From: Candidatus Adlerbacteria bacterium
Lineage (GTDB): Bacteria; Patescibacteriota; Minisyncoccia; Phycocordibacterales; SBAW01
DNA: 64,000 nt
Assembly (NCBI GenBank): GCA_963749085.1
Contig: CAVVLG010000002.1
Location: 370,085-434,084 of the forward strand
Direction: 5' to 3'
Shown here: one piece after another, positions 1-64,000 of the stretch
Layout of the letters: each line of letters starts with the position of its first letter
Numbering within the stretch: the stretch's first letter is position 1
Position numbers and translations under genes: made by a program
Notes under the pieces: generated by a model
The model's database searches: none
Seen by the model: the letters and a program-made list of their open reading frames with translations, nothing else
What the model was told of the DNA's origin: nothing

Positions 1-1841
1 GGATTGTAGGAGACGACACTGGCTCCCGACAGAGAGGTAGAGCCGAGGAGTCCCAAGGAAGTGGTTGAGACACTAAGTGCGCCGCTCAGATCGGTGAGTC
101 CCGTGCCAAGAAGCGAGGTGAAGTAATTGCCGCTTAAGGAGAAGGTCGAGGTGACGAGATTGGTGGTGGTGGCGTTGGTGGTGGTTGAGTTTTGAGCAGT
201 GAAGTTCTGGAGGGTCGTTGAGCCAGTGGTGAGGAGTGTCGAGAGAGTGGAGAGGCCGGAGACTGCCAAGGTACCGGTTGCAGTGAGGTTGGTTGCGGTT
301 ACGTTACCGGTGAAGAAGCCCGAGCCGTTGACCGCGAAAGTGGCGAAGGGAGAGGTAGTGCCGATGCCGACCGCATTTTTGAAGTAGGCAGAGAGAGGAA
401 CAGAGCTGTTAACCTCCAGAGCAGCGAGAGAGGTGGTGGCCGTTGAGCCAATGAGAACTTGATTGGTGGTGGTGGCCAAGTACAGGCCGGAGTTGTTGAA
501 GAACACCCAATTGCCATCACTACCGCCTCCACCTCCGGTGCCGCAGATAACCGAACCTGAGGGATTGGTCTCCAGGGTGCAGTTGCCGAAGCCGCCTGCG
601 GTAAGAGACAGCGTACCGGCAAGTACGAAATTCTCCGCAGAGAGGGTTTTAGTTGAGGTGGCGAAGGAGAAGGAGGAGTCTGCGGCTAAGGTGGTCCCGT
701 TAGTGAATTGGACCAAGCCCGGCGTGCCAGTGGCAACCGCAGTACCGCTGCCACTCCCGATACATACCCCATTGATGCTAAAGCAGCCGCTCCCGAGATT
801 GATACCTGCTGCAAAACTTGATGTTGCAGTATTGGTGCTGGTGAAGGTGCCGGTGAAATCTCCACTGGCATTGTTGAAAGAGGAATTGTTGATGGTACTG
901 GCGGCGATGGTAACGTTGTTCAATTGACCGATGTTTTGTGCCAGCGCGATGTTGTTGGTGTAGCCGCCGGTTGCGGGAAGAGAATTGGGGGTGCTTTGAT
1001 TTTGATAGATGAGCGAAGTTAAGGAATTGGAGAGCGCGGTGAGTTGCTCAGTGAGATCAGCTTGAGTGATACCGACTGGAGGACTACTGCTTTCTACTAG
1101 GGTACGCTCGATGATGGGTTGAGTGATATTTTCGACTATGGTTGGGGTTTGATTTACAGTGGCAGTGGGACTTGAAGTCGATTCTGTTGACGAGGTGAGA
1201 GGTACCGAGGGCTGCGGCGAGGTAGGTTCAGATACTGCAACGTTAATTGAATTGTTGGAAGGGAAAAAATACGCAAATATATTCGAAAAGAAATTGGAGG
1301 TAAATGGATTTGATATCTGAGGTATTGCAAGCAGCGGTGGTTTCGTGACGAAGAACGGCGATTCGATCTGGGCCAAAGCTGCGGTAAGCGTTTGCGAATT
1401 ACTTATACTCTGGGCAGGTATACCAAAAAATCGATTTCCAGTGGGAGACGCGACCGTGCCGGCAAAGACAACCGAGATTAGAAGAAACGTCGTACCAATC
1501 GCGAGGCCCAGAGGTCTGGTTATGGAAAAGGCAGATTTTGTTTTGCCTTTGGGGAGAGAACCCGGTAGACCGTTTAATTTTCGATAGAGTTCGTTCTCTT
1601 TCCGGCGCTCCCCAGCAAGATTCTCGGCACGAAGAGATTTGGATTCCCTGCGATCAGATTGAAATTTAATTATCGAAGCCTCCTGAACAAACCACGCATT
1701 ATCAATCCTTTGCCCTACCAGTTTGCCTTCTCGGCAGAGTTTACCGACATAGTCCGGAGCACAGTTGAGAAGCTTTGCTGCAGCGCGGGCCGAAAGCATA
1801 GGTTCACCAGTATTTGCAAAAATTTTCTTAGGCAATGACAT
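1..1841 (-). CDS. Large membrane-anchored cell-surface repeat protein (partial; C-terminus beyond window start). N-terminal HTH-like domain, one TM helix, then long Thr/Ser/Gly/Asn-rich beta-repeat ectodomain with tail-fibre-like IGSTATTSLAALEV / VGIGTTSPFATFAV motifs.
   Basis: Manual translation of minus strand: open frame from ATG at 1841-1839 (MSLPKKIFANTGEPMLSARAAAKLLNCAPDYVGKLCREGKLVGQRIDNAWFV...) through TM segment GLAIGTTFLLISVVFAGTV and >400 aa of T/S/G/N-rich repeats to position 1 without a stop. The ORF track lists only short antisense ORFs here, presumably because the gene is edge-truncated. Confidence 0.6.
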   Translation of the reverse strand, partial: MSLPKKIFANTGEPMLSARAAAKLLNCAPDYVGKLCREGKLVGQRIDNAWFVQEASIIKFQSDRRESKSLRAENLAGERRKENELYRKLNGLPGSLPKGKTKSAFSITRPLGLAIGTTFLLISVVFAGTVASPTGNRFFGIPAQSISNSQTLTAALAQIESPFFVTKPPLLAIPQISNPFTSNFFSNIFAYFFPSNNSINVAVSEPTSPQPSVPLTSSTESTSSPTATVNQTPTIVENITQPIIERTLVESSSPPVGITQADLTEQLTALSNSLTSLIYQNQSTPNSLPATGGYTNNIALAQNIGQLNNVTIAASTINNSSFNNASGDFTGTFTSTNTATSSFAAGINLGSGCFSINGVCIGSGSGTAVATGTPGLVQFTNGTTLAADSSFSFATSTKTLSAENFVLAGTLSLTAGGFGNCTLETNPSGSVICGTGGGGGSDGNWVFFNNSGLYLATTTNQVLIGSTATTSLAALEVNSSVPLSAYFKNAVGIGTTSPFATFAVNGSGFFTGNVTATNLTATGTLAVSGLSTLSTLLTTGSTTLQNFTAQNSTTTNATTTNLVTSTFSLSGNYFTSLLGTGLTDLSGALSVSTTSLGLLGSTSLSGASVVSYN

Positions 1842-1966
1842 GAACGATAAAACTTTTGTTTACATAGAGAGTTCGGCTTTACCGCTTTTAAGTTTAACTG
1901 GACTTTCATACTATTTGATGTAAATAGAAGTAAATTCTGTGGACAGAATGCGCAGTACAAGGGCAA

Positions 1967-2505
1967 TTTTAACTTTATTTTGAGGGTTAAAATAACAAAA
2001 AAAAGAATATAAAAAATTAAAAATATATATTCAACAAAATCGGATTCTCGTAAAAAATTAAATAGAAAGTGGATATAAATTATAAGCTTTATATTATGGT
2101 TATATCGGCTGTGCCAGGCGATATCTCGTCTAAACTTTGACAGAATCTTGAATAAAAAACGCGCATAAAAATTTGTTACTAACCATAGTTAAATTTGATA
2201 TCATTGAGATCAATTTTTTCCTATTGTAACCTTATTGTTACGTACACACGCTTCTCTTTTACCGATTTTTAATTTGACTCACTCTTATTAATGAGTCCCT
2301 ATAATCAATTTGTTGCATCTGCTGCTTTGACACCAAATATATAATACCCGAGATATCCTTAAATTCGAGGCTTAATTTAAAAATCTCGGATACATTAGAC
2401 CAGTAGTATGAATCTGCGTATATCCTTATTTTTAATTTGGAACCTTCGGAAAATTCCTTAAAAACAGAATATTTGACGGATTAATACAATGATGCCGAAA
2501 CAGCA
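1967..2505. promoter_or_regulatory. Markedly AT-rich non-coding spacer between two minus-strand genes; probable promoter/5' leader region of the large surface-protein gene
   Basis: No ORF >60 aa; long A/T runs and many TATAAT/TTGACA-like hexamers; flanked by gene end at 2506 and gene start at 1841. Confidence 0.3.
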
Positions 2506-3222
2506 CTAAAATGAGTACCTAGCGCTTGCTGGCTGACTTCCCTCCACAGTCGTTACCGAACTCAACTTAGCGGAGAGAAGGGTAACTAACCCAAAGAATA
2601 TGCCGCCGATAACAAGTAAGGTTCCAATCCGTACCGCCATTATACGCCACTTAGCCGGCGAATAATGTTTTTTCTCTATAATGGTGATCGCCTCGGCATC
2701 CCTCTTCCACATAGGAGCAGTGGTTATGGGTACACGTTGTATGGGAGGGAAAAAGGGCGAAGTATCGACCACATAGCGTAAACCCCCATGGCTTTCGTTT
2801 CTTTGTTCAGAAACTTTATTTACCGCGATATGATGCATCTCAGGATCTTTTTCTATCTTTTCTGCAACCAATGCCGCGATTTCCTTTTTTAGCTCTTCAA
2901 CTTTTATTTCAACGCTCTGCTCTTTTTCTTTTTCTTGAATTCTCGAAGCATGCGGTTCTACTACTTCTGGTAAGGATTCTTTGATAGCTGGCATTTTCAA
3001 TACATCCTTCGAGCCGTGTATATGGGGAGAAGCTTCTTTCCCGAGATATTCGGTGAGCGAGTCCTCATTTACATACCATGCCCTGCCGATTTTTTGACCT
3101 TCAACTTTACCAGCGCGTACCAACTGTCCAATATAGTCTGGGTGATATTTATGTGCTTTCCCAGCACGTCGAGACGATATGTACCGCTTGCCCGAGATTT
3201 CTAGCTCATCCATGCCCCCCAA
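2506..3222 (-). CDS. Membrane-tethered HTH protein: N-terminal excisionase/MerR-like HTH, E/K-rich coiled-coil linker, C-terminal TM helix
   Basis: 238-aa ORF; N-terminus YISSRRAGKAHKYHPDYIGQLVRAGKVEGQKIGRAWYVNEDSL is paralogous to the N-terminus of the 1..1841 gene; EKEKEQSVEIKVEELKKEIAALVAEKIEK linker; hydrophobic IMAVRIGTLLVIGGIFFGLVTLL near C-terminus. Confidence 0.5.
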   Translation of the reverse strand: MGGMDELEISGKRYISSRRAGKAHKYHPDYIGQLVRAGKVEGQKIGRAWYVNEDSLTEYLGKEASPHIHGSKDVLKMPAIKESLPEVVEPHASRIQEKEKEQSVEIKVEELKKEIAALVAEKIEKDPEMHHIAVNKVSEQRNESHGGLRYVVDTSPFFPPIQRVPITTAPMWKRDAEAITIIEKKHYSPAKWRIMAVRIGTLLVIGGIFFGLVTLLSAKLSSVTTVEGSQPASARYSF

Positions 3223-3228
3223 GTATAC

Positions 3229-4638
3229 CTAGGAGAGAATTTTTTGTATAGCTGACTGTAATGTCTGAGGATTAGCTGAGCCTCTGGTTTCTTTCATCCC
3301 CTGCCCCACCAGGAACTGGAGGGCCGCTTCTTTACCAGCCTTATAATCGGCGGCGACCTCTGGATGTGCATCAATCACCTTTTGCGCGACTGCCGCGAGT
3401 ATACCTTCATCGCTTTGTTGTATAAGATTTTTCGCGCGCGCGATCACTTCGGGTTCCTCCTCCGACACAATCATCACCTGCAACGTATCCTTCGCCCCAC
3501 GCGAAGAAAGGAGTCCTGTGGATACCAGGTCAATCAAGAGAGCAAATCTTTTGGCATTCTGTGCGGTAAGCCAGGACCGTGTCATCTCGGCCTTTTCTAT
3601 CTTGCCGGCTATGTCGCTTGCAAGGTAATTCGCCAGTAGCGAGGGCACCGTACTATCAGCAGGGGTTGAGAATGCAAGTGCGTTGTCGAAAAAATCTCCA
3701 AGCGCACTATCGCGGACGAACATTTCCACATCATCGGACTTAAGGCCGAGGTCAAGATATCTTTTCCGGCGTTGTCCAGGCAGCTCAGGAACTTGCAACC
3801 GGGTAAACCCTTTCACCTCAGAGACGAGGAGTTTCGGTACGTCTGGATCCGGAAAGTAACGGTAATCATGAGACGATTCTTTCTTGCGCTGTGAAAAGGT
3901 TTCTTCTTTCTGCTCGTCCCAACCGCGCGTTTCTTGCACAACGTCTATGCCCTGCTCCAGCAGTTTCTGCTGCCGCTCCAGTTCATAGGCGATAGCCCGC
4001 TCAAGCGAACGAAAGGAATTGAGATTTTTGACCTCTACCTTGGTACCGAGCATGTCATCGTTGCTCACAGATATATTCGCTTCGACGCGCATTTCACCTT
4101 TCTCCATATTGGCCTCCCCCACCCCGAGATACCGCAGGAGCAATTGCAACTCCCGGGCAAAGGCACCGGCCGCTTCTGTGTCGTGTATCACCGGCTCGGT
4201 GACCAATTCCATCAAGGGTACCCCCGCACGATTGTAATCGACCAAACTTCTCTCCCCTTCATGCTGGGAGCGTGCGGTGTCTTCTTCCAGATGTATACGC
4301 GTCAGCGCAACACCGCGCAGCGACCCACCGACTACTAGTGGATATTGATACTGGCTTATTTGGTAGCCTTTGGGTATATCGGGATAGAAATAATTTTTTC
4401 TATCAAACTCGCTGAAATCAGCAGGCACACTGCCGAGTGCCTCGCCCACGAGTAAGACCTTGTGCACTGCTTCCTTATTTATGACCGGCAGAGTCCCCGG
4501 ATGGGCCGTGCATACCGGACAAATATTCGTATTGGCTTTCTTTTCGTTCGGATCATTGAGGCATGCGCAAAACATCTTGGTTCTGGTTTTGAGCTCCGCA
4601 TGAATCTCAAGGCCTATCGTGGCACGGTAGTCGCTCAT
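3229..4638 (-). CDS. gatB: Asp-tRNA(Asn)/Glu-tRNA(Gln) amidotransferase subunit B
   Basis: 469 aa; MSDYRATIGLEIHAELKTRTKMFCAC...CPVCTAHPGTLPV N-terminal GatB signature, full-length. Confidence 0.95.
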   Translation of the reverse strand: MSDYRATIGLEIHAELKTRTKMFCACLNDPNEKKANTNICPVCTAHPGTLPVINKEAVHKVLLVGEALGSVPADFSEFDRKNYFYPDIPKGYQISQYQYPLVVGGSLRGVALTRIHLEEDTARSQHEGERSLVDYNRAGVPLMELVTEPVIHDTEAAGAFARELQLLLRYLGVGEANMEKGEMRVEANISVSNDDMLGTKVEVKNLNSFRSLERAIAYELERQQKLLEQGIDVVQETRGWDEQKEETFSQRKKESSHDYRYFPDPDVPKLLVSEVKGFTRLQVPELPGQRRKRYLDLGLKSDDVEMFVRDSALGDFFDNALAFSTPADSTVPSLLANYLASDIAGKIEKAEMTRSWLTAQNAKRFALLIDLVSTGLLSSRGAKDTLQVMIVSEEEPEVIARAKNLIQQSDEGILAAVAQKVIDAHPEVAADYKAGKEAALQFLVGQGMKETRGSANPQTLQSAIQKILS

Positions 4639-4685
4639 ACTATATGTAGTATGTAGAGCAATATAGCAGAACTATCACGCCGTAC

Positions 4686-5681
4686 CTAACCTTTTGGTGC
4701 AGACAGTTGGCGTAGGTGTGCAACAATTACCTGTCTGAGTCCCTCCACCAATCCATCGTCAAGGATAGAAACGTAGAAGAACTCCCTATCTTGATGGGAG
4801 AGGACATGCTCCATGAGCTCCTCTATATCCTTCTGTTCTCGGGTATCCGACTTCGTAAAGACGATAATTTCGGGTTTCTCGGCTAAAATACCGCCCTCGA
4901 ACTTCTCAATCTCGTGCCGGACCACCTTGTAATTGGCAAACACATCATCCGCGGATTCAAGTGAGATGCAGTGTATGAGAAGTCCGGTACGGGCTATATG
5001 GCGCAGAAATTTCGATCCTAACCCTTTTCCACCCGAGGCGCCTTCAATAAGGCCGGGGATATCCGCAATAATATAGCCCCATAGCGCCCCGAGATTAGGA
5101 TCAAGCGTGGTGAAGGCGTACGGAGCCACTTTGCCCACGGCGTGGGTGAGCGCGTTAAGGAGCGATGTTTTACCGGCATTCGGCAGGCCGATAAGCCCGG
5201 CGTCGGCGATGAGGCGCAACTCAATATGGAGCGTTGCCGACTCACCTTTCATACCCGGCGTGCTCTTTATAGGAGTCCGGTTTACCGAGGATTTAAACAC
5301 GGCGTTGCCGGCGCCTCCGCGCCCGCCCTTAAGCAGAAGTGTCTTCTCGCCTTCCTTCAGGAGTTCGTGGATCTCTCCCGTGTCGGTATTCTTGATTATC
5401 GAGCCGACCGGCAGATCAATGACCAAATCATCCCCATTGCGACCATATTTATTCGAACTCTCCCCCGGGGCGCCGTCCCGCGCGCTGAAACTTTTCTCCC
5501 CCCGGTAGCGGGAGAGCAAATTGACGTCGCGCACGGCGCACGCACGCACGTCGCCCCCGTTGCCGCCGTTTCCTCCCGCGGGACCGGAAAATTCCTTTCC
5601 TTTCAAGTGAAGCCAGCGCACGACGCCGTCGCCGCCACTTCCGGCACGCGCGAAAATCGTCAACTCGTCGACAAACGCCAT
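4686..5681 (-). CDS. obg: GTPase Obg/CgtA
   Basis: 331 aa; N-terminal Obg fold with glycine-rich GGDGG/GGNGG repeats, G-domain DAGLIGLPNAGKTSLLNAL, DIPGLIEGA. Confidence 0.95.
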   Translation of the reverse strand: MAFVDELTIFARAGSGGDGVVRWLHLKGKEFSGPAGGNGGNGGDVRACAVRDVNLLSRYRGEKSFSARDGAPGESSNKYGRNGDDLVIDLPVGSIIKNTDTGEIHELLKEGEKTLLLKGGRGGAGNAVFKSSVNRTPIKSTPGMKGESATLHIELRLIADAGLIGLPNAGKTSLLNALTHAVGKVAPYAFTTLDPNLGALWGYIIADIPGLIEGASGGKGLGSKFLRHIARTGLLIHCISLESADDVFANYKVVRHEIEKFEGGILAEKPEIIVFTKSDTREQKDIEELMEHVLSHQDREFFYVSILDDGLVEGLRQVIVAHLRQLSAPKG

Positions 5682-5691
5682 GGTACAGATG

Positions 5692-6027
5692 CTAGAGCGC
5701 GAGGTGGAGCACCCATCCCACCAGGGTCAATATGACGGAGCCCTCAAGCGCGGGAATAAAACCGGCGACCGAAAAACCGGCCACAAACGTGGCAATAAAC
5801 CAAAAGAGCAGAGCGTTGATGATGAAGGAGAAGAGGCCGAATGTAATGAGATTGATGGGAAGCGCGAGTAGATTGAGAATAGGGCGCACGGTGAGTCCGA
5901 ATATTCCCCACACGATCGCGACGATGAGCGCCGTATAGAAGCTCTGAACCGCGATGCCCGGCACGTAGTTGGCGATAAGCAAGAGCGCCGCTGCAATGAC
6001 CAGAATCCGTATGAGTATCTTAATCAT
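5692..6027 (-). CDS. Small 4-TM membrane protein of the DUF360 / phage-holin-family-IV-like (YvlD-like) type
   Basis: 111 aa; MIKILIRILVIAAALLLIANYVPGI...RPILNLLALPINLITFGLFSFIINALLF pattern typical of DUF360. Confidence 0.55.
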   Translation of the reverse strand: MIKILIRILVIAAALLLIANYVPGIAVQSFYTALIVAIVWGIFGLTVRPILNLLALPINLITFGLFSFIINALLFWFIATFVAGFSVAGFIPALEGSVILTLVGWVLHLAL

Positions 6028-6044
6028 GGCCTCATCCTACTCTC

Positions 6045-6815
6045 TTACATGTGCTGAAGCAACGGGGTGTAGAACACGTTGAAGAAACTGAGACCCCAGG
6101 AGGTGAGAAGACCCATATCACCGAGAAGCATGAGTATACCCGTAGATAGAAGTCCTATCCCACCGACGATGGAGAGTACTCGGATAAGGAGGGAGAGGTG
6201 TGCGAGCACCATGGACGCTTTTTGAAGAAAGAGTGCCGTAAGAAGAAAGGGTATACCAAGTCCGAGCGAAAATATGGCCAGAAGGAATGCTCCTTGCAAT
6301 ACCGCCGAAGGACTCGCCGCTAAAAGCGATATGGTCAGGACCGCACCGAGTATGGGTCCCACGCATGGACTCCAACCGAACGCAAACAGCGCACCGATGA
6401 GAATAGAGCTCTCCCACCGTCCAAGCGTTATGAAATGTGGGATACGCAACGAGGCGCTTGAGGAAAGCGCTGGTATGCGCACGATGCCGAGCATGGTGAG
6501 ACCAAAAATAATGAGTATCGCCCCCCCCACACGTCCCAGGACGTCGCGCCAGGGTCCTATAACGGCGCCGATAGCCCCGGCAAACGTCCCTAAGAGAATA
6601 AACACGATTGAGAATCCAATAACGAAAGCGAACGCATTCGATACGATCCGTGTGCGCGCGCCGCGAGCTTCAACCGCGCTCTCGGGTACCCCGGCAATAA
6701 ACGCCAGGTAACCGGGCACAATGGGCAAGGTGCAGGGCGCGAGAAACATCAAAATACCGGCAAGGAACGCGGCGGGCGCCAGCGTGAGCGTAGCAAAAGG
6801 GGCCATTACGGTCAT
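6045..6815 (-). CDS. ccdA: Cytochrome c biogenesis / thiol-disulfide interchange membrane protein CcdA (DsbD family)
   Basis: 256 aa polytopic membrane protein with the two conserved Cys motifs FLAPCTLPIVPGY and GWSPCVGPILGAVL. Confidence 0.8.
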   Translation of the reverse strand: MTVMAPFATLTLAPAAFLAGILMFLAPCTLPIVPGYLAFIAGVPESAVEARGARTRIVSNAFAFVIGFSIVFILLGTFAGAIGAVIGPWRDVLGRVGGAILIIFGLTMLGIVRIPALSSSASLRIPHFITLGRWESSILIGALFAFGWSPCVGPILGAVLTISLLAASPSAVLQGAFLLAIFSLGLGIPFLLTALFLQKASMVLAHLSLLIRVLSIVGGIGLLSTGILMLLGDMGLLTSWGLSFFNVFYTPLLQHM

Positions 6816-7243
6816 TGTAGCGCCGATTCTATTTTTTTTCGAACACTTCGCAGAAACTCCTTATCCTTAGGGTGCGTGAGCAGTATCAGCGCCTCATCGA
6901 TCGTTACAAATTTCGCGTCGGTTACTTCACTGTCCCGCGGAGCCAATACAAGTTCTTTAGTCCTAAAAAGAAACAGGGTGCGCTTACGATTCCCCAATTC
7001 AATTTGCTCACTTATACCATCTTTTCCGATTGAGTAGCGCTCGTAGGAGCCAAGTTCTGACAGCAATGTCAAATCTGTGATACCCGTTTCCTCGGCGATC
7101 TCGCGTTTAGCTGCAACAAGCGATGTCTCTCCCTGTTCGATCCCGCCTTTGGGGAACGACCATGAATTGCTGTTTTGCTCGACGAGCACAAGCTTGCTGT
7201 CTGTAGTGAGAATAATTCCTCCAGCTGATGCGCGCGGTTGCAT
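6812..7243 (-). CDS. NUDIX hydrolase
   Basis: 143 aa; Nudix box GGIEQGETSLVAAKREIAEETGI; ATGA overlap with ccdA. Confidence 0.8.
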   Translation of the reverse strand: MQPRASAGGIILTTDSKLVLVEQNSNSWSFPKGGIEQGETSLVAAKREIAEETGITDLTLLSELGSYERYSIGKDGISEQIELGNRKRTLFLFRTKELVLAPRDSEVTDAKFVTIDEALILLTHPKDKEFLRSVRKKIESALQ

Positions 7244-7331
7244 ACTATTTTCTTAGTCCTTTGAGCGTCCGCTTATAGCAACTGAAACAGACGTAGAATT
7301 CTTTTATCATACTAGGTATCCCGCTTTCGCC

Positions 7332-8141
7332 TTATCGCTCGTGAACGGTTTCTGAAGTAGAAATGATGCGCATGAGGAGCGCGTGATCGCCCGTATGTTT
7401 GATAAACCACTCCAGCCACGCATGTTGGTCAAGGCGTAAAGCGTCTTTTTCTGATTTTACTTCAGCAAAAAACCACTCCGCCGTTTTTGAGTCCCATACA
7501 AATAGGTCTGGTACTCCGCCACGTACATTCCTTGGTTCGTTATACGCAGTGATGACTTTTCTTAGATCGGGACCGCTCATTATGATCCTGAGGAAGCTAT
7601 CTATAAACTGCTGCCTGAAGGCTATTTTCTGCCGTTGCCACGCTTCGTCATATACGTCGACTGTCGATTGCGTTGCGTTAAAATGATAGGCATTCCATCG
7701 CAATACCGTATTGTTAAGAAGACTTTCAACCCTATGCCTCCCCGCTAAATACTCTGCGAGTAAAGCCCTCCCTTCCGCCCGCAAAGTAACCAACTCTTTC
7801 CTTCGATATCCATGCGCAGTACCCCAGTTGAGAAACACATCATCAAATAGTGAATTCTCACTACTCATCTTTTTATTAATCATGAAAAAATTAAAAAAGG
7901 TCTGGACATCGTCTCCTCGCACCGGTACAAAGCCATGGGTCGCAAAGAATTCAGCTGCGGCGCCTTCTACCCGCAGATTTTTTCCGTTAATGGAAATAAC
8001 GGCTCTTGGTCTACGTCCTCGCCGCTTTGATGCACTTTTTTTATAGGACAGCCGCACCCGCAAGACCGGCAACGTATAGAAAAAGCTATCGTTGGTTTGT
8101 AACGATGCTCTTGGCGCAAGCGCTGAAAATCCGGTTTGCAT
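7332..8141 (-). CDS. VRR-NUC domain (PD-(D/E)xK) nuclease, FAN1-like C-terminus
   Basis: 269 aa; C-terminal GVPDLFVWDSKTAEWFFAEVKSEKDALRLDQHAWLEWF matches VRR-NUC motif (G.PDL...E.K....L...Q..W). Confidence 0.6.
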   Translation of the reverse strand: MQTGFSALAPRASLQTNDSFFYTLPVLRVRLSYKKSASKRRGRRPRAVISINGKNLRVEGAAAEFFATHGFVPVRGDDVQTFFNFFMINKKMSSENSLFDDVFLNWGTAHGYRRKELVTLRAEGRALLAEYLAGRHRVESLLNNTVLRWNAYHFNATQSTVDVYDEAWQRQKIAFRQQFIDSFLRIIMSGPDLRKVITAYNEPRNVRGGVPDLFVWDSKTAEWFFAEVKSEKDALRLDQHAWLEWFIKHTGDHALLMRIISTSETVHER

Positions 8142-8226
8142 ACTATCTTCTTTGTACCATAAGATGCTGATACTCTTCAGTATTTTTCAAACCACAATTT
8201 TTGATATGCGCCTGAAATGGAAAAAA

Positions 8227-8586
8227 TCATCGATCAATTAGACCTAAGCTTACAAGCAGCGCTGCATCAATGTGTTCCATTGTTTCTTTCTGTACAGCAC
8301 CGAGCTTTTTTAAGAGTCTCTGCTTATCAACTGTGCGTATTTGATTCAGTAGTACCATTGAATCACGTCTCAACCCTTTTTGTCTTTCAAGACTAACTTC
8401 GGTTGGATATAACTTCTGTCTATCAAGTGAAGTAATCGCCGCCACAATGGTCACAGGACTATATTGATTACTGACATCGTTTTGGATAATAAGTGCTGGA
8501 CGCGTCTTCTTTATCTCCGAACCCATTGTTGGATCGAATTTTACCAGATATAAATCACCCCGTCTTGGAGAGACGACTCTTACCAT
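8227..8586 (-). CDS. mazF: Type II toxin, MazF/PemK family mRNA interferase
   Basis: 119 aa; RGDLYLVKFDPTMGSEIKKTRPALIIQNDVSNQYSPVTIVAAITS canonical MazF/PemK N-terminus. Confidence 0.85.
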   Translation of the reverse strand: MVRVVSPRRGDLYLVKFDPTMGSEIKKTRPALIIQNDVSNQYSPVTIVAAITSLDRQKLYPTEVSLERQKGLRRDSMVLLNQIRTVDKQRLLKKLGAVQKETMEHIDAALLVSLGLIDR

Positions 8587-8834
8587 GTATCACCGAGATC
8601 GAACATCTCTTCCGCGATCTCAAGATCACGTTTTGCGTTGACTTGCGCGCCCTCTTTAAGAGCCCTGTGCAGATTTGCCACGCTGCGAGTAGTAAGGTAA
8701 AAGTTTATCGCAGCATCAATCAGACGGCTACGATCGCCCTGCTTAGCAACCCGGTCGATGCGCTTAAGTGTCTTGCCAGGCAAGCTAATATTGACTCGCT
8801 CATGGACATCAGTTTTCATGCCTACAGTATACAC
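8580..8834 (-). CDS. Ribbon-helix-helix (CopG-like) antitoxin, cognate of MazF
   Basis: 84 aa; RVNISLPGKTLKRIDRVAKQGDRSRLIDAAINFYL RHH motif; 7-bp overlap with toxin gene, upstream position. Confidence 0.6.
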   Translation of the reverse strand: MYTVGMKTDVHERVNISLPGKTLKRIDRVAKQGDRSRLIDAAINFYLTTRSVANLHRALKEGAQVNAKRDLEIAEEMFDLGDTW

Positions 8835-8879
8835 ACCATATGTGTGTAAAGCAAGTGTGAAGCGAACCTACTCGTGAAA

Positions 8880-11399
8880 TCAATGTTTGAGTGCTTGAAG
8901 GCTCTGCCCCTGCTGACCTTTTTTACTCATATTTGCTTGATGTTCAGGTGTATTCAAGGCGCCACAACGCTTCCATTTTTTACCGGAACCGCAGGGACAG
9001 GGGTCGTTACGTCCTATTTCGCGCTGACCTCCTTTCGCATCGGGAACCTGCAGCGTGATGACCGGCGTTTGCTGATGTGAGGCTATCGGTGCGTTGGAGA
9101 TTTTCTCCTTAGTGAGGCCTCCAATAAGCTCAAACACCCGCGCTACGAGCAGCATCTCCATCTCTTTGTAGATCCGGGTGCCTTCTTTGCGGTACTCCAC
9201 GAGAGGATCTCGCTGGCCGTAGGCGCGCAGATTAACCGAACCGCGCAAATATTCCATGGACTCCAAATGCTCCACCCACAGCAAGTCGAGTGTTTGAAGT
9301 ACGATGGTACGTGTGACGGCGAGCAACTGTTCCTGCCCGAGTTCTTCTTCTTTTTTGGTGATGAGCTCGCGCGCTTCTTCATTCTCTCCCGCCAAATCAG
9401 CGAGCACCGCCGCCACATCCTCGGGCGTGCCGGTGAGTATGGTATTGCGACGCGCATAAATGGCGCGTCGCTGCTTGTCTAACACGTTATCGTATTCGAG
9501 CACATGCTTGCGCGCGTCGAAATTAAAACCCTCTATTTTCGTCTGCGCGTTTTCAAGGGCGCGCGTGACCATCGAATTTTCAATGGGTTCGTCCTCCGGG
9601 ATGCCGAACCGGCCCATCAGATTCTTGATGGTGTCGGAGGCGAACACCCGCATCAGATTATCTTCAAGCGACACGAAGAAGCGTGTCTCCCCCGCATCTC
9701 CCTGGCGGCCCGAGCGGCCGCGCAGCTGGTTGTCGATGCGCCGCGCCTCGTGGCGCTCGGTGCCGAGCACGTAGAGTCCGCCGAGCGATTTTACTTCTTC
9801 GTATTGTTCAGGAGAGGCCATGGCGCCCCCGAGCTTGATATCAACCCCGCGGCCAGCCATATTGGTCGCGACGGTGACTTTCCCCTTGTGCCCCGCCGAG
9901 GCGACAATTTCGCCCTCACGTTCGTGGTTTTTAGCATTAAGGATCTCGTGTGGAACGCCCTCGCGTTTTAAATACGCGGAGAGCAGTTCATTTTTCTCGA
10001 TGGAGACCGTGCCGATGAGCACCGGCTGTCCTTTGTCGTGCAAGGCTTTGACCGTGCGGGCGATAGCGGCGAACTTGCCGTTCTCGGTTTGAAAGATAAG
10101 GTCGTTGTCGTCCTTGCGGGTGACCTCCCGGTTGGTCGGTATATCGACCACCTCAAGCCCGTAGACCTTGTAGAACTCCTCGGCGGAGGTTTTTGCGGTG
10201 CCGGTCATGCCGGAGAGCTTGTCGTAGAGCCTGAAATAATTCTGATAGGTTATCGAGGCGAATGTGCGCGATTCCTTTTGCACCGCGACTCCCTCCTTGG
10301 CTTCAATAGCCTGATGGAGTCCCTCACTCCAGCGGCGCCCGGGCTGGAGGCGCCCTGTAAATTCATCGACAATGATGACTTCCCCGCCTTTGACCACATA
10401 CTCCTTGTCGCGACGAAAGAGCGCTTTGGCGCGCACCGCGGTCTCCAGGTGGTGAACATATTTTATTCCTTTTTCGGTATAGATATTGTCGATGCCAAGC
10501 AACGTCTCGGCATGTTCGATACCTTGGTCGGTCAGCTGTATCGCTTTCAGCTTTTCATCGACGGTAAAATCCTCTTCAGGTTTGAGCTGCGAGGCGATGC
10601 GCGCGAAGGTACGATAGAGATCTTCGGACTCCTGTGTGGGCGCGGAGATGATAAGCGGGGTACGGGCCTCATCGATGAGGATAGAGTCTATCTCGTCGAC
10701 GATGGCGTAGGCGTGTCCCCGTTGGCGCAGGTCCTCCGGCTTATAGGAAATGTTGTCGCGCAGGTAATCGAAGCCAAATTCCGAGTTGGTGCCGTAGGTG
10801 ATGTCGGCCTCGTACGCTTCTCGCCTCGTTGAGGGCCGCAAAAATTCGTAAAAAATCCTGAAGCTCCCTTCTTCGTCGCGCATGGCGTCCACCTCCTTGT
10901 GCCCTGGGTCGTAACGGTACGACTCGTTGCCGTTGATGACGCCGACCGAGAGACCGAGGGCGGCATATACCTGTCCCATCCATACCGCGTCGCGGCGCGC
11001 AAGATAATCGTTAACCGTGACCACATGCACGCCTCTATTGGTAAGCGCGTTGAGGTAGGCCGGCAGCGTGGCGACGAGTGTTTTGCCCTCGCCGGTCTTC
11101 ATCTCCGCGATGCCGCGGTTGTGGAGCACGTAGCCGCCGATAAGCTGCACGTCAAAAGGCCGAAGCTTCACCGTGCGGGCGGCAACCTCCCGCACCGCCG
11201 CGAACGCCTCAGGGAGTATATCCTCAAGGGTATCGCCCGCGGACAGGCGGTTGCGAAAGTGGTGGGTTTTCTCCCTGAGCGCTTCATCGCTGAGACGGCG
11301 ATATTCCTCCTCAAGCGTATTCACTGCCTCAACCACGGGCGCTGCGGCCTTCAACATAGCAGAGGAGGGGTCCCCGAAGAGGCTTTTGAACGAAAACAT
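8880..11399 (-). CDS. secA: Preprotein translocase ATPase SecA
   Basis: ORF 8880..11459 (859 aa); canonical N-terminus MFSFKSLFGDPSSAMLK begins at ATG 11399; DEAD motor, C-terminal Zn finger CPCGSGKKWKRC. Confidence 0.95.
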   Translation of the reverse strand: MFSFKSLFGDPSSAMLKAAAPVVEAVNTLEEEYRRLSDEALREKTHHFRNRLSAGDTLEDILPEAFAAVREVAARTVKLRPFDVQLIGGYVLHNRGIAEMKTGEGKTLVATLPAYLNALTNRGVHVVTVNDYLARRDAVWMGQVYAALGLSVGVINGNESYRYDPGHKEVDAMRDEEGSFRIFYEFLRPSTRREAYEADITYGTNSEFGFDYLRDNISYKPEDLRQRGHAYAIVDEIDSILIDEARTPLIISAPTQESEDLYRTFARIASQLKPEEDFTVDEKLKAIQLTDQGIEHAETLLGIDNIYTEKGIKYVHHLETAVRAKALFRRDKEYVVKGGEVIIVDEFTGRLQPGRRWSEGLHQAIEAKEGVAVQKESRTFASITYQNYFRLYDKLSGMTGTAKTSAEEFYKVYGLEVVDIPTNREVTRKDDNDLIFQTENGKFAAIARTVKALHDKGQPVLIGTVSIEKNELLSAYLKREGVPHEILNAKNHEREGEIVASAGHKGKVTVATNMAGRGVDIKLGGAMASPEQYEEVKSLGGLYVLGTERHEARRIDNQLRGRSGRQGDAGETRFFVSLEDNLMRVFASDTIKNLMGRFGIPEDEPIENSMVTRALENAQTKIEGFNFDARKHVLEYDNVLDKQRRAIYARRNTILTGTPEDVAAVLADLAGENEEARELITKKEEELGQEQLLAVTRTIVLQTLDLLWVEHLESMEYLRGSVNLRAYGQRDPLVEYRKEGTRIYKEMEMLLVARVFELIGGLTKEKISNAPIASHQQTPVITLQVPDAKGGQREIGRNDPCPCGSGKKWKRCGALNTPEHQANMSKKGQQGQSLQALKH

Positions 11400-11720
11400 G
11401 GTGAGCGCAGAATACCATACCAAAGCGTTATCGTATAGAAAAATCCCCCTGGAGTTCACACCCAGCGGGATTTTTCTTTCGAGAGGATCGCTTCGAGAAA
11501 AAGCTCGAAGCGATGACGCGGTTAGCGTCTCTTCTTCTTTGCTGCTTTCTTTTTCTTTGCCATAATGTTAGCGACTGAAGTCGCAATTGGACTGTGCATC
11601 GTTCGACCGTACTCCTCGCGCGCCCTAGGACGACACGCAAGCACATCTCGATGCCCTATCTACAAGTATCGGATACCAGTTCTGCAATTACAATGAACAT
11701 TCGAGCGCCACTGTGGATAA

Positions 11721-12740
11721 CTAAACAATTCTCACTTCGGGTTCTATGTCGATTCCTATTTTCTCTCGTACTTCCCTTTGTACTCTCTGGGCAAGCTCGC
11801 GCACGTCGCTTGCCGTGCAATTTTTTTGCGCAACAATGACCAAAAATTGTTTTTCGTACATTCTCGCGCCTCCGACCTTGAACGCTCGCGCGTCCATGAC
11901 GCCATGGCGATAATCAAGGAGCCACCCGAGCGGAATTTTTATGTCCGACGACTCAGGCAAGGTGAATATCGGCATCGTAGGAAAGCGCGTCTGGAGCGTA
12001 CGGGCCGCCGCCCTAGGCATAACCGGGTTTTTAAAGAAGGAACCGGCCGTGCCTTCAAGGGCAAGGTCGGGAAATTTATTCGTACGAATGACGAGAACGG
12101 CTTCGCGTATGGCATTGAGATCCAAAGAAGAGTCGCTGAAGAACTCCTTGAGGTCTCGGTACGAGAGATTGGGTTTTGGGGCACGAGAAAGGCTGAGGGC
12201 AGCGCGCAACACGATGTGCCTCCCGCCATCATGCTTGAAAAAACTGTCGCGATACCCCAGTGCACACGCGTGTGCCGATAGTTTTTTAATTTCACCATCC
12301 TCCGAATCCAACACTTCCACCCACGAAAGCACGTCGGAGAGGGCCGCGCCATACGCGCCGATGTTTTGCACCACGGCACCACCAACCGAACCCGGTATGC
12401 CTGAGAGATTTTCGATGCCCCAGAGATTTTCCGCAATGGCACGCTCAGCAACGGTGTCCCACTGCTCGCCTGCTCCGGCGATAAGAGCTGCCGACGTATC
12501 GCTTGCTTCAATCGTAATCCCTTTCAATTCAATTTTAATGACCAGACCTTCGAAGTCTTCGTCCGGCAAGAGTACATTAGAGCCTCCACCGAGCACCAAT
12601 ACCTTTACATCATTCGTACGCACAAACTCGAACGCTTTTTTTAAAGCGAGGAGCGTATTCGCACGGACAAAAAAACGCGCCGATCCACCGATATGAAACG
12701 TCGTCAACGGGGCGAGCGGCACCTGTTCCTGCATCTCCAT
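11721..12740 (-). CDS. murB: UDP-N-acetylenolpyruvoylglucosamine reductase MurB
   Basis: ORF 11721..12794; LAPLTTFHIGGSARFFV FAD-binding N-terminus, GGGSNVLL; likely start at internal Met (MEMQEQ) ~12740. Confidence 0.85.
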   Translation of the reverse strand: MEMQEQVPLAPLTTFHIGGSARFFVRANTLLALKKAFEFVRTNDVKVLVLGGGSNVLLPDEDFEGLVIKIELKGITIEASDTSAALIAGAGEQWDTVAERAIAENLWGIENLSGIPGSVGGAVVQNIGAYGAALSDVLSWVEVLDSEDGEIKKLSAHACALGYRDSFFKHDGGRHIVLRAALSLSRAPKPNLSYRDLKEFFSDSSLDLNAIREAVLVIRTNKFPDLALEGTAGSFFKNPVMPRAAARTLQTRFPTMPIFTLPESSDIKIPLGWLLDYRHGVMDARAFKVGGARMYEKQFLVIVAQKNCTASDVRELAQRVQREVREKIGIDIEPEVRIV

Positions 12741-12944
12741 TTTTCTATTGTACTCACGTTGTGCCCCGAACGGGAAGCGGATGCGAAGCTCCAAAACATT
12801 GTCCTAATGTGAGTGCACCGCTCCCCGCTCGAAGCGCACCACGCCAGTATACCGCACACACAAAGTCTCCTCTTGCGAGGAGACTTTGTACGGACAATGT
12901 CAGCGGAACTTACGCCCTGCTCACATGCCTTTCAGTATATCACC

Positions 12945-15194
12945 TTAAGGCTTGAGCGTCCCGGCGTTTATTTGGCTGACGAAAGATTGTATTTGGGTGG
13001 CGAGGCTTGGGTTGGCGGCGGCTGCCTGATTGAGCTGCGTTATGGCCTGCTGTTTGTTGCCGTTGACGAAATAGGTGGTAATAGCCTGTCCGACCATCGC
13101 CTGCACGTTGGTTGGATCCGTCTGAAGCTCCTGTCCATAAATGGCAGAGAGGCGGGAGTACTGCTTGGTATCGAAGTATGCCTGCATAATTGTCTGATTA
13201 TTCACATCCACTGTGCCGAAGCTCTGCATCAAAATAGCGTCTCCGGCGCTATCCTCCCCGGCGTAGTAGAGCGCTGCGGCATAGTACGCGGCCGCATCGG
13301 AGTAGCTGGTGTCTTCGTTGTAGGCTTGCTCAAACGGGGGCAACGCATCTTTGACGTCACCTTCCGCAAGGTAGGTCGAGCCTATTTCAAAGAGTATTTG
13401 CTGTTTGTTCGGAGAATCTGCGAGCGACTCCTCTAGATACGTCAGCGCCTGCGGATATTGGTCGAATTGATCAAGGAATACGCCGTAGAAAAGCTCCAAT
13501 CGTGCGTCATGCGGGCGCTGCGTTAGAAGCGCGTTGCCCGCCTGCTCCGTGAGTGTGAAAGCCTGTTGTTTGAGATCCGGGCTCACCGACGTGGAAGCCG
13601 CGATGTTGTTTGAGGAGAACTGGAAGAGCTGCTCGACGGTTTCCTGGTACCCGAGGTACGGCCCGTAGGAAAGCGCCTGTTGAAATGCGGCGAGATTGAC
13701 GCTTGGGTCCACTGCCGCTCCCGTGTTGGGATCCTGGGTCGAGAGTGCGGTGATAAGGGTCTGGGCGCGTGCGATACCGGGACCGTTGAGATACCACCCT
13801 CCCCACACTAAGAGCACAAGCAGAATGGGGGCAGCAACAGCGACAGCTTTATCACCCAAGGGTTTCGACATGAACATCCAGCCAGGTGGCCGTTTGTAAG
13901 AGAGTCCGTGTATGAACGCCAGAATCAGATAGAAGTACAGATAACTTCCCAGGTTATCGAACACCGTCATGTTATTGGCGGCGTATGCCGCCAAAAGGCC
14001 TATGAGTATCGCCTGCTCGACGATATCAAGATCGCTTTTCCATACGATCCACACTGCAAACGCAAACGTGGCAACATAGAGAAGAAGCGCGGGCAACCCG
14101 CCGTCTATAGTCCAGTCGATGAATTGGTTGTGTGCGCGGTCAAACCACTGCTCCTGGGCGTACATCGCCGGATTGTAGTATTTATTGAAGACAAAATTGA
14201 AATTCTCCTGACCCCACCCGAGAAGTACGGTCTTGGGACTCTGTTTGAAGCCATCCCACGCCTCGCCCCAGATAATGAGTCGTGCCTGCGCCGTGTCGTC
14301 AGTGAGCGACAAAGAAGCGTAGCGCTGGAGGGTCGGAGAGTTTTGTACGAATGAAGTGTTGCGTACCCCGATAAATATCAGCAGGATGACGACGATGACT
14401 CCGATGCCGCCGAGCGCCCAGTTGCGTATGGTCTTTGCGTGCGATCCTTTGCCCAGGAATGCTATGTATAGGCCTGCAATGATGAGACCGCCGATAACTC
14501 CGAGAAGGGCACCTCTCGTCTCAGTGAACATAAGTGTCGAAAACTGAAGCACGAGCGCGATGCCGTAGAGCCACCAGGCCGTTTTTGATTTGCGCTCATC
14601 ATAGAGGAGATAGAGCGTAATGAATATCTGAAACAGCATGTATACCGCAAGGTAAATGGCGTTGCCGAAGGTCGTGTCGGCACGCGGACCGCTCTGGGAG
14701 CTCGGTTGCAATCCGAAAATATGAAATACCTGCATAAGCCCGTAGATGCCCATGATATAGCTTGCGGCCACCGAAACCTGGAAGAGCTTCTTCCACCAAT
14801 TTTCGGCAGTGAGTACTGCCCCGGCGATAAGAAAGAGAGCATACATGTGAATGAGCGTGATGTAGCCGTCCATGCGCTCGAAGTTGCTCCAAAAACTTTT
14901 GACCGGGTCAACGCTGAAAATAGTGGCGACCGCCATCCACAGCACGAAGAGGCTGAGTGTCCACATCAGAAGCGAGGAGCGCGGACGATACTTCGGCTCA
15001 CGAATAGCCAGGAGCACGTAGAGCGCGAACATGATTTCTATCAGGATGCGCAGCGCGAAATTCTTGCCCGTGATGTAGGGGAAGAACATATTGATACCAA
15101 GAGAATGAATCCCATCGGCCACGATAAAGACAGTAAAGAGGGTGAGGCACAGTCCGGTAATAAGTGCCCATCGAAGCCACTTCGTATATTCCAT
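12945..15194 (-). CDS. O-antigen-ligase-like (Wzy_C-type) polytopic membrane protein with C-terminal TPR-repeat domain
   Basis: 749 aa; ~12 predicted TM helices in N-terminal 450 aa, C-terminal TPR-like repeats (LATQIQSF..., AAYYAAALYYAGED...). Confidence 0.55.
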   Translation of the reverse strand: MEYTKWLRWALITGLCLTLFTVFIVADGIHSLGINMFFPYITGKNFALRILIEIMFALYVLLAIREPKYRPRSSLLMWTLSLFVLWMAVATIFSVDPVKSFWSNFERMDGYITLIHMYALFLIAGAVLTAENWWKKLFQVSVAASYIMGIYGLMQVFHIFGLQPSSQSGPRADTTFGNAIYLAVYMLFQIFITLYLLYDERKSKTAWWLYGIALVLQFSTLMFTETRGALLGVIGGLIIAGLYIAFLGKGSHAKTIRNWALGGIGVIVVILLIFIGVRNTSFVQNSPTLQRYASLSLTDDTAQARLIIWGEAWDGFKQSPKTVLLGWGQENFNFVFNKYYNPAMYAQEQWFDRAHNQFIDWTIDGGLPALLLYVATFAFAVWIVWKSDLDIVEQAILIGLLAAYAANNMTVFDNLGSYLYFYLILAFIHGLSYKRPPGWMFMSKPLGDKAVAVAAPILLVLLVWGGWYLNGPGIARAQTLITALSTQDPNTGAAVDPSVNLAAFQQALSYGPYLGYQETVEQLFQFSSNNIAASTSVSPDLKQQAFTLTEQAGNALLTQRPHDARLELFYGVFLDQFDQYPQALTYLEESLADSPNKQQILFEIGSTYLAEGDVKDALPPFEQAYNEDTSYSDAAAYYAAALYYAGEDSAGDAILMQSFGTVDVNNQTIMQAYFDTKQYSRLSAIYGQELQTDPTNVQAMVGQAITTYFVNGNKQQAITQLNQAAAANPSLATQIQSFVSQINAGTLKP

Positions 15195-15203
15195 ATAAAA
15201 AGA

Positions 15204-16265
15204 CTATACCACAGAGCCTGATTTTTTCGCGCGTGCTGGAAGGTCGGATAACTTCGCCGCAATGGCGGCAAAAATGGTCTCATCCGAAAGGTCATAGACG
15301 CAGCGGCGGTATGGTTTACCGTCTTCAAACACCTCGCACCGCTTCCCCGGCTGGCCGCACACGCAATTTTTTTTCTCCCATATAAGGAGCGCATTCGGAT
15401 TGTAGCTCGGCAGCCACATTGGCTCCTTCTGCTGGGCGAGGATGATACTGGGTGCTTGGAGTACTCCCGCAATATGCGTAGGACCGGTATCAATGCCGAT
15501 ATAGAGCTTCGCGTGCTCAATGAGGCCGGCGACTTGTCGCAGCGGAAGATTGATGGCAAGGAAGATTTCGGGCTTATTCGCCGCTATCTTTTGCGCTTCT
15601 ACCCGGTCAGCTTCCGCTCCGGTGATAACTAAACCGCACGAAGGATAGCGTTGCCGCAACTCCTGCGCGAGATTTCTCCAGCGCCGCAGAGGCAGTGTTT
15701 TGCGTGTGGACATATGAGGGAAGGGATGCACGACGATGTAGAGTTGTCCCGCGAATGGAAATTCAGGAGGCAGTTCAGAAAGAAACTTCATGCACGGTGG
15801 AGAACCAATGGGCTCAGTCGGCACCGACGCGAGGAGTAGCGCGCGGCGGAGATTATCGATGTAGCGCAGGGAGCGGTCGTGCTCAATGAGGCGGTAGGGA
15901 TGCCACAGGGACTCGTCCTTAAAGCCCACCACTATATCGCCACGCAACCGCAATAGGGCAGCTAGCAGTTTTATGACCAACGGACGGTTTCCCCACGCCG
16001 GCGGGGCTATGACTACTGATTGATGCTTGAGGAGCGGCAGAGCCGCCCTGAGAGCTCCCACGAGCGAATACGGGACGGGAATGACGATAATGTTTGGATA
16101 CGCCGCCGTAAGATCGGCGATAAAGGGTGCATTACGTCGCACCAAATACTGTATGTGCATATCCGGCGTACGGCGAAGAACTTCGGAGAAAAGCGAGACG
16201 ATCATGACGGCGTCCCCGATATGTCCTCCGGTGGGAAGCCAGATGAGATGTTTCTTAGTTCTCAT
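15204..16265 (-). CDS. Glycosyltransferase family 9 (heptosyltransferase-like)
   Basis: ORF 15204..16382; GT9 signature LYIGIDTGPTHIAGVLQAPSIIL; probable start MRTKKHLIWLPTGGHIGDAVM at 16265. Confidence 0.75.
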   Translation of the reverse strand: MRTKKHLIWLPTGGHIGDAVMIVSLFSEVLRRTPDMHIQYLVRRNAPFIADLTAAYPNIIVIPVPYSLVGALRAALPLLKHQSVVIAPPAWGNRPLVIKLLAALLRLRGDIVVGFKDESLWHPYRLIEHDRSLRYIDNLRRALLLASVPTEPIGSPPCMKFLSELPPEFPFAGQLYIVVHPFPHMSTRKTLPLRRWRNLAQELRQRYPSCGLVITGAEADRVEAQKIAANKPEIFLAINLPLRQVAGLIEHAKLYIGIDTGPTHIAGVLQAPSIILAQQKEPMWLPSYNPNALLIWEKKNCVCGQPGKRCEVFEDGKPYRRCVYDLSDETIFAAIAAKLSDLPARAKKSGSVV

Positions 16266-16286
16266 GGGTATGCATGATATCGTACT

Positions 16287-17567
16287 ATGGACTATATGGG
16301 AGAGCGACTGAAAAAAGCCGTGGTGCGTGTCTTGCGCTGGAGTGAGCACTACACCAAAACCGACATGGTGTACCTGGCCCAAGTGGGAGTTTGGACAAAC
16401 CTGAACGTCATTATTTCCTCGGTGCTGGCGCTGGTACTCGCTATTATATTCGCCAATCTTCTGCCTAAAGATGTCTATGGCACCTATCAGTATCTACTGT
16501 CACTTTCCGCACTTCTCGCCGCTATATGTCTTGGCGGCATGCAGCAGGCAGTAGCACAATCAGTAGCACGGGGAAACGAAGGCGACATGCGTGCATCGTT
16601 GCGTGCTCAATTGATATGGGGTCTCGTACCAGCAGGCGTCGGGCTTCTCGGAGCACTGTACTATGCATTGCACAGCAACGAAGTAGTTGCCGTAGGCCTT
16701 GCCGTCATTGCGCTGCTCACGCCTCTTGTCAGCGCCTTTAGCATATACGGCGCGTTCCTAGGTGGCACTCGTCAGTTCAAACGCTTTTTTATATATGGAC
16801 TGATCGCAAACATTGCGTACTATGCAGCCATTTCCATTGCAGTGGTATTTTTTAAAAACGCTGCCGTACTCGTTTTTATCAATCTTGCTGCCAATGCGGT
16901 CGTGAACATCTATCTATACGTCCGAACCCTCAGAGTGTGCAAGCCCAGTGACCGCACCGATCCTCACACCGTGTCCTATGGCGCGCATTTAAGCGTCATG
17001 AACGCTTTCGGAACGGTCATCTCGCAACTCGATTCTGTACTTGTATACCATTTTCTAGGGCCGGTACAGCTTGCGGTATACAGCTTTGCCACCCTTATTC
17101 CAGAGCGCGCCGGCGGCCTGTTCGGATTTATCGGCACAGGGGCTTTACCAAAATTTTCCCAGCGCACGCTCAGGGAAATACAACAATCTATCGTGTGGCA
17201 GACTATTCGTGCGGCACTTCTCGGCGCCGTGGCCTCGCTTGCTTATGTTATTTTGGCGCCGCTTCTTTTTCATCTGCTTTTTCCTAAGTACTTGGACGCC
17301 CTCTCCTACACGCAGTGGTATGCGCCGGTCATATTGCTCATGGCAGCAAATCTGGTGTCGTCAGCCCTCGTGGCGCAGCGCCTAAAAACAGAGCTTTATA
17401 TTACCAGTTTCGTCAATCCTATATTGCTGATTACGCTCCAAGTACCGCTGCTTTTGCTGTATGGCATCTGGGGTATGCTTGTGGCACGAATGGTCACTGA
17501 TTTCGTCGGTATCCTATTAGGATTGTTTCTGTTCTTTAGAAAAGGTGAGGCGAACGGAAGCGCGTAA
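16287..17567 (+). CDS. Polysaccharide flippase (Wzx/MOP superfamily)
   Basis: 426 aa, ~12 TM helices, polysaccharide-biosynthesis-protein architecture; divergent from GT9 gene. Confidence 0.7.
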   Translation: MDYMGERLKKAVVRVLRWSEHYTKTDMVYLAQVGVWTNLNVIISSVLALVLAIIFANLLPKDVYGTYQYLLSLSALLAAICLGGMQQAVAQSVARGNEGDMRASLRAQLIWGLVPAGVGLLGALYYALHSNEVVAVGLAVIALLTPLVSAFSIYGAFLGGTRQFKRFFIYGLIANIAYYAAISIAVVFFKNAAVLVFINLAANAVVNIYLYVRTLRVCKPSDRTDPHTVSYGAHLSVMNAFGTVISQLDSVLVYHFLGPVQLAVYSFATLIPERAGGLFGFIGTGALPKFSQRTLREIQQSIVWQTIRAALLGAVASLAYVILAPLLFHLLFPKYLDALSYTQWYAPVILLMAANLVSSALVAQRLKTELYITSFVNPILLITLQVPLLLLYGIWGMLVARMVTDFVGILLGLFLFFRKGEANGSA

Positions 17568-18398
17568 ATATTCGAGGGCAAAATAACTTGCAAGGAGGGG
17601 ATCGAACGCGCGTAGCGCTATTTTAAAGGAATGAAGGGCCCGGTCGCGTGCGACGCGCGGATGCGCGGCAAAAAACGCCGCATGATCGCGAAAGATGCGC
17701 CGATGGGCCCGCGCGAATGAGGCCGGGTTACGTCGCGCCGCCGTATCGCTTAAATGCTCGCCACTGTGTGACCAATCGATCAAGATAATTTGTCCCGGCA
17801 GGTACCGTATGCCGACGTTATCGCGCCCGACTTTGAGCCACCATTCGCCCTCGAAACCGTTAACATCTTCCTCAAAGAGGTATGCCGGGAAGAGCGTCCA
17901 TTTGAAGACTGGCCGGCCCTCGCTTCCCTTGTGCATGCGCAGGCCCTCGCCGGTCATCAAGGCCTTGTACGAAGGCTCATACCATTTCTCCCCTTCGGCA
18001 AAATTATATCCACCAACAAATTCTCCTTCAGCTGTGCGTATGAGAGTATTAAAACTTAAAATTTGTATATTGGGAGGCGTCTCGGCTATCCCCCGCGCCA
18101 CTATTTCAAGCGCACCCGGCAGAAGCAGATCATCGTCATCAAGCGGCACGACCCACTCTCCTTCACGCAAGGTTCTGAACGCCGCGTTGCGCGCGGCATT
18201 GACGCCGCGGCTTTTGTCGTTATGCACAATCGTAAGGCGCGGATGATTGAGCGATTGAAGATGTTCTCGCGTGCCATCAGTAGAACCATCGTTGATGACC
18301 ACAACGCGATAATTCTCATAGGTCTGGGCAAAAACGCTCTCAAGTGCGCGTTGGAGGAGTACACGACGGTCTTTAGTTGGGATGACGATGACGAGCAT
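17517..18398 (-). CDS. Glycosyltransferase family 2
   Basis: 293 aa; MLVIVIPTKDRRVLLQRALESVFAQTYENYRVVVINDGSTDGT GT2 N-terminus with DxD. Confidence 0.8.
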   Translation of the reverse strand: MLVIVIPTKDRRVLLQRALESVFAQTYENYRVVVINDGSTDGTREHLQSLNHPRLTIVHNDKSRGVNAARNAAFRTLREGEWVVPLDDDDLLLPGALEIVARGIAETPPNIQILSFNTLIRTAEGEFVGGYNFAEGEKWYEPSYKALMTGEGLRMHKGSEGRPVFKWTLFPAYLFEEDVNGFEGEWWLKVGRDNVGIRYLPGQIILIDWSHSGEHLSDTAARRNPASFARAHRRIFRDHAAFFAAHPRVARDRALHSFKIALRAFDPLLASYFALEYLRASVRLTFSKEQKQS

Positions 18399-18431
18399 TG
18401 ACCGTACTATACCAGCATTGCGGGTGTTTTT

Positions 18432-19374
18432 TTAAACCAACAAAATATCAGTGAAGCCTCCTTTTTTCTCAAGTGTTTGATACAAGCGATCGAGTGCGGA
18501 ATCGGACATCTTCACAGGAGTGGGTTCTTTCTCTGATAAGTCATAGTACTGGCTATAGACTGAAATAGCCGTCCGCAAAGCGGAATAGGAGTTCGCTCTC
18601 TCCATACCATACGGCCAAAATTCAATGACCATGGGCACTTTCAATGCGAGAGCATTTCGTGCCCCTTGCAAAATGATGCCTTCGTACCCTTGCGTATCCA
18701 TCCAAATCAAATGTGAGTTCCTTCCTATATCTGGAATGACGGAGTCAAGTGACTCAGAGTTTACGATGACGGTTTGTCTTTGTCCTTCAGAACCGGTTCC
18801 CTTTTCGACACTCACTTTAATCCTATGATCGCCACTGTTATTCGGCGACAACTCGAGCGTAAGCGTCTGTTTTCTATCCCCCAACGCAAGATTGAGGGGG
18901 GTGATTTTATCAGCCAGATCGTTTAAATAAATGTTAGAGACAAGCGCGCGATAATTTCGAGGCTCAGGTTCGATAGCAATAGCGTTCACGATGCATATCC
19001 TCGCTTAACTGCGGCCACGCAAATAGTTCCGATATTGGCGCCGATGTCGATCAATGTATCGGGTTAAACGCTCTACCCTCTAGTAAGGATAGTGCTTTCT
19101 CGAATTTCGAGAATTCGTCGTTACCATACACAAATAGGGGCTTTGAAAGGGCTTTGTCCGAGGTGATGACTACAAAGCTCTCGAATCCTCGATCGGCGAG
19201 CAAAAATTCATGGCTTCTGCTTGCACTGTCGAAGCGCGCACGTCGAAACAATGAATAGTCAAATTTATTCGCAAGAGAGAACACTGCGGACAACAAAGTA
19301 TCGGTGATCGTGTAAAAGTAAATTCCGAATCTTGCCCGGATGGTAGCAATCCTGCCTTTGGTAATACTTAACAC
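18432..19374 (-). pseudogene. FkbM-family methyltransferase disrupted by two closely spaced frameshifts
   Basis: Three consecutive frames on minus strand encode N-part (19374..19051, ends ...EGRAFNPIH*), the signature segment DTLIDIGANIGTICVAAVKRGYAS* (19063..18989, +1 frame) and the C-part NAIAIEPEPRNYRAL...(18989..18432, GTG start in track). Confidence 0.55.
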
Positions 19375-19418
19375 GTGCTGTATTATACCTTAACTACCTA
19401 CAGTCGCCGATATTTTAC

Positions 19419-20210
19419 ATGACCCTTTCTTATATAATTGTCACCCGCAATAAGTTGTCGTACCTCAAGGTGTCTCTTCCGAAATTGATCGCTCACAAGA
19501 AAGAAGGGGAGGAGATCGTTGTGGTTGATGGCAATAGTACTGACGGTACTGTTGAATATTTAAGGGAACTTTTCAAACGTGGTGATGTCAATCAGTTTGT
19601 TTCTGGACTGGACAAGAGTTTAGGCCATGCAATCAACAAAGGGATCCTTATGGCGAAGGGAGAATTGATCAAGACCATGAGCGATGATGATATTTATTAT
19701 TATGATGAGATGCAGAAAGTCAAAGAATTCCTGCTTGCGCATCCGGACATAGATGCTCTCGGTACGAATGGGAAACAACACGACGGGAAAGAGTATCATC
19801 GGGAAGAGGACTTTCTTCTATGGAAAAATACTCCGTATCATCCTTTTATGATTTACGAACAGGGACTGTGGCTGAGAAGAAGTTCTCTGGCGATTTTCGG
19901 CCTCGCCGACACCTCGTTTACTTACTTTTGGGATGCGGAATTTACCATACGTCTTACGGCAGGAAGGGCGCGTATCGCTTGGTATACGGGAAAAACGTTC
20001 GAACATATTCTAAATCCTAGCAGCGTCGGCGGAGGGAATCCTGATTTATGGAAAGTCGAATCCGCACGGGTGCGACAAATGTATCCGAATCTATACAGTC
20101 GCTGGAGGCATCTGGTCCCGAAGCCTATACGGACTGGTATCAGGTATCTGTTTCCCAAAAAACATCTGGCGACTGCCGAGCAGTCAAATACTCCGACATT
20201 CTTATTTTAA
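19419..20210 (+). CDS. Glycosyltransferase family 2
   Basis: 263 aa; IIVTRNKLSYLKVSLPKL...VVVDGNSTDGT, ...DDD. Confidence 0.75.
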   Translation: MTLSYIIVTRNKLSYLKVSLPKLIAHKKEGEEIVVVDGNSTDGTVEYLRELFKRGDVNQFVSGLDKSLGHAINKGILMAKGELIKTMSDDDIYYYDEMQKVKEFLLAHPDIDALGTNGKQHDGKEYHREEDFLLWKNTPYHPFMIYEQGLWLRRSSLAIFGLADTSFTYFWDAEFTIRLTAGRARIAWYTGKTFEHILNPSSVGGGNPDLWKVESARVRQMYPNLYSRWRHLVPKPIRTGIRYLFPKKHLATAEQSNTPTFLF

Positions 20211-20603
20211 CGGACCTTCAACAGAGAAAGATCTTTTGTCGTCAATGTAGGGACCGTTTTTGATTTCGATAACTTCCGAATCTTCCAAAAATTCTACTGC
20301 ATGAGGACCAGAGAGTATGACACACGTCTCGCCCTGGGCGATGTCAGCTTGTGTGGATGTTTTTTCATCCTCGTCAAAAAAGAAGACTCGAAGCTTGCCC
20401 CGAATCACAACAAGGCACTCTTGCAGGACGGTAGTCTCCCGCCGATGCGGTGTATGTGTGTGGGGAGCGACGAGTCGGCCTTTCGCATACTTAAGCGTCA
20501 GGACCTGAAGTGCTCCATCGGACTCAGTCACCGGCACAGAGCCATCCGCTATCGAGCTAATTTTTAGCGCGACGAGTCTTCCTTTGTGAACTATTTTTTC
20601 CAT
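20202..20603 (-). CDS. Cupin-fold sugar isomerase/epimerase-like protein (WxcM/FdtA-like)
   Basis: ORF 20202..20681; HxH...E cupin motif ([26 protein letters not shown]); likely start MEKIVHKG at ~20603. Confidence 0.45.
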
Positions 20604-21696
20604 TGATGTGACCGTAGCCCATACTCTTGCGCTGATTGACGATCGTGCTATGCAGGATCGCCTCGCGTTTAGCATATTCAAGATCCTCTTTCGTCATGAG
20701 CGCGGCAAGCTGTTTGAACGTGACGTTTGGTTTCCAATTCAGAACGCGGCGCGCCTTTGACGAATCCCCGAGCAATGTATCGACTTCATTGGGTCGGAAA
20801 TATCGCGGATCGACCTCCACGACCGTCTTCCCAGTTTTGTTGTCGATACCCCGCTCCTTCATGCCTTTTCCTTTCCATTCAAGCGACATATCAAGGTTGC
20901 GCGCAACTTCCTCGACAAATTCGCGCACCGTGTGATTTTCACCGGTTGCGATGAGAAAATCATCTGGCTCATTGTGCTGCAGGATGCGCCACATCGCCTC
21001 CACGTAATCCTTGGAGAATCCCCAGTCGCGCTTCGCCTCAAGGTTGCCGAGGCGAATGAGCGGCTGGAGCCCGAGCTTTACTTGAGCGAGGCCAAGCGTG
21101 ATCTTGCGCGTGACGAAATTGATACCGCGGCGCGGCGATTCGTGATTGAACAAAATGCCGTTTGAAGCGAAGAGTCCGTATCCGGTCCGGTATTGCTTCG
21201 TGACATTGAACGCAAACACTTTTGACGCGCCGTAGGGCGATTGAGGATTGAAAGGGGTTGTTTCTTTTTGTGGCATTTCGAGGACTCTGCCGAACATTTC
21301 AGACGAGCTTGCTTGATAGAAGCGGATTGGAAAGTCGACGTTGCGGATTATTTCAAGGAGTCGCAGAGGCCCGAGCGCGTCGATGTTAGCGGTGTACTCG
21401 GCTTTGTCGAAGCTCACGCCGACGTGGCTCTGCGCACCGAGATTGTAGATCTCATGCGGCTTTACTTTGTTGATGATGCGGAAGAGATTGGAACTATCGG
21501 AGAGATCTCCATAGAGCATCACAAAATTGGGCTTTTCTGTATCGTCGTAGAGATGATCTATTCGCGCGGTATTGGGAAGGCTCGCACGGCGCTGGAGTCC
21601 AAACACGTGATATCCTTTTTGGAGTAGGAGTTCACAGAGATACGAACCATCTTGGCCCGTGGCGCCTGTTATAAAGGCCCTCTTTTTTTCTGGCAT
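20557..21696 (-). CDS. gmd: GDP-mannose 4,6-dehydratase
   Basis: 379 aa; [31 protein letters not shown], full-length SDR-extended with Gmd hallmarks. Confidence 0.9.
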
Positions 21697-21729
21697 AGGG
21701 GTCTATACTACGCTAAGTCATACACGTGT

Positions 21730-22521
21730 TCAAGTAGAGCGCAGGCGTTCGATATCTTCTTTGGATAATTTCCAGCCAAGTGCGCCGGTATTTTCTTCGA
21801 TGTGCGTCGGGTTGCCAGATTTTGGAATTGCAATCATGTCCTGCGAAATAATCCAGTTGAGTGCGATTTGATTAGGAGTCTTGGTATATTTTTTTGCGAG
21901 TTCCTCAAGCAACGCGCTTGTATGTTGTGCGAGCATACCCTTTGAGAGCGGCCGATATGCAATGATGTCGATATCGTGCGCACGACAGTAAGGAATAACG
22001 TCATGCTCAGCCTCTCGTGCCAGTAAATTGTATTCGAATTCATTTGCACTGAGCGTCGTATGTGTCAGATAATGCTGTGCTTCTTCCAAAAGCAACGGGG
22101 GAAAATTACTGACGCCGATTGCACGAACTGTTTTTTCATCCACTAGCTTTTCTATAGCACGCATCGTTTCGGAAAGCAGAATCTCGTGGTTAGGCCAGTG
22201 AATAAGGTAAAGGTCAATATACTTAGCATCAAGCCGTCTGAGGCTGCCGTCAACCGCTCGAAGCACGTCGTCATGGCGAAGGTTGGTTTTCCATACCTTA
22301 CTGATAAGGTAGACATTTTGGCGCTGTCCTGCGATAGCGTGGCCGACGATTTCTTCACTCAATCCGCCCCCGTACAATTCGGCGACGTCAATGATCTTCA
22401 GTCCAAGGGAAAGTCCCGTGCGCAGTGCATTAATTGAGGCGTCAATATTGTCGGGATTACGCTCCCAGGTGCCGCCCATGCCCCACGTACCCATCCCGAG
22501 ATATGGCTCTGGAAGATGCAT
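21730..22521 (-). CDS. Aldo/keto reductase
   Basis: ORF 21730..22674; AKR motifs LGMGTWGMG, IDVAELYGGGLSEEIVG, LISKVW; likely start MHLPEPYLG at 22521. Confidence 0.8.
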   Translation of the reverse strand: MHLPEPYLGMGTWGMGGTWERNPDNIDASINALRTGLSLGLKIIDVAELYGGGLSEEIVGHAIAGQRQNVYLISKVWKTNLRHDDVLRAVDGSLRRLDAKYIDLYLIHWPNHEILLSETMRAIEKLVDEKTVRAIGVSNFPPLLLEEAQHYLTHTTLSANEFEYNLLAREAEHDVIPYCRAHDIDIIAYRPLSKGMLAQHTSALLEELAKKYTKTPNQIALNWIISQDMIAIPKSGNPTHIEENTGALGWKLSKEDIERLRST

Positions 22522-22525
22522 GTCA

Positions 22526-23737
22526 CTAAATACGTCTCGGAACAGGATTGGGAATGATAAAAATACCTTTGTACCCTTTCTGTTGTATCTTCGACACAAG
22601 TTCATCAGCCAAATTCCAAGAAAGCAGGAGCGCCGCTTCGGGTTGTTCATCGAATAGGTATTTCTCATCCACAACCGGAATATGCATACCAGGGGAATAT
22701 AAACCTATTTTCAAGGGACTTTTTTCGGTGAGGTATTCGACCAACATCGTATCGAGTCCGCAGTAGTTAAGGAGAGTATTGCCCTTGGCAGGAGCACCAA
22801 TCCCGGCGATACGTGCATTCTTTTTTTTGAAGTCATATACAATATCGAGTAAAGCAAACTTTGTGGAAATTACATCTGCGGCAAATTTCTTATAGCGCGC
22901 GAGAGAATTAAAACCACGTTCTCTTTCAAGTTCACGAAGTATCTCGATACTCTTTGAAATAGGCCAAGCACCCGCATGTGCCGCATATACCCGTATCGAC
23001 CCACCATGGATTGCAATGCGCTCCACATTAATGATTTCCATATCGTAGCGCGCAAAGAGAGTCTCGAGGGAGGTCACACTGTAGTAGCGCAAATGTTCAT
23101 GGTAGATCGAGTCATATTGCATGCCCTCAACCATATCGACGACATATCCATTCTCCGAAATAAATACACCTTTCTCGTCGAGAAGTTCTTTGATACCACG
23201 CATAAATGAATCGAGTTCCTTAACATGCGCAAAAACATTGGTTGCGGTAATTACTTTGGCCGTAGAATGTTCCTGGCGTATTCGTTCAACTACTTCAAAA
23301 TTGAAGTATTCGACAAGGGTGGGTATGCCTTTTTGAAGTGCGAATGCAGTGGTACTTGAAGGATCAATACCAAGCACTTTGACGCCATGCGAGAGATAAT
23401 TCTCGAGCAGAGTGCCATCATTTGAGCCTATGTCAACGACAAAATCGCCAACCCCGAGTCGATAGTCGCTGATAATGTTTCCGACAAGCGCTTTGAAGTT
23501 CGCTCTAAGACTGTTGTTGGTGCCCGTATTATAGACATACTCACGAAAGAGAATATCGGGTTCAACGACATACCCAAGCTGTACCAGTGTGCATACACTG
23601 CAGAAGAAAAGGTCGAGTGGGTAAGTAATCTCCGGTTTTTGTAAATCTTCTTGCTTGAGAAAGGCGTCGCTTGGCGGTTGATGGCCGAGAGACAAAAATT
23701 TATAGAGTTCTTCTGTTCCACATAGTGCACACCTCAT
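22526..23737 (-). CDS. SAM-dependent sugar C-methyltransferase (TylCIII/NovU-like) with N-terminal Zn-binding CxxC
   Basis: 403 aa; MRCALCGTEELYKFLSLGHQPPSDAFL, VVDIGSNDGTLL class I MTase, C-methyltransferase C-terminal domain. Confidence 0.7.
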   Translation of the reverse strand: MRCALCGTEELYKFLSLGHQPPSDAFLKQEDLQKPEITYPLDLFFCSVCTLVQLGYVVEPDILFREYVYNTGTNNSLRANFKALVGNIISDYRLGVGDFVVDIGSNDGTLLENYLSHGVKVLGIDPSSTTAFALQKGIPTLVEYFNFEVVERIRQEHSTAKVITATNVFAHVKELDSFMRGIKELLDEKGVFISENGYVVDMVEGMQYDSIYHEHLRYYSVTSLETLFARYDMEIINVERIAIHGGSIRVYAAHAGAWPISKSIEILRELERERGFNSLARYKKFAADVISTKFALLDIVYDFKKKNARIAGIGAPAKGNTLLNYCGLDTMLVEYLTEKSPLKIGLYSPGMHIPVVDEKYLFDEQPEAALLLSWNLADELVSKIQQKGYKGIFIIPNPVPRRI

Positions 23738-23807
23738 TCGAGTATTTTAGAACTTTCTGAGCGATGAGCAAGCAGCATACCGGCCTCTCATAAACGCGGC
23801 TCTTTCA

Positions 23808-24752
23808 TTGGCGTGTTATAGTATTACGCGCATGCAAAAAGGCAAGAACGCTGAACTTCTAGAGGCCTTCGCAAGTGAACAATTCAGAAAACGCCTCGAG
23901 AGAGCCCAGCGCTTCGAGCACATAAGTGGTGGTGGAATCATTAAAAAAATTCAACGGCTGTTGGATGCGCCAAGCATCTACATCCCCTATCTACTCTTCA
24001 CGAAAACCGGCCTTTACCATTGGCAACATACCCAAGTAACACTGTTTTGGAGTCGCTTGATCACAATGCCTCTTTCGGACTATGACGCATTGACTCTTTA
24101 TATGTATGGAACACTCCCTGGCTCGGAACTTAAATTAACAAAATTTTTTATTAAAAATCTCTATCCGGATGATGTATTTTATGACATCGGCGCAAATCGC
24201 GGCTTTTATACGTTCCTAGCCTCTGAACTATGCAAAGAAGTGCACGCGTTCGAACCGATGTCTGCACTTGCTGAGGTGATAGAAGAAAATATTCATGTGA
24301 ATGAGCACGTAACCGTCAATGCGGTCGCGCTGTCGGATATTAATGGGTCTATAGACTTCTATACAACGGATTCAACGATGACCAGCACTATCAGTGCTGC
24401 AGTGGCTGGACATAATATAACCAAGAAAAGCAGGGTGCGAAGCGCGACACTCGATGCATATGTTGCGGCGCACACCAAACCGACTATCCTCAAAATAGAT
24501 GCCGAAGGAGCGGAAGATAGAATACTCAAGGGTGGCGTGAATTTCTTTTCTTCGCATGCTCCAGTTATTGCCATGGAAATTTGGGGCAAAGATAACGATT
24601 GGAACCTCTCCATGAGTGCTTCAGAAAGGCTCTGGAGCATGGGATATCAGTCATCGCGTTTGGACGAGGAAGGTAATACCCATGATGCTACGGGTGATCT
24701 CTCTGCAATAGTTCCTGCCCAAGGCACTGAAAACTTTATTTTTAAAAAATAA
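23808..24752 (+). CDS. FkbM-family methyltransferase
   Basis: 314 aa; VFYDIGANRGFYTFLAS, AFEPMSALAEVIEENI, ILKIDAEGAEDRILKG. Confidence 0.75.
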   Translation: MACYSITRMQKGKNAELLEAFASEQFRKRLERAQRFEHISGGGIIKKIQRLLDAPSIYIPYLLFTKTGLYHWQHTQVTLFWSRLITMPLSDYDALTLYMYGTLPGSELKLTKFFIKNLYPDDVFYDIGANRGFYTFLASELCKEVHAFEPMSALAEVIEENIHVNEHVTVNAVALSDINGSIDFYTTDSTMTSTISAAVAGHNITKKSRVRSATLDAYVAAHTKPTILKIDAEGAEDRILKGGVNFFSSHAPVIAMEIWGKDNDWNLSMSASERLWSMGYQSSRLDEEGNTHDATGDLSAIVPAQGTENFIFKK

Positions 24753-24756
24753 GCAG

Positions 24757-25305
24757 CTACGGTTTTCTACCAAGGAGATGATAGAGATGTACACTTTCTC
24801 CACTGTAGAGTGTCTCGGCAACCGAGAGGAACGGGTGAAATACTCTGGGGAAAAATGACTTGCACGCATAAAAGAATCCCCCATCGCTCGATATCTGAAC
24901 GTCAACAAAGTCTCTAAATAAAAACTTGGCACCGTCTTTAGTGAACCGGTAGTAGTCTGGGCAATAAGCCCCCGCATTCATGCCTCCGTGGTACGGGTGG
25001 ATAAAGAGAATAGTAGCGTATACATATCCACCCGAACGCAAGACTCTTTTCACCTCTTCCACGAAGAGATGCGGTGTCTCAAGATGTTCCAGGAGATTAA
25101 AATTGATGACCGCATCAATACTTCCATCAGGAAGCGGCATAGCGTATGCGGAACCGACGATATCGGGTTTGGCGAGGGAATTTATATTGAGCGTTTTATA
25201 GTCTTTACCTTCAAAAAATGAGTTTAATTCTCCATGCAATCCGCCAACATTCAGGATACGGTTACAGTTCTGCCGGATCGTTTCAAGAGATTCTTGTTCT
25301 GTCAT
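24757..25305 (-). CDS. Class I SAM-dependent methyltransferase
   Basis: 182 aa; ILNVGGLHGE..., DAVINFNLLEHLETPHLFVEEVKRVLRSGGYVY. Confidence 0.65.
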   Translation of the reverse strand: MTEQESLETIRQNCNRILNVGGLHGELNSFFEGKDYKTLNINSLAKPDIVGSAYAMPLPDGSIDAVINFNLLEHLETPHLFVEEVKRVLRSGGYVYATILFIHPYHGGMNAGAYCPDYYRFTKDGAKFLFRDFVDVQISSDGGFFYACKSFFPRVFHPFLSVAETLYSGESVHLYHLLGRKP

Positions 25306-25414
25306 AGGTTACATCTCTGGCAACTGTTATCGTACCACGCTCATACAAAGATACCGTTTTTGCACCATACTTGTTATCATTAACAAGTTATTATACACAC
25401 GAGTTATCCTTACT

Positions 25415-26584
25415 ATGTCCGTTTCTATCATCACGTTCGCAAATTTAGGCAGAAAAACAAACCTCAAAACAACGGAGATTGTTCCGATTATTGATGCATT
25501 CGCGAAAGCGGATGAACTCCACCAGGTCATCTGCGAGATAAACAAGGGATTTTATTTCAAGCACACCTCCCCTGCCATCCCAACACTGCTACATTACGCC
25601 ATCCGCATATTTGAAAAAACATCGGGAAAATCATTATCGCGTCGTTCGAGAGAAAAACTGTTTGATTTCTGTGCAGCACTAAGACTGGGGTATGCTGATG
25701 TGTCTATTTTTCATTCTGGATATATGTTGCCGAAGACAGTTTTGAAAGCACGTTCAAAGAACTCTATTACGGCAGACATCACTGTGTATGCCTCATTGGC
25801 GACCAATGTGGCCCTAGAAAAAGCAGAGCTAGCGATGCTTGGACACTCCTCCTACCAAGGAGTGTACACTAACCTCAGCAAGGACACTCCCGACAATACA
25901 TTATTCGACTACATGATCGCCACATCAGATTTTGCAAGAAAGTCTTTCATTGAGGCGGGGTTTCCTGCAGAGCGAACCTTTATTGTGTATCCTGATGTCG
26001 ACCTGAAACGTTTCACTCCCCGATCTACACAAGCGCCCAAAGACAATACCTTCCGATTACTATATCTTGCGTTCACCACTCCACTGAAAGGCTTGCACTA
26101 CCTACTCGACGCGTGGGAGCAGGCAAATTTACCCAACGCTGAACTGTTAATCGTCGGAGGGTTTGCTTCAATGCCCTCAGAACTGCGGGAGTGGTACGAA
26201 AGTCGCATACGAAAAAACCCGAGCATAGTGTTGGCACCGGGTACTGACGAGCCCGAAAAATATTATTGGCAGTCATCCGCTTTTGTGTTCCCGACGCTCA
26301 CCGAAGGTTTTGGAAAGGTCACCCTTGAAGCTATGGCGTGTGGTATACCAGTCATCACAACTGAGCATGCGGCCGGTATTGTTGAGGATGGTGTAAGTGG
26401 TTTTGTGCTTCCCATACGTGACGTACAAGGCTTGCGTGAAAAAATAGAATTGTTGTATCGCAATCCTGAGAAGCGTATTGAAATGGGAAACGCTGCACGC
26501 AAAGCCGCCGAAAACAAGAAACCTTCCGGGGAAGCTACCTTAGAGATATATAAAGAAATCCTTAAACGGGAACACCGAACATAA
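25415..26584 (+). CDS. Glycosyltransferase family 4
   Basis: 389 aa; C-terminal VFPTLTEGFGKVTLEAMACGIPVITT...DGVSGFVL GT4 motifs. Confidence 0.85.
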   Translation: MSVSIITFANLGRKTNLKTTEIVPIIDAFAKADELHQVICEINKGFYFKHTSPAIPTLLHYAIRIFEKTSGKSLSRRSREKLFDFCAALRLGYADVSIFHSGYMLPKTVLKARSKNSITADITVYASLATNVALEKAELAMLGHSSYQGVYTNLSKDTPDNTLFDYMIATSDFARKSFIEAGFPAERTFIVYPDVDLKRFTPRSTQAPKDNTFRLLYLAFTTPLKGLHYLLDAWEQANLPNAELLIVGGFASMPSELREWYESRIRKNPSIVLAPGTDEPEKYYWQSSAFVFPTLTEGFGKVTLEAMACGIPVITTEHAAGIVEDGVSGFVLPIRDVQGLREKIELLYRNPEKRIEMGNAARKAAENKKPSGEATLEIYKEILKREHRT

Positions 26585-26681
26585 CATCATGGCGAGATAC
26601 GGTTATGGGCGAGAGAAGAACACCAAGCTGCAAACACAAGGCTGGGTAGAAAAATCAAGGCGAGTATGGCAAGCGTTTTTT

Positions 26682-27353
26682 TCATGCTGTTATTTTCACG
26701 CGCATCGTACACCAGTCTTCGTGGATGATTTTGACAGTGCCTATTTTCCGAGCCTCTTCTTCCTGTCCGCTCCCCTTGCGGATGTCTACGATGACAGTTC
26801 CTCTGTCGTGCAAGCAACGCTCAAAAATGTTTTGATACGTGCTGAGCGGATAGTGAAAGCCGCACGAAAGCAAGGAGAGGATAAGATTGGGAACGGGGAG
26901 CAAGGACGTTTGTTCTGGGGTCAGAAAATGTATCTGTTCTTCCTTCATGCCGTGTTCGGTCAGGAGTTCTCTGGCTTTTGAGAAGCTGTTGTAGAAACCG
27001 TGGTGGGAGGAGAAGCCCGCAGTCGTGGCGCTGTTCTCGTTTTTGTCCAGCAGAAAAAAGGTGGCAGCGGGATAGTGCCGCGCAAGAAAGATGTCTATGC
27101 CTCCCAGTCCAGCACCTATGTCCACAACCACATCAGAGGCAATCGGCAGTTCACTCGCCATAGCCTCGTACTCCCGTTTCATTGAAGCGACGTAGTTTGC
27201 CTTTATAGCCGTGGCATACAACATCCCCCTCCACCATCCACCGAACCGATAGAGGAAAGGAAACTTGTACTCGAACATCCCAGAGATACGATTGAGTGCC
27301 GTATCGGGACAGCAGTCTGCGCGTTGCCGAACGATGAGAGAAGCAGTGTTCAT
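26682..27353 (-). CDS. Class I SAM-dependent methyltransferase
   Basis: 223 aa; VVDIGAGLGGIDIFLARHYPAATFFLLDKN. Confidence 0.6.
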   Translation of the reverse strand: MNTASLIVRQRADCCPDTALNRISGMFEYKFPFLYRFGGWWRGMLYATAIKANYVASMKREYEAMASELPIASDVVVDIGAGLGGIDIFLARHYPAATFFLLDKNENSATTAGFSSHHGFYNSFSKARELLTEHGMKEEQIHFLTPEQTSLLPVPNLILSLLSCGFHYPLSTYQNIFERCLHDRGTVIVDIRKGSGQEEEARKIGTVKIIHEDWCTMRVKITA

Positions 27354-27374
27354 GTTGTTTGGATGATATTGAGG

Positions 27375-28349
27375 TTACACGGATTGTGCCCTTGCCGTAG
27401 CCATGTTTGACATTTCTGGGGCCTTCCAATCAGGATGGCGGGCTAAATAGCCCTTAAGCTCCCCAATCGCCAATGCGACAGAGCCTTGGGGCGCAAATCC
27501 GGATGCTCCAATAAACTTTGAAAAATCAACGGAGTAGGATCGCGGGTCGTCGAAGCTTTTGCGCTCCTCATAGACTGCATCCGGAATTGCAGTTTTAACC
27601 ATATGACCAATCTCGCTCACCTTATAGTTTTCACCACTTCCCACATTGAATGTTTGGTTACCCACTACTGTAGTGGGTAGTTCTATGCAGCGTCGGACTG
27701 CATCGGCGACATCGCCGACATAGATGAACGGCCTCCAATTTTCACCCGCGATAATGGTTATTTTATTATCCACATAAGCGGTGGCAGTAATAGTGTTAAC
27801 CATTAGATCGAAACGTGGTCTGTGCGATAATCCATATACTGTCGCGAGACGTAAAATAGTCGGCTTAAAATGCTCCCCGGCGAGACTTTTTAGAAACTTC
27901 TCGACCTCAACCTTATATCGCCCATAGTCAGAAACGGGATTGAGCGCCGCCGTTTCCTTTAGCATGCTTTCCGATGAAAAACCGTAAACGCTGCATGAGG
28001 ACGTGTATATAAACTTTTCTATAGTGAGCTTTCGCGCGATAAGGGCAGCTGAGCAAGGTGCGAGATAATTTATCTCAAAAGCGAGATCCGGCCGCGCCGC
28101 ACATACCGGGTCGCCTACCAACTCTGCAAGGTATACGACCGTTTGGCATCCCTGCATTGCCTGATGGAGAACCGACACATCGCGGGTGTCCCCCACGATA
28201 AATTCAAGATTTGATGATTGTGGAACGGAGTCGCGATTCTTATAAATACATTGATCGAGAACTCGAACATCCTCGCCATCTTGCAAGAGCTTGGCCACTA
28301 ACATGGAGCCAATGTATCCCGCACCACCAACCACAAGAATCTTATTCAT
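27375..28349 (-). CDS. NAD-dependent sugar epimerase/dehydratase (SDR extended family)
   Basis: ORF 27375..28463; MNKILVVGGAGYIGSMLVAKLL (start ~28349), YxxxK region YGRYKVEVEKFL. Confidence 0.85.
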   Translation of the reverse strand: MNKILVVGGAGYIGSMLVAKLLQDGEDVRVLDQCIYKNRDSVPQSSNLEFIVGDTRDVSVLHQAMQGCQTVVYLAELVGDPVCAARPDLAFEINYLAPCSAALIARKLTIEKFIYTSSCSVYGFSSESMLKETAALNPVSDYGRYKVEVEKFLKSLAGEHFKPTILRLATVYGLSHRPRFDLMVNTITATAYVDNKITIIAGENWRPFIYVGDVADAVRRCIELPTTVVGNQTFNVGSGENYKVSEIGHMVKTAIPDAVYEERKSFDDPRSYSVDFSKFIGASGFAPQGSVALAIGELKGYLARHPDWKAPEMSNMATARAQSV

Positions 28350-28386
28350 CGGTATTTCAGTATAATAGAGCAGATGCGGAAGCAAA

Positions 28387-29172
28387 TCAAAGGGTTGAGA
28401 GAGGGCTTTCAAGAAGCGCGCTCGGTAAAATAAATTGCGCCCCGAGCCTGCGGGCCTGCTCAATGAGCTTACGCAGGCGCGCTTTCTTTTCGTCGGTATA
28501 AAAATGCAAATGCGTCACCACAACGAACACGCCGTTTTTGTCGTGCGCGTACTGCAAACCGTCAAACACATCCTCATCTTCAAGACGATATGAGCACACT
28601 TCTTTATGCTTGCCAAAATCAAGCACATACGGATAGGCAAAAGGGTTAAATAATTTAAACCAGAGCATCCGCACAAAAATCACCGCATACTGCCACCGCC
28701 ACAACCAATTACGCAGGCCGGCGCCACGCCCGCGGATGATGATGCCGAGGCCCGCCGTCTCAACGGCCTTGATGCCGTCACTCCCCACCCAGTCATGCGG
28801 CGGCACAAAGACGCGCGGCGCGTTGCCAAAGGCGCGCGTGAGCTCCTCCTTCCCGCGCAGCGCCTCGCCGTGCGGCAGCGCGCGTGCATACTCAAATGCG
28901 CCATCTTTCGTTTGGTGTGTCGTGCCGTGCTGTAAAATTTCAATAAGCGGGTTACCCTTCACATAAGCGATAAGCGCCGGATTACCGGTTATGGGGTACT
29001 CTTTGTCTTCTTTCTGCGCGGCTGCCACATACACATCACTGCTGCCGCGTACGAACGGTATGGTTGAAAAGCCGATAGGGATGTTTTGTGCAAATAGATC
29101 GCTATACCATCGCTCGATATCGGCGGGCTGTGAAAAATAATTTAAATCGTCATCACGGATGATAAAAAACAT
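28387..29172 (-). CDS. Polysaccharide-deacetylase-like / DUF2334-like protein
   Basis: 261 aa; MFFIIRDDDLNYFSQPADIERW...; assignment by weak recollection only. Confidence 0.35.
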   Translation of the reverse strand: MFFIIRDDDLNYFSQPADIERWYSDLFAQNIPIGFSTIPFVRGSSDVYVAAAQKEDKEYPITGNPALIAYVKGNPLIEILQHGTTHQTKDGAFEYARALPHGEALRGKEELTRAFGNAPRVFVPPHDWVGSDGIKAVETAGLGIIIRGRGAGLRNWLWRWQYAVIFVRMLWFKLFNPFAYPYVLDFGKHKEVCSYRLEDEDVFDGLQYAHDKNGVFVVVTHLHFYTDEKKARLRKLIEQARRLGAQFILPSALLESPLSTL

Positions 29173-29175
29173 ATA

Positions 29176-30279
29176 TTAACTATTTACACACTCGATTAAC
29201 AGTTTTGCATATTGAGCCACACTTGAGCTTATATCATAGCGTTGCGCAGTCTCTGTAGCATGTGCACGGAGTGCGTGAGAATCGGCTTGGACGAGTTTCT
29301 CTAAAGCCCCTTCAACCGCTTCAGCGCTCCGGTTTGGGATAAAAAAGCCATTCGCGCCGTCTTTGATATATTCATCAGGACCTGCAGTTTTAGTGGTCAC
29401 GACTGGTAACCCGGCTGCCATCGCCTCAATGCACACAAGGGAGAATCCTTCAATGTCGGAGGTAAGTACGAATGCATCACTCGCTTTATAAAATTTTACG
29501 ATATCACGACGTGTGCCAAAAAACGTGACGGAGTTGTTGAGGTCAAGGGCGTTAGTGCGCGTTTCAAGTTTCGGACGCAGCCAGCCCTCGCCCACTATCG
29601 CCAGCTTATACGTGGGAAATTTTTTGTGGAAAAGCGCAAAACCGTCGAGCAAGAGCTTTTGATTTTTTTGAGGCGACAGGCGTCCCACAGTAAGTACTGG
29701 CTTGTTTGCCGGCTTAAACCCAAGTTCGCTCTTGAGTTCTTCTTTTGCAGGCAAGGCCGCGGAGTGTTGTGTAATTTTTGTATGTCAACGCCATTGTGAA
29801 TGACGACGACTTTGCTTTGGGATTCCTCCTGTGCGGCGGTAGATTCGGCTACCGTTTTTGAAACTGCAACAATGCGATACGAGACACGCGCTAACCAACG
29901 ATCAACAATAAGCTGTGTCCGTGTTTTATTAACATAGGTATTATGCTCGCACGGTATTACAGCGTAGCCAGAGAAGGAGTTTAGTGTGCTAATTACGGTA
30001 TTGCTGAAATGTGAGGTTAGAGACGACTATATCCGGCTTAAGGGCTTGGAGCGCCCGGTACAGTCTCCACCATGAGCGGATGTCATGCAGACTTTTAAAA
30101 TCAAAATGGAGCGTGCGTACAGACGAAGGAACTTCTGCTAAGAAGTTTTCTTCTGGGTTCTGTCGCAGGGTTATGAGGTAACAGCCAAAGCGTGTTTGAT
30201 CGATGCGCTGATCTTCTACCGTGAGACGTTCCGCCCCACCGATGCCGAGATCGTTGATCCCAAAAACCACTTTTATCTT
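29176..30279 (-). pseudogene. Glycosyltransferase family 4 gene interrupted by two frameshifts (near 29990 and near 29758); N-terminal segment is in frame with the upstream GT4
   Basis: Frame a: KIKVVFGINDLGIGGAERL...KPDIVVSNLTFQQYRN*; frame b (29988..29760): STLNSFSGYAVIPCEHNTYVNKTRTQLIVDRWLARVSYRIVAVSKTVAESTAAQEESQSKVVVIHNGVDIQKLHNTP; frame c (29754..29176): AKEELKSELGFKPANKPVLTVGRLSPQKNQ...LTSDIEGFSLVCIEAMAAGLPVVTT; concatenation gives a contiguous, full GT4 domain. Confidence 0.6.
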
Positions 30280-31299
30280 TCTTCGTGCGCCAAAAATCTC
30301 CGCGAGTTTTTCCGCCAAAAGCTTAAGTGAATGCTCGCGCTCCACGTACGCTCGACATGATTCCGAGAGTTCGGCGCGCTCTTTGACATTCATCGCGATT
30401 GCCGCTTGGAGGCCGCGTGCCACGGCTGCCGACTCTAGAGAAACTATAAATTCAGAAGGTAGAACGTCCAGCAATCCGCTATTGGCACACACTATTGTGC
30501 ACCCACTCGCCATTGCTTCAAATATTGTCTTGTCAAAGCTCCCCGAAGGGGTGAGGTTGACATAAATTGCATGAGCCCGATACAGATCGGGAGTTTCCAC
30601 ATTCGGCACCCCGGGAAGAAAAGAGGCACCCGAAAACCCCCGATAGCGATATGCAAGGGCTTCAGCATACTCCTCATTGCCGGGCGTTGGATCCCCATAG
30701 ATGTGCGCTTCATAGTTGACGCCGCGGCTTGAAAGTTGCTCGAGCGCCGCACAAAAGAGATCGGGTCTCTTTATCTCATCGAGCCTACCCAAAAAAAGCA
30801 GCGAGCCCGGCGTTGCTGGTGACTGGGGCGGCACAAAAAGTCGCGTATCAATACCCGCCGGCATCTTGACCCCATGGGTGAAACGGGCCGTGTAGGATTC
30901 CGGCGACACGTAACAGAGCGAGTTCGCGAGGCGGCAGGCAAGCGGCGTCATCCACGAGCCCGTCTTGAAATTGCGCCAGAGGACAATTTTTTTTCCGCAC
31001 AGCCGCCACCACCATCCGCCGAGCATGACGTACTCTTCGTTCATATGCACGAATACGGCATTGTAGCGCAGCGACCATATGTAGCGAAAGAAATAAAAAA
31101 CGTATTTAGATCGCGAGCGACCCCGTTCCTTGCCGAGCGAATATACCCGAACGTTTGCAGGCAATGTGTGCCTTCCCTCTTTGAGACAGACCACCGATAT
31201 CTCTGCAAACTGCGGGGCGAATGCTTCAAGCCATCCGTGGAAAAATCCGAGCACCGGATCGTCCACGTCGACCGCCTGTGTAAAGATAAGGAGATTCAT
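30280..31299 (-). CDS. Glycosyltransferase family 4 (CPR-type MNLLIFTQAVDVDDPVLGFFHGWLEAF N-terminus)
   Basis: ORF 29989..31419; probable start MNLLIF at 31299 (ATGA overlap with upstream gene stop); GT4 C-terminal motif FDKTIFEAMASGCTIVCAN; reads through without stop into next GT4. Confidence 0.7.
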
Positions 31300-32144
31300 A
31301 TTTCCTTGCCATAGACGCCACGAAGTAAACCGAGGTCTTTTTTGCTTTGCTTGAGCAATTCGATATTCTTCCGCTCCAGAGCCGCGAGCACCTCTTTGCC
31401 ACGAGCATCGCCCGGACACAGGGTGTCATAAAGTTCGCGAAATGCGGCAAAATCCTTAATGAAGCACCCGCCGCCTGCGCCTCGCCCGCTCTTGTGCACC
31501 GGTTTGCCGTAACGATTGGCCACGTACGGATCGTGATCCAGCGCCCCGCGCACCTGCTCCCAGTCAGCTCCGAGAGCCGCGGCGGCATCATAGAGTACGT
31601 TGGCGAGCAGGATCTGAACATAACCGTTGAGATTGTGCGAATATTTGATAAGTTCAGCTTCGGTGCTCGTGCATACCTGCACAAACGGCGCCTTGGGCAA
31701 TACCTCGCTTACTGTATTCGCGGCCACCCGGTGTATTGCGTCAGAGACGGGGAGTCCGAATATATTGGAGAAAGGATGCGCCGCATCGTGGGCGGCGCTC
31801 GCTTCACTGAGGAACTCGGGGGAGTACAGCAACACAATATTCGGATGTTCCTTCTGAAGTCGTTCAGTCGTACCCGGCAGCATAGTCGACTTCAAGACCG
31901 CAATTTTGCTTCTGCCGATTAATGACAAGACACTCTCCACGATGCCCACATCAAAGCCTCGTAGCGTTGTTGGAGTCGGTACTGCGATGAAGACGATGTC
32001 GCACTCCTTTATTTTTTTCTTATTCGCCACATAAGGCTGCTCGAGCGCGTACCGCACGACTGAAAAACCGCGCCGCTCAAAATCGTCGGCGTAGTTCTTG
32101 CCTATCCAACCCTGTCCGATGAAACCTATACGTTGCATAATCAT
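31296..32144 (-). CDS. Nucleotide-sugar dehydrogenase-like protein (UDP-glucose/GDP-mannose dehydrogenase family), short form lacking C-terminal UDP-binding domain
   Basis: ORF 31296..32264; Rossmann MQRIGFIGQGWIGKNYA, catalytic-Cys motif GGGCFIKD (cf. GGSCFPKD); likely start MIMQRIGF at 32144 (ATGA overlap). Confidence 0.5.
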   Translation of the reverse strand: MIMQRIGFIGQGWIGKNYADDFERRGFSVVRYALEQPYVANKKKIKECDIVFIAVPTPTTLRGFDVGIVESVLSLIGRSKIAVLKSTMLPGTTERLQKEHPNIVLLYSPEFLSEASAAHDAAHPFSNIFGLPVSDAIHRVAANTVSEVLPKAPFVQVCTSTEAELIKYSHNLNGYVQILLANVLYDAAAALGADWEQVRGALDHDPYVANRYGKPVHKSGRGAGGGCFIKDFAAFRELYDTLCPGDARGKEVLAALERKNIELLKQSKKDLGLLRGVYGKEI

Positions 32145-33226
32145 AATAGTGTATTTTGCCCAATGCGCGCGGTATATAATTCTTGTATGTGCTCCATGTA
32201 TTCTCCCTCGTTTACGTAAGACTGCAGCTTCAGAATCCCGGGTTGGCGTGGTCCTTTGAGCCACAAGATAAGCGCTTCTGCATATTTATCTTGATCATCG
32301 CTTGCAATGAACGCGCCCGCCTCCCGCGCTATGCCAACATCGGTGGAAAGCACCGGCACTCGTGCGGCAAGCGCTTCGATGATGACCATGCCGTATCCTT
32401 CGAAAATCGAGGTGACGAGCAAAAGATCCGCCTGAGTATAATAAGGGACAGGATTGGACACGGCGCCCGTAAACTCAACCCATTCCCCAACCCCCTCGCA
32501 ACTGGCCTTCTCCTTGAGTGCTTTGAGAAGGTGCCCTCCGCCAACAAACGTGAGTCCGACCGCATATCCTTCCCGCCGCGCGGCGATGAACGCACCAAGC
32601 GCAAGCTCGGGATTCTTCTCCTTTTCCATGCGTCCCACCCACAGAAGCGAAGTTGTAAATCGCGGATGCTTCCTGTGGGTGATAACGCTAAAGCGCTGCG
32701 TATCAACGTAGATGGGCAGAACGCCAAGCGGCACGGTCAGGCGATAACGTTTCAACACTTTCTCTCTAAGAATATTCGACACAGTATAGCCGCCTTGTGC
32801 GTGGCGCAGCACGAATCCCGCGATAAGCACACGCAGCCGGTTGAGGAGCGAGTGTCGGACGAAAGATGGCGAAAGGAAATCGGTATGCATTTCAATCATG
32901 AGCGGTACCCGCCAGTAGCGGGCAATGAGAAGCGCCACGAGACCCGTCTCGAATGGATCTTGCGCCGAAACTGCGTCGGGGCGCGGCAGATGCCGCACGA
33001 TGCGAAGAGCATCCAAACCGTAGAGAAGTCTTGAGCGGGAATTGGTCGGATAGGCATGGACGCCTGGCGCAAGCTCCTGCGCTCCCGTGGCGCCATATGC
33101 GCGCACCGCAAAGACTATGGAATCAAGCCCTTCGGTATACCCCTGACCAAAGCGCGCGATGCGTGCGCGCACGGCGCTCCCAGGCGTAAAGATAGTCCGG
33201 TCAGTGCCGATAAGCATCAGGCGCAT
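32141..33226 (-). CDS. Glycosyltransferase family 4
   Basis: ORF 32141..33319; MRLMLIGTD...; LLLVTSIFEGYGMVIIEALAARVPVLSTDVG. Confidence 0.8.
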   Translation of the reverse strand: MRLMLIGTDRTIFTPGSAVRARIARFGQGYTEGLDSIVFAVRAYGATGAQELAPGVHAYPTNSRSRLLYGLDALRIVRHLPRPDAVSAQDPFETGLVALLIARYWRVPLMIEMHTDFLSPSFVRHSLLNRLRVLIAGFVLRHAQGGYTVSNILREKVLKRYRLTVPLGVLPIYVDTQRFSVITHRKHPRFTTSLLWVGRMEKEKNPELALGAFIAARREGYAVGLTFVGGGHLLKALKEKASCEGVGEWVEFTGAVSNPVPYYTQADLLLVTSIFEGYGMVIIEALAARVPVLSTDVGIAREAGAFIASDDQDKYAEALILWLKGPRQPGILKLQSYVNEGEYMEHIQELYTARIGQNTLL

Positions 33227-34302
33227 ACTTGTTTGAGGACATCCGCAAAAGCAGACATCGCTACAGCGGTTGAAAATTGTTCTGCCTTGCGTTGTGCAGC
33301 CTGGACTCGCCCGTGCCATAGCTCCGGATCGCTCTGTATGCTTGCTATCGCTTCCCTAAAAGCAGCCTTGTCGTCGGGCGCGCATAATACTCCCTCGACT
33401 CTATTGGTGATAAGTTCCGGGACACTTCCCGCCGTCGTGGCTAGCACGGGCACTCCCGCCATCATGGCCTCAACTATTTGAAATGAGAAACTTTCAAAAG
33501 AGGTGTTGAGCACAAATGCGTCGGCAGCCTTACACCATCCCAGTACCTGTGGGCGCGAAAGAGATCCGGTGAAAAGAACTTTGTTTTGAAGCCCTAATTC
33601 CCGCGCGCGTCGCTCCAGAAATTGCCTCAGCGGCCCATTGCCGATTATGACCAGGCGCCACTCGGGCAACGAAGGGAGGAGTTCGATGAGCATACCGAAG
33701 CCTTTCCAAGGTACGAGCCTTCCGCTAGACACCATGACGTTTCCCTCCGGAATATTCTTTGGTAATTCAATGGAAATTGGCATCTGAATTCCGAGGTAAA
33801 CACAACGTATTCGGGTAGAATCTATACCCCAGTGGCTAGCCACGCTCTCAAAATAATGGCTGGGGACCAACACAAAAGCTGCTGAATGAACAACGAAGCG
33901 CTGCACGCGGCGCAATACTTCGACCTGCCAGGCATAGGTTCGGACTTGGAAATCATCAAGGGAGTCTAAGACACCAAAACGTTGCTTCCCTTGCTCCCAT
34001 GCGTAATCTCCCGGTACCCGAACGATGAGCGGCGTACCACTCAATCTGGCGGCAAACGCAGCGGGCAAACCAACTGATACTGTATCCATGGCGACAATAA
34101 CATCGCAGTGAAATGCATGCACAAAGAGGAGAGAAAAATAACCGAGATGACGAATACCGGGTGGAAAACGACGAACCCTCCTGAAGGGAACAACCTCAAC
34201 CGAGATCCCGAGGGTGGGCAATATCTCCTTCATGCACTCCGCATCCGTTGCTGGGCCGCCGCTCTCCGGAGGATAGAGCCCGGCTGCTATCAGAATCTTC
34301 AT
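33217..34302 (-). CDS. Glycosyltransferase family 4
   Basis: 361 aa; MKILIAAGLYPPESGGPA...; VLNTSFESFSFQIVEAMMAGVPVLAT. Confidence 0.8.
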   Translation of the reverse strand: MKILIAAGLYPPESGGPATDAECMKEILPTLGISVEVVPFRRVRRFPPGIRHLGYFSLLFVHAFHCDVIVAMDTVSVGLPAAFAARLSGTPLIVRVPGDYAWEQGKQRFGVLDSLDDFQVRTYAWQVEVLRRVQRFVVHSAAFVLVPSHYFESVASHWGIDSTRIRCVYLGIQMPISIELPKNIPEGNVMVSSGRLVPWKGFGMLIELLPSLPEWRLVIIGNGPLRQFLERRARELGLQNKVLFTGSLSRPQVLGWCKAADAFVLNTSFESFSFQIVEAMMAGVPVLATTAGSVPELITNRVEGVLCAPDDKAAFREAIASIQSDPELWHGRVQAAQRKAEQFSTAVAMSAFADVLKQVCA

Positions 34303-34311
34303 GGTTGTATT

Positions 34312-35478
34312 TTAGCTTGTTTGGAGGACCGCGCCGAACACTGCGCGGCGCATATTGTGAGCGATAATATTCCAGTCGTATTTTTCAAGCACGAGCCTCC
34401 GGGCATGTTCTATAACCTTTTTTGTCGCTTCGGGGTTTCGGACGATTTCCTCGACTGTCTCGGCAATCTGTGCGGGAGAGTTCTTGTCGACTGCAAAACC
34501 GGTCGGCTCCTTGCCGGAGTTTCTCTTGGCGTCAAAAAGGAAATCAACGATACCTCCCTCCTGAGTGCCTATGACCGGCACGCCGGCAGCCATCGCCTCG
34601 ACGAAGGCATTACCCATACCCTCCGAGCGGCTCGGTCGCACAAAAATATTCGAAATGGCGAGGTACGCAGGCATCTCTTCGTGAGATAGGTGCCCTAAAA
34701 ATTGCACGCGCTGTGCGACTGCACACTCCTTAGCAAGCCTCTTCAATTTCCCTTCTTCAAAACCTACTCCAAGGATGAGAAAATGAACACTCGCCGGCAA
34801 CAAGGGAAGCGCTTGTATCACATCGTCAATGGCGTTCTTGGGTACCAGCCTTGAGGTGGTTATGAGCACTGTCTCGTCTTCGTGAATCTTCAGCCTTTTG
34901 CGAATTGAAGACGAAGCGTCACCGGAAGGCGTAAAAAAACGTTGTATATCAACGCCGTTTGGGATTATCTCAAGCGGCCCTGTAAATCCCTGCTCGCGGG
35001 CCCACCCTCCTAAATACGTTGATATCGCCTGTATGACACTTGCATGTCGAAATCCGGAATGCAGGAGAGGAGAAAACAACCTGATATGCCAGCGTTCAAA
35101 TACGTGTTCGAAGGGATCGCCTTCCTGAAGAGTGAGAATATATGGCACGCGTACCCCTAGGCCTCTCAGCAATACGATAGGCAGCGTCATGTACGACATC
35201 ATTGCCCACAGCGCATCAAAGCGGCGCGCATCGAGCTTGAGCGCCATGCGCACCGCACGGGGAATAAACAATATTTTCGATAGGTAGGAAACGCGGCCGC
35301 CGACGCGATGGACTAGAATATTTCCTATCCTCTCTTCCCGCGGCTCGGAGGGAGAGAACCGCATTGTTATCATATGGAATTCGATATCCGCAATGCGGTC
35401 GGTGATCTCTTTTATGGCAACCTCCGCTCCCCCCACGTGCGGATAATACGCGAGGGAAAAAATAAGTATGCGCTTCAT
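34312..35478 (-). CDS. Glycosyltransferase family 4
   Basis: 388 aa; MKRILIFSLAYYPHVGGAEVAIKEI; IFVRPSRSEGMGNAFVEAMAAGVPVIGT. Confidence 0.8.
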   Translation of the reverse strand: MKRILIFSLAYYPHVGGAEVAIKEITDRIADIEFHMITMRFSPSEPREERIGNILVHRVGGRVSYLSKILFIPRAVRMALKLDARRFDALWAMMSYMTLPIVLLRGLGVRVPYILTLQEGDPFEHVFERWHIRLFSPLLHSGFRHASVIQAISTYLGGWAREQGFTGPLEIIPNGVDIQRFFTPSGDASSSIRKRLKIHEDETVLITTSRLVPKNAIDDVIQALPLLPASVHFLILGVGFEEGKLKRLAKECAVAQRVQFLGHLSHEEMPAYLAISNIFVRPSRSEGMGNAFVEAMAAGVPVIGTQEGGIVDFLFDAKRNSGKEPTGFAVDKNSPAQIAETVEEIVRNPEATKKVIEHARRLVLEKYDWNIIAHNMRRAVFGAVLQTS

Positions 35479-35493
35479 GCGTTTGAAGAGAGA

Positions 35494-37260
35494 TTACGGC
35501 TGCCCAAGGTCATCGACTGCCAGCATAGACCGGACTTCTTCCGGAGGCAACGCATCGCTGTCTGGTCGAGGCTTCGACATCTCGGCCTTTGGTGCCACCG
35601 TATGAAGCGTCTCCTTCAGAGACGGGGATTGTCTGGTGACTTGCGCAAGCGCTTCGCGCAAACTTTTAGCGCCTGAGAGATCTGGGCGCGCGGGAGCGGG
35701 ACGCACCGGAGTCGGTGTGTGCGTAGGACGCGGCTGTGGAGTTGGTTCGTTCTCCGCTTTGCTTGCCGCCATACGGTGTTCATAGGCCACACGCTCACCC
35801 ACTAGCTTGGCTTCCGTGTGGCGGATATCGCTCTGGAGCGGGGTATGCGGCACAGATGCCGACCGTGGCGCGGAGGATTCTAAGCTGCGCACCGGAGAAC
35901 TCTTTGGGTATTCTCCTGTTTTGGGAGGGGTAGGAAAGCGTTTGGGCTTGGACGCCTCCGGCACGGGATCGCTTTCATGCCATTTTTTTATCGCTTCTTC
36001 GACTTCGGAACGCGGTTTACCGTAGGTCGCGCGCGAATCTGCAAGCGTCTTTGCAGTCAAGTTGAGCGGTGGCGGATCAAAGGGCGCCAGCGTCGTTGCC
36101 GAGAACGGAGGCGACCCCACCCCGTCTATCATAAGTGTGAGATATATTTGTTTGAACCCGAGATTGACCAAATCGGTTGCCTCAAAGACTGGACTGAATA
36201 CCGTTTCAAGCACTTCGGCATCAAATGGCCCCACACGGAATGCGATAGTCGTCCCCACGTTGCCAAACACGGCATCGCGCACCTCCTCCTCCATTTGCTC
36301 TATGTACTGATGCGCGATGATGAGGTTCAGTTTGTACTTGCGCGCTTCGGAGAGAATGTCCGCGAAGCTCTGGTTGGCAAAGGTTTGGAATTCGTCCACG
36401 TATAAATAGAAGGAGGGCAGGCCTCTGAGCGCCTGCGCCGATGTGTCGGCGCGCGACATCGCCGCCAAATAAATTTTGGTGACCAGCATGGAACCAAGCA
36501 GGGTTGCATTGACCTCCCCCATCCTTCCCTTGGACAGGTTGATGATGAGTATTTTTCGCTCATCCATCATTTTGCGGATGTCGAACGATGATGTTGGCTG
36601 TCCCACGATGTTGCGGATAAGGGGGTTTGAGGTGAACTGCCCCACCTTGTTTTGGATAGCTGGTGTGGCATCTTGGGTGTAGCGGTCGGTATAGTTAGCG
36701 AACTCGTCGACCCAGAAGCTCTTTACTATGGGGTCGGTGACGTTCTCCACGACTTTCCGGCGGAACGCTTTATTGATAAGCATGCGGTTAATATCGAGCA
36801 TCGTGGCACCCTCGTATTCCAGAAGCGCCAGCAGCGTGTTGGAGAGTATGTACTCCATGCGCGCACTCCATGCGTCCACCCATATCTTGCGGAACGCCGA
36901 GAGAAGCCCCGAGACGACCAGGTGACGTTTGTCGTAGCCGACATCCTCCATGACGTTAAATGCTACGGGGTAGTCCATATCGAACGGCGCAAAATACAGC
37001 ACATCTTTGACGCGGTGTTCGGGCACATATTCCAAAATGCGCTCCGCAGTAGAGCCGTGCGGATCGATGAACGCCATACCTTCGCCATTACGGATATCTT
37101 GAATGGCCATGTTCTCAAGCAGGGTGGACTTACCCATACCGGTCTTGCCGATGATATACATATGACGCTCGCGGTCGCGCCGCTTTATACCAAAGGGCGT
37201 TTGCGTCCCGCGGGAATTGGTATGCGCAAAATACGTTATTTTATTGAGGTCTTCAATCAC
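35494..37260 (-). CDS. VirD4/TraG/TraD-like (type IV secretion coupling protein family) P-loop ATPase with long Pro-rich disordered C-terminal tail
   Basis: 588 aa; Walker A YIIGKTGMGKSTLLENM, FIDPHGS, Walker B/Q region ARKYKLNLIIAHQYIEQM; C-terminal ~170 aa low-complexity P/S/T/A-rich. Confidence 0.5.
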   Translation of the reverse strand: MIEDLNKITYFAHTNSRGTQTPFGIKRRDRERHMYIIGKTGMGKSTLLENMAIQDIRNGEGMAFIDPHGSTAERILEYVPEHRVKDVLYFAPFDMDYPVAFNVMEDVGYDKRHLVVSGLLSAFRKIWVDAWSARMEYILSNTLLALLEYEGATMLDINRMLINKAFRRKVVENVTDPIVKSFWVDEFANYTDRYTQDATPAIQNKVGQFTSNPLIRNIVGQPTSSFDIRKMMDERKILIINLSKGRMGEVNATLLGSMLVTKIYLAAMSRADTSAQALRGLPSFYLYVDEFQTFANQSFADILSEARKYKLNLIIAHQYIEQMEEEVRDAVFGNVGTTIAFRVGPFDAEVLETVFSPVFEATDLVNLGFKQIYLTLMIDGVGSPPFSATTLAPFDPPPLNLTAKTLADSRATYGKPRSEVEEAIKKWHESDPVPEASKPKRFPTPPKTGEYPKSSPVRSLESSAPRSASVPHTPLQSDIRHTEAKLVGERVAYEHRMAASKAENEPTPQPRPTHTPTPVRPAPARPDLSGAKSLREALAQVTRQSPSLKETLHTVAPKAEMSKPRPDSDALPPEEVRSMLAVDDLGQP

Positions 37261-37287
37261 CCCCGTAGTATACCAATTTTCGAGTTC

Positions 37288-37536
37288 CTAATTGAGGGAA
37301 GAGATGCCGTTGTGTTCCGAATGAACCGGTGCTACTGGAGCGGAATTCTCGACGAAGGAGGAATGGCTTGAGCCGCGGCTGAGTACCTCGGCGCGCAAAA
37401 GAAAACCCAGGCCCATGAGCCCCAAACCGCTCGCCACTAAGAGCACATCCCGCCAGCTCCCCGGAACGCCGAGGAGATTGGTGGCGATAACAATATTGAG
37501 AAGCCCTAGAAGTATGACGCCCATCTCTTTTGACAT
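37288..37536 (-). CDS. Small hypothetical membrane protein
   Basis: 82 aa, two hydrophobic helices (VILLGLLNIVIATNLLGV, LLVASGLGLMGLGFLL). Confidence 0.35.
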   Translation of the reverse strand: MSKEMGVILLGLLNIVIATNLLGVPGSWRDVLLVASGLGLMGLGFLLRAEVLSRGSSHSSFVENSAPVAPVHSEHNGISSLN

Positions 37537-37554
37537 GGGCCTATGATAACGCGA

Positions 37555-38235
37555 TCATTCCCTTTCAACAATGACGACGAATTCGCCGCGCCGCTTGTCG
37601 GGATGGTTGCTGAAATAGTCGAGAACTTCGCTGGATGAACCTATAACGGACTCCTCGTGTAGCTTAGTAAGTTCCCTAAAGAGACCCATACGCCGGTCAG
37701 GTGCGGCATTGGAAAGGGCCTCGAGAGCCTTCATGATACGGTGCGGGGATTCATAAAAAATACTTGCTCGTTTATCGTTGGCAATCTGTAAAAAGAGTTT
37801 TTCCCTTCCCTTTTTCTGTGGCGGAAATCCATAAAAGACAAAAGACGGCGCGCGCAAACCGGCGATTGAAATCGCGGCGGCAAGAGCTGAGGGGCCCGGA
37901 ATCGCTTCTGTTTTTACTTTTGGTACTTTTTCTCGAACGACAGACACGAGCTCAAGCCCCGGATCCGAGATGCCCGGCGTACCGGCATCTGAGACAAACG
38001 CGATATGCTTACCTTGTTCAAGCAAGGAAATAATTTTGTCGAAACCTTTCTCACCACTGTTGGCATGAAAAGAAATAGTTGGGGTATGTATGTTGAAATG
38101 CGCCAGCAATTTCTTGGTAACGCGCGTATCTTCGCAAGCAATAACGTCTGCTTCTTTGAGTGTGCGTAGAGCCCGTAAGGTTATGTCTTCAAGATTGCCA
38201 ATGGGCGTGGCGATGATTGAGAGACTGGCTGGCAT
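37555..38235 (-). CDS. rsmI: 16S rRNA (cytidine1402-2'-O)-methyltransferase RsmI
   Basis: ORF 37555..38268; LSIIATPIGNLEDITLRALRTLKEADVIACEDTR, tetrapyrrole-methylase fold; start MPASLSII at 38235. Confidence 0.85.
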   Translation of the reverse strand: MPASLSIIATPIGNLEDITLRALRTLKEADVIACEDTRVTKKLLAHFNIHTPTISFHANSGEKGFDKIISLLEQGKHIAFVSDAGTPGISDPGLELVSVVREKVPKVKTEAIPGPSALAAAISIAGLRAPSFVFYGFPPQKKGREKLFLQIANDKRASIFYESPHRIMKALEALSNAAPDRRMGLFRELTKLHEESVIGSSSEVLDYFSNHPDKRRGEFVVIVERE

Positions 38236-38366
38236 CGCCGCACTGTAGCATATTTTGACACAGAACAAAGAATGGGATACTTTTCACAGCGCTATGGTAA
38301 ACCCGAACCGGGGTCCGCGTAGGACACCGGTTTTTTCTTCTTGCCCACGAGTGTTACATTGAATGG

Positions 38367-39767
38367 ATGCAGTGGAAAAAAGCCCATTTTATAGGCATCG
38401 GTGGCGTTGGTATGTCAGCGACCGCCAAACTGCTCAGAGACAGCGGTGTTGAAGTGAGCGGCTCGGATGAAGCAGTATATCCGCCAATTTCCAATTTTTT
38501 AACTCGAGAACATGTATCCTATGCCACACCTTATAAAGCGACGAATGTTCCCATGGATGCCGATCTTGTGGTTATCGGCAAAAATGCCAAGCTTGTTGCA
38601 GAGACGAATGAAGAGGTCGCTGCCGCATATGCTTCAGGTAAAACAATTCTCAGCTTCCCCGAAGTGCTTGCAGAACTTTCAAAGGGCAAAGAAAACATTG
38701 TGGTTGCGGGCAGCTACGGCAAGTCGACCTCTGCCGCGCTCTTGGCACATTGTCTTGAAGCATCGGGAAATCACCCATCTTACTTTATCGGTGCTTCACC
38801 CCTGCCACCTATGACCAGCGCAAAAATAGGCTCGGGAAATTTATTTGTGCTTGAGGGTGACGAATATCCATCATCCAACACCGATCCGCGAAGTAAATTT
38901 TTGCTGATGCATCCGACCCATGTGCTACTCACACCGCTCGCCCATGATCACGTCAACGCCTTCCCTACACCACAACAGTATATGCAACCATTCGCACAAC
39001 TCGTGTCGCTTCTGTCAGGCACGCTGGTCGCGTGCATTGAAAGCCCCATGAGTAGAGTATTTGTCGACTCTCTCGCACGACCGGTTGTGACCTATGGGGT
39101 GCACGAAGGAGATTTCCATGCCTACAACATCCTCTATGGCGAAACGACGACTTTTTCTTTAATCTCCGATGTGTTAGGAGCAATACCACTTGAGACAACC
39201 CAACTCGGCGAGCATAACGTACAAAACATCGTTGGCGTTGCCGCCATGCTTTTGACACTTAAGTTGAGTGATCCCAAGCAGTTAACAGCGGCGGTAAAAA
39301 ATTTCCGCGGTATCCAACGGCGCCTCGACCGCAAGTCTGAGAGAACCTTGATACCGATTTTTGAGGGTTTCGGCTCAAGCTATGAAAAATTAAGAAGCGC
39401 CATTGTCGCAATGAAACTCCACTTTCCCGACCGACACCTGCTGGTTCTATTTGAACCTAATACCATTGGTTGGAGAAGCCGGGCAGCGCTGTCGCACTAT
39501 GACGATGTATTTGCTGATGTCACAAAAGTGTATATTTTCAATCCGCCACATGACGGCAAGGAAACTCAGCTCTCAACAGACGAGATAGCGGAGCGCGTGA
39601 TACAAAGCGGAATCCCAGCGGTCGCGGTTAAGACCCCCGAACAGGTGCTCGCATTGTTCCGAAACGACCTAGAAGCCTCCAGCAGTGTACTGCTTTCCTC
39701 CTCGGGAGCTATGGGCGGTCTCGTGGAATCAATACCAAAATTAGCAGAGCAAAAATTTCCGAAATAA
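38367..39767 (+). CDS. Mur ligase family protein, MurC/Mpl-type (UDP-N-acetylmuramate:L-Ala or murein-tripeptide ligase)
   Basis: 466 aa; HFIGIGGVGMSATAKLL, SGSDEAVYPPIS (Mpl-like YPPxS), VAGSYGKSTSAALLAH P-loop. Confidence 0.8.
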   Translation: MQWKKAHFIGIGGVGMSATAKLLRDSGVEVSGSDEAVYPPISNFLTREHVSYATPYKATNVPMDADLVVIGKNAKLVAETNEEVAAAYASGKTILSFPEVLAELSKGKENIVVAGSYGKSTSAALLAHCLEASGNHPSYFIGASPLPPMTSAKIGSGNLFVLEGDEYPSSNTDPRSKFLLMHPTHVLLTPLAHDHVNAFPTPQQYMQPFAQLVSLLSGTLVACIESPMSRVFVDSLARPVVTYGVHEGDFHAYNILYGETTTFSLISDVLGAIPLETTQLGEHNVQNIVGVAAMLLTLKLSDPKQLTAAVKNFRGIQRRLDRKSERTLIPIFEGFGSSYEKLRSAIVAMKLHFPDRHLLVLFEPNTIGWRSRAALSHYDDVFADVTKVYIFNPPHDGKETQLSTDEIAERVIQSGIPAVAVKTPEQVLALFRNDLEASSSVLLSSSGAMGGLVESIPKLAEQKFPK

Positions 39768-39773
39768 TAGTGT

Positions 39774-40523
39774 ATGAAAGTATACTCAAGCGAACTTGCT
39801 CACAACTACAACTCATATACGTTCGGATACGCCATCTACGGCGAGCTTGAAAAAGATGATCGGCTGGAGTCTCTGTATAATATGGGCTTTCTTCCTTATA
39901 CCGGCTCTCCTGAGGCTCCCCATACCTTGTACATGGCGCGTAGTATGCGGGTTCCGCTTTCGCTCTTTACGTTGAGCAGTGAAAATCGTCGCATCGCAAA
40001 AAAATTTGACGATCAGTTTACCAAACAACGTGTACCTATGGCGCGCTTCAATCCTGACGAAAATTTTTTTTCGTTCTGTCTCGATTATTTTGCTGGCAAA
40101 CATGGGGCACGCGCAATGCCACGCGAACGTCTCCAATTTATTCTCAAAAGTCCGTTCATCACTGATATGGTGCTATACCGACAGAAAGAGAAGTTGGTCG
40201 CGTGTGTGTTTGAGATACGCGATGGCGGTGCGGGACATTATTGGTTTTCTTTCTATGATCTCTCAATGGCACGGCAATCGTTGGGACTGTGGCTTATGCT
40301 CGATGGCGTGCGGGATGCTCAGACCGCAGGATTCAAACACTATTATCTCGGCACAGTGTATGGAGAAAAAGCCCTTTATAAGACTAATTTTGAGCCCTTA
40401 GAGTGGTGGGATGGTCAAGATTGGCAAAGCGATTCTGATCTCCTTCGTGAACGCGGACGTACTGACAATACTCGTATCGTCGAATTGATGGACGCGTGGA
40501 AACAGAACAAAAGATTATTTTAG
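39774..40523 (+). CDS. ATE_C-like aminoacyl-tRNA-protein transferase-fold protein (Bpt/Ate1-related)
   Basis: 249 aa; HYWFSFYDLSMARQSLGLWLMLDGVRDAQTAGFKHYYLGTVYGEKALYKTNFEPLEWWDGQDW resembles ATE_C core (YxFYDP..SLG...YxYLGY...K..YK..F.P.E). Confidence 0.45.
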   Translation: MKVYSSELAHNYNSYTFGYAIYGELEKDDRLESLYNMGFLPYTGSPEAPHTLYMARSMRVPLSLFTLSSENRRIAKKFDDQFTKQRVPMARFNPDENFFSFCLDYFAGKHGARAMPRERLQFILKSPFITDMVLYRQKEKLVACVFEIRDGGAGHYWFSFYDLSMARQSLGLWLMLDGVRDAQTAGFKHYYLGTVYGEKALYKTNFEPLEWWDGQDWQSDSDLLRERGRTDNTRIVELMDAWKQNKRLF

Positions 40524-40678
40524 TGGACGATTAGTGACACCGGACGAACTTTACAATTTTATAGCGACCCATGCCGAAACGATACAGGTATGGAACGACG
40601 CAGTAAAGGCCTTTCTTGCGGAGGAGCACGCACCGGAGACATTGGCAGTAAAGCTATAAACCAAGTAAAATAAAGGGT

Positions 40679-40969
40679 ATGGAGCTGCGTCGCAAAGACA
40701 ATCTGACCGACCTTGTGGGATCACTGCCAAAAGAGCCAGGAGGAAATGGGGACACGTCTCAAGAGGACCCAAAAAACCAAGAGGTCATCACCGAGGGCGG
40801 TGAGGTTGTTATTTTGGGGCACAAACGACCTCCTGCCCCTCCTATTAACAACAGGAGAAATTCACTTGAACTAACAGAGGGCGAGAGTTTAGCGGGCGCG
40901 GTACGTTCTGGGATGCGCGATGTGCTTGAGCGTTTTTTTGCTAACTACAAGCAAAACAAGGATAAATGA
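40679..40969 (+). CDS. Hypothetical small protein
   Basis: 96-aa ORF, no recognisable domain. Confidence 0.3.
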   Translation: MELRRKDNLTDLVGSLPKEPGGNGDTSQEDPKNQEVITEGGEVVILGHKRPPAPPINNRRNSLELTEGESLAGAVRSGMRDVLERFFANYKQNKDK

Positions 40970-40987
40970 CCTTGAATAAACACGAAT

Positions 40988-41545
40988 ATGAAAAAGCCAC
41001 GAGAGGTAGAGGAAATGATAAAGCGAGCGATACGCGATGAACTTGCCTTGCACCCGCTCAAATCCGTAGCTCAAATCAGGGGTGCGCTGTGCAGGTATGG
41101 CTATCAAGCCGTACACGGGCCGCTCGACTGGCACTACATCAGCAAGCTGGTAAAGAAAGTGCGTCTTGAAAATCTGGCCTCCTTATTCCCGAAGGATAGA
41201 GCTGAACGCTTTGCCATGCTTAAAGAGCGACACCGGGCAATCACTGAAAAACTCATTCCAATAGTCGAGGGCGAGTATATGGCCACCTTCGACAAGATGG
41301 TGTACCCGACTCATGCAGAGCGCATCGCTGCGGCAAACGCGATACTCAAATGGGATCTCGCGCTTTTCTGTGCGGAGGAGCAAGTACAGGTACTCGAGCA
41401 GACGGAGAAGCGACAGAACGAGCCAATCAAGCTACATCCAATTGTGCTGGATCTACAACCTGGCACTCAAGCAGCGCGATATTCCACACTTTCGACACTG
41501 AAAAAAGAAGCTACTACTGTTCCGTTTCCTGCGGTTGCGGCGTAG
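40988..41545 (+). CDS. Hypothetical protein
   Basis: 185-aa ORF, no recognisable domain. Confidence 0.35.
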   Translation: MKKPREVEEMIKRAIRDELALHPLKSVAQIRGALCRYGYQAVHGPLDWHYISKLVKKVRLENLASLFPKDRAERFAMLKERHRAITEKLIPIVEGEYMATFDKMVYPTHAERIAAANAILKWDLALFCAEEQVQVLEQTEKRQNEPIKLHPIVLDLQPGTQAARYSTLSTLKKEATTVPFPAVAA

Positions 41546-42314
41546 CCGCGGCTTTCGCTTTCTTTTGTGGTTTAAGCGAGAGGACTTTCTGAAGCACGGA
41601 GGCTTTCTCCTGGGGCCGCACATACACTTCGGTTAGCACTTCCTTGACAGTTTCAACGAGAAAATGAAACTCTCCTTGGGACCACGGTTCCCAATCGCCC
41701 TCATGTAGTTGTTCACTCGTCATTCCCTGTATATTGGCAAGCGCATCAAAATACTCTGGCGGCACCATCGGGTGTTTGTCCTTGAGCACTTTGACACGGT
41801 CGCCATAGTCAATCGTTTCTCCTTTTTCACCTGTTTTGGATATCTGTTCCAACTCAAGCAGCTCGTAGATAGCTTTTCGCAAACAGCCGGATGCGCCGAC
41901 CAAGTAATTCATTTTCGCACACCCCTCTGCCTCCGACACTAATTTCCGAACCTTCTCATTGATACGATTGTCGAGCGTAAAAAAAGTTGTTGGTTGATGG
42001 TAGAAGAAGAGAGCGTCCAAGTCCAAGTCCTTTACGTATATATGTCCATCATCCTGTGCCGCTGGTATTCTGGTGAATTTGTCGTTGTAAAGACTAATGT
42101 CGTGATCGGACAGATGCAATGAGACTTTTTGACAGGTGTCTCCACCGCACTGAACTTGGTAGCCATAGACCATTCGATCGTTCGACCAATTAAAACGGAG
42201 TTTACCCACCACTGAATAAGTGATGGACTTACGATTGCAAAACGGACAATTGTACTTATCACGGTCAACAAAGTACTTGAGATCGAGATGGGATTGATCG
42301 TAGTTTTCTCTCAT
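41514..42314 (-). CDS. Hypothetical protein with N-terminal Cys4 zinc-ribbon (CPFC...C..C) and helical C-terminal domain
   Basis: 266 aa; YNCPFCNRKS...VQCGGDTCQK; Lys/Ala/Pro-rich tail. Confidence 0.45.
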   Translation of the reverse strand: MRENYDQSHLDLKYFVDRDKYNCPFCNRKSITYSVVGKLRFNWSNDRMVYGYQVQCGGDTCQKVSLHLSDHDISLYNDKFTRIPAAQDDGHIYVKDLDLDALFFYHQPTTFFTLDNRINEKVRKLVSEAEGCAKMNYLVGASGCLRKAIYELLELEQISKTGEKGETIDYGDRVKVLKDKHPMVPPEYFDALANIQGMTSEQLHEGDWEPWSQGEFHFLVETVKEVLTEVYVRPQEKASVLQKVLSLKPQKKAKAAATPQPQETEQ

Positions 42315-42361
42315 TTGCCACTATTCTACGCGCAATCAGCTTGCAGGGAAAGCAACGCGGA

Positions 42362-42646
42362 CTAAGGAGTGTTTATCCAATTCCACGCCTCCCGCGGAAG
42401 CCACCCTTGGCTTTGGGTTGGATCCACTCGTATCACTACGAGGTGTCGGCCCGGAACGCCCGGGAACGTGGCGTTGTAAAGCTGATTTACATTCAATCTC
42501 GATTTTACCAAGTACATACCGCCGGGAAGATGATGCCACCAAGCATAGATGTAATTGGGATACAGAACAGTAGTGATGTAATTGTGAAAAGCCGTAGGGT
42601 TGAACGGCAGACTGGTATTCACCGCGATAAGGTAGATATTATCCAT
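42362..42646 (-). CDS. Hypothetical protein
   Basis: 94-aa ORF, 8-bp overlap with upstream membrane-protein gene. Confidence 0.35.
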   Translation of the reverse strand: MDNIYLIAVNTSLPFNPTAFHNYITTVLYPNYIYAWWHHLPGGMYLVKSRLNVNQLYNATFPGVPGRHLVVIRVDPTQSQGWLPREAWNWINTP

Positions 42647-43076
42647 GGTCTTCTATTTGCCCCAGTGCGGTATCTGCTTCAGGTATTGGCGGGGGGTCAA
42701 CGCGGTCTTGTTCTTGAATTGGGTTATCCGGGTTCAAAACAGAGACGAGATCCCGTGGCGATGCCCGAAAGCCATGCGCTTGATCACCGAGCAACGTGAG
42801 CACTTGTTGTTGGATAACATGCTTCTCTGAGCGGAGCATATGAGGGCTTGTGAACATGAAAAACAAAAACGCACCAATCAGCGTTACAAGGACCAAACCA
42901 AACAAACAGATGACCAGTATCTGTGCGGTAGCGGATGAGACAAAAGCAATAACGGCTCCTCCGAAAAAAGCGGTTACAACAAGAGCAACGAGTAGAGGAT
43001 ACAGGGCGTTTGTCCTGCTAATTTGCGCAATAGCACCTTCGACATGTTGCCACAATTCACCCATCGCGATGCCCAT
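42639..43076 (-). CDS. Hypothetical membrane protein (2 TM)
   Basis: 145 aa; LYPLLVALVVTAFFGGAVIAFVSSATAQILVICLFGLVLVTLIGAFLFFMF. Confidence 0.45.
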   Translation of the reverse strand: MGIAMGELWQHVEGAIAQISRTNALYPLLVALVVTAFFGGAVIAFVSSATAQILVICLFGLVLVTLIGAFLFFMFTSPHMLRSEKHVIQQQVLTLLGDQAHGFRASPRDLVSVLNPDNPIQEQDRVDPPPIPEADTALGQIEDHG

Positions 43077-43163
43077 TGTACGCTGGCTATTTTAAAAGAA
43101 AAGAGCGCCCGCCGATCGAAACCGTGGGCGCCCGTAGTGTGTAGACAAACGCCGAAGCGTTGC

Positions 43164-44678
43164 TTACTTGATGTAGTAGTCGATGGTGAACCGCACCTGA
43201 TCCTTGTCTTCGTAGAGCACATTCATGCGAGCCGCGATACCCATCGTGGCACCCAGTTCAATGGTGCCGTAATAGGTGCCGGGAGCGCTTTCCGAAGCAA
43301 AGAAGGTGAAGTAATTGCCTCGCTGTGTCCCCTCTTGATTGGGGAACATTTTCCACGAGGTCGTGATGTCGGTCGCGAACGCCATCTGCGAGTTATTGGT
43401 GTTCTGGCCGAGATAGTAGAGAGTCTCGCCGTGGGGCAGCGTGACGGACTTCGACTTGGTGATCGTGAAGACCTCCTTGCCGGTGGTAGTTTCCGTAACG
43501 TAAGTCTGATAGGCCGCCGCGGCCGAGACATTCCATGAGTGCATCCAGTACCAGATACCGCCCACCGCGAGGCCGATAGCAAGGACGATCATGCCGCATA
43601 TGCGCAGAGCACGATTGCCTTCCTTCTTTGCTTCGCCGGTGTATACCTTTTGTCCACGGAAGAAGCCCGTTTCCTCGCTGCGGAGGTCATCGGAACTCCA
43701 TCCGTTCAGTGCATAAGCACCGAGGGCGACCGCAGGCGAGCCCTTGTAGGTGCTTGTCACGCGCTCAGTGTACTGCTCACTCTCCCGAACGACACGACGT
43801 CGGACGACTTCCTTCGTGATGTCGCCGGAGACGACGCGCAGTTCAGACCGGATCCATTCCGGCACGGTGCCGAGAAACTCGACAATCCGGCTGGGTATGC
43901 GTCCGGTGTAGTCACTGAGGCCATCGACTTTGGCACGCACAATATGATGATCGTGGCGCTCGACCGCTTCGGTGATTTTCACACGGCGACCTTCGACGGT
44001 CGAATACGTGGTCTGCTCGCCGAACGGAACGGTCAGGTCGACCGTGGTCTCGTTGCGGTTGGTCATCTCCACTTTCTCCGTCGCGTAAGGACGGAAATAG
44101 TAGTAGTGGCCAACCGTCGAGCCGGTGAAATGCACGATGCCAACGTATTCCTTTGCCACCAGCAAATCGAGCCAGAGACAGAAACGTTTCATCATGCTGT
44201 CGATGCCGGTGTCGACCTCCTGCTTAAGCTCCGCAAGGAGCTGGTCAGCGGGAAGTGCGGCACGTTCGGCGGGCAGATCAATGAGCGGAGCATCGGCGAG
44301 CGGCGGGATGTGCTCTTGTACGAAGCTCCACTGCTTCTTAACGTCTTCGTCCACCGAATAGCTGCCATTGTTCGTGCGTTTGATTGAGGCACGGACTGCG
44401 CCCTTCACCAGCCGCTGGAGATCATCCAGTCGGCCTTGAAAGAAAGCGACATCGATCCGGTAAGCGTCGAAGATAGTGTCGTGCTCGGCCCCGGACTTGA
44501 GTTCGAGAATAGCCGAAGCACTTCGCAAATAACCGACGAGGGGTTGGAACGTTTCCGGCACTTCCTGCACGAAACGCTCCTCGTCCTTCATGGTTGCGCC
44601 GAAGCTACGACCAAAAAGGGACAGCATCAGTTGGTTGGTGGTCATTGCACCACGTTCCGCCAGTCGCTGATTGCTCAC
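43164..44678 (-). CDS. Large hypothetical protein, ~365-aa N-terminal cytoplasmic region, single TM helix, ~120-aa C-terminal ectodomain
   Basis: 504 aa; TM ICGMIVLAIGLAVGGIWYWMH; no recognisable catalytic motif. Confidence 0.5.
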   Translation of the reverse strand: MSNQRLAERGAMTTNQLMLSLFGRSFGATMKDEERFVQEVPETFQPLVGYLRSASAILELKSGAEHDTIFDAYRIDVAFFQGRLDDLQRLVKGAVRASIKRTNNGSYSVDEDVKKQWSFVQEHIPPLADAPLIDLPAERAALPADQLLAELKQEVDTGIDSMMKRFCLWLDLLVAKEYVGIVHFTGSTVGHYYYFRPYATEKVEMTNRNETTVDLTVPFGEQTTYSTVEGRRVKITEAVERHDHHIVRAKVDGLSDYTGRIPSRIVEFLGTVPEWIRSELRVVSGDITKEVVRRRVVRESEQYTERVTSTYKGSPAVALGAYALNGWSSDDLRSEETGFFRGQKVYTGEAKKEGNRALRICGMIVLAIGLAVGGIWYWMHSWNVSAAAAYQTYVTETTTGKEVFTITKSKSVTLPHGETLYYLGQNTNNSQMAFATDITTSWKMFPNQEGTQRGNYFTFFASESAPGTYYGTIELGATMGIAARMNVLYEDKDQVRFTIDYYIK

Positions 44679-44794
44679 GTGAGATCTCCTTTGTTGTAGT
44701 TACACCATTGACGTCAATGTACAGTACCAAGTCGTCCATGGCTGGTCTTGGTACAGTGGCAAGACGATAGCATAAAGTAAATAAACTGTAAAGG

Positions 44795-45460
44795 TCAGTA
44801 GTAATCCTCAACACTCACGGTCCATTGGTTGCCGGTGTTGATGGTGAGATAAAACTCACCGCTTTCGTAGCAGTACGAGGTCTCCGATCCATCACCGATA
44901 ATATTCGCCATCACGGTGCACGATGATGATTGATCATCAGTACGGCCCGGGAAAATCTGGAAGTTGTACTGGCCTGTTGTCTGCCAGTTTACCCGCCACT
45001 GCGTGCCTTGTATCGTGAACGGTGCGGTGGTTTCAGTACCAGTGCCATTGAGCGTAGCAACGGTATGCCATGACGCTGTTGGAGTAGGCGCGGGTGTTGG
45101 AGCAGGAGCCGGAGTCGGCGCAGGAGTTGCGGCAGTTGTAGCCGGTTTTTGAACTGGTGCTGCTGTTGTCTGCGCTTGTGGCGCACTGGGTGCCACGGGA
45201 GCCGGAGTTGCTGATGTATTCGAGGTATTCAGCGCTTGAGACGTTGTGGCCACTGGGGACGCCGATGTTACCACAGGTTGCAACGTTGGAGGCATAGTGA
45301 TGCCAAATAAAATAAAGGAAACTATTGCTGCGCCACCAAATACCCAAGCGGCCATTTTGCGTGAGCGCATTTTCAGCAACTGTGGATTAGCGAGACCAGC
45401 TATAAGACCCGCGAGCGAGAGGAGAAAGAGAACAATAAAAAAGTCACTCATAATTTCCAC
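44795..45460 (-). CDS. Membrane-anchored protein with Pro/Thr/Ala-rich linker and ~100-aa C-terminal globular domain
   Basis: 221 aa; N-terminal 2 TM, linker TPAPTPAPAPTPAPTPT, C-terminal W/Y-rich domain. Confidence 0.5.
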   Translation of the reverse strand: MEIMSDFFIVLFLLSLAGLIAGLANPQLLKMRSRKMAAWVFGGAAIVSFILFGITMPPTLQPVVTSASPVATTSQALNTSNTSATPAPVAPSAPQAQTTAAPVQKPATTAATPAPTPAPAPTPAPTPTASWHTVATLNGTGTETTAPFTIQGTQWRVNWQTTGQYNFQIFPGRTDDQSSSCTVMANIIGDGSETSYCYESGEFYLTINTGNQWTVSVEDYY

Positions 45461-45850
45461 GCTTAGTTGTTAATCAACTGGAGCGGGCACTTTTGTACCA
45501 AAAAGCCCACCACGTGAGTGAGGGCTTGCGCCCTCCGTATCGGTTTCCCGATACGGCCGGTAAAGACAAATCCCACGCGATGGGGTTTTTGGTCTTTACC
45601 GGTCCACCGACCATATCGTCCGGCAGTATGCCAAACGGGTTAGGTCGTTGCCCTCGCGGGCTATTCAGTTGTGGCTTCATGATATAGCAGGTCGCCATAT
45701 CCGCATAGGGTCAGGCGGAGCAAGTGCCCAGTAGCTTTTAGGGACCAATTCGCGCCACAGAGGACCCCAACAAGCCACAAGGGGTGCAAAACATGGGCGG
45801 GGTGTGGGTAGCTCCACTTCCCCGCCAGTATCCGATATAGTCATGTCTGT

Positions 45851-46450
45851 ATGGCTATGCCAGAGACACGAACGGAGTTGCTCGAGGTGTTAATCAAAAG
45901 CCTCCAGCCGGAGGAGAAAATTGAGGAGCAAAAAAGCTACCGTTACGTTATCTATGCCCGCAAATCAACCGATGATAAAGAAAAACAAGTACGCTCACTA
46001 TCCGACCAGATCGCCGAGTGCAGAGAATATGCCGAAAGAAATGGACTTAGGGTCGGGAAAGACGATGTAATTCAGGAGTCGGAAAGCGCAAAACAGGCTG
46101 ATACGCGCCCGAAATTCCGCATGATGCTCGAGACACTAAAGGCGGGCAAGTACGACGGCATCCTCGCATGGCACCCCGACCGCCTCGCGCGCAACATGAA
46201 AGACGCTGGAGAAATTATAGATCTGCTCGACAAACACATCATCAAAGCGCTCAGGTTCGTGAGTTTTTCCTTCGAAAATACGCCGAGTGGCAAGATGCTC
46301 CTCGGGATTACCTTCGTGTTGTCAAAACAATATAGCGATCAACTAAGTGAGAATGTGAGCCGTGGCAACAAGCGCAGTATCGAGGAGGGCAAATACGTCG
46401 GTCGGGCGAAACATGGTTATTATAAAGACCCCAGTGGCTATCTCCGCCAG
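45851..46450 (+). pseudogene. Large serine recombinase, N-terminal fragment (resolvase catalytic domain + start of recombinase domain) truncated at tRNA-Leu
   Basis: YVIYARKSTDDKEKQVRSLSDQ (catalytic Ser), WHPDRLARN; ...GKYVGRAKHGYYKDPSGYL begins recombinase domain; ORF track extends to 46558 only by reading through the antisense of tRNA-Leu. Confidence 0.65.
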
Positions 46451-46532
46451 TGGGCATGGGGAGACTCGAACTCCCAAGTCTTGCGACATACGCTTCTGAG
46501 ACGTACGCGTATACCAATTCCGCCACATGCCC
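46451..46532 (-). tRNA. tRNA-Leu: tRNA-Leu (anticodon CAG), class II with 13-nt variable arm
   Basis: Hand-folded cloverleaf: GGGCATG/CATGCCC acceptor, anticodon stem TACGT/GCGTA with loop CTCAGAA, T-arm GGGAG-TTCGAGT-CTCCC; no encoded CCA. Confidence 0.75.
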
Positions 46533-46929
46533 GTGATCTTTACCTTACACCAAAATAGGTGATGCAGGACGAATGCCTTTAGCCGGTAGTTTCGGCATTG
46601 ACAGGTTTGACTAACTGCCCTGCATGTGGACAAGCTGTGGAAAAACTGGTGATAAAAGCTCGTTCACAGACTTTACATAAGACGTGTATATTATGGCGGT
46701 GTACACCCGGTAGGTTCTGAGAAGCTGCGTTCTTCCTGCAGTTTCTGAAGTCGCGGGAGAGGAAGGGGCAGTCGGGTCCGTGACTGCATCTGGCGTATTG
46801 AGCCTACTCTGTTACGGGTGTACCTCGGCTGTCCCTTCCATTCAAACAGAGGGTTCCCGTTTGTACCGGCATCGTGTACACCTGTGCCGGTACTGCCAGG
46901 AGCCCGGATAGTCGGCATAGCGTACACCT

Positions 46930-48898
46930 ATGTCCCCTTCCCTGGAACCCCAAGGTTACACGCTGCCGGTAGGCACCAACTTATACGTATCTTTTATGCG
47001 CACGATACGTCAACAGGATATCGTTTCTTTTCTTGCCGTCTTTATTTCCATACTGGTCGCGATCAAATTAAACCAGTACATCTTTTTTCATTTCAATACC
47101 AGCCCGGCGATCATTTTTCTGCCGACAGGTATCGCGCTGGCGGCGGTCTATCTGGGAGGCTATCGCATGTGGGTACCTATAGCCGCTGCATGGTTTCTTG
47201 GCTCGGTGACCAGTTTCTCGCACCCTACTCTCGTAGTGGATGCCGCGGCCACGGTCGGCTACACGCTTGAAGCGGTCATCGGCGGGTATGCACTTGCACG
47301 CCTGAAATTTGTAGGTGATCTGGCACGCACCCGTGACGCCTTTATACTCATCGCCGCTTCCTTGTTGCTTCCCGTCATCGCGCCAAGCATCACCGCGAGT
47401 GTACAGTGGCTGACCCATGCGCTCCCCAGCTCAGTGTGGGTGACGTGGAGCCGCGCGTGGGCCGGAGGCGCACTGAACATACTCGTGTTATTGCCGCTCA
47501 TCACCACCTGGTATAGAGATCGTACAACAAAAACTTTTAGAAAACTGCTTGAAATTACTCTGGCTCTCCTCGCCCTCGCGTTCGTTACCTATCTGGTCTT
47601 TTGGAGCCCGCTTGTGCAGGCTAATGGATTCATTGTGTTGTATGCGCTCTTTGCTATCTTGTTTTGGATAGGATTACGGATGCACCCCAGAATTATTACG
47701 ACTGCCGTGTTCCTAGTCATGCTGCTCAGCTTCGCCGGTAGCCTCATTGCCCGCCCCACCACAACAACGAAGCTTGATCAACAGCTGCTTTCCGATGAAT
47801 TGTTTATCGTTCTCATCGTCCCCATATTTTTAATTCTCGCCGCATTGGTGGAAGAGCGTCGGGTGAAAGAGCGGGAACTTGAAGAAGCGATCGATAAGCT
47901 TTCGCAGGAAGACCAGGCAAAAAATGAATTCCTGGCGACGCTTGCGCATGAGTTGCGCAACCCCCTGGCCCCGATAGTGAGTTCGCTTGAACTCATGAGA
48001 CTGGAGGCTCGGCAGTTGGCTCGACCTAATCTTATGCAGCTCATTGACGTCACCGACCGGTATAATGCGATGATTGTTCATTTACTTGATGATCTTTTGG
48101 ATATTTCCCGCATATCACACAGGAAGTTCAAGCTCCAAAAGGAAAGCTTGGAGTTGCGCCCAGTTGTCGAACACGCGGTACGGACGGTCGATGCTATGTA
48201 CAAAGCCAACAACCACACGCTCTCCGTATCAATGCCGGAGGAGACATTATGGATCGAGGCGGACCCCCTGCGGCTAAGGCAGATCCTTATCAATCTCCTC
48301 AACAATGCCGCAAAATATACCAACCCAGGAGGGAATATTGTATTAAGCGTCGTGTTTGACCCGGATCGTGGCTTGCGCATCAGTGTGAGAGATAACGGGG
48401 TGGGGATCGAACCGCACATGCTGAAGAAAATCTTCGAGCCGTTCGTGCAGTCGGATGAGAGCAGGTCGGGGCTCGGCATTGGACTTTCACTGACTAATCA
48501 TCTGGTGAACCTTCACGATGGCGTAGTGTGGGCGGAGAGCGAAGGATTGGGCAGAGGAAGCGATTTCATCGTAGTCTTGCCCGGCGCTGACAGAGTGCGG
48601 TTGCCACTTCGGGTAGCAACCCCAAAACGCCGCCGAAGAGAATTTCCTTTCATCGGAAAAAGGAGCCAACGAAAACGCTCTATTCTCATTGTTGATGACA
48701 ACAAAGCCGCGGCAGAGAGCCTCGGCAAACTGCTGGAGCACGGCAGTCATACCGTCGCGTTTGCCTATGACGGGTCGAGTGCGATTGCAAAAATGAAGAA
48801 TGCCGAAGCGGACGCGGTACTGCTCGACATTGAACTTCCTGATATGGACGGATATGAGGTCGCACGAAGTTTGCGGCAAGAACATGGTTACAATTCTC
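46930..48898 (+). CDS. Hybrid sensor histidine kinase (MASE1-like membrane sensor, HisKA, HATPase_c, C-terminal receiver) - receiver domain interrupted by IS insertion
   Basis: ORF 46930..48927; EFLATLAHELRNPLAPI (H-box), GLGIGLSL, receiver start RSILIVDDNKAAAESL...LDIELPDMDGYEVARSLRQEHGYNSL then IS; more likely start MRTIRQQ at 46996. Confidence 0.8.
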
Positions 48899-48965
48899 TA
48901 GAACCAATCTCAAAAATACCGTTGTAGACTAAAGGCACAGGGCGTTACCCGTAATTTGCCTGCCC

Positions 48966-49508
48966 ATGCCTCTCACCAACGAGCAGTGGAGCGTCATCGC
49001 TCCGTTTGTCACACCCCTCAAGCGTTTGGAAACCCGCGGCCGTCCCCGGCAGGACGACCGCAAGATACTGGAAGGTATCCTCTGGGCACTGAAGACCGGC
49101 GCCCAGTGGAAGCACCTGCCGAAAGACTACCCGCCCTACCAGACCTGCCATCGCAGGTTCCAGCAGTGGGTGGAGAGCGGCGCCTTTGACCGCATCGTCG
49201 AAGCCCTGGCCATGGACATGGAATACCGGGGGCGCATCAAGCTCAGGAGCTGCTTTCTCGATGCCACCTTCGCGGGGGCAAAAAAGGGGGTCTTGGCGTG
49301 GGACCCACGAAGCGTGGGAAAGGCACCAAGATCATGGCGATTGCGGACGAAGGCTCTCTTCCAGTCGCCGTCTATGTGGCCTCTGCTTCTCCGAGCGAAG
49401 TCCGGTTGGTTGAAGACACGCTTGCCCGGCGATTTACCCGACAGAATCCGCTTCGCCTCACGGCTGACCGAGCATATGATTCCGATCCGCTGGATGGAAC
49501 GCTCCTGA
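48966..49508 (+). CDS. IS5-family transposase OrfA (N-terminal DUF4096-like part)
   Basis: 180-aa ORF; slippery heptamer A AAA AAG at 49280..49286 allows -1 shift into OrfB. Confidence 0.75.
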   Translation: MPLTNEQWSVIAPFVTPLKRLETRGRPRQDDRKILEGILWALKTGAQWKHLPKDYPPYQTCHRRFQQWVESGAFDRIVEALAMDMEYRGRIKLRSCFLDATFAGAKKGVLAWDPRSVGKAPRSWRLRTKALFQSPSMWPLLLRAKSGWLKTRLPGDLPDRIRFASRLTEHMIPIRWMERS

Positions 49509-49738
49509 ACAAATACCGCATCAAACTCATTTCACCGCATCGCAGAGGCCGGGTGCGCAGAGCAACACAGGACGGCAGGGCGCTGCGCTCCTACAAGCGC
49601 CGGTGGAAGATTGAGCGGCTGTTCGCGTGGATGCACAACTGGAGAAAGCTCGTGACTCGCTACGAATACAAACTGCAGAACTTTGCCGCCTTCGTGAAGC
49701 TCGCGTGCATCATGCTATTACTCAAACATTATTTTTGA
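49298..49738 (+). CDS. IS5-family transposase OrfB (DDE domain), expressed as OrfAB fusion by -1 frameshift
   Basis: 146-aa ORF in -1 frame relative to OrfA; predicted fusion ...DATFAGAKKGGLGVGPTKRGKGTKIMAIADEG... Confidence 0.75.
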   Translation: MGPTKRGKGTKIMAIADEGSLPVAVYVASASPSEVRLVEDTLARRFTRQNPLRLTADRAYDSDPLDGTLLNKYRIKLISPHRRGRVRRATQDGRALRSYKRRWKIERLFAWMHNWRKLVTRYEYKLQNFAAFVKLACIMLLLKHYF

Positions 49739-49749
49739 GACTGGTTCTA

Positions 49750-49923
49750 GTACTTGTTGCGCTCACGGGCTACGGACAGGAAGAGGATAAAATAAAAGCG
49801 CAAGAGGCCGGATTCAATCATCACCTGACCAAGCCTGTTAGTATTGCAGATGTCGAAGCTATCCTCGCGAAGGATACATCCAACCCCCCCCGGCACGCGG
49901 ACGACAATTCTTTAACTAAGTAG
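49750..49923 (+). pseudogene. 3' fragment of the interrupted histidine-kinase receiver domain
   Basis: Removing IS plus one TA restores ...LRQEHGYNSLVLVALTGYGQEEDKIKAQEAGFNHHLTKPVSIADVEAIL... in the kinase frame. Confidence 0.8.
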
Positions 49924-50080
49924 GTCACTCTGTTCGCCCAATCCATCAATCTTTATGCCTCTCATGGGCTGCGCAGATACACGCCATACACAAAATACTA
50001 CGCTCCACTACGGGCAGCTTTTCTGATTATTGAAATAGCCTCCCCAGCCCAAACACCCAATAAGGTATACTAGTCTGCAT

Positions 50081-50575
50081 ATGCTAGAGCAATATGCATC
50101 GTTCTTCGCAGCGAGTTCGCAGGCATCGGCCGCTTTGGTCGGGCTTCTTTTTGTTGCACTTTCTATTGACGTCGACCTCGAGCGGGGATTTCGGTTCAAG
50201 CAATTTGCATTTTCTGAAACCGCGTTCATATCGCTTGGGGGTATCTTTATCATCTCACTTTTGGCGCTATTGCCCTCTGGCCTGTTGCTGATGACGGGTG
50301 CCAGTATCGTCCTTTCTGTCATCGGCATTTGGGGCTTGCTGCGGCGCACACACCCCCAGATCAAGCTGGTGCTGCTGCCAGTGGATTTTTGGCAGGTCTT
50401 TGTGACCGTCGGCGTCTATATATGGCTCGCGGGCACAAGCCTATGGTTATTGACGGTGGAAGAGTCAGTAACTTTGTTAAATATATTCTGCATGTTGCTG
50501 GGGATACTATATGTGCTTTCTCTCATACGTGCATGGCGCTCACTTCTTATCATCAAACATTATATGTCTAATTAG
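50081..50575 (+). CDS. Hypothetical membrane protein (4-5 TM)
   Basis: 164-aa hydrophobic ORF. Confidence 0.45.
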   Translation: MLEQYASFFAASSQASAALVGLLFVALSIDVDLERGFRFKQFAFSETAFISLGGIFIISLLALLPSGLLLMTGASIVLSVIGIWGLLRRTHPQIKLVLLPVDFWQVFVTVGVYIWLAGTSLWLLTVEESVTLLNIFCMLLGILYVLSLIRAWRSLLIIKHYMSN

Positions 50576-50646
50576 GGGGAGATTTACCGCTTCATATTCG
50601 CTACAGCACCCCCATAAGGATTTCTTGGGCGATTTCAATGTACCAG

Positions 50647-50772
50647 ACTTAGGCGTCCCGGTCGGGGGCACTGGCATGCGCGGATATTTGAATGACGTTC
50701 GAACCGTCATTCTATAGGGGAAGACTGAGTTTAGCTATAAGCCGCTTACGCTGATGGCAAAGGTGACACAGC
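50647..50772 (+). repeat. ~125-bp repeat element, copy A (direct repeat of 54659..54784, ~80% identity), contains hairpin GAATGACG-TTCGAAC-CGTCATTC
   Basis: By-eye alignment cccggtcgggggcacYggcRtgYgcggatatttgaatgacgtYcgaaccRtcattcta...ctgagttt...cttacg...atggcRaagg. Confidence 0.6.
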
Positions 50773-50834
50773 TTCGTTAAACTGTCCCGCACAGTCCAAA
50801 TAGATACTTTCGCCAGTCGTGATATACTTAAAGT

Positions 50835-51014
50835 ATGAATAAGACTCGCAAGAAAAATGTCTCTTTGAGTGACCTCTACCAGGAAGTCCGGGCCTTGCGC
50901 CGGGACGTGTCGGTGTTCATACCCACCGAGTCCCTAGACGATTACAAAAACAAAACGGAAATAGTTGCCGCACATCGCGATGCGCGAAAACAAGCTCGAG
51001 CCAGAGAGGTATAG
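50835..51014 (+). CDS. Putative antitoxin (59 aa), partner of RelE/ParE toxin
   Basis: Hand-translated MNKTRKKNVSLSDLYQEVRALRRDVSVFIPTESLDDYKNKTEIVAAHRDARKQARARGV; below ORF-track length cutoff; stop 2 bp before toxin ATG. Confidence 0.45.
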   Translation: MNKTRKKNVSLSDLYQEVRALRRDVSVFIPTESLDDYKNKTEIVAAHRDARKQARAREV

Positions 51015-51016
51015 CT

Positions 51017-51271
51017 ATGCGGATTATCCGCACACTGAAGTTTGAAAAGATGCCCGAACGGCTGCCCGCATCCGTACAAAAGGCGTACGTCGAGCAAGAA
51101 ACGATTTTGCAGGGGAATCCCAAAGATCCTCGCCTCCATTTGAAGAAATTGCAAGGGATTTATGACACCTATTCCTTCCGCATAACCCGCTCTTACCGAG
51201 CACTTTTCATTTGGGAAGTTAATACCGTCTGGCTGTTCGCCATCGGTGATCGAAAAGACATTTATCGATAG
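51017..51271 (+). CDS. relE: Type II toxin, RelE/ParE superfamily
   Basis: 84 aa; KDPRLHLKKLQGIYDTYSFRITRSYRALFIWEVNTVWLFAIGDRKDIY. Confidence 0.7.
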   Translation: MRIIRTLKFEKMPERLPASVQKAYVEQETILQGNPKDPRLHLKKLQGIYDTYSFRITRSYRALFIWEVNTVWLFAIGDRKDIYR

Positions 51272-51301
51272 AGGTTTCGATCTCACTAGAGCCGTTGATG
51301 A

Positions 51302-53167
51302 CTACTGACCCAAAACCCCTCTCGTCAATGGGCCCACATAGCCCGCTACAGGAGATATATTGTTGAGCATTTGGTACTGCATGACCGCGTTTCGCGTCAG
51401 CGGCCCGAAATAGCCGGTCACCAATGCCTCAGGATAGTAGCCATTGTTTGCCAGGTGGGTCTGAAGCGCAATCACGTCAGGGCCTTGCACCCCTTGATAT
51501 AAGTCGCGGGAAAGCATGAGGGGCGTGGTCACTGCGGCTTCCGCGGCAGGGATATCAACCTGTTCTTCGCCGGCTTGCGGGGTGACGTTAAACCGCGAGG
51601 CAGTGGTGAATCTGCCGTATTGGTCATAGGAGTAAAGCGCATAGTGATATTCGACGCCGTTTTCAACGTCAGTATCCGTAAAAGTCGTTGAGGGGCCGTC
51701 GTAAATGATATCGCCATCAATGCGCGAGAGTACTGCGTCGCTGCCTTCTTTTTTGACGATAACCGTATGGATAGTTCCGTTTTGGATGCCGGTGTCTTTG
51801 AGCCAGTCGAAGGAGACCTCCCCGTCGAGTGGCGTAACGTTGAGAAGCAGCGGATGTGAATGCACCACCGGCAGGCCGCCACCTCCCTGGGCCGCTGCCG
51901 CTTGTGCTCCTTGCTCGGCAATAGTTGCCAGGACTTCTGCACTGCTTGAAGCAGTGGGTTCGGAAGATACGGGTTCAGTCGGCGTCGAAGTACCGGAAGA
52001 CAACAATGATTCGGTGGTAAATGTCCTGTCCTTGCCGAATGCTGTGTTTCCGTCGCTGTCGGCAGCGACGATACGGAAGTGATACAAGGTCGAGGGAGTG
52101 AGAGTATTGATAGTTCGACTGTGCGACGTCTGCAACGTTTGGTCGTTTCCAAGAGATGAGCCATAGGACGTGCTCGTCCCGTATTGAATATCGGATGTCG
52201 CCGGTTCAGAAGTTGTCCACGAAATGGTTATCGTCGAGGTTGAAAGAGAACTCGTCGCCACGTTCGAGATGATCGGATATATAGGCGCAGCTTGCACTTT
52301 GAGCGTTGTGAAAGTTTCGGCGAGACTGTACGCCGTTTCGCCGGAAGAGGTTTTTGAGATGGCGCGATAATAATATTTAGTGTTCGGTGTTAATGATGAG
52401 AGAGACGCCGAATGAGATTGGGATATAGGTCCTAAGGCGGTGAGTGAGCCGTAGGTATTGGTTGGGCCGTATTCGACTTGCGAGTCGGCATCCTGGTTAG
52501 TTTGCCATGTGATAGTGGCTGTCGAGGAACTTACTTGTGACGTCTCGGTATTGGAGATTGCCAGAGCGGGCGCCGGGGGAGTCGATGAAGCAGACTCCAT
52601 GTTCTCTGTCGTTGTCGCTGCGGAAGTTGCTTCGGTTTGTGTTGTCTCGTTATTCTCCGGAGTAGAGGTTGCAGCTGTTGAAGTCGATGTCTCTTCAGCT
52701 GGCGGCTCAACTGGCTCCGATACAGGAGTCGCGAGCGTCGTGAATGTCTCATCACCTGTTATGGCCGCCGTCCCCGCGCTGTCTACGACCACGACGCGAT
52801 AGTGGTAGAGGGTCTCCGGTGTGAGATTCTCAAGGACAAATGATGGCGAGGTAGTGAACTCGCTCGTGAGCGGGGTTGAAGCGCCGTACTCCTCAGTGGT
52901 GCCATACTCGACATACCCTTGCACCATCTCATCTGAATTCACATCTATTTCTGCGCTTGTGTCGGTGATATTGGTAACAGAAATGCTTGAAATTGAGGGG
53001 CCGACCGGAGCGGGAGGGGCCATTTCTTCGGTCGGCGGCGGAGTCATTTCCTCTACAGGAGGAGCAGTATCATTGGTAGTATCCGCTGGGAGCGTTTGGG
53101 CAAGAACTGACGCGATTGGGGTAAAGAGAATGGAACAAGAGAGTACTGCGGAGAATATTTTGATCAT
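51302..53167 (-). CDS. Secreted protein: signal peptide, three fibronectin-type-III-like repeats, C-terminal peptidoglycan-binding (PG_binding_1-like) domain
   Basis: 621 aa; MIKIFSAVLSCSILFTPIASVLA; repeated YHYRVVVVDSAGTAAITGDETFTT / YYYRAISKTSSGETAYSLAETFTT / YHFRIVAADSDGNTAFGKDRTFTT; C-terminal DVIALQTHLANNGYY...GYFGPLTRNAVMQYQ. Confidence 0.65.
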   Translation of the reverse strand: MIKIFSAVLSCSILFTPIASVLAQTLPADTTNDTAPPVEEMTPPPTEEMAPPAPVGPSISSISVTNITDTSAEIDVNSDEMVQGYVEYGTTEEYGASTPLTSEFTTSPSFVLENLTPETLYHYRVVVVDSAGTAAITGDETFTTLATPVSEPVEPPAEETSTSTAATSTPENNETTQTEATSAATTTENMESASSTPPAPALAISNTETSQVSSSTATITWQTNQDADSQVEYGPTNTYGSLTALGPISQSHSASLSSLTPNTKYYYRAISKTSSGETAYSLAETFTTLKVQAAPIYPIISNVATSSLSTSTITISWTTSEPATSDIQYGTSTSYGSSLGNDQTLQTSHSRTINTLTPSTLYHFRIVAADSDGNTAFGKDRTFTTESLLSSGTSTPTEPVSSEPTASSSAEVLATIAEQGAQAAAAQGGGGLPVVHSHPLLLNVTPLDGEVSFDWLKDTGIQNGTIHTVIVKKEGSDAVLSRIDGDIIYDGPSTTFTDTDVENGVEYHYALYSYDQYGRFTTASRFNVTPQAGEEQVDIPAAEAAVTTPLMLSRDLYQGVQGPDVIALQTHLANNGYYPEALVTGYFGPLTRNAVMQYQMLNNISPVAGYVGPLTRGVLGQ

Positions 53168-53358
53168 AATTTTGAAATCTCTTTTAAGTCTTTGTCCGGC
53201 AGGTAGAGAATAAGTAAACCGATAATAATTCCGCCAATAGCTGTCCAGATATGGCTACCGCCAAAGAGATACACATCCATTTTGTCGAGCAGATACCAAA
53301 TGCCACGCCATACCAGCACTATCCCGACCACTATTGCTATAATCCGTACAGTCTTCAT
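53164..53358 (-). CDS. Small membrane protein (2 TM)
   Basis: 64-aa hydrophobic ORF, ATGA overlap with downstream gene. Confidence 0.4.
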   Translation of the reverse strand: MKTVRIIAIVVGIVLVWRGIWYLLDKMDVYLFGGSHIWTAIGGIIIGLLILYLPDKDLKEISKL

Positions 53359-53399
53359 AGCCGTAAGTGTAGCACTCTAATGTCTGCTACACTGCAGGT

Positions 53400-53699
53400 A
53401 TGTTGCTGAAGGAGTTTATACATTTTTTGAAAGAGTATAAGGTCGTGTCCCTAGCAGTGGCTTTTATCATGGGTACGGCAGCTACTAACTTGGTTGACTC
53501 TTTGGTAAAGAATATATTCCTTCCTTTGCTGGCACCACTCCAAGCGGCGGAGACTTGGGATAAAGCGGTGCTCTCTATAGGACCGGTCACACTAACCTAT
53601 GGAGCGTTCCTCGACGAGCTTATTAATTTTATTATCCTCGGCTTCCTGGTGTTCCTGTTGGCGCGAAAGCTGCTCACCATGGAAAAGGAAGGAAAATAA
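53400..53699 (+). CDS. mscL: Large-conductance mechanosensitive channel MscL
   Basis: 99 aa; LKEFIHFLKEYKVVSLAVAFIMGTAATNLVDSLVKNIFLPLL ... TYGAFLDELINFIILGFLVFLL. Confidence 0.85.
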   Translation: MLLKEFIHFLKEYKVVSLAVAFIMGTAATNLVDSLVKNIFLPLLAPLQAAETWDKAVLSIGPVTLTYGAFLDELINFIILGFLVFLLARKLLTMEKEGK

Positions 53700-53702
53700 T
53701 CT

Positions 53703-54347
53703 ATGACATTTCTTTTTGAAACGAGGCCTTTCAGTGAGGAGAGCAAGCGCGCAGCGGTGGACAAGCTGCTTGAAGCGGCCTTGCCTGATAGAGACTTTTA
53801 TTTATTGGTCATCGGCGCGGCGCTCTTTGCGCTTGGCGGCATCGCTTTGGACAGTATTCCGGTCCTTATCGGTGCCATGATAGTGGCTCCACTTGCCGCA
53901 CCCATCTTGGCGCTGGGACTTGGCATTGCGACGGGCGATTGGTATCTTGCTGTGCGTTCGGTCATAACCTTGATAGCGGCATCGCTTGCCGCGGCGATCG
54001 TGGCAGCGATAGCGGCACACCTGCTTCCGCCGTTTAGCATAGATGGTACCTTTATATCCTTTGTGGCACACCCTCTGTATGACGCTGCTATCGCCTTTAT
54101 AGCCGGTGCCATAGCTGCATATGGCTATGTGCGGGCAAAAGCAGGCGGAGCATTGACTGGAATCGGCGTTGCGGTATCACTTATGCCACCTTTGGTTGCC
54201 AGTGCGCTTGCGTTTGGCACGCTTGATGTGCCGCTCCTGAAGGAATCATCGCTTATCTTTATATTGAACGTAGTGGGTATACTCGTAGGTTCTATACTCG
54301 TCTTTTCCCTATTCGGGATGCACGCGTATTACGAAAGGAAATCCTAG
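53703..54347 (+). CDS. DUF389-like hydrophobic membrane protein
   Basis: 214 aa, Ala/Gly-rich TM helices; family assignment tentative. Confidence 0.45.
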   Translation: MTFLFETRPFSEESKRAAVDKLLEAALPDRDFYLLVIGAALFALGGIALDSIPVLIGAMIVAPLAAPILALGLGIATGDWYLAVRSVITLIAASLAAAIVAAIAAHLLPPFSIDGTFISFVAHPLYDAAIAFIAGAIAAYGYVRAKAGGALTGIGVAVSLMPPLVASALAFGTLDVPLLKESSLIFILNVVGILVGSILVFSLFGMHAYYERKS

Positions 54348-54550
54348 CCGCTTTTATTTAAAAAGAAAAAGATAGAGGGACAGGAGCACCAGCACAATAA
54401 GTGAGGTTTGCATCACGAGTGCAGAATCCCACAGCGATACACCGAACACGATTACTGCGCCGATAAGCGGGAGCACTCCTGTGGTGATGTTTTTCATACA
54501 GCTAAGTATATCAGGTTATTTTTAGAGCTCGTACTCATCTTCTTCTATCT

Positions 54551-54566
54551 TATGACGGCGCTAGGG
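54551..54566. repeat. 16-nt copy of the tRNA-Ile 3' end (gcgctagggatcgaac): att-site-like remnant
   Basis: Identical to 57957..57972 within the intact tRNA-Ile gene. Confidence 0.45.
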
Positions 54567-54658
54567 ATCGAACTAAGAAAACGCTTTCGTTGAGCCATAA
54601 AAAATTTTGAGCAAAAAAGGGCGAACTGGACATGTCCAAAAAATGGCTCTGTTGAGCC

Positions 54659-54784
54659 ATCCCGGTCGGGGGCACCGGCGTGTGCGGATATTTGAATGAC
54701 GTCCGAACCATCATTCTACGGGGAAAAACTGAGTTTGGGTATAAACCACTTACGTTAATGGCGAAGGCAGTGCAGGGTGATTGA
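54659..54784 (+). repeat. ~125-bp repeat element, copy B (see 50647..50772)
   Basis: Same as copy A. Confidence 0.6.
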
Positions 54785-54810
54785 GTCTACCCAGCCAGAT
54801 TTTGTTGAAA

Positions 54811-55041
54811 TCAACTTAACCACTCTCCTTCAGGTATGCCTGACTGTTTGATTATCGAGCTTAATGTCTTAGGGTGGATGGTATCAGATCCATGATATTG
54901 CACATGGGTCATGCGTAGCTGTCCATCCTTGAATCCCCGAAAATAATGGTGGCTTCCCCGAATGTGATGGGGAACGAAACTATTCGCCTTTAGAAATTTC
55001 TCTACATCCTTGAAGGTCCAGTTTGATTTACCTCTAGGCAT
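54811..55041 (-). CDS. hicA: Type II toxin HicA (mRNA interferase)
   Basis: 76 aa; KDVEKFLKANSFVPHHIRGSHHYF...IHPKTLSSIIKQSGIPEGE. Confidence 0.8.
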   Translation of the reverse strand: MPRGKSNWTFKDVEKFLKANSFVPHHIRGSHHYFRGFKDGQLRMTHVQYHGSDTIHPKTLSSIIKQSGIPEGEWLS

Positions 55042-55386
55042 TTACACAGTGGCAAGACTTGCAACACCCGCTTTGTAGATGCCCGAAAGCGGGGATAGAA
55101 CGTTCCCCTTGTCTTTTACTGCTTGTGTTTGTGTGGCGGATGCCCACTTTGATTCATATTCCTCCTCCACGTCCTGATTGAGAATTGAATTGACCTGTTG
55201 CGGACGAAAACCTTTCAATTCCCTTGCTGACTCAAGGTATCCCTGCACAGCCTCCTGCAGTTCAAATTCAACTATTTTCGGGTCAATCCCCGTGACCACG
55301 ATGTTGAATTCAAGCGCCACGCCCACCCAGGAGTCGCCATCCTTAAAGATCATCCAACGGTATACACCACTTTTTGCCGTATTCAT
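55042..55386 (-). CDS. hicB: HicB antitoxin (UPF0150/RNase H-like fold)
   Basis: 114 aa; YRWMIFKDGDSWVGVALEFNIVVTGIDPKIVEFELQEAVQGYLESAREL; immediately upstream of hicA. Confidence 0.65.
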   Translation of the reverse strand: MNTAKSGVYRWMIFKDGDSWVGVALEFNIVVTGIDPKIVEFELQEAVQGYLESARELKGFRPQQVNSILNQDVEEEYESKWASATQTQAVKDKGNVLSPLSGIYKAGVASLATV

Positions 55387-55603
55387 GGGATCAGTCTACC
55401 ACAAACGAGCCCCTCCCGTGAAGGAGGGGCTCTCGGAGGCCGAAGCCACTTGTAGTCAGACGGTACACCTTGGCAGATGAAAAGCAAGTGTATCCAGGGT
55501 TGCCACAATCGAGAGAGAAAGCCGGTCGTCTGCGAGATGAATCTCACAAATCGACCGGTCTTTTTGCCGTGCGTCTCAACTCTATCATTTCCCCCAATGA
55601 GGC

Positions 55604-55816
55604 TTAGATGCGGATCATTCTTCCGGGACGGCGGATGGCGTACGCAGGTGGCTTGGGGTGTCGGTGTAGCGGATAGCGAAGCATTTTGTAGACGTCAAAA
55701 ATTCTTTTGAATTCTTTTTTCACGCCAGTGAAGGTCTTTGCCTGCACGGCGATATCGCGTTCGATGCATTGACCGACCCACCATCTGGATTCGCGAAAGA
55801 CGATTGCGCGCATATC
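55604..55816 (-). CDS. HicB-like antitoxin-domain protein (short)
   Basis: ORF 55604..55927; MRAIVFRESRWWVGQCIERDIAVQAKTFTGVKKEFKRIF resembles HicB core. Confidence 0.35.
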   Translation of the reverse strand, partial: DMRAIVFRESRWWVGQCIERDIAVQAKTFTGVKKEFKRIFDVYKMLRYPLHRHPKPPAYAIRRPGRMIRI

Positions 55817-56051
55817 ACGACCCATTTTCGATAGAGTTGACGATGTTATAACCAGGCCAATTGGATTTGCCGTCCTCTTTAAACCACCACACTGAGGACA
55901 TAAGGCCTCCTTGCGTTGACGTGTCAACGCCGATTCTTCGGATGATCCGCGTGCAGTCTGGAAAGTTCGGTGTGCCTTTTGGGTGTGCCTCTACTAGTTC
56001 ACATGGTTCCCCGTTTTCAAACTGGATTGACTTTGTCCAATCGAGTGGCAT
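55815..56051 (-). CDS. Hypothetical small protein (possible toxin partner)
   Basis: 78-aa ORF overlapping start of HicB-like gene. Confidence 0.3.
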   Translation of the reverse strand: MPLDWTKSIQFENGEPCELVEAHPKGTPNFPDCTRIIRRIGVDTSTQGGLMSSVWWFKEDGKSNWPGYNIVNSIENGS

Positions 56052-56198
56052 GGTTCTCCTCCAAAGTGTTGGTTGCTTCTAAAGAAAATATACCATGGTC
56101 AGATTAAATTCTTGTCCCCTGGTTGCACAGGGTCGCGGGAAAATCCCGAATGTAGTTCCAGTATAGCATTAAGGATTTAACCATCAAAAAACACCACG

Positions 56199-56384
56199 AT
56201 GAGATACGCTCACTTAGCCCCCTCAACGCTTCGAGCCGCCATCAACCAGTTGAACCCGAAAGCAATGATTTCTGGAAGTTTTGGGCAACCGGTGGTCAAC
56301 CGATGGATTGAGACAGTGCAACAAGAAACAAAAAATCCTTTACCTGCAACGCAAAATTTACAAAAAAATTTGTGCGGGCGCTAG
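56199..56384 (+). pseudogene. Tyrosine-integrase 3'-terminal fragment (~50 aa, contains catalytic-Tyr region MRYAHLAPSTLRAAI)
   Basis: Near-identical to the C-terminus of the 57238..57921 integrase remnant; followed at 56380..56410 by a degraded copy of the tRNA-Ile 3' end. Confidence 0.6.
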
Positions 56385-56410
56385 GATCGAACCCAGTCGC
56401 AACAATTCTG
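56380..56410 (-). repeat. Degraded copy of tRNA-Ile 3' end (T-arm + acceptor; ggttcgatcc-tagcgcccgcac): att-site remnant
   Basis: Compare with 57952..57980. Confidence 0.55.
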
Positions 56411-56736
56411 AAGAAGCGCCAATCGAGCAAGAGAAATAAGGATTAATGGCTTAAACTAAAGGATTACTGACAAAATGTAAGATTACCAATCGTACTCACT
56501 AACTACCAAGTTTAACCAACTTTTATCACTTTTTGGGCAACCCGTGGGCAACCGCGGAATTATCAAAAAGGAACAGTACAGGGGGAAAAGTGATAAAGAT
56601 TGTGTGGAAAACACTGCTAGGCGGTGGTTTTTATGCTGTGTGTTTTTTACCGGCTTTGGTGGGTGACTAAGTGAACACTCTCTCAAGGGAAATCCGCCGT
56701 TCTGCTACGTTAAAGAGAGTTTCGGCCACAACCGAA

Positions 56737-57006
56737 TCAAAACTTCAATTTATATATCCAGTCGTGCGGACCGATGGTGAGAAAGAGCGCCGTATTGCCG
56801 TCGATAAAGCGTAGCGCGATGCGGTAGCTCCTGTCGACACGGATACTCCAAATCTCCTTGCTCTTGGGTTCAAGCTTCTCGGTGTGGAGCGACGGATAAA
56901 AGGGATTTGTGCGGAACAAAGCTTCCTGCTTCTCGGCCTTCTTTTGAACAGCTGTAGGTAGTTTGAGATACCGCTTTCGGAACTCATCCGTTACCACCAC
57001 GTCCAT
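56737..57006 (-). CDS. Type II toxin, RelE/ParE superfamily
   Basis: 89 aa; HTEKLEPKSKEIWSIRVDRSYRIALRFIDGNTALFLTIGPHDWIYK. Confidence 0.6.
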   Translation of the reverse strand: MDVVVTDEFRKRYLKLPTAVQKKAEKQEALFRTNPFYPSLHTEKLEPKSKEIWSIRVDRSYRIALRFIDGNTALFLTIGPHDWIYKLKF

Positions 57007-57015
57007 AAACAGCGA

Positions 57016-57222
57016 CTATTTTCGCCTAAGCTCGCGCAGCGAGGTGACTGTATATACCCGCCCGGCGCGGTAGTCCCGCTCGGCCCGCTCGATACTGCGC
57101 AGAAAATCAGGATTGTAGAACCCGAGGTTGGAGGCAAGACGCTCCAGCCGATCGGCGTCGAGCTCCACTAGCACCTTCTTCCCCTTCGATCCAGGGCGGA
57201 TAGTTATCATCGTCTTGCTCAT
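57016..57222 (-). CDS. Putative antitoxin partner
   Basis: 68-aa ORF directly upstream of toxin. Confidence 0.4.
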   Translation of the reverse strand: MSKTMITIRPGSKGKKVLVELDADRLERLASNLGFYNPDFLRSIERAERDYRAGRVYTVTSLRELRRK

Positions 57223-57237
57223 AGAGCTAGTATAGCA

Positions 57238-57921
57238 TAGTCCCCTTGTACGGTCATTTTTACGCGTACCTGGCTCAAATGTCCTCCACCGAAAACCGAT
57301 TATCTGTCGAAAGACGAATGCGGATTACTGCTATCTCATGCACGCGGCGTCGTATACGAGATGCTACTACTCGCCCTCCGCACGGGCATGAGGCGCGGTG
57401 AAATTATCGGCCTGCAGTGGTCATCCGTTGATTGGCAGACCCAGAACATCACGGTGCGGCATTCATATTGCGAGTACACGAAAGAGTTAGGCTCAACGAA
57501 AAGCAACCGCGAACGGCATATCCCTATGGACGCGGACGTATACGCAGTCCTCTTCAACAGAAAGCGCGACACGGGCTATGTATTCGTGGACGCAGATAAT
57601 AAGCACTTCAATGGCAGATATCTTGAGCGTCGACTAAAAGAACTCTGTAACCAAGTTGGATTGCGCAATATCGGATGGCATACGCTGCGACACACGTTTG
57701 CTTCGCACTTAGCGATGAGTGGAGTACCGCTCAACGCCGTGCAAGCACTCCTAGGTCACTCCGCCATCACTACCACGATGCGATACGCGCACTTAGCACC
57801 CTCAACGCTTCGAGCCGCTATCGACCAGCTGAACCCAAAATCAATGATTACTGACAGTTTTGGGCAACCGGTGGGCAACCAGTGGGTTGAGACATTGCAG
57901 CAAAAAACAAAAAATCCATAA
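57238..57921 (+). pseudogene. Tyrosine recombinase/integrase, 5'-truncated (catalytic domain only; no N-terminal arm/core-binding domain or start codon)
   Basis: In-frame ...YLSKDECGLLLSHARGVVYEMLLLALRTGMRRGEIIGLQW...WHTLRHTFASHLAMSGVPLNAVQALLGHSAITTTMRYAHLAP (R..HxxR..Y); frame opens right after a stop at 57235. Confidence 0.7.
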
Positions 57922-57951
57922 CGTGCAACACAAAATCGACAAAAAAATTTG

Positions 57952-58024
57952 TGCGGGCGCTAGGGATCGAACCTAGGACCTTTCGAGTATCAGTCGAATG
58001 CTCTACCAACTGAGCTACACCCGC
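57952..58024 (-). tRNA. tRNA-Ile: tRNA-Ile (anticodon GAU)
   Basis: Hand-folded: GCGGGTG/CGCCCGC acceptor, D-arm GCTC-AGTTGGTA-GAGC, anticodon stem TTCGA/TCGAA loop CTGATAC, T-arm CTAGG-TTCGATC-CCTAG. Confidence 0.85.
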
Positions 58025-58187
58025 AGTTTCGAAACTATATCAAAGGAAAAGTGCCTTTACCAGTTATCCACACATTTCTCAAATTCGGCTAAAAAACCCT
58101 TGCACTCTGAGCTGAGGGGGGTATAGTAAAAAAGTTTTCTGAGGATTGTCCTCAAATTTTGTCAGTAACTAACAATGCACATCAGAG

Positions 58188-58631
58188 ATGCAAACAACAA
58201 GTGCGCTCCGGGAAATAGTCCCGAGTAGCGCGGTAATCGGGCTTGATGACGAAGCAATTCGTCGCGATTATGAGGAGCAGGGCGCGTGGGGTCTTCTCAC
58301 GTCTATCGACCTGCATGAGTGCGATAGAGAGACAGTGCGCGATGCCGAGGCTATAAAACGCTTCGTGGTTGAGTTATGCGAGCGTATCGACATGAAGCGT
58401 TTTGGAGAGTGCACGGTCGTCAATTTCGGCGAAGATGAGCGCGTGGCGGGCTTTTCGATGTTTCAACTCATCGAAACCTCCTGCATCTCGGCACACTTTG
58501 CCAACCAGACGAACACAACCTATCTCGATATTTTCTCGTGTAAATACTATACGCCAGTCGAGGCGGCTGAGTTCGCCAAGGAATTCTTTGGTGCCTCAGA
58601 GTATAACCTGACGTATACGCTCAGGAAGTAG
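58188..58631 (+). CDS. speH: S-adenosylmethionine decarboxylase proenzyme (pyruvoyl-dependent, class 1B)
   Basis: 147 aa; WGLLTSIDLHECD, FSMFQLIETSCISAHF (E-S/S processing site), YLDIFSC. Confidence 0.85.
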   Translation: MQTTSALREIVPSSAVIGLDDEAIRRDYEEQGAWGLLTSIDLHECDRETVRDAEAIKRFVVELCERIDMKRFGECTVVNFGEDERVAGFSMFQLIETSCISAHFANQTNTTYLDIFSCKYYTPVEAAEFAKEFFGASEYNLTYTLRK

Positions 58632-58644
58632 AGGGGAAGTAAGA

Positions 58645-58680
58645 GCCCCGGCAAGCAAATGCCGGGGCCTTTTGGTGTTT
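58645..58680 (+). terminator. Rho-independent terminator after speH
   Basis: GCCCCGGCAagcaaaTGCCGGGGC followed by cttttggtgttt. Confidence 0.6.
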
Positions 58681-58732
58681 GGGGTTGCTCACCCCTTACA
58701 GATCGAGTTTTTCCTTTTTGTCAGATAAGTTT

Positions 58733-59583
58733 TAGAACCAGTCTCAAAAATAATGTTTGAGTAATAGCATGATGCACGCGAGCTTCACGAAGGCGGCAAA
58801 GTTCTGCAGTTTGTATTCGTAGCGAGTCACGAGCTTTCTCCAGTTGTGCATCCACGCGAACAGCCGCTCAATCTTCCACCGGCGCTTGTAGGAGCGCAGC
58901 GCCCTGCCGTCCTGTGTTGCTCTGCGCACCCGGCCTCTGCGATGCGGTGAAATGAGTTTGATGCGGTATTTGTTCAGGAGCGTTCCATCCAGCGGATCGG
59001 AATCATATGCTCGGTCAGCCGTGAGGCGAAGCGGATTCTGTCGGGTAAATCGCCGGGCAAGCGTGTCTTCAACCAACCGGACTTCGCTCGGAGAAGCAGA
59101 GGCCACATAGACGGCGACTGGAAGAGAGCCTTCGTCCGCAATCGCCATGATCTTGGTGCCTTTCCCACGCTTCGTGGGTCCCACGCCAAGACCCCCTTTT
59201 TTGCCCCCGCGAAGGTGGCATCGAGAAAGCAGCTCCTGAGCTTGATGCGCCCCCGGTATTCCATGTCCATGGCCAGGGCTTCGACGATGCGGTCAAAGGC
59301 GCCGCTCTCCACCCACTGCTGGAACCTGCGATGGCAGGTCTGGTAGGGCGGGTAGTCTTTCGGCAGGTGCTTCCACTGGGCGCCGGTCTTCAGTGCCCAG
59401 AGGATACCTTCCAGTATCTTGCGGTCGTCCTGCCGGGGACGGCCGCGGGTTTCCAAACGCTTGAGGGGTGTGACAAACGGAGCGATGACGCTCCACTGCT
59501 CGTTGGTGAGAGGCATGGGCAGGCAAATTACGGGTAACGCCCTGTGCCTTTAGTCTACAACGGTATTTTTGAGATTGGTTCTA
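58733..59583 (-). mobile_element. IS5-family insertion sequence, copy 2 (inverted relative to copy 1), flanked tTA...TAg
   Basis: OrfA 58974..59516 and OrfB 58744..59184 identical to copy 1. Confidence 0.85.
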
Positions 59584-59742
59584 GGAGCTTTAACCGCCAT
59601 TGGTCTTCGACGAGCTTGTGATGCCGGTCATGGCAGTTCATTCGCTACTCCTCGGTTGCCGCGGGACCACCCCACGAAAAACTATCCTACTGAGCTGAAT
59701 CTACCACGTTCCTTATTTTAAACAATGACTACAGTGGATAAC

Positions 59743-59773
59743 AAAAATCACCCCACATGGGGTAATTTTTGTT
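59743..59773. terminator. Bidirectional hairpin terminator (ACCCCACATGGGGT flanked by A-run and T-run), ~250 nt downstream of 16S 3' end
   Basis: acaaaaatcACCCCAcaTGGGGTaatttttgtt. Confidence 0.5.
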
Positions 59774-60019
59774 AAAAACTGAATACGTAATTGAGTCCAC
59801 ACCTAAGCAAACACCTTTCTCTTGTTCCGCTCTTTATCTATTTTCCGTTCTGTACTCCAAAACGTACTCTGTAGATATCAAGTAGCCATACGTCTCTGTA
59901 TTTACATACAGTGGCCAATAACGAATGCGATTTAGAGTTAGCATCATCACTCTACTTTCCTTGCGGAAAATAATCGCCGATTGAGTTGCACCCTCGTACG
60001 AGAGGCACAACACCATTTC

Positions 60020-61478
<1,459 letters not shown>

Positions 61479-61653
61479 GAATATAAGATTCAGTTACGAA
61501 TCTAGACTCGATGAACGGAACAAGAGAAAAGTGTCTTCTCTTGTTTTTCTTGCTTGCTGCCTTTGCCAGTTGAATGGCAAAGGACTTATTTTTTGATCGG
61601 TGTGATCAATTCTTACAATTTTCTCAATTACGTATTCAGTTTTCAACGAACAA

Positions 61654-61672
61654 GCCCCGCCAGTAGCGGGGC
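61654..61672 (-). terminator. Hairpin GCCCCGC-cagta-GCGGGGC downstream of the 61755..62342 gene and upstream of the 16S promoter region
   Basis: Perfect 7-bp stem; T-content after stem on minus strand only moderate. Confidence 0.35.
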
Positions 61673-61754
61673 TTCTCAAGGAGAGATTACCTACTATCAG
61701 CGAGTCATGAGACCAGTATACTCAGCTCAAAAAAGAAGTCAAGTAACCTTATTT

Positions 61755-62342
61755 CTAGGCCTTTTTTAGATGTTGACGAACCAAGATAAGAATCCACAAG
61801 CTGCAATTGGCAATGAAAAAATAGACTGGGAAGGCTGTACTCGCAAAATCGAAAACACTCGCCGCACCAAGTCCTGTCAATCCGGATAGACCAAAAAGTA
61901 GCCACGCAACAGGTGTTTCAGAAAAAGGCTCCCGATACGATTTAATAAATGTCGGGAGAAATGCAAATCCATCCGCTATAATCGCAAAGCCAAGAGCAAT
62001 TAAAGGATCCCCACTCAGCCACCAGAGTGCTAGCGCCGCAAGAGATAGCGTCAAACATAGCCCATCCCACCACTCAAACTTTGAATATCCGTAGCCGAAG
62101 AGTGCGAACACGAGCACGGTCGAATCCATAAAAAATGTAGTACCTACTAATACGACTGACCAGCTCGGCTCGGCAGTAAATTGAGCAGTGGCGGAAATGC
62201 CGACCGCAAAAGCCCAAATAGACCACGAAACCATATTAGGTCTTGTCTCACCCCGCAGCATATCGCGAATATACGGGACAGTTCCTACAATCATGAACAC
62301 TGCCGCGCCAATCCCAGCCAGTGCGTGCCAATCAAAAATCAT
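61755..62342 (-). CDS. Hypothetical polytopic membrane protein
   Basis: 195 aa, ~6 TM helices. Confidence 0.45.
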   Translation of the reverse strand: MIFDWHALAGIGAAVFMIVGTVPYIRDMLRGETRPNMVSWSIWAFAVGISATAQFTAEPSWSVVLVGTTFFMDSTVLVFALFGYGYSKFEWWDGLCLTLSLAALALWWLSGDPLIALGFAIIADGFAFLPTFIKSYREPFSETPVAWLLFGLSGLTGLGAASVFDFASTAFPVYFFIANCSLWILILVRQHLKKA

Positions 62343-62887
62343 TTTATTTTATTGAGTGCTTCCTCAACTTGTGCAAAAAGTCCCTCCGGGGTGCCGTTGT
62401 TATAGAAAATCTTGTCGGTCATTTGCATAACACCGAGAATATTCATATCGAATTTCTCCTTTTGAGCCAGTTCCCTATCTTCCTGAGCGCAAAATTCCTC
62501 AAATGAAACTTTGTCCGTGCCGCTTCCACGCAAAATGCTCCGCTCATGACGGATCTTTCTATCTGCATCAACTCCCCATAGGAGTGCGCCGTGCGACTTC
62601 AAATATTCAGCTTCACCAATCGAGCGGATGGATTCAATGACCGCGTTACTTTTATCACTGAGTGCCTTGCCTAATAATTGCTCCGCAATATAGCCGGGTC
62701 CGTATGTCTTACGGAAATCATTGCCGACGATATTAGTGCTGTTTCTATTAAGCGGCATGCCGCGACGTTTTATTTCCTCATATAAAAATTCACGCACCGA
62801 ATAGTGAAGAAAATGTCTTTCTTTAACTAAATAATCGACTACCGTACCTTTACCTGCCCCGTTAGTACCCGTGAGACCGATTACCAT
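62339..62887 (-). CDS. P-loop nucleoside/nucleotide kinase-like protein (paralog 1)
   Basis: 182 aa; MVIGLTGTNGAGKGTVVDYL Walker A at N-terminus; paralogous to next gene. Confidence 0.55.
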   Translation of the reverse strand: MVIGLTGTNGAGKGTVVDYLVKERHFLHYSVREFLYEEIKRRGMPLNRNSTNIVGNDFRKTYGPGYIAEQLLGKALSDKSNAVIESIRSIGEAEYLKSHGALLWGVDADRKIRHERSILRGSGTDKVSFEEFCAQEDRELAQKEKFDMNILGVMQMTDKIFYNNGTPEGLFAQVEEALNKIK

Positions 62888-63453
62888 AGTTTTTGATTTT
62901 GAAATACAGTCTGCAGATGCATAAGCGCGGCATCTATCTGGTTTTCAAGGTCGGCAATAGTGCCATTGTTAAGTATCTGGTAATCCGCCCGCAACATCAC
63001 CGCGGCGATGTTTTGCTTGGTAGGATCGGATGAAAACATTTCTCGTTCTTCTTGCGCAATAAACTCATCCATGGATTGCGGCACGGTAGCGCTGCTCAAA
63101 AGTAATGCGCGCTCATAACGCAACTTTGGGTTGGCATTCACAGCAAGAAGGAATCCTCCTTCTTTTTTAAGTTCAGTGGCTTCCCCAACCGCGCGAATAG
63201 ATTCTATTACCGCATCTCCATTTTCTTTCTGGGCCTGCTTGCTGAGAGAGACTACGATATATTCTGGTCCGTGTTCCGAGCGCAATTGGTTACCGATATC
63301 AACCAACGTATCGCGATTTATCGGTAGCCCGTGTTTGCGCACTTCCTCGGCAATAAATTCCCGGACTGAATAATGCTTGAATCCTCTGGATTTTAAATAA
63401 TTTGCAGTCGTCGTTTTGCCTGCACCGAGTGTTCCGGTGACCCCTATTATCAT
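62881..63453 (-). CDS. P-loop nucleoside/nucleotide kinase-like protein (paralog 2)
   Basis: 190 aa; MIIGVTGTLGAGKTTTANYL; shared motifs HYSVREF, AVIESIR, NNGT with paralog 1. Confidence 0.55.
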   Translation of the reverse strand: MIIGVTGTLGAGKTTTANYLKSRGFKHYSVREFIAEEVRKHGLPINRDTLVDIGNQLRSEHGPEYIVVSLSKQAQKENGDAVIESIRAVGEATELKKEGGFLLAVNANPKLRYERALLLSSATVPQSMDEFIAQEEREMFSSDPTKQNIAAVMLRADYQILNNGTIADLENQIDAALMHLQTVFQNQKLW

Positions 63454-63472
63454 TCAGCTATTTTAGCAGACA

Positions 63473-64000
63473 CTACGCCTTGCGGTGAGACCATCTATCC
63501 CACGCAACAAGCAGTGGTGAAGCAAAGAATATAGAAGAATAGGTACCCACTATCATGCCCACCGTGAGTGTAAGCGCGAATACTTGCGTCGAGGCGGGCC
63601 CCAGAAAATAAAGGGCCAGGAGCATGATAACGACCGTGAGCGACGTGTTTATTGATCTCGCAAGCGTCTGTCGGATGCTTTTGCTCACTATCTCGTCAAA
63701 AGGTTCTCGTTTACGCGACTCCTCGCTGAGACGCAGGTTCTCGCGGATTCGGTCAAAGACGACTATCTTGTCGTTTATGGAAATACCCAAGATAGTAAGA
63801 AGCGCTACGATAAAGAGAGAGTCAACTTGAGCGCCCCTAAAGCGCCCCAGGGTCGCAAAGACGCCTACTGGGATAAGTACATCGAAGAGAAGCGTCAGGA
63901 TAGCGATGATACCGTACTTCCACGAAGCCACGGGCTTTGAAACTTTGCGGAAGGCGAAAGCGATAAAAAGGATAATACAGACTACTACGACGCCAAGGGC
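63473..64000 (-). CDS. secF: Protein-export membrane protein SecF (or SecDF C-terminal part), partial - N-terminus beyond window end
   Basis: Frame stays open to 64000; ...ALGVVVVCIILFIAFAFRKVSKPVASWKYGIIAILTLLFDVLIPVGVFATLG...SINDKIVVFDRIRENLR. Confidence 0.8.
   Translation of the reverse strand, partial: ALGVVVVCIILFIAFAFRKVSKPVASWKYGIIAILTLLFDVLIPVGVFATLGRFRGAQVDSLFIVALLTILGISINDKIVVFDRIRENLRLSEESRKREPFDEIVSKSIRQTLARSINTSLTVVIMLLALYFLGPASTQVFALTLTVGMIVGTYSSIFFASPLLVAWDRWSHRKA

Follow-up and report, generated by a model that had tools for sequence, protein, structure and literature searches.

Two neighbouring minus-strand genes in the window, the 64,000-nt stretch of Candidatus Adlerbacteria DNA analysed here, make up a vertically inherited Paceibacteria cassette of two paralogous, membrane-tethered helix-turn-helix (HTH) proteins that are putatively DNA-binding (Table 1). 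The pair is conserved in almost all related genomes, and this suggests that the cell surface and the DNA are directly linked. We consider it possible, and put it forward tentatively, that the products of gene 1 and gene 2 form a membrane-tethered DNA-binding pair with ToxR-like topology, which probably acts on an operator in the intergenic region of the cassette itself.

Table 1. Features of the gene 2/gene 1 cassette, with positions counted from the first nucleotide of the window.
Feature	Position	Strand	Basis
Gene 1, first 613 codons of the single-pass membrane protein P0176	1..1841	-	ATG at 1841; open frame, 613/613 identity
Gene 1 cytoplasmic module, aa 14-89: predicted strand-helix-helix-wing, then long helix aa 54-89	1575..1802	-	AF2, Foldseek, HTH_17
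Gene 1 single TM helix, aa 113-131, LAIGTTFLLISVVFAGTVA	1449..1505	-	Kyte-Doolittle 2.12, positive-inside flank
Gene 1 extracytoplasmic juxtamembrane motif AALAQIESPFF, aa 154-164	1350..1382	-	conserved in alignment A2
Gene 1 stalk base, aa 217-361	759..1193	-	IERT motif, helical GITQADLTEQLTALSNSL segment, NSLPATGGYTNNIALAQNIGQL, CFSINGVCI
First part of the Thr/Ser/Gly/Asn-rich fibre repeats, aa 362-613	3..758	-	composition
AT-rich non-coding gap between gene 2 and gene 1	1842..2505	.	GC 0.30 versus 0.51 for the window
Conserved leader GCCGAACTCTCTATGTAAACAAAAGTTTTATCGTTC directly 5' of the gene 1 ATG	1842..1877	-	aligned leaders
Motif A, TGTCCACAG (family consensus TATCCACAG), DnaA-box-like	1937..1945	-	104 nt 5' of the gene 1 ATG
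Motif B array, ACGAGATATCG then CGATAT, 21 nt start-to-start	2102..2129	-	sequence positions
Inverted motif B half-sites, CCGAGAT (2383-2389, minus) and ATCTCGG (2348-2354)	2348..2389	.	read from sequence
Gene 2, 235-aa tail-anchored HTH protein, identical to P0034	2506..3213	-	stop codon 2506-2508
Gene 2 winged HTH, aa 1-60	3034..3213	-	alignment A1, AF2, Foldseek, phrog_1840
Gene 2 short linear motif GLRYVVDTSPFFPPI in otherwise variable acidic linker	2740..2787	-	alignment A1
Gene 2 C-terminal TM helix, aa 196-214	2572..2628	-	Kyte-Doolittle 2.25, positive-inside flank
Gene 2 extracytoplasmic tail, ~21 aa, TVEGSQPASARYSF-type β-hairpin	2509..2571	-	conserved TVExGKxASV

A preliminary description of this DNA had proposed that both genes open with the same excisionase/MerR-like HTH segment, and both parts of that proposal are borne out. 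The two segments are identical at 21 of 50 positions (42%, BLASTP E=3e-12), and an HMM built from the gene 1 N-terminus finds every gene 2 homologue at 35-61 bits, so the similarity lies far beyond chance. AF2 models the domains confidently (pLDDT >90 at aa 10-90 of gene 1; 89-95 at aa 11-60 and 80 at aa 1-10 of gene 2), and the predicted strand-helix-turn-helix-β-wing fold is superposable on the best Foldseek matches, Pukovnik Xis and BldC, with target-normalised TM-scores of 0.67-0.77 and an rmsd of 1.4-2.5 Å over 46-54 columns. Both models align with 4j2n at 1.4-1.7 Å (TM-score 0.68-0.75, target-normalised) and with 6ama/6amk at TM-scores of 0.63-0.77. The closest structural matches are all DNA-binding proteins of MerR/Xis type (Pukovnik Xis, BldC-DNA, RacA-DNA, pSK1 Par-centromere, TraN, GlnR and CadR), with Foldseek probabilities of 0.9-1.0 and low rmsd; RacA-DNA (5i44) scores 0.54-0.58 (target-normalised) at a probability of 0.66-0.95, and pSK1 Par (8csh) is also matched. 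With so short a domain, the corresponding E-values stay weak (0.03-0.7).

Pfam HTH_17 (PF12728) scores 21.1 bits for gene 1 and 18.2 bits for gene 2, both below the gathering score of 27, and exceeds that score in relatives (31.3 bits in the orthologue L026, 34-57.5 bits in others). Weak PHROG matches are named 'excisionase' or 'DNA binding protein', among them phrog_1840 ('excisionase', 25 bits to gene 2), and the wing motif G-R-x-W is retained together with the HTH_17 pattern. The earlier impression that this is no described family holds: homologues are named only 'hypothetical' or 'helix-turn-helix domain-containing', without a curated family name.

The predicted topology is single-pass and N-in/C-out, with the HTH on the cytoplasmic side. 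Within 20 aa of the TM helix, K+R counts are 3.2-3.6 on its N-terminal side and 0.9 on its C-terminal side in both families, and a single TM helix is present in 46/46 gene 1 and 54/54 gene 2 family members. In gene 1 proteins this helix always lies downstream of the HTH or HTHs, two of which occur in tandem in some orthologues. The description of both proteins as an HTH followed by a charged linker and one TM helix is therefore right as to the single helix, but in gene 2 that helix is C-terminal, ~130 aa past the HTH.

Gene 2 is a genuine ORF, as originally proposed, but its start codon is at 3213 and not at 3222, because the N-terminus MDELEISGKRY, which opens with this ATG, is invariant among 27 homologues; the gene begins 15 nt after the gatB stop codon. 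More than 255 homologues were found, all from Patescibacteria/Paceibacteria. The HTH is invariant at 24 of 60 positions across the 27 aligned homologues (alignment A1), a degree of conservation that would be as expected if the domain recognised a conserved target. In the linker motif, L145, Y147, D150, P153 and P156 are each at least 90% conserved in the same alignment. By eye, a similar motif can be seen in two relatives with two HTHs (P0200 and P0170). AF2 places a helix at aa 188-216 (pLDDT 93-95), spanning the TM segment, and strands at aa 219-223 and 227-231 in the outer tail, which has a median length of 24 aa in the family. With almost no ectodomain, gene 2 is therefore not a sensor of the ToxR/CadC type.

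Gene 1 was reported as an ORF that leaves the window, and the minus-strand frame is indeed open without a stop from 1841 to 3, over 613 codons, all identical to the N-terminus of the database protein P0176. This protein of 2,502 aa is encoded on the same 518,058-bp contig, which supplies the C-terminus missing from the window (~1,890 further residues). The gene is, as had been noted, absent from the ORF track; the cause is that the ORF lister omits ORFs at window edges. A further 46 orthologous ORFs were identified in fetched loci. Beyond the wing, the long helix of the cytoplasmic module bears an invariant F60/R64/R71/L75/R79/E82 stripe (alignment A2). At the outer end of the TM helix lies a conserved small-x-small motif, 'VFA|G', in which A127 is nearly invariant; in the juxtamembrane motif, A2 shows F164 without variation and S161 and F163 at 90% conservation or more. 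For the TM region and ectodomain AF2 gave no confident model; within the stalk base it predicts a helix at aa 260-281.

The ectodomain is giant, as the preliminary description had claimed, and relatives reach 5,279 aa. Its stalk base matches aa 104-274 of P0017 (34% identity, 179 columns, E=9e-13), a Roseiarcus protein that NCBI names 'tail fiber domain-containing protein' and that has PF16403 and PF13884. The fibre repeats are rich in T (16.5%), S (14.9%), G (9.6%) and N (9.2%), and repeat units from aa 362-613 reappear at aa 1476-1610 and 1991-2085 of P0176. Between these, at ~aa 1650-1930 and outside the window, seven stretches match the β-propeller repeat LVIVD (PF08309), with 174.9 bits against a gathering score of 20.2. 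The orthologues L026 (S74 46.9 bits) and L043 (58.3 bits) have Peptidase_S74 (PF13884), a tail-spike chaperone domain, and an Ig-like domain at their C-terminal ends; Pfam scans found no Peptidase_S74 in L025 or L030, nor in P0176, whose last ~90 aa look out of frame, leaving its true C-terminus uncertain. Since some orthologues carry this trimerising chaperone, the fibre is probably oligomeric, an argument from the S74 domains of orthologues, as this genome's own protein has none. The phage tail-fibre-like character first ascribed to the repeats has only indirect support, from the S74 and Ig-like domains of two orthologues and from the stalk-base homology to 'tail fiber domain-containing' bacterial proteins. 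P0176 itself has LVIVD repeats, no S74, and no tblastn match among 50,697 phage records. In the PHROG test for tail fibres the window protein matched no family, and L026 matched only one of unknown function, over its S74 region.

The preliminary description overlooked both the conservation of the pair as a cassette and the very large superfamily to which its module belongs. Gene 2 and gene 1 are paired, on one strand and in the order gene 2, gap, gene 1, in 47 of the 48 informative loci, which come from different species, and the cassette adjoins obg and gatB. The gap is present in all 47 paired loci (196-664 nt, GC 0.28-0.44) and probably holds the promoter and operator of gene 1. No conserved small ORF was found in the gap, and no Rfam family reached its gathering score; the sole match was weak, at chance level and inside the gene 1 coding sequence. 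What the gap does contain is a set of locus-specific, helically phased palindromic 10-mers (motif B) and a TATCCACAG box at a fixed position (motif A).

The motif B 10-mer, CGA[GT]AT[AC]TCG, has 39 copies in 34 kb of gap DNA compared with 13 in 797 kb of other sequence, an enrichment of ~70-fold; with one mismatch allowed there are 47 sites, against a shuffle mean of 1.8. Successive sites are spaced 20-22 nt apart in seven of nine cases and 11 nt apart in the other two. Within the 64-kb window the exact 10-mer is confined to the gap, where a one-mismatch match also lies at 2348-2358; in 11 of the 47 gaps no site was found within one mismatch. Motif A is found with at most one mismatch in 44 of 47 gaps and stands 100-116 nt upstream of the predicted gene 1 start in 30 of the 47 loci, at about 107 nt in most. 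It also occurs between murB and secA and is thus not locus-specific. Blocks of CGAA, AAAG and TCG are conserved in 23 aligned gene 1 leaders, for which no consensus RNA structure was predicted.

We are now able to outline how the favoured arrangement, a DNA-binding pair at its own operator, might work. Gene 1 would be a type-II (N-in/C-out) protein in which the TM helix connects a cytoplasmic winged HTH of Xis/BldC/MerR-like type and an Arg-striped helix to a fibre of ~2,400 aa, composed of Thr/Ser/Gly/Asn-rich repeats and an LVIVD β-propeller. Gene 2 would be its tail-anchored partner, with the same HTH, a disordered acidic linker bearing one docking motif, a TM helix and an outer hairpin of ~21 aa. 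Both HTHs may then bind DNA at the inner face of the membrane, their most likely target being the helically phased array of palindromic 10-mers (CGAGATATCG type) in the AT-rich gap of the cassette, a candidate linked to the HTHs by no more than adjacency and co-conservation. Through such binding, transcription from the giant gene's own promoter could respond to how much surface fibre there is, to its state of assembly or to its engagement, a ToxR/TcpP-like logic with a different DNA-binding fold. Regulation from the membrane would be workable because in so small a cell the nucleoid never lies far from it.

The ToxR/CadC comparison made at the outset stands for predicted topology but not for the DNA-binding domain. 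ToxR, TcpP and CadC have the layout predicted for the proteins described here, an N-terminal cytoplasmic DNA-binding domain, one TM helix and an extracytoplasmic C-terminal domain, with no phosphorelay, and ToxR and TcpP are two such proteins that cooperate at one promoter, as the pair here may do. However, the ToxR/CadC domain is an OmpR/PhoB-type winged helix (Trans_reg_C) whereas the domain here is HTH_17/Xis/MerR-like, the only DNA-binding-domain family that a Pfam scan detected in both window proteins and P0176. Furthermore, the periplasmic domains of ToxR, TcpP and CadC are sensor folds of ~100-250 aa, compared with ~21 aa in gene 2 and a ~2,400-aa fibre in gene 1, and no homology to these regulators was detected in either protein. 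BldC and the phage/ICE excisionases (Pukovnik Xis, RdfS) have the same minimal MerR-like winged HTH and HTH_17 pattern (PF12728, TIGR01764) and act on arrays of closely spaced sites, of which the gap offers candidates. Unlike the cassette proteins they are soluble, at 50-80 aa, with no fused TM anchor; they lack the long conserved helix that follows the wing in gene 1; and Xis and BldC bind direct repeats head-to-tail, while the candidate motif B sites are palindromic.

Several other explanations deserve consideration. The HTHs might instead tether the nucleoid, or one particular chromosomal site, to the membrane and via gene 1 to the surface fibre, organising or segregating the chromosome in the manner of RacA or partition proteins in a cell with few such systems. 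RacA of Bacillus and pSK1 Par have a MerR-type winged HTH, after which a long linker or coiled coil ties DNA to a membrane-associated site, and both are among the structural matches. Gene 2 shares the RacA-like layout of HTH, long linker and membrane attachment, the cassette is near-universal in its clade and sits among housekeeping genes, the phased motif B arrays resemble centromere-like sites, and the tandem HTHs of some orthologues would raise avidity. Nonetheless, RacA attaches indirectly through DivIVA, with neither TM helix nor ectodomain, where the cassette proteins would be held by TM helices of their own, and the RacA sites lie scattered over the region around the origin. Motif B, by contrast, has a single location in the sampled DNA, immediately 5' of the promoter region of the giant gene, which fits an operator better, and an ectodomain of 2,400 aa has no obvious use in an anchor. 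We regard a purely structural tether as rather unlikely. Somewhat less probable is a role for the HTH-like domain as a protein-protein module that docks the fibre and its small partner to the cytoskeleton, the divisome or a secretion/assembly machinery, with gene 2 as an adaptor working via its conserved linker motif. The precedent is RodZ, a membrane-tethered HTH protein that binds MreB and that likewise combines an N-terminal cytoplasmic HTH, a basic juxtamembrane region, one TM helix and an extracytoplasmic domain. The invariant N-terminal hairpin of gene 2 and the linear motif in its disordered linker are often marks of docking, and motif A recurs upstream of secA. However, the RodZ HTH is Xre-type and its periplasmic domain small, Pfam and NCBIfam scans detected no RodZ-type family, no partner protein came to light, the close structural neighbours of the cassette HTHs all bind DNA, and the wing motif and HTH_17 pattern have been kept.

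The conserved outer end of the gene 1 TM helix raises a different question. If signal peptidase I cut after (V/A)-x-A at this point, the HTH-TM region would be a long cleavable leader; the fibre would be released and each export would leave one membrane-anchored HTH stub, so that stubs would count exports. The pattern 'VFA|G / AFA|S', with its near-invariant A127, agrees with the -3/-1 rule, a basic n-region and short hydrophobic core precede it, and homologous fibre proteins of other bacteria have signal-peptide-like hydrophobic N-termini at the same position. This argument is pattern-based and small residues are common at the ends of TM helices; moreover, a folded pre-domain of ~110 aa before a signal peptide is unusual, and no other anchor was found for a released fibre. 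We therefore judge cleavage improbable. That the cassette is a prophage or mobile-element remnant, with an excisionase gene beside a tail-fibre gene, is effectively refuted. The excisionase-type HTH, the Peptidase_S74 domains of two orthologues and the NCBI name of the distant relatives gave the idea its appeal, but the cassette holds the same obg-gatB position in 47 species-level genomes, no integrase or other phage gene is among the listed neighbours at three inspected loci (L001-L003), both proteins are membrane-anchored, and neither family has a match in 2.9 million viral contigs, nor P0176 a tblastn match in the phage records.

Two further classes of protein resemble gene 1 in part. S74 tail-spike and tail-fibre proteins and bacterial surface proteins with PF16403/PF13884 are similarly built from an N-terminal anchor to a C-terminal distal tip, but begin with a signal-peptide-like N-terminus or a virion attachment domain where gene 1 has an HTH and a TM helix. 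The RsgI anti-sigma factors of cellulolytic clostridia are also single-pass and couple an extracellular binding module to transcription via a cytoplasmic N-terminal domain; that domain acts by sequestering a sigma factor, not by binding DNA, and the RsgI domains are unrelated to those found here.

More generally, and going beyond the operator-bound pair that we favour, HTH-TM proteins might connect the outside world directly with the chromosome, both physically and in signalling, with fibre assembly or engagement read at a promoter or chromosomal anchor site without a second messenger. The giant fibre would then be an adhesin or host-contact organelle that, with its tail-anchored paralogue, binds DNA at the membrane. 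We think this unlikely, but if it were true, Paceibacteria would rely on the wider HTH superfamily as their main means of signal transduction or nucleoid anchoring, one enabled by extremely small cells. This superfamily is unnamed and comprises 6,201 clusters at 50% identity, and its full-length top matches are nearly all single-pass membrane proteins. Of the 147 newly returned proteins among the best 150 matches, ~125 place a single TM helix behind one to three HTH modules; the proteins that lack such a helix are mostly shorter than 260 aa.

Gene 1 (minus strand, 1..1841) and gene 2 (minus strand, 2506..3213) begin with the same helix-turn-helix (HTH) module, as the preliminary description had read them: residues 11-60 of gene 1 and 10-59 of gene 2 are identical at 21 of 50 positions (BLASTP, E=3e-12). 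Against Pfam HTH_17 they score 21.1 and 18.2 bits respectively, both under the cut-off of 27, and relatives do cross this threshold. A Foldseek comparison of the N-termini, which had been suggested as a check, returned an HTH fold closest to Mycobacteriophage Pukovnik Xis (rmsd 1.4-1.7 A over 46-47 columns, target-normalised TM-score 0.68-0.75) and to BldC-DNA complexes (target-normalised TM-score 0.63-0.77; rmsd not tabulated). Further matches were Rv2175c, TraN, RacA-DNA, the RdfS excisionase, pSK1 Par-centromere DNA, GlnR and CadR. E-values were only 0.03-0.7 because the domain is short, and every closest, low-rmsd match is a DNA binder. A PDB sequence search with the gene-2 profile gave nothing relevant. 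On the predicted structures, the HTH belongs with the HTH_17/Xis/BldC group. One transmembrane (TM) helix follows the HTH or HTHs in members with a complete N-terminal region, with two doubtful, weak extra segments. In both families Lys+Arg number 3.2-3.6 in the 20 residues before this helix versus 0.9 after it. The predicted topology is N-in/C-out, and the HTH should therefore be cytoplasmic.

Features of the two genes and of the gap between them (nucleotide positions refer to the window, aa to the protein product)
Feature	Position	Details
Cytoplasmic module, gene 1	aa ~14-53, then aa 54-89	winged HTH, then one long helix (AF2)
TM helix, gene 1	aa 113-131	single; preceded by basic spacer
Juxtamembrane motif AALAQIESPFF, gene 1	outer side of TM	conserved
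Stalk base, gene 1	aa 260-281 (helical segment)	NSLPATGGYTNNIALAQ and CFSINGVCI motifs
Fibre, P0176 (full-length gene 1 product)	after stalk base	Thr/Ser/Gly/Asn-rich repeats; long near-identical internal duplications
LVIVD-repeat β-propeller, P0176	about aa 1650-1930	174.9 bits
Leader CCGAAC...AAACAAAAG...TCGG	1842-1877	~36 nt; conserved
Promoter-like elements	after motif A	ATATATAGAG-like and TAcAAT-like; -10-like elements present
Motif A, TATCCACAG (TGTCCACAG in window)	1937-1945	DnaA-box-like; in most loci about 107 nt before the gene 1 ATG
Motif B, CGA[GT]AT[AC]TCG (CGAGATATCG type)	2102-2129; inverted half-site pair 2348-2389	palindrome-like 10-mer; about 290-340 nt upstream of gene 1
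Linker motif GL-x-Y-[IV]-x-D-x-x-P-[LF]-F-P, gene 2 (GLRYVVDTSPFFPPI in window)	2740-2787, aa 143-158	
TM helix, gene 2	aa 196-214	C-terminal; pLDDT 93-95
Tail, gene 2	~21 residues after TM	short conserved β-hairpin

The open reading frame 2506..3222, originally reported as gene 2, is intact, but its start moves to the ATG at 3213, since MDELEISGKRY is the invariant N-terminus in a 27-sequence family alignment. This ATG lies 15 nt past the gatB stop, and the 235-aa product is identical to the database protein P0034. Twenty-four of the first 60 residues are invariant, and the N-terminal model is a hairpin-helix-helix-wing-helix (pLDDT 89-95 for aa 11-60 and 80 for aa 1-10). The linker of ~130 residues is acidic, variable and disordered, with the exception of one conserved short motif, which may be a docking peptide for a cytoplasmic partner. 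The same motif was also seen by eye in linkers of two-HTH relatives. The order HTH, linker, TM helix holds for both genes, although in gene 2 the helix is C-terminal and only the short tail lies beyond it.

Read from 1841 on the minus strand, gene 1 comprises 613 sense codons and stays open past the window start. A profile search recovered P0176, a protein of 2,502 aa whose residues 1-613 are identical to this translation and which is encoded, as is P0034, on a 518,058-bp contig. Both the run-off and the giant ectodomain of the preliminary description are thus borne out, with listed relatives reaching 5,279 aa. Gene 1 was indeed missing from the ORF track, where only other-frame ORFs were listed over it, because the ORF lister skips ORFs that leave the window. 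AF2 modelled aa 10-90 with pLDDT >90; the alignment is shallow, with no confident model beyond these residues. F60, R64, R71, L75, R79 and E82 are invariant in 33 orthologues and all fall on one face of the long helix. The stalk base is homologous to the N-terminal region of bacterial surface proteins (34% identity, E=9e-13), which carry the NCBI name 'tail fiber domain-containing', PF16403 and PF13884, and a hydrophobic, signal-peptide-like N-terminus. The near-identical duplications in P0176 are about 180 aa long (e.g. aa ~621-800 versus ~1013-1200).

Complete gene 1 orthologues span 764-3,103 aa, many others are still open beyond 3,000 aa, and the profile-search list holds relatives of 3,277-5,279 aa; a homologue search with gene 1 aa 1-340 returned only 6 proteins. 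The orthologues at loci L026 and L043 carry a C-terminal Peptidase_S74 and a bacterial Ig-like domain, an end that is absent from orthologues L025 and L030. S74 drives trimer folding in tail spikes, and we infer the oligomeric state of the fibre from the S74 domain of some orthologues. The gene 1 ectodomain belongs to a bacterial surface-fibre family having parts in common with phage tail spikes. To this extent the 'tail-fibre-like' label has indirect support, through the stalk base and the S74 domains, but this genome's own copy, P0176, has no direct similarity to proteins in the phage genomes searched. The last ~90 residues of P0176 (aa ~2410-2502) stand out from the remaining protein by their many His, Arg, Cys and Pro and look like out-of-frame translation or read-through. 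The true C-terminus is therefore uncertain; the real gene probably ends differently from the deposited protein and may be longer.

The pair is widespread. Scanning the gene-2 alignment against one genome per species (GTDB representatives) gave 50 loci in Paceibacteria-type MAGs labelled Adlerbacteria, Nomurabacteria, Parcubacteria, Paceibacterota and Minisyncoccia; these labels are MAG record titles, some of them generic, such as 'uncultured Saccharibacteria' for binned MAGs. Together with the window and three further contigs they make 54 sources, of which 47 carry a gene-1-type ORF that is co-oriented with gene 2 and begins 196-664 nt downstream of it; six of the other seven are cut off by the contig end within 560 nt of gene 2. 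The upstream order NUDIX, DsbD, holin-like, obg, gatB is common to the contigs examined. The pair forms a chromosomal cassette passed on by vertical inheritance and is no remnant of a prophage. Five orthologues (L005, L020, L022, L026, L027) have tandem double HTH modules, each an HTH with a basic helix, before the TM helix.

Many contigs stop in the gap (1842..2505 in the window) or within gene 1 (L001, L003, L004, L007, L009, L011, L013, L015, L016 and others), and the ends inside gene 1 fit its internal duplications. Such near-identical duplications would break short-read assemblies here, leaving the gene systematically truncated or missing in MAGs. A 7.7-kb Logan contig of the locus also stops in the gap. 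Only at L035 (9935-20633) is a gene-2 homologue followed by 10 kb of DNA that contains no gene-1-type ORF. At L037 (10818-20189) the HTH of the orthologue lies at aa 494-571, preceded by a hydrophobic N-terminal segment and by a region of ~180 aa that is duplicated, and the gap, only 196 nt long, has no motif B; the locus may be rearranged or misassembled. In L002 (ENA contig_123812) obg and gatB are each broken into several short ORFs. Because frameshifts are frequent in this assembly, P0001, at 937 aa and 58% identity to gene 1, probably represents a truncated part of a longer gene.

The gap is AT-rich and non-coding, with a GC content of 0.28-0.44, against 0.46-0.64 for the loci, and no conserved small ORF occurs in more than five of the 47 gaps. 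Its cis-elements are conserved in 47 species; one is motif B, with 39 copies in 34 kb of gap DNA versus 13 in 797 kb of other locus DNA, an enrichment of about 70-fold. When one mismatch was allowed, 47 sites were found versus a mean of 1.8 in shuffles, and 36 of the 47 gaps contain the motif. Seven of the intervals between successive copies measure 20-22 nt and two measure 11 nt, so that the sites fall on the same helix face. A clade of three loci (L045, L047, L049) combines everted motif-B half-sites with distinct HTH residues, a comparison confounded by phylogeny. RNAalifold predicted no consensus RNA structure for 23 leaders, and sigma-70 and terminator scans of 1700-3400 found sites no commoner than in shuffled sequence. 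Two other identities for this DNA were rejected. As to structured RNA, be it in the gap or in the leader, Rfam gave only one weak chance match, in coding sequence. A replication origin, suggested by the AT-rich DNA and the DnaA-box-like motif A, is opposed by the single box in each gap, by its constant distance to the start of gene 1, by the co-orientation of the flanking genes and by the two positions at which motif A in the window departs from the DnaA-box consensus.

At the level of prediction, the cassette would place two paralogous Xis/BldC-type domains at the inner face of the membrane, one of them continuous with a giant surface fibre. What these domains do there we infer, for both genes, by computation. 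Our tentative model, the most parsimonious one, to which we give somewhat less than an even chance, is that this membrane-tethered DNA-binding pair acts on its own operator in the gap and adjusts transcription of the fibre gene. The pair would bind the phased, locus-specific motif-B array upstream of the fibre gene promoter region, and binding at this putative operator would match transcription to how much fibre there is, or to its assembly or engagement. We consider it likelier that the domains bind DNA at all than that this array is their operator. A chromosome-to-envelope tether resembling RacA would equally use a DNA-binding domain at the membrane and would account for the avidity features; it leaves the operator-like position of motif B unexplained, and we consider it unlikely, if the nearest competitor.

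The HTH might otherwise dock a protein, as in RodZ. Precedent exists for such a role, but the close structural neighbours of this HTH are all DNA binders, and we regard docking as rather improbable. Least probable of these alternatives, in our view, is that signal peptidase cleaves the gene 1 product, a reading based on a (V/A)-x-A pattern conserved where the TM helix ends on the outer side. The operator model, like the alternatives, concerns bacteria of the CPR/Patescibacteria, which are mostly uncultured, are thought to be host-attached and encode few recognisable regulators. A DNA-binding fold and a giant surface fibre in one polypeptide, conserved with a tail-anchored paralogue and an operator-like array, make the cassette a testable candidate for a device by which CPR cells link contacts at their surface to gene expression or to the organisation of the chromosome.

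The preliminary description had likened the arrangement to ToxR/CadC. The predicted topology, the lack of a phosphorelay and the pairing of two membrane-bound proteins, here putative DNA binders, are shared with ToxR/TcpP/CadC, but the cassette lacks the OmpR-type DNA-binding domain that defines ToxR/CadC and is therefore an analogue, not a member. A prophage assignment was rejected, neither family having been found in phage genomes or in 2.9 million viral contigs, as was a defence system, for which PADLOC matched only a small HTH at 19.5 bits.

Beyond the cassette, a two-sequence profile of the HTH module searched against 1.84 billion representative proteins matched 6,201 clusters at E<=1e-3, of which 1,941 reach E<=1e-10, a census without taxonomy. 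We inspected 147 of the 150 best matches. Most are 300-350 aa long, with two HTH modules, a linker of ~100-150 aa and, after exactly one TM helix, a short ectodomain. A TM helix is present in about 125 of the 147; the others mostly fall below 260 aa, and these short ones are probably fragments. Two-HTH forms predominate, and P0164 carries three modules. Source names, where given, are 'excisionase family DNA binding protein' or 'helix-turn-helix domain-containing'. No NCBIfam model covers these HTH-TM proteins, and neither such membrane-tethered HTH_17 proteins nor the cassette turned up in our literature searches. In the libraries searched, neither the cassette nor the superfamily had a name, a curated model or a paper, in keeping with the earlier impression that this is not a described family.

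Judged by sequence, the HTH module identifies a large superfamily of membrane-tethered HTH proteins, as yet unnamed, in which gene 2 represents the one-HTH tail-anchored form and gene 1 the giant-fibre form. Within the known class of membrane-bound one-component DNA binders the cassette would be a new form, marked by its unusual fusion to a giant fibre and by the unexpected size of the family. Thousands of single-pass membrane proteins without annotation carry the module, so that characterising a single one biochemically would annotate much CPR 'dark matter'.

Motif A also occurs, as TTATCCACAG, at 11710-11718 on the minus strand between murB (11721..12794) and secA (8880..11459), just past the murB stop and upstream of secA, and is therefore not locus-specific. 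About 20 loci have it at the corresponding upstream distance. This copy may mean that secA is regulated together with the gene for the giant exported protein, or it may be a general site for DnaA or another regulator. The same intergenic region holds a 13-codon ORF, MAKKKKAAKKKRR (11522-11563, minus strand), which could be a leader peptide or a chance occurrence.

Follow-up and report, generated by a model that had tools for sequence, protein, structure and literature searches.

Which sugar could a bacterium with a tiny genome be supplying for its surface glycan, and with which genes? The question is raised by positions 12945-35478 of the 64,000-nucleotide stretch of DNA analysed here (the window). 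This region is a real cell-surface glycan cluster of 22.5 kb, and its host is a CPR bacterium of the Paceibacteria. Genes were assigned by Pfam and NCBIfam profile scans of the window ORFs, together with PDB matches. Nearly all genes named in a preliminary description of the locus were backed by these searches, including Gmd (TIGR01472), the C-methyltransferase (PF08421 and PF08484) and FkbM (TIGR01444). The limits given there are also correct, as murB (11721-12794) lies outside the cluster on one side and a TrwB/HerA-like ATPase gene (35494-37260) on the other. Longest-ORF starts were rejected as too long for the AKR, SDR, GT9, Ugd-like, GT4d and cupin genes, and were corrected with the help of gene calls made on identical contigs. 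The cluster holds 19 intact genes, besides a frameshifted FkbM gene and a GT4-GT4 gene, and it is probably a Wzx/Wzy-type surface-glycan biosynthesis locus of its Parcubacteria-group host. Such a cluster is of an ordinary kind. The modest novelty lies in the sugar module within it, a four-gene cassette (C-MT, AKR, Gmd and a WbuC-type cupin, in that order) that recurs in related CPR bacteria.

All four cassette genes are on the minus strand. The first (22526-23737) encodes a 403-aa NDP-hexose C-methyltransferase (C-MT) of the TylCIII/TcaB9/MtmC type, with matches to PF08421 (5.5e-22) and PF08484 (1.6e-45). Its top PDB matches are MtmC (4rv9; 1.9e-84), then TcaB9 (3ndi; 3.5e-68) and KijD1 (5t64). 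It shares with these dTDP-sugar 3-C-methyltransferases, as with TylCIII/TylC3 and EryBIII, a Zn-ribbon PF08421 domain, a class-I SAM domain and PF08484. The Zn-site cysteines (Cys 3, 6, 46 and 49) and Y67, H171, Y212, E214 and H215 are invariant in 12 homologues and align with identical TcaB9 residues. The second gene (21730-22521) encodes a 263-aa aldo/keto reductase (AKR; PF00248, 3.8e-60) in which the tetrad D45/Y50/K75/H108 is seen. We propose that it is an NAD(P)H-dependent 4-ketoreductase; its best PDB matches (6kik/5dan, 8e-62) count against such a dedicated role, since the nearest solved structures belong to general reductases of the 2,5-diketogluconate type. The third gene (20557-21696) encodes the 379-aa GDP-mannose 4,6-dehydratase Gmd (TIGR01472 equivalog, 504.5 bits for a cut-off of 415; PF16363, 3e-137). 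The last gene (20202-20603) shares its first 47 nt with the end of gmd, and its product is a 133-aa WbuC-family/DUF6016 cupin (TIGR04366 WbuC, 43.5 bits for a cut-off of 42), proposed to be an epimerase or isomerase acting on a 4-keto sugar. Searches of the PDB, profile search included, returned no relative of the cupin at the sequence level, and in fold comparisons its highest-ranking matches were generic cupins, e.g. cysteine dioxygenase. The WbuC family is without assigned function, which counts against the epimerase role.

The same four genes, in the same order and on a single strand, were found in at least eight other distinct Parcubacteria-group loci (L003, L004, L006/L007 counted as one, L008, L010, L011, L019 and L090). 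Among these loci, protein identity drops in parallel over the four cassette genes, from 77/78/89/66% to 54/55/68/38%. Two more loci (L009 and L016) carry C-MT, AKR and Gmd in this order. AKR follows C-MT in 10 CPR and 3 DPANN loci. By comparison, none of the approximately 65 loci with a C-MT at most 48% identical has an adjacent AKR, and the only cupin near these distant C-MTs is a weak relative (33%) in L073, a Patescibacteria contig. The prediction of a glycan that is methylated, contains a 6-deoxyhexose and is probably C-branched stands, and it is strengthened because other CPR genomes keep the four key genes together as a conserved, co-evolving cassette. The preliminary description took such a glycan to be exceptional for a bacterium with a small genome, which these comparisons do not support. 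The host SecA is 75-81% identical to those of Paceibacterota, Adlerbacteria and Kaiserbacteria, which places the host in the Paceibacteria, where the nearest C-MT homologues and the entire cassette are typical.

We consider it likely that the cassette leads from GDP-mannose to a rare GDP-linked 6-deoxy-C-methyl-hexose, which would then be built into the glycan of the locus. According to its family membership, Gmd would convert GDP-mannose into GDP-4-keto-6-deoxy-D-mannose. C-MT would then use SAM to methylate the carbon beside the 4-keto group, with C3 as the likeliest position. The WbuC-type cupin would epimerise or isomerise the 4-keto intermediate, as suggested by its fixed place after Gmd and by its fold resemblance to the cupin epimerase domain of CapF. 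Finally, AKR, judging from its fixed place after C-MT, would use NAD(P)H to reduce the 4-keto group and yield a GDP-6-deoxy-C-methyl-hexose. The family and active-site residues of C-MT are read directly from the alignments, while its GDP substrate and regiochemistry are predicted. A GDP-sugar is the probable substrate because C-MT is fixed beside Gmd, and the gene belongs to a cell-envelope glycan locus. The TylCIII-type antibiotic enzymes differ on both points, as they belong to actinomycete secondary-metabolite clusters and act on dTDP-4-keto-(2,)6-deoxyhexoses made by RmlB. The characterised relatives of C-MT all use dTDP-sugars and not GDP-sugars (PMC3539893), which counts against a GDP substrate.

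The dTDP precedent also favours another reading, which we judge rather unlikely, in which the cassette consists of two independent pairs. Gmd and the cupin would produce a common GDP-6-deoxyhexose (rhamnose-, talose- or fucose-type), and C-MT and AKR would act on another nucleotide sugar, such as a dTDP-, CDP- or UDP-4-keto sugar, synthesised by genes at another place in the genome. Consistent with this, the Gmd-cupin order is constant even where C-MT and AKR are missing (L092), and a promoter-like TATAGA box separates AKR from gmd. Moreover, three DPANN/archaeal loci (L012, L013 and L017) have C-MT followed by AKR but lack Gmd within 6 kb; the C-MT and AKR pair thus need not depend on Gmd. 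However, the two pairs stand immediately side by side in 10 bacterial loci, co-oriented and in a fixed order, and they diverge in parallel. In addition, no 4,6-dehydratase other than Gmd was assigned in the locus, the SDR at 27375-28349 falling far under all specific NCBIfam cut-offs, and Gmd and the cupin alone would be left without a dedicated 4-ketoreductase. We prefer the single GDP-linked route.

The nearest known analogue of this route is the GDP route to virenose in Coxiella burnetii, itself a proposal. For the O-antigen of this organism, a GDP route to virenose (6-deoxy-3-C-methyl-gulose) was proposed to involve Gmd (CBU_0689), a TylCIII-like protein (CBU_0691) and a GMER/Fcl-like protein (CBU_0688) (PMC3539893); in 2026 the pathway was still "not fully characterized" (PMC13252051). 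Both are surface-glycan loci that pair Gmd with a C-methyltransferase of the TylCIII type, and in both GDP-4-keto-6-deoxymannose is predicted to be methylated beside the keto group, then epimerised and reduced. Where one bifunctional SDR (GMER) is proposed in Coxiella, the locus described here would use an AKR reductase and a 133-aa WbuC cupin epimerase. Its four genes also form a fixed, operon-like cassette, unlike those of Coxiella, and its host is a monoderm-type CPR bacterium without LPS context. A pairing of cupin and reductase is known from CapF/WbjC of UDP-L-FucNAc synthesis, and WbuC cupins belong to L-FucNAc O-antigen clusters. In CapF/WbjC, a cupin epimerase domain and an SDR reductase domain share one protein, whereas here the cupin and reductase are separate, the reductase is an AKR and GDP presumably takes the place of UDP. 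No sequence similarity was detected between the cupin and CapF.

In a variant of the proposed pathway, C-MT would methylate C5, as NovU does. NovU, CouU and CloU belong to the same PF08421/PF08484 family, and NovW acts before NovU, making C5 accessible. By analogy, C5 could be exposed if the cupin epimerase acted first, and a 5-C-methyl (gem-dimethyl, noviose-like) GDP-sugar would result instead of a 3-C-methyl sugar. We regard this variant as improbable: all solved relatives found (MtmC, TcaB9 and KijD1) are 3-C-methyltransferases, every residue aligned to the active site of TcaB9 is conserved, and C-MT comes first in the gene order, not behind the cupin. Methylation at C3 remains the most likely.

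The genes on either side of the cassette probably act on the same sugar, as both are kept beside it in the nearest relative, L003. The block of FkbM, cassette and GT2b is common to the window and L003, at 60-89% identity. The intact FkbM-family methyltransferase (23832-24752, plus strand, 306 aa; TIGR01444, 95.4 bits; PF05050, 2.2e-15) is divergent from the cassette and is a candidate sugar O-methyltransferase. Two tandem orthologues, 61% and 51% identical, occupy its position in L003. GT2b (19419-20210, plus strand, 263 aa; PF00535, 3.2e-18) is convergent with the cassette and is the candidate transferase for its sugar; the L003 orthologue is 60% identical, with the same place and orientation. 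GT4a and GT4d also have orthologues in L003 (56% and 57%, the latter alignment beginning at residue 1).

Other modifying enzymes are encoded on the minus strand. A small class-I SAM methyltransferase of 182 aa (24757-25305; Methyltransf_11, PF08241, 1.3e-12) has an identical gene call on L002. The 223-aa protein at 26682-27353 is a probable class-I SAM methyltransferase, a weak assignment for which motif I (VVDIGAGLGG) is present in the sequence and the only matches are PF05175 (0.0029) and TIGR02469 (2e-4). An extended-SDR nucleotide-sugar epimerase/dehydrogenase (27375-28349, 324 aa; PF01370, 1.4e-40) best matches 6vo6, a "putative sugar-nucleotide epimerase/dehydratase" (5.3e-37), its NCBIfam matches, dehydratase models included, being all far under cut-off. 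The DUF2334 protein (28387-29172, 261 aa) is polysaccharide-deacetylase-like (PF10096, 5.1e-06, 26.7 bits for a cut-off of 26). Finally, a short Ugd-like protein of the UDP-glucose/GDP-mannose-dehydrogenase family (31296-32144, 282 aa) has the NAD (PF03721, 1.4e-15) and central (PF00984, 5.1e-12) domains and the catalytic-Cys motif GGGCF. The Pfam scan gave no PF03720; the protein lacks the C-terminal UDP-/nucleotide-binding domain, and its PDB alignment ends at about residue 333 of a 444-aa Ugd. This short length is kept in an allele on a cut contig, 82% identical in protein sequence over 250 residues.

Assembly of the glycan would involve a MOP-family (Wzx-like) Polysacc_synt flippase (16287-17567, plus strand, 426 aa; PF01943, 1.8e-13; PF13440, 2.1e-08), with about 10 hydrophobic segments in a hydropathy scan, and a polytopic 749-aa membrane protein (12945-15194, minus strand), O-antigen ligase/polymerase-like. 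The latter combines Wzy_C (PF04932, 6.9e-20) with several TPR families; the same type of scan placed about 9 hydrophobic segments in residues 1-470, and the TPR repeats lie at 550-730. Its exact sequence is already on record. GT2a (17517-18398, 293 aa; PF00535, 1.9e-26) and GT9 (15204-16265, 353 aa) are encoded on the minus strand. GT9 is heptosyltransferase-like (PF01075, 2.9e-15; TIGR02193, 3.6e-15, far under the equivalog cut-off), and its start was taken from contig L089 (99.95% identical). GT2a, GT9, the six GT4 modules, the other methyltransferases, the SDR, the Ugd-like protein and DUF2334 may build and decorate a lipid-linked oligosaccharide. The flippase would export it, and the Wzy_C-TPR protein would polymerise it or ligate it onto an extracytoplasmic acceptor. 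A MOP flippase and a polytopic Wzy_C protein beside many GT2/GT4 and sugar-modifying genes recall Wzx/Wzy-dependent O-antigen and capsule assembly, as well as the Wzy_C-type O-oligosaccharyltransferases WaaL, PglL/PilO and S-layer WsaB. The locus differs from these systems in that the window is without a priming/initiating phosphoglycosyltransferase or chain-length regulator and in that the Wzy_C protein has a C-terminal TPR domain of about 200 aa. Scanning the window also revealed no GDP-mannose pyrophosphorylase, and these three absences count against the proposed pathway and assembly.

The preliminary description counted at least six GT4 genes. There are six GT4 modules, held in five genes: GT4a (25415-26584, plus strand, 389 aa; PF00534, 5.8e-26), and, on the minus strand, GT4d (32141-33217, 358 aa; PF13692, 8.7e-25; PF00534, 4.4e-24), GT4e (33217-34302, 361 aa; PF00534, 3.6e-35), GT4f (34312-35478, 388 aa; PF00534, 3.5e-35; exact protein on record) and a GT4-GT4 fusion (GT4c and GT4b, 29176-31299) recognised with Pfam, NCBIfam and three-frame translation. 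A short "truncated" GT4 at 29176-29754 is not a gene of its own; rather, it is the tail of the frameshifted second module. Indeed, in the Pfam and NCBIfam scans ORF 29989-31419 ends with a second GT4 N-domain, and a GT4 C-domain lies in ORF 29176-29754. The fusion is a single intact 709-aa ORF in a co-occurring strain (L088). A second frameshifted gene, of the FkbM family (18432-19374, minus strand), is, as previously described, a pseudogene in this assembly: it is split over three frames, one with the N-terminus (107-aa ORF), one with the motif DIGANIG and one with the rest. The 185-aa C-terminal ORF scores 69.7 bits and covers only positions 25-141 of the TIGR01444 profile.

These two genes could mean that the locus is partly decayed, through relaxed selection or phase-variable switching, and gives a truncated glycan or none, a reading that we hold to be very unlikely. 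The FkbM gene has two frameshifts, at sites covered by this assembly alone (0 independent contigs), and GT4b has seven single-base indels within 250 nt (29761-30007) compared with L088 and L001, where the module is intact. Other stretches of the window are 99.9-100% identical to independent Logan contigs, so the assembly is accurate in general. However, the indels cluster exactly where two co-occurring strains start diverging, a place where mixed-strain assemblies typically contain consensus errors. The co-occurring strain has a replacement allele of two genes, 68-78% identical. Moreover, the remaining 19 genes are intact, all four cassette genes included.

The locus is made up of several transcription units on both strands and is not one operon. 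The earlier claim of a single translationally coupled operon holds only for the run from 35478 to 28387, which begins with GT4f and has overlaps or gaps of at most 16 nt, and fails for the whole locus. Both ATGA overlaps reported in this run (31296-31299 and 32141-32144) are present, one at each end of the Ugd-like gene, and a TGATG overlap was found at 33217. An extended -10-like box is found 6-9 nt ahead of four start codons, those at 15194, 18398 and 23832 in the locus and that of the flanking ATPase gene at 37260; for GT2a (start at 18398), a TGGTATAGT box is located 7 nt upstream of the ATG. Plainer -10-like hexamers precede 19374, 21696 and 28349. This pattern of boxes near start codons points to several leaderless transcripts.

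The ORFs of the window were listed on both strands; Pfam was run on every candidate between 8.9 and 40.5 kb and NCBIfam on those between 12.9 and 31.4 kb. Gene starts were refined from gene calls on two contigs (L002 and L089, 99.9-100% identical to the window) and by exact-sequence look-up. The surface-glycan cluster at 12945-35478 is contiguous, as proposed in the preliminary description, and its largest intergenic gap is 109 nt. It is flanked by murB (11721-12794) on one side and by a TrwB/HerA-like ATPase gene (35494-37260) on the other, followed by an rsmI-like methylase and murC. The ORF at 26589-26981 (plus strand), which has no family match and overlaps the minus-strand methyltransferase gene, was taken as spurious. 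We are highly confident that this locus is a glycan biosynthesis cluster. The domain searches that had been set as the decisive check upheld the Gmd, C-methyltransferase and FkbM assignments. Overall, the observation was confirmed and its interpretation only partly supported.

SecA of the host is 75-81% identical to proteins from Candidatus Paceibacterota, Minisyncoccia, Adlerbacteria, Kaiserbacteria and Parcubacteria. Therefore the host is a Parcubacteria-group CPR bacterium, a placement that bears out the small genome ascribed to it. The window proteins tested were singletons at 90% identity. The idea that such a glycan is unusual for a small-genome organism did not hold, as the nucleotide-sugar module at the center of the locus is typical of the lineage instead.

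This module is a cassette of four minus-strand genes, encoding a TylCIII/TcaB9-type C-methyltransferase (C-MT, 22526-23737), an aldo/keto reductase (AKR, 21730-22521), a GDP-mannose 4,6-dehydratase (Gmd, 20557-21696) and a WbuC-type cupin (20202-20603). Gmd matched the TIGR01472 equivalog at 504.5 bits, for a cut-off of 415, and PF16363 at 3e-137 over residues 8-334. The C-MT displayed the Zn-binding/SAM/PF08484 architecture of its family (PF08421, 78 bits; PF13489, 54 bits; PF08484, 155 bits), and its best solved relatives are 3-C-methyltransferases: MtmC (1.9e-84), then TcaB9 and KijD1. The Zn-ribbon cysteines C3, C6, C46 and C49 are invariant in the alignment of C-MT homologues. Also invariant are Y67, H171, Y212, E214 and H215, which align to identical residues of TcaB9 (3ndi_A), whose active site we take to be Tyr76, His181, Tyr222, Glu224 and His225 in the numbering of Bruender and Holden. 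The one pointer to the substrate is the fixed adjacency of the C-MT gene to the Gmd gene, which suggests that it is GDP-linked.

The AKR is a PF00248 TIM-barrel (203.9 bits) with the tetrad D45, Y50, K75 and H108 in the expected motifs, and it is a candidate nucleotide-sugar 4-ketoreductase. A link to known sugar reductases was not retained, the closest solved structures being general AKRs. The AKR12 enzymes TylCII and EryBII are NDP-hexose 3-ketoreductases of 2-deoxygenation pathways. An assignment of this type was dropped, because no 2,3-dehydratase is present alongside the AKR in the locus.

The cupin only marginally exceeded the WbuC model (TIGR04366, 43.5 bits for a cut-off of 42); all 32 homologues match the family, and PF19480 (DUF6016) is precomputed on them. 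Its AF2 model displayed an all-beta cupin fold (pLDDT 87), and H48 and H50 of the His-x-His motif are invariant among the homologues. Foldseek against the PDB gave only generic cupins as top matches, and no PDB sequence matched in a profile search at E<=10. Assignments as an RmlC-like 3,5-epimerase or an FdtA-like 3,4-ketoisomerase were tested and rejected, the protein having neither sequence similarity nor a close structural match to those families. Its resemblance to CapF is at the level of the fold only and was kept as a lead. Published accounts of WbuC are confined to its hitch-hiking alongside blaCTX-M and mcr-9, and the family has no assigned function.

Conservation of the cassette was assayed by a C-MT alignment scan with one genome per GTDB species (80 loci) and by tblastn of all window proteins against the compared loci. 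Among the nearest C-MT homologues (55-77% identity), one is labelled Woesearchaeota and the others Parcubacteria, Taylorbacteria or Niyogibacteria. On their contigs, the four genes likewise share one strand and follow the order of the window: C-MT, AKR (263 aa), Gmd and cupin (about 130 aa). Beyond the window, the full cassette was recovered in eight distinct loci (L003, L004/5, L006/7, L008, L010, L011, L019 and L090), one of which, L006/7, lies in a complete Niyogibacteria genome (CP066691.1). The identities of the four proteins fall together, from 77/78/89/66% in the nearest relative (L003) to 54/55/68/38% in L010, which is what a co-inherited functional unit would show. Distant cupin homologues still stand immediately after Gmd. 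In L003, the flanking genes also keep the same mirror arrangement, with FkbM on one side (61% identity, duplicated in L003) and the glycosyltransferase GT2b on the other (60%). In L090, from a Parcubacteria genome, the order is C-MT, AKR, NUDIX, Gmd, cupin and GT4, a NUDIX hydrolase (3365-3895) being inserted between AKR and Gmd. GDP-mannose mannosyl hydrolase lies next to gmd in colanic-acid clusters, an arrangement that this NUDIX gene recalls.

Partial versions were also detected. Two loci hold C-MT, AKR and Gmd in this order: in L009 the contig ends inside the cassette, and in L016 the cupin was looked for and not found. Three DPANN archaeal loci (L012, L013 and L017), in Woesearchaeota and Methanosarcinales-labelled MAGs, hold only the C-MT and AKR pair, at identities of 51-53% and 42-46%, and no Gmd lies within 6 kb of it. 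This pair seems common to CPR bacteria and DPANN archaea. Gmd and cupin occur without C-MT or AKR in L092, and the C-MT, at 50% identity or more, without any of the partner genes in L014, L015 and L018. Among the approximately 65 loci with a C-MT at 48% identity or less, mostly from Proteobacteria, Acidobacteria, Verrucomicrobia and archaea, none has an AKR adjacent to it. In L073 alone, which is a second C-MT locus from a Patescibacteria contig, a weak cupin relative (33%) lies nearby. Gmd is encoded on the other strand, no more than 3-4 kb away, in L044 and L073, and directly upstream of the C-MT in an Azonexus MAG (L085, 4738-7203; Gmd 56%, C-MT 43%, neither AKR nor cupin). From this last locus, GDP-linked C-methylation may also occur in Betaproteobacteria with other downstream enzymes.

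The closest analogue of the cassette is the GDP route to virenose proposed for Coxiella burnetii, via Gmd, a TylCIII-like methyltransferase and a GMER-type SDR (PMC3539893). GDP-linked C-methylation has been proposed for Coxiella virenose since 2012 and never demonstrated (PMC3539893, PMC13252051); the route is still called not fully characterised in a 2026 preprint (PMC13252051). The first two enzymes, Gmd and the TylCIII-type C-MT, are common to both systems. However, the Coxiella route then uses a bifunctional GMER/Fcl-type SDR, whereas the cassette encodes the AKR and the WbuC cupin instead. Therefore, the cassette is not a member of the Coxiella-type pathway as defined. Indeed, an Fcl-type enzyme was not found, as the only other SDR (27375-28349, minus strand) scores 26 bits against an Fcl model cut-off of 500. 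The PDB entry matched by this SDR, 6vo6, may be Cj1427, a GDP-heptose C4-dehydrogenase; this possible identity carries no weight in our interpretation. With the dTDP-mycarose, tetronitrose and kijanose pathways, the cassette has the methyltransferase family in common, but neither the dehydratase nor the genomic context.

In the proposed pathway, Gmd makes GDP-4-keto-6-deoxy-D-mannose, as its family membership shows. The C-MT would methylate this product beside the keto group, with C3 the most likely position by analogy with all of its solved relatives. Reduction of the 4-keto group would fall to the AKR, which accompanies the C-MT even in archaea, and epimerisation or isomerisation of the 4-keto sugar to the cupin, which accompanies Gmd. 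The predicted product is a GDP-6-deoxy-C-methyl-hexose. We hold it fairly probable that the cassette makes a GDP-linked C-methyl 6-deoxyhexose in this way. We propose only tentatively the fuller reading of a lineage-typical Parcubacteria-group pathway to a GDP-linked C-branched 6-deoxyhexose in which the AKR replaces the usual SDR 4-ketoreductase, the WbuC/DUF6016 cupin is the epimerase and the C-MT/AKR half is shared with DPANN. As a conserved nucleotide-sugar module, the cassette is modestly novel and lineage-typical.

The rest of the locus is a glycan gene cluster of an ordinary kind. Both a PF01943 flippase and a PF04932 Wzy_C protein are present, with multiple hydrophobic segments in each; the latter has approximately 9 such segments followed by TPR repeats. 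The glycan would be assembled in the cytoplasm by GT2a (17517-18398, minus strand), GT9 and the GT4 modules in a Wzx/Wzy-like scheme. FkbM (23832-24752) and GT2b (19419-20210, plus strand) are the best candidates for O-methylation and transfer of the cassette sugar. Decoration may involve the remaining methyltransferases, the SDR, a short Ugd-like protein (31296-32144, minus strand) and a DUF2334 protein (28387-29172, minus strand). The glycan would then be exported by the MOP flippase, and polymerised or ligated outside the membrane by the Wzy_C-TPR protein. Candidate acceptors are a wall polymer, a lipid, a pilin or an S-layer protein. No Bac_transf, Glycos_transf_4 or Wzz match was detected in about 55 window ORFs (nearly all those of at least 100 aa from 1 to 54 kb, plus one beyond), and the WbaP/WecA-type initiating transferase and the chain-length regulator may be encoded elsewhere on the 518-kb contig. 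There is no manC in the window.

The FkbM protein encoded at 23832-24752 is full length (TIGR01444, 95.4 bits against 37.7, profile positions 1-143). A second FkbM gene (18432-19374), already described as a pseudogene, is indeed present as fragments in three frames in this assembly; no independent contig spans the breakpoints. In contrast to the earlier reading, the 192-aa GT4 ORF at 29176-29754 is not a gene of its own but belongs, together with the end of ORF 29989-31419, to one gene. Lacking a stop codon, the upstream GT4 continues without a frame change into the N-domain of another GT4 module; this second module shifts frame twice in the window. An intact, single 709-aa GT4-GT4 fusion is found at the equivalent of 29176-31299 (minus strand) in a Logan contig (L088) and an ENA contig (L001). 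Contigs identical to the window were obtained from the same sample as L088 (ERR12036785). Compared with these two contigs, the window has seven single-base indels between 29761 and 30007.

The Ugd-like protein is 282 aa long, compared with 390-490 aa for solved members. Its Rossmann and GGGCF catalytic-Cys motifs are present; the PF03720 C-terminal nucleotide-sugar-binding domain is absent, and the protein is not a three-domain member. The stop position is kept in a second allele (82% protein and about 75% DNA identity), and the short gene is not a truncation artefact.

Over 28250-29500, the assemblies L088 and L001, from the same or related samples, match the window at 100% identity, and L001 does so over 21250-24500 as well. 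Over 30250-32000, which corresponds to the Ugd-like gene and the first GT4 module, they fall to 68-78% DNA identity, and both alleles keep open reading frames. With one flank covered (28250-29500) and both contigs ending inside the divergent block, this looks like an allelic (recombinational) replacement within the locus between co-occurring strains. The replacement of these two glycosyltransferase-region genes suggests diversifying selection on the surface structure. The indel cluster at 29761-30007 lies at the edge of the divergent block, and could therefore reflect a consensus error from mixed strains instead of a genuine pseudogene. In this frameshift comparison, L001 is indel-rich (86 gap openings), L088 is the other strain allele and L089 stops before the FkbM frameshift sites. 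Over 26250-27500, which spans the 3' part of GT4a (25415-26584, plus strand), the weak methyltransferase gene (26682-27353, minus strand) and the 3' part of the SDR gene, L001 is 90-95% identical to the window with many indels; as L001 is itself indel-rich, real variation and assembly noise are not separable there.

GC content is 44-46% over 18000-26600, a segment with the FkbM pseudogene, GT2b, the C-MT, FkbM, MT11 (24757-25305, minus strand) and GT4a, compared with 52-56% in the outer genes of the locus. This dip is consistent with a mosaic origin.

Transcription of the locus as one operon, as first suggested, was not borne out: genes lie on both strands, and tight coupling is found only in the run from 35478 to 28387. 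Both ATGA overlaps (31296-31299 and 32141-32144) were confirmed, and a TGATG overlap occurs at 33217. Extended -10-like boxes (TGnTAnnnT) end 6-9 nt before the start codons at 15194, 18398 and 23832, and before that of the flanking ATPase at 37260. Upstream of 19374, 21696 and 28349 there are plainer -10-like hexamers. The placement of these boxes suggests that several leaderless transcripts cross the locus. The ATPase gene (TrwB/TraG/HerA-like P-loop, 588 aa, minus strand), co-oriented with the first GT4 gene, stops 15 nt short of it and carries a TGGTATACT box of its own; co-transcription with the run of glycosyltransferase genes is possible. In the whole window, TGnTAnnnT is not above shuffle expectation (23 against 22 +/- 6), and only its positioning is striking. 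About 10 of the 23 matches are separated from an ATG or GTG start by 6-9 nt, too little for a Shine-Dalgarno sequence; these include the four boxes at 15194, 18398, 23832 and 37260, those at 50820-50840, 54480-54513 and 57210-57237, and others. This positioning suggests that leaderless mRNAs may be widespread in the host.

As CPR bacteria live attached to other cells, surface glycans probably play a part in their contact with hosts and their defence against phages. We know of no CPR glycan structure. The four cassette genes, compact and conserved, predict a single, specific and unusual monosaccharide, and the set is small enough for in vitro reconstitution. If the fuller reading given above is true, the cassette would define the first GDP-dependent sugar C-methyltransferase system, the WbuC family, whose cupins are widespread, would gain its first function, and a chemically distinctive surface sugar of ultra-small episymbiotic cells would be identified.

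Elsewhere in the window, a 16S rRNA gene of about 1466 nt (60020-61485, minus strand, 1355 bits) lies 2 kb from tRNA-Ile (57951-58024, minus strand), with two ORFs between them. There is no 23S rRNA in the window, and the rRNA operon is unlinked or interrupted. A full-length LOOT RNA (RF03000, 45520-45646, minus strand) was detected at 82.8 bits, for a gathering score of 46.4, just downstream of a hypothetical gene with no family match (44795-45460). Finally, the window encodes a MazF/PemK toxin (8227-8586, minus strand), an IS4/IS5 DUF4096 transposase fragment (48966-49508, plus strand) and a holin-family 4-TMS protein (5692-6027, minus strand).

Follow-up and report, generated by a model that had tools for sequence, protein, structure and literature searches.

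A Probable Immobilized Integrative Element with a Split Large Serine Recombinase Gene and a LOOT RNA at a tRNA-Leu Gene of Candidatus Adlerbacteria

In the window (the whole 64,000-nucleotide stretch of Candidatus Adlerbacteria DNA that was analyzed), the region between a housekeeping block and the tRNA-Leu(CAG) gene encodes seven open reading frames (ORFs A to G) without a recognizable family and an ∼199-codon fragment of a large serine recombinase (LSR). All seven ORFs lie where the earlier note, made from the sequence alone, had placed them, and a hydropathy scan agrees with the transmembrane (TM) topology it gave for the 145-, 504-, and 221-aa proteins. Its statement that these proteins have no confident family is also supported by Pfam, NCBIfam, PADLOC, and PHROGs, in which the only significant match among the seven ORFs is that of the 145-aa ORF E to phrog_27377, a family of unknown function (1.4e-7). 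The features of the locus are as follows.

40521..40526, plus strand: left junction (attL core), TAGTGG, overlapping the stop codon of the ATE_C-family gene; host DNA to the left, element DNA to the right
40522..40659, plus strand: detached LSR 3' end, 45 codons and TAA, coding for SGRLVTPDELYNFIATHAETIQVWNDAVKAFLAEEHAPETLAVKL; includes the attP P' arm
40679..40969, plus strand: ORF A, 96 aa; backbone, directly 3' of the LSR gene in the circular form
40988..41545, plus strand: ORF B, 185 aa; backbone, all-helical
41514..42314, minus strand: ORF C, 266 aa; a Cys4 zinc-ribbon beta domain at the N terminus, an HEPN-like helical domain at the C terminus
42362..42646, minus strand: ORF D, 94 aa; soluble cargo protein, 8-nt overlap with ORF E
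42639..43076, minus strand: ORF E, 145 aa; two-TM cargo protein
43164..44678, minus strand: ORF F, 504 aa; single-TM cargo protein with an ∼355-aa cytoplasmic part
44795..45460, minus strand: ORF G, 221 aa (218 aa if begun at the ATG at 45451); membrane protein, linker rich in Pro, Thr, and Ala
45498..45673, minus strand: LOOT RNA unit; Rfam core at 45520-45646
45857..46448, plus strand: LSR gene remnant, catalytic Resolvase domain only, ∼197 to 199 codons
45851-46558, plus strand: LSR ORF as called, 235 aa, running on through tRNA antisense
46448..46449, no strand: deletion junction; 1,022 bp of contig L071 are missing here, without microhomology
46450..46532, minus strand: tRNA-Leu(CAG) gene, the integration target; intact (ARAGORN and Rfam)

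The earlier note spoke of cargo genes without setting any of the seven ORFs apart. This needs correction for the two plus-strand ones: ORFs A and B recur in sister elements and are therefore backbone genes. Homologs of ORF A, which has no protein family match in Pfam, NCBIfam, PADLOC, or PHROGs, were detected by tblastn at the same position in three related loci (L155, L159, and L158), and an A-like ORF follows the LSR gene in a circular relative, contig L166. ORF B comprises a long helical hairpin after a small helical domain at its N terminus. One or both of these backbone proteins may help recombination.

The cargo proteins have few relatives. ORF G, the first gene after the LOOT RNA, encodes two N-terminal hydrophobic segments (hydropathy scan), and its N-terminal TM region is 47% identical to that of the gene downstream of LOOT in L159. 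The single TM segment of ORF F spans residues 356 to 379, and the two TM segments of ORF E lie within residues 23 to 81 (both by hydropathy scan). The cytoplasmic part of ORF F contains an invariant ERHDHH cluster; this family has no Pfam or PDB match and only 8 relatives among 5.8 billion proteins, and its homologs are found among the variable genes beside another tRNA-abutting LSR gene (L072) or among housekeeping genes (L073 and L074). No homolog of ORF D was found in any fetched locus. Members of the ORF C family are also present in a distant element lineage, at the far end of the element. Its C-terminal domain has the HEPN four-helix fold, but at E ≤ 1 neither ORF C nor any of 48 family members matches DUF4145 or another HEPN sequence model, and inspection of the alignment revealed neither the catalytic Rx4-6H motif nor any Arg residue 4 to 6 positions before the His. 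Near the expected helix, S199, H203, and E204 are invariant and Q195 is nearly so. The resemblance to DUF4145, a weak impression in the earlier note, is thus not borne out by a Pfam match or by the motif, and ORF C differs in both sequence and motif from HEPN-MNT, Csm6, LsoA, the C-terminal domain of AbiA, and DUF4145; compared with HEPN toxins and RNases, it has an additional N-terminal zinc-ribbon beta domain.

A putative function for this cargo, already raised as a defense or Abi system in the earlier note, is that of an anti-phage or Abi-type cassette, in which the membrane proteins would sense or anchor and ORF C would be the RNase effector. By analogy with sister-element cargo this is possible, if on the unlikely side. 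The HEPN-like fold of ORF C is consistent with it, as is one ORF C homolog that adjoins a restriction-modification system and an Abi_C gene, and the same slot is occupied in sister elements by cargo of a defense or toxin-antitoxin type, namely, AAA_15/AAA_21 ATPases (L160 and L166) or a DUF4411/PIN gene with an HTH-Peptidase_M78 gene (L094). However, none of the cargo genes matches a PADLOC model (with PADLOC-DB 2.0, no system was found, and the best E values, 0.005 to 0.02, came from short low-complexity or TM stretches), the canonical Rx4-6H motif is missing from ORF C, and no phage homologs were found. Furthermore, ORF C occurs without ORFs D to G in other elements and ORF F alone among housekeeping genes, so the five genes do not form a conserved system, which further weakens this reading.

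Upstream of ORF G, the minus strand carries an RNA that matches the LOOT motif of Rfam (RF03000; Weinberg et al. 2017, PMC5737381) at positions 1 to 121 of 121 with 82.8 bits, compared with a gathering threshold of 46.4 (45520-45646), and shares the four-hairpin, tetraloop-rich structure of that motif. The unit is larger than the Rfam core: it begins with a conserved 5' extension, CACAACTGAATA, at 45673-45662, preceded by a −10-like box at 45686-45681, and ends in its own terminator, a hairpin and U-run at 45522-45498. Both the 5' motif and the terminator are conserved in 8 inspected copies, with the motif having diverged in L094. In an alignment of 8 distinct copies, 32 of 43 base pairs show compensatory changes and 93.3% of the cells are paired, as opposed to 28 to 41% in slid controls, although this alignment was fitted to the model, which favors the structure. 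Ten such elements carry a LOOT RNA, in each case antiparallel to the LSR gene, and none occurs in 1.1 Mb of control loci.

A putative role for this RNA is that of a cis-acting leader (an attenuator or riboswitch-like device) of the downstream membrane-protein gene, instead of an independent small RNA. LOOT is always on the same strand as the next gene, 45 to 60 nt upstream of it, and the product of that gene is in most cases a membrane protein or a secreted one; in addition, the called terminator stem (45522-45506) overlaps the final LOOT hairpin by just its last three bases (45522-45520). Nevertheless, a leader function appears rather doubtful, given the strong conserved terminator that follows LOOT in 8 of 8 inspected copies, a predicted minimum-free-energy fold that keeps the last hairpin and the terminator together, the lack of homology among the downstream genes of different elements, and the Rfam class of LOOT, which is sRNA. 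To our knowledge, LOOT was formerly known only from unclassified aquatic metagenome sequences, without genetic context or function. Beyond that, LOOT is seen here in a CPR (Patescibacteria) host at a set position of a mobile element, and the unit comprises a conserved 5' extension and a terminator of its own.

The 235-aa LSR ORF contains a complete Resolvase catalytic domain (residues 33 to 182; PF00239, 2.9e-26) and matches only positions 77 to 254 of the 651-position LSR integrase profile phrog_95. Homology to an intact allele stops at window position 46448 (codon 199), and the later residues are tRNA antisense. Two observations of the earlier note are thereby confirmed: the gene is truncated ∼200 aa in, at the 3' end of the tRNA gene (46448|46449), and the 235-aa product arises by reading through the tRNA antisense. 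The intact allele comes from Logan contig L071, which is 100% identical to the window over 5,952 bp and carries 1,022 bp more, completing the LSR gene (in blastn, L071 1-29 aligns with window 46477-46449 and L071 1052-7003 with window 46448-40497 at 100%). As the two are otherwise identical, the window carries a deletion allele. Its remnant and residues 1 to 199 of the L071 protein are 100% identical. The L071 protein has Resolvase, Recombinase, and Zn_ribbon_recom domains (PF07508, 8.7e-9; PF13408, 8.6e-9), whereas the C-terminal Recombinase and zinc-ribbon DNA-binding domains are deleted from the window copy. The deletion is clean, falling two nucleotides past the tRNA discriminator base, and the tRNA gene scores 56.4 bits with Rfam, the same as in relatives. 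With the deletion, the recombinase has lost its DNA-binding, zinc-ribbon, and coiled-coil parts, and the element would no longer be able to excise by itself.

Alternatively, the recombinase might not be decayed at all: the 1,022-bp deletion would then be a minority variant or come from faulty assembly, and the living population would hold an intact, mobile element. The deletion allele is on record from one assembly only (a 518-kb NCBI/ENA contig) and the intact allele only from the Logan assembly; the latter is identical across the other 5,952 bp, a truncated product (233 aa) is recorded only in the NCBI/ENA contig, whereas Logan also has the other island proteins, and the junction lies suspiciously near the att core. 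Yet this explanation seems distinctly improbable, as the junction has no shared k-mer or microhomology able to mislead a de Bruijn assembler, and the deletion ends just before an essential tRNA gene, as expected of a real surviving deletion.

The missing C terminus of even the intact allele is found at the opposite end of the element. When the element is circularized in silico, the 3' piece at 40522-40659 falls in frame with the LSR gene and completes a protein of 583 aa. Such in-silico circles of the window/L071 element, L155, and L159 all have uninterrupted LSR ORFs of 581 to 583 aa (581 aa in the latter two) with homologous tails. A circular form is also seen for a relative: contig L166 has a 30-nt terminal overlap and therefore represents a circle of 4,899 bp, and its 577-aa LSR (P0075), 50% identical to the one studied here, has a homologous tail and attP inside its gene. 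On the basis of this real circular relative and the in-frame circularization of three integrated copies, attP lies inside the LSR ORF, and integration swaps the last 45 LSR residues for ∼16 residues of tRNA antisense, a change of C terminus that may alter the activity or direction of the recombinase. A circular form was not seen for the copy in the window, and an exact search of viral contigs for its predicted attP gave no match.

From (A/T)GTGGGC rightwards, four elements can be aligned at their left ends; to the left of that point they are dissimilar. TAGTGG is also found at the right junction of the intact allele, which gives a common core of (TA)GTGG(GC) with a putative crossover dinucleotide. 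The flanking repeat in the window has just 6 nt (TAGTGG) and is weak alone, being accompanied by a degenerate tRNA-like P' arm, and around the L094 element, 16 nt of the tRNA-Pro 3' end are repeated exactly. The P' arm of the window attP reads GTGGAC-N15-ACGAAC, conforming to the pattern GTGGRC-N15-NCGAAC seen in 5 of 5 arms, and the B' arm of tRNA-Leu reads GTGGGC-N10-TCGAAC, so that the outer motif is offset by +5 bp (N15 versus N10). The attP and attB half-sites of LSRs reportedly differ by just such a 5-bp shift of the outer motif. Judged from sequence, the offset would be as expected for LSR attP versus attB.

Association with tRNA genes is a property of the whole recombinase family. Homologs of this LSR number 2,046 at E < 1e-30 and are mostly labeled Parcubacteria, Paceibacterota, or Kaiserbacteria. 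In 52 of the 66 assessable loci retrieved, an antisense tRNA lies within or beside the last 250 nt of the LSR frame, its 3' end being −90 to +60 nt from the LSR stop in 34 of those 52; no nearby antisense tRNA was found in the other 14. The tRNAs represent twelve amino-acid specificities. The best NCBIfam matches of the LSR, XisF and CcrB, are below the cutoff.

The status of 40522-46448 as an island follows from comparison with relatives. Seven related CPR genomes share the gene order RsmI-like, Mur ligase, ATE_C gene, tRNA-Leu(CAG), and tRNA-Ile, with a gap of 15 bp to 1.8 kb before tRNA-Leu, versus 5.9 kb here, and none of ORFs A to G is found in that gap; the closest empty-site genomes are distant, with 57 to 63% identity in a flanking protein. 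This synteny, a comparison proposed in the earlier note, and the intact allele found elsewhere uphold its reading of the locus as an integrated element with a broken recombinase at tRNA-Leu. The GC content, also suggested for comparison, ranges from 0.47 to 0.565 per kb and does not distinguish the island from the rest of the window. A serine recombinase is the only recombinase encoded at 40524-46532, without a tyrosine integrase, and no replication, transfer, or packaging genes were recognized in the element. Across tRNA-Leu, a second island, at tRNA-Ile, carries a tyrosine integrase; this island, the LOOT RNA, and the split recombinase gene were absent from the earlier note. The segment from ∼40522 to 46448 is very probably an integrated, now immobilized copy of a small site-specific integrative element (6.95 kb when intact) of an ultra-small Patescibacteria host. 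A phage satellite or degraded prophage, instead of a plasmid-like or tycheposon-like element, is very unlikely: despite the small size, the site-specific integration, and weak matches of one L160 ORF to Terminase_2 and of a 150-aa HTH protein of L166 to Terminase_5, the window element lacks phage hallmark genes such as those for capsid, portal, and primase and has none of the phage-derived packaging, capsid-remodeling, or primase-replicase genes of PICI, P4-like, or PLE type, its PHROGs matches comprise just the integrase profile and phrog_27377, ORF B bears no relation to the terminase-like ORFs, relatives of neither the LSR nor ORF C were found in 2.9 million viral contigs, and no LSR in phage (50,697 records) or plasmid collections exceeds 28.5% identity to this one.

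For an integrative element of this kind, the arrangement suggests the following course. An LSR of ∼583 aa made from the circular form would recombine two sites that share the core (TA)GTGG: attP, inside the 3' end of the LSR gene itself, and attB, at the tRNA-Leu 3' end, which runs from the last bases of the acceptor stem across the discriminator base to the first base of the trailer. Integration would keep the tRNA intact and split the recombinase gene, leaving the last 45 codons at the far (left) end beside backbone genes A and B and a right-end body whose reading frame would close after ∼16 antisense tRNA codons (554 aa). The interior would comprise the LOOT gene with its own promoter and terminator and the minus-strand cargo operon G-F-E-D-C.

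In its order of Resolvase, Recombinase, Zn ribbon, and coiled-coil regions, the intact LSR resembles the recombinases of Bxb1, phiC31, A118/LI, SCCmec (Ccr), and XisF, and it shares the short att core and the 5-bp half-site offset with characterized large serine integrases. Unlike those, which enter protein-coding or dispensable genes and whose own genes are not split upon integration, it targets a tRNA gene, and its gene is split. The earlier note considered a serine recombinase at a tRNA gene a classic signature, whereas serine integrases are, according to the Islander paper, not known to target tRNA genes; the element differs from Islander-type tRNA islands in having a serine recombinase on board and not a tyrosine integrase. 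An attachment site within the integrase coding sequence and a tRNA-gene target are also features of Mx8 IntP/IntX and SSV-type integrases, where the integrase gene acquires a different 3' end upon integration (myxophage Mx8) or is split by it (archaeal, SSV-type). These are tyrosine recombinases, so the likeness is one of analogy, not membership: the LSR has another fold and chemistry, and just the last 45 of its 583 residues are exchanged. The tycheposons of Prochlorococcus (Hackl et al., bioRxiv 10.1101/2020.12.28.424599) are likewise described as small tRNA-gene integrative elements of streamlined genomes with modular cargo. Compared by that description, the present elements differ in that the whole family uses an LSR, has CPR hosts, and carries attP inside the recombinase gene, with no recognized replication module and with a LOOT RNA in many elements.

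The window element could be a freshly disabled member of a widespread family of 5- to 8-kb circular/integrative elements of Patescibacteria, of which no description was found, defined by an LSR that targets the 3' ends of many different tRNA genes, an attP within the LSR gene, and a LOOT component; the chances of this broader proposal appear evenly balanced. If it is true, the swap of the C-terminal 45 residues upon integration could serve as a built-in switch of recombinase activity or direction.

The 6-kb block at ~40522-46448 of the window, between the ATE_C-family gene and tRNA-Leu(CAG), is an insertion. It is flanked by TP_methylase (RsmI-like), Mur ligase, and ATE_C-family genes, and 70 loci were fetched via the ATE_C protein from a species-level genome collection, the closest of them (50-63% identity) from Patescibacteria MAGs. 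Seven relatives keep the order RsmI-like gene, Mur ligase gene, ATE_C gene, tRNA-Leu(CAG), and tRNA-Ile(GAT) within the reach of their contigs, followed by the 16S gene wherever the contig extends far enough. The distance from the ATE_C gene to tRNA-Leu is 15 bp in one relative (L009), 0.7 to 1.8 kb in the others, and 5.9 kb in the window, and tblastn searches with ORFs A to G gave no match in any of the 70 loci. Comparison of the tRNA-Leu locus, proposed in the earlier note as a way of delimiting an island, has thus borne the island out. The GC content, to be compared according to the same note, is unremarkable relative to the rest of the window, and a compositional anomaly of the island was rejected on that ground. 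The features of the block and its right-hand boundary are as follows:

40679-40969, plus strand, ORF A, 96 aa
40988-41545, plus strand, ORF B, 185 aa
41514-42314, minus strand, ORF C, 266 aa
42362-42646, minus strand, ORF D, 94 aa
42639-43076, minus strand, ORF E, 145 aa
43164-44678, minus strand, ORF F, 504 aa
44795-45460, minus strand, ORF G, 221 aa
45520-45646, minus strand, LOOT RNA (Rfam RF03000)
45857-46448, plus strand, remnant of a large serine recombinase (LSR) gene, part of a called ORF of 235 aa (45851-46558)
46450-46532, minus strand, tRNA-Leu(CAG)

The strands and sizes of the seven ORFs and the position of the tRNA, as first listed from the sequence, match the ORF track, and the membrane topologies proposed there agree with a Kyte-Doolittle scan, which detects two transmembrane segments in ORF E, a single one in ORF F (residues 356-379), and two N-terminal hydrophobic segments in ORF G. 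The statement that none of the seven has a confident family also holds: no island ORF reached significance in Pfam, NCBIfam, or PADLOC, and only the 145-aa ORF E matched PHROGs (a family of unknown function, 1.4e-7). This block of “unannotatable” genes is explained if it is read as a site-specific integrative element, of a family that we could not find described.

Within the 235-aa ORF the Resolvase catalytic domain is complete (2.9e-26), but only positions 77-254 of the 651-position LSR integrase profile are covered, which marks the ORF as the N-terminal part of a truncated LSR. Its intact allele is found in L071, a 7,003-bp Logan contig (ERR12036785) retrieved by exact-protein look-up of the 504-aa ORF, which is identical to window positions 40497-46448 at 5,952 of 5,952 nucleotides, then carries 1,022 bp absent from the window, and continues with window positions 46449-46477, the tRNA 3' end. 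The gene completed in this way encodes Resolvase, Recombinase, and Zn_ribbon_recom domains and stops inside the tRNA antisense, yielding 554 aa in the integrated form. The truncation that the earlier note had placed about 200 aa into the gene, at the 3' end of tRNA-Leu, is accordingly a 1,022-bp deletion at 46448|46449, and both this deletion and the synteny of the relatives support its reading of the block as an integrated element with a decayed recombinase. The window member has probably been disabled only recently. The junction, two nucleotides past the discriminator base and one from the att core, displays no microhomology. Database records show the truncated product of 233 aa solely on the 518-kb NCBI/ENA contig; the deletion is most likely a real polymorphism, and an assembly error is a less likely reading that nonetheless has to be kept in mind. 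A crossover of the LSR type is unsupported, as no 2-bp core is shared at the junction. The first deleted bases, CAGACGATAC (L071 1040-1051), share GACGAT with GTGGACGATTAG (40523-40534) in the P' arm, the left end of the element, which may hint, with no legitimate 2-bp core in common, at a role of the recombinase in the deletion.

Because no long tRNA fragment displaced to the left end was found, the left junction was set by comparing elements with each other. Homologues of ORFs A and B occur in the same order at the LSR-distal end of the related elements L155, L158, and L159, and when the DNA upstream of gene A is aligned for the four elements, similarity starts abruptly at (A/T)GTGGGC, with none to the left. 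In the window, this start is at 40522-40527, overlapping the ATE_C stop codon; TAGTGG also precedes the tRNA in the intact allele. The ~135 nt to the right of the boundary are an open frame, and joining the LSR 3' end to the left end, as on excision, produces unbroken reading frames, of 583 aa for window/L071 and of 581 aa for L155 and L159, with homologous tails, ...ELY..IAT....(I/L)..WN..(V/M)..FLA(E/Q)E..PE(T/A)L...L*. The same tail is present in P0075, a 577-aa LSR homologue from the database, which is encoded on contig L166 (4,929 bp). The two ends of L166 overlap by 30 nt, or k-1, as a circle would in an assembly with k=31, and the contig therefore represents a 4,899-bp circular form. 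Its LSR ORF is internal to the contig, includes the attP sequence AACGGTGGGCGTAAGCATACCACGCTCGAAC, and is followed by an A-like ORF. These unbroken frames, in circularised copies and in L166, show that attP is located inside the LSR gene. The predicted junctions are ...AAAGTAAACAAT|AGTGGACGATTAGTGACACC... for attP in the excised element and ...AAAGATTATTT|TAGTGGGCATGGGGAGACTCG... for the empty attB in tRNA-Leu.

To the right of the core, tRNA-Leu has GTGGGC-N10-TCGAAC in 5 of the 5 attR copies, and the same arrangement is found in 4 of the 5 relatives of the attR copies and in 6 of the 7 empty sites with both motifs intact; the P' arms have GTGGRC-N15-NCGAAC in all 5 cases. An outer zinc-ribbon motif lying 5 bp farther outward in attP than in attB is the known rule of LSR recognition, and by this rule the half-site geometry supports the att assignment. 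Since the identity blocks of attL and attR, TAGTGG in the window, TAGTGGGC in L155, and GTGGGC in L159, intersect in GTGG, we infer a crossover at the final bases of the acceptor stem, the discriminator, and the first base of the trailer, leaving the tRNA intact.

Integration thus swaps the last 45 residues of the LSR for ~16 residues coded by the tRNA antisense. Such a C-terminal swap may serve as a natural directionality switch, without or beside a separate directionality factor, which is of relevance given that LSRs are prime genome-engineering tools. Known analogous cases of attP within the integrase gene are Mx8 IntP/IntX and the SSV-type integrases, but these are tyrosine recombinases, so the element, if read correctly, would add a serine recombinase to the integrases whose genes split themselves.

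At E<1e-30, 2,046 proteins are homologous to the intact LSR; the top matches, of ~540-560 aa, are 46-70% identical, and those of them that carry names are assigned to Parcubacteria, Paceibacterota, Kaiserbacteria, or Patescibacteria. No LSR among 50,697 phage records exceeds 28.5% identity to the intact LSR, and none among 72,556 plasmid records exceeds 24%; scans of viral contigs for the LSR, the C family, and the predicted attP gave no match. In a survey of 80 metagenome loci and several contigs with close homologues, the LSR gene nearly always runs into an antisense tRNA 3' end. Among the 66 assessable loci (those with the ORF end present on the contig), the tRNA 3' end falls at -90 to +60 nt of the LSR stop in 34, and in 18 more a tRNA falls within the final 250 nt of the LSR reading frame as extended; the remaining 14 lack a tRNA, one of them being a circular form. 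By our own rough estimate (about one tRNA gene per 15-20 kb), ~1% would be expected by chance. Twelve tRNA specificities are represented (Leu, Pro, Gly, Ser, Tyr, Glu, Val, Gln, Lys, Ile, Asn, and Ala), and the 5.3-kb element of L094 is bounded by direct repeats of the tRNA-Pro 3' end that are identical over 16 nt. In the locus L072 (3953-11313), an LSR of 548 aa (31% identical) overlaps the antisense tRNA-Gln 3' end, and a homologue of ORF F (62% identical) lies ~5.8 kb from tRNA-Gln, beyond the LSR and several small ORFs. According to the Islander paper, serine integrases were not known to target tRNA genes; serine-recombinase IMEs are described in the literature as inserting into dispensable genes, and LSR-bearing elements are a minority in the tycheposon preprint.

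The LOOT RNA of the window is a full-length Rfam match (82.8 bits versus a gathering threshold of 46.4). A covariance model built from this copy and the Rfam consensus detected LOOT in nine more distinct LSR elements (L078, L091, L094, L106, L133, L158, L159, L160-L163, and the circular L166), whose LSRs are 24-59% identical to that of the window, and found no match in 1.1 Mb of other, control loci. Given its absence from these loci and from the seven syntenic relatives, the idea that LOOT belonged to the ancestral locus was rejected. In every case it runs antiparallel to the LSR gene, on the cargo strand, with the next gene, usually for a membrane or secreted protein, 45-60 nt downstream. Across 8 distinct copies, 32 of the 43 pairs have compensatory changes and 93% of the cells pair, versus 28-41% in slid controls, the alignment being fitted to the model in a way that favours structure. 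In the 8 copies inspected, the unit exceeds the Rfam model by a conserved 5' extension, CACAACTGAATA (preceded by a -10-like box and diverged in L094), and a conserved terminator, CCCRYGGYGGGCTTTTTG. With this 5' motif, the -10-like box, and a terminator of its own, LOOT looks like an independent RNA, with a predicted length of ~175 nt, from 45673 to about 45500 on the minus strand. The window copy has an extra GNRA-capped hairpin, GCCC-GCGA-GGGC (45650-45661, minus strand), between the 5' motif and the Rfam core; its L159 equivalent is GCCC-GUGA-GGGC, and the other copies are without it. A role of LOOT as a bridge or guide RNA in choosing targets was considered and rejected: the longest identical or complementary stretch measures 5-7 nt in cognate LOOT/att pairs versus 6-11 nt in non-cognate pairs, so there is no cognate-specific complementarity to att or tRNA, and the 5' motif does not change with the tRNA that is targeted. 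Neither a function nor a host of LOOT was found in the searched literature; if the family reading is true, the elements assign it to a lineage of hosts and to a constant genetic setting, making its function experimentally approachable.

As for the cargo, ORF C has 450 homologues, 70-75% identical across CPR classes and ~45% identical in Omnitrophota. Its confident AF2 model (pLDDT 88) places a zinc-ribbon beta domain at the N terminus and, at the C terminus, a helical domain whose best structural matches in the PDB are HEPN proteins; ORF C did not match the HEPN or DUF4145 sequence models, and by inspection it lacks the Rx4-6H motif. One C homologue is located at the LSR-distal end of a Levybacteria element with LOOT, an AAA_15/21 ATPase, and an HTH_17 gene, and a second adjoins a restriction-modification system and an Abi_C gene. 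The ~7-kb Levybacteria element (positions 1-6792) recurs with identical gene content on contigs L160-L163 from four different samples, with HTH_17, the ATPase and its 202-aa partner, LOOT at 3102-3221, and the C-family gene at the end; L160, L162, and L163 continue with a gene at 7190 on the minus strand and L161 with one at 7193 on the plus strand. ORF F has only 8 relatives, found among variable genes beside a tRNA-abutting LSR (L072) or alone among housekeeping genes, and its family has no match in Pfam or the PDB; an invariant ERHDHH cluster in the cytoplasmic part (residues 240-245) of this 8-member family could be a metal site. Profile searches with B and C against the PDB and Pfam were likewise without a match, a fold search with ORF B returned only generic helical hairpins, and ORFs D, E, and G have no informative relatives. 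A small-terminase-like ORF B was rejected (hhalign gave a probability of less than 1% for a match to the terminase-like ORFs in L160 and L094), and Pfam did not confirm the 134-aa ORF of L094 as Terminase_2-like. Sister elements hold toxin-antitoxin or defence-type cargo in the same slot (DUF4411/PIN with HTH-Peptidase_M78, and AAA_15/21 ATPases), and by analogy the window cargo might plausibly act in defence or exclusion, though this is less likely than not. The defence or abortive-infection system envisaged in the earlier note thus keeps some plausibility by analogy, whereas PADLOC and the DUF4145/HEPN models lend it no match.

A second island lies on the far side of tRNA-Leu (46533-57950), where the distance to tRNA-Ile (57951-58024) is 11.4 kb, compared to 28-64 bp in relatives. 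A 186-aa ORF (57361-57921, plus strand) with a tyrosine-integrase catalytic domain (PF00589, 4e-32), apparently short at the N terminus, ends 30 nt from the tRNA-Ile 3' end. Other genes of this island include:

51302-53167, FN3/PG_binding_1 protein
53400-53699, MscL
53703-54347, DUF389 protein

At 46930-49923, a MASE1-HisKA-HATPase-receiver hybrid histidine kinase is broken in the receiver domain by an IS4/IS5-family insertion sequence with the transposase in two frames (DUF4096, 48966-49508, and DDE_Tnp_1, 49298-49738); the same-strand ORF that follows (49627-49923), with no Pfam match, is putatively the rest of the receiver domain. The segment 57951-61485 comprises tRNA-Ile and the 16S rRNA gene (60020-61485, minus strand), and in relatives tRNA-Ile and tRNA-Leu come after 16S; no 23S rRNA was found in the window at the Rfam gathering threshold, and the rRNA genes appear unlinked. 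The rRNA/tRNA-Ile/tRNA-Leu locus is a double integration hot spot.

We could not find a description of any family whose LSR elements target tRNA genes, split their own recombinase gene, and carry a LOOT RNA. If this reading is true, the working rule that tRNA genes are targets of tyrosine integrases alone would be overturned, and many naturally diverged LSR/att pairs, with conserved tRNA sequences as attB, would become available as an engineering resource. The mobile elements of CPR/Patescibacteria are barely characterised, and their hosts, with tiny and supposedly static genomes, make up a large share of bacterial diversity.
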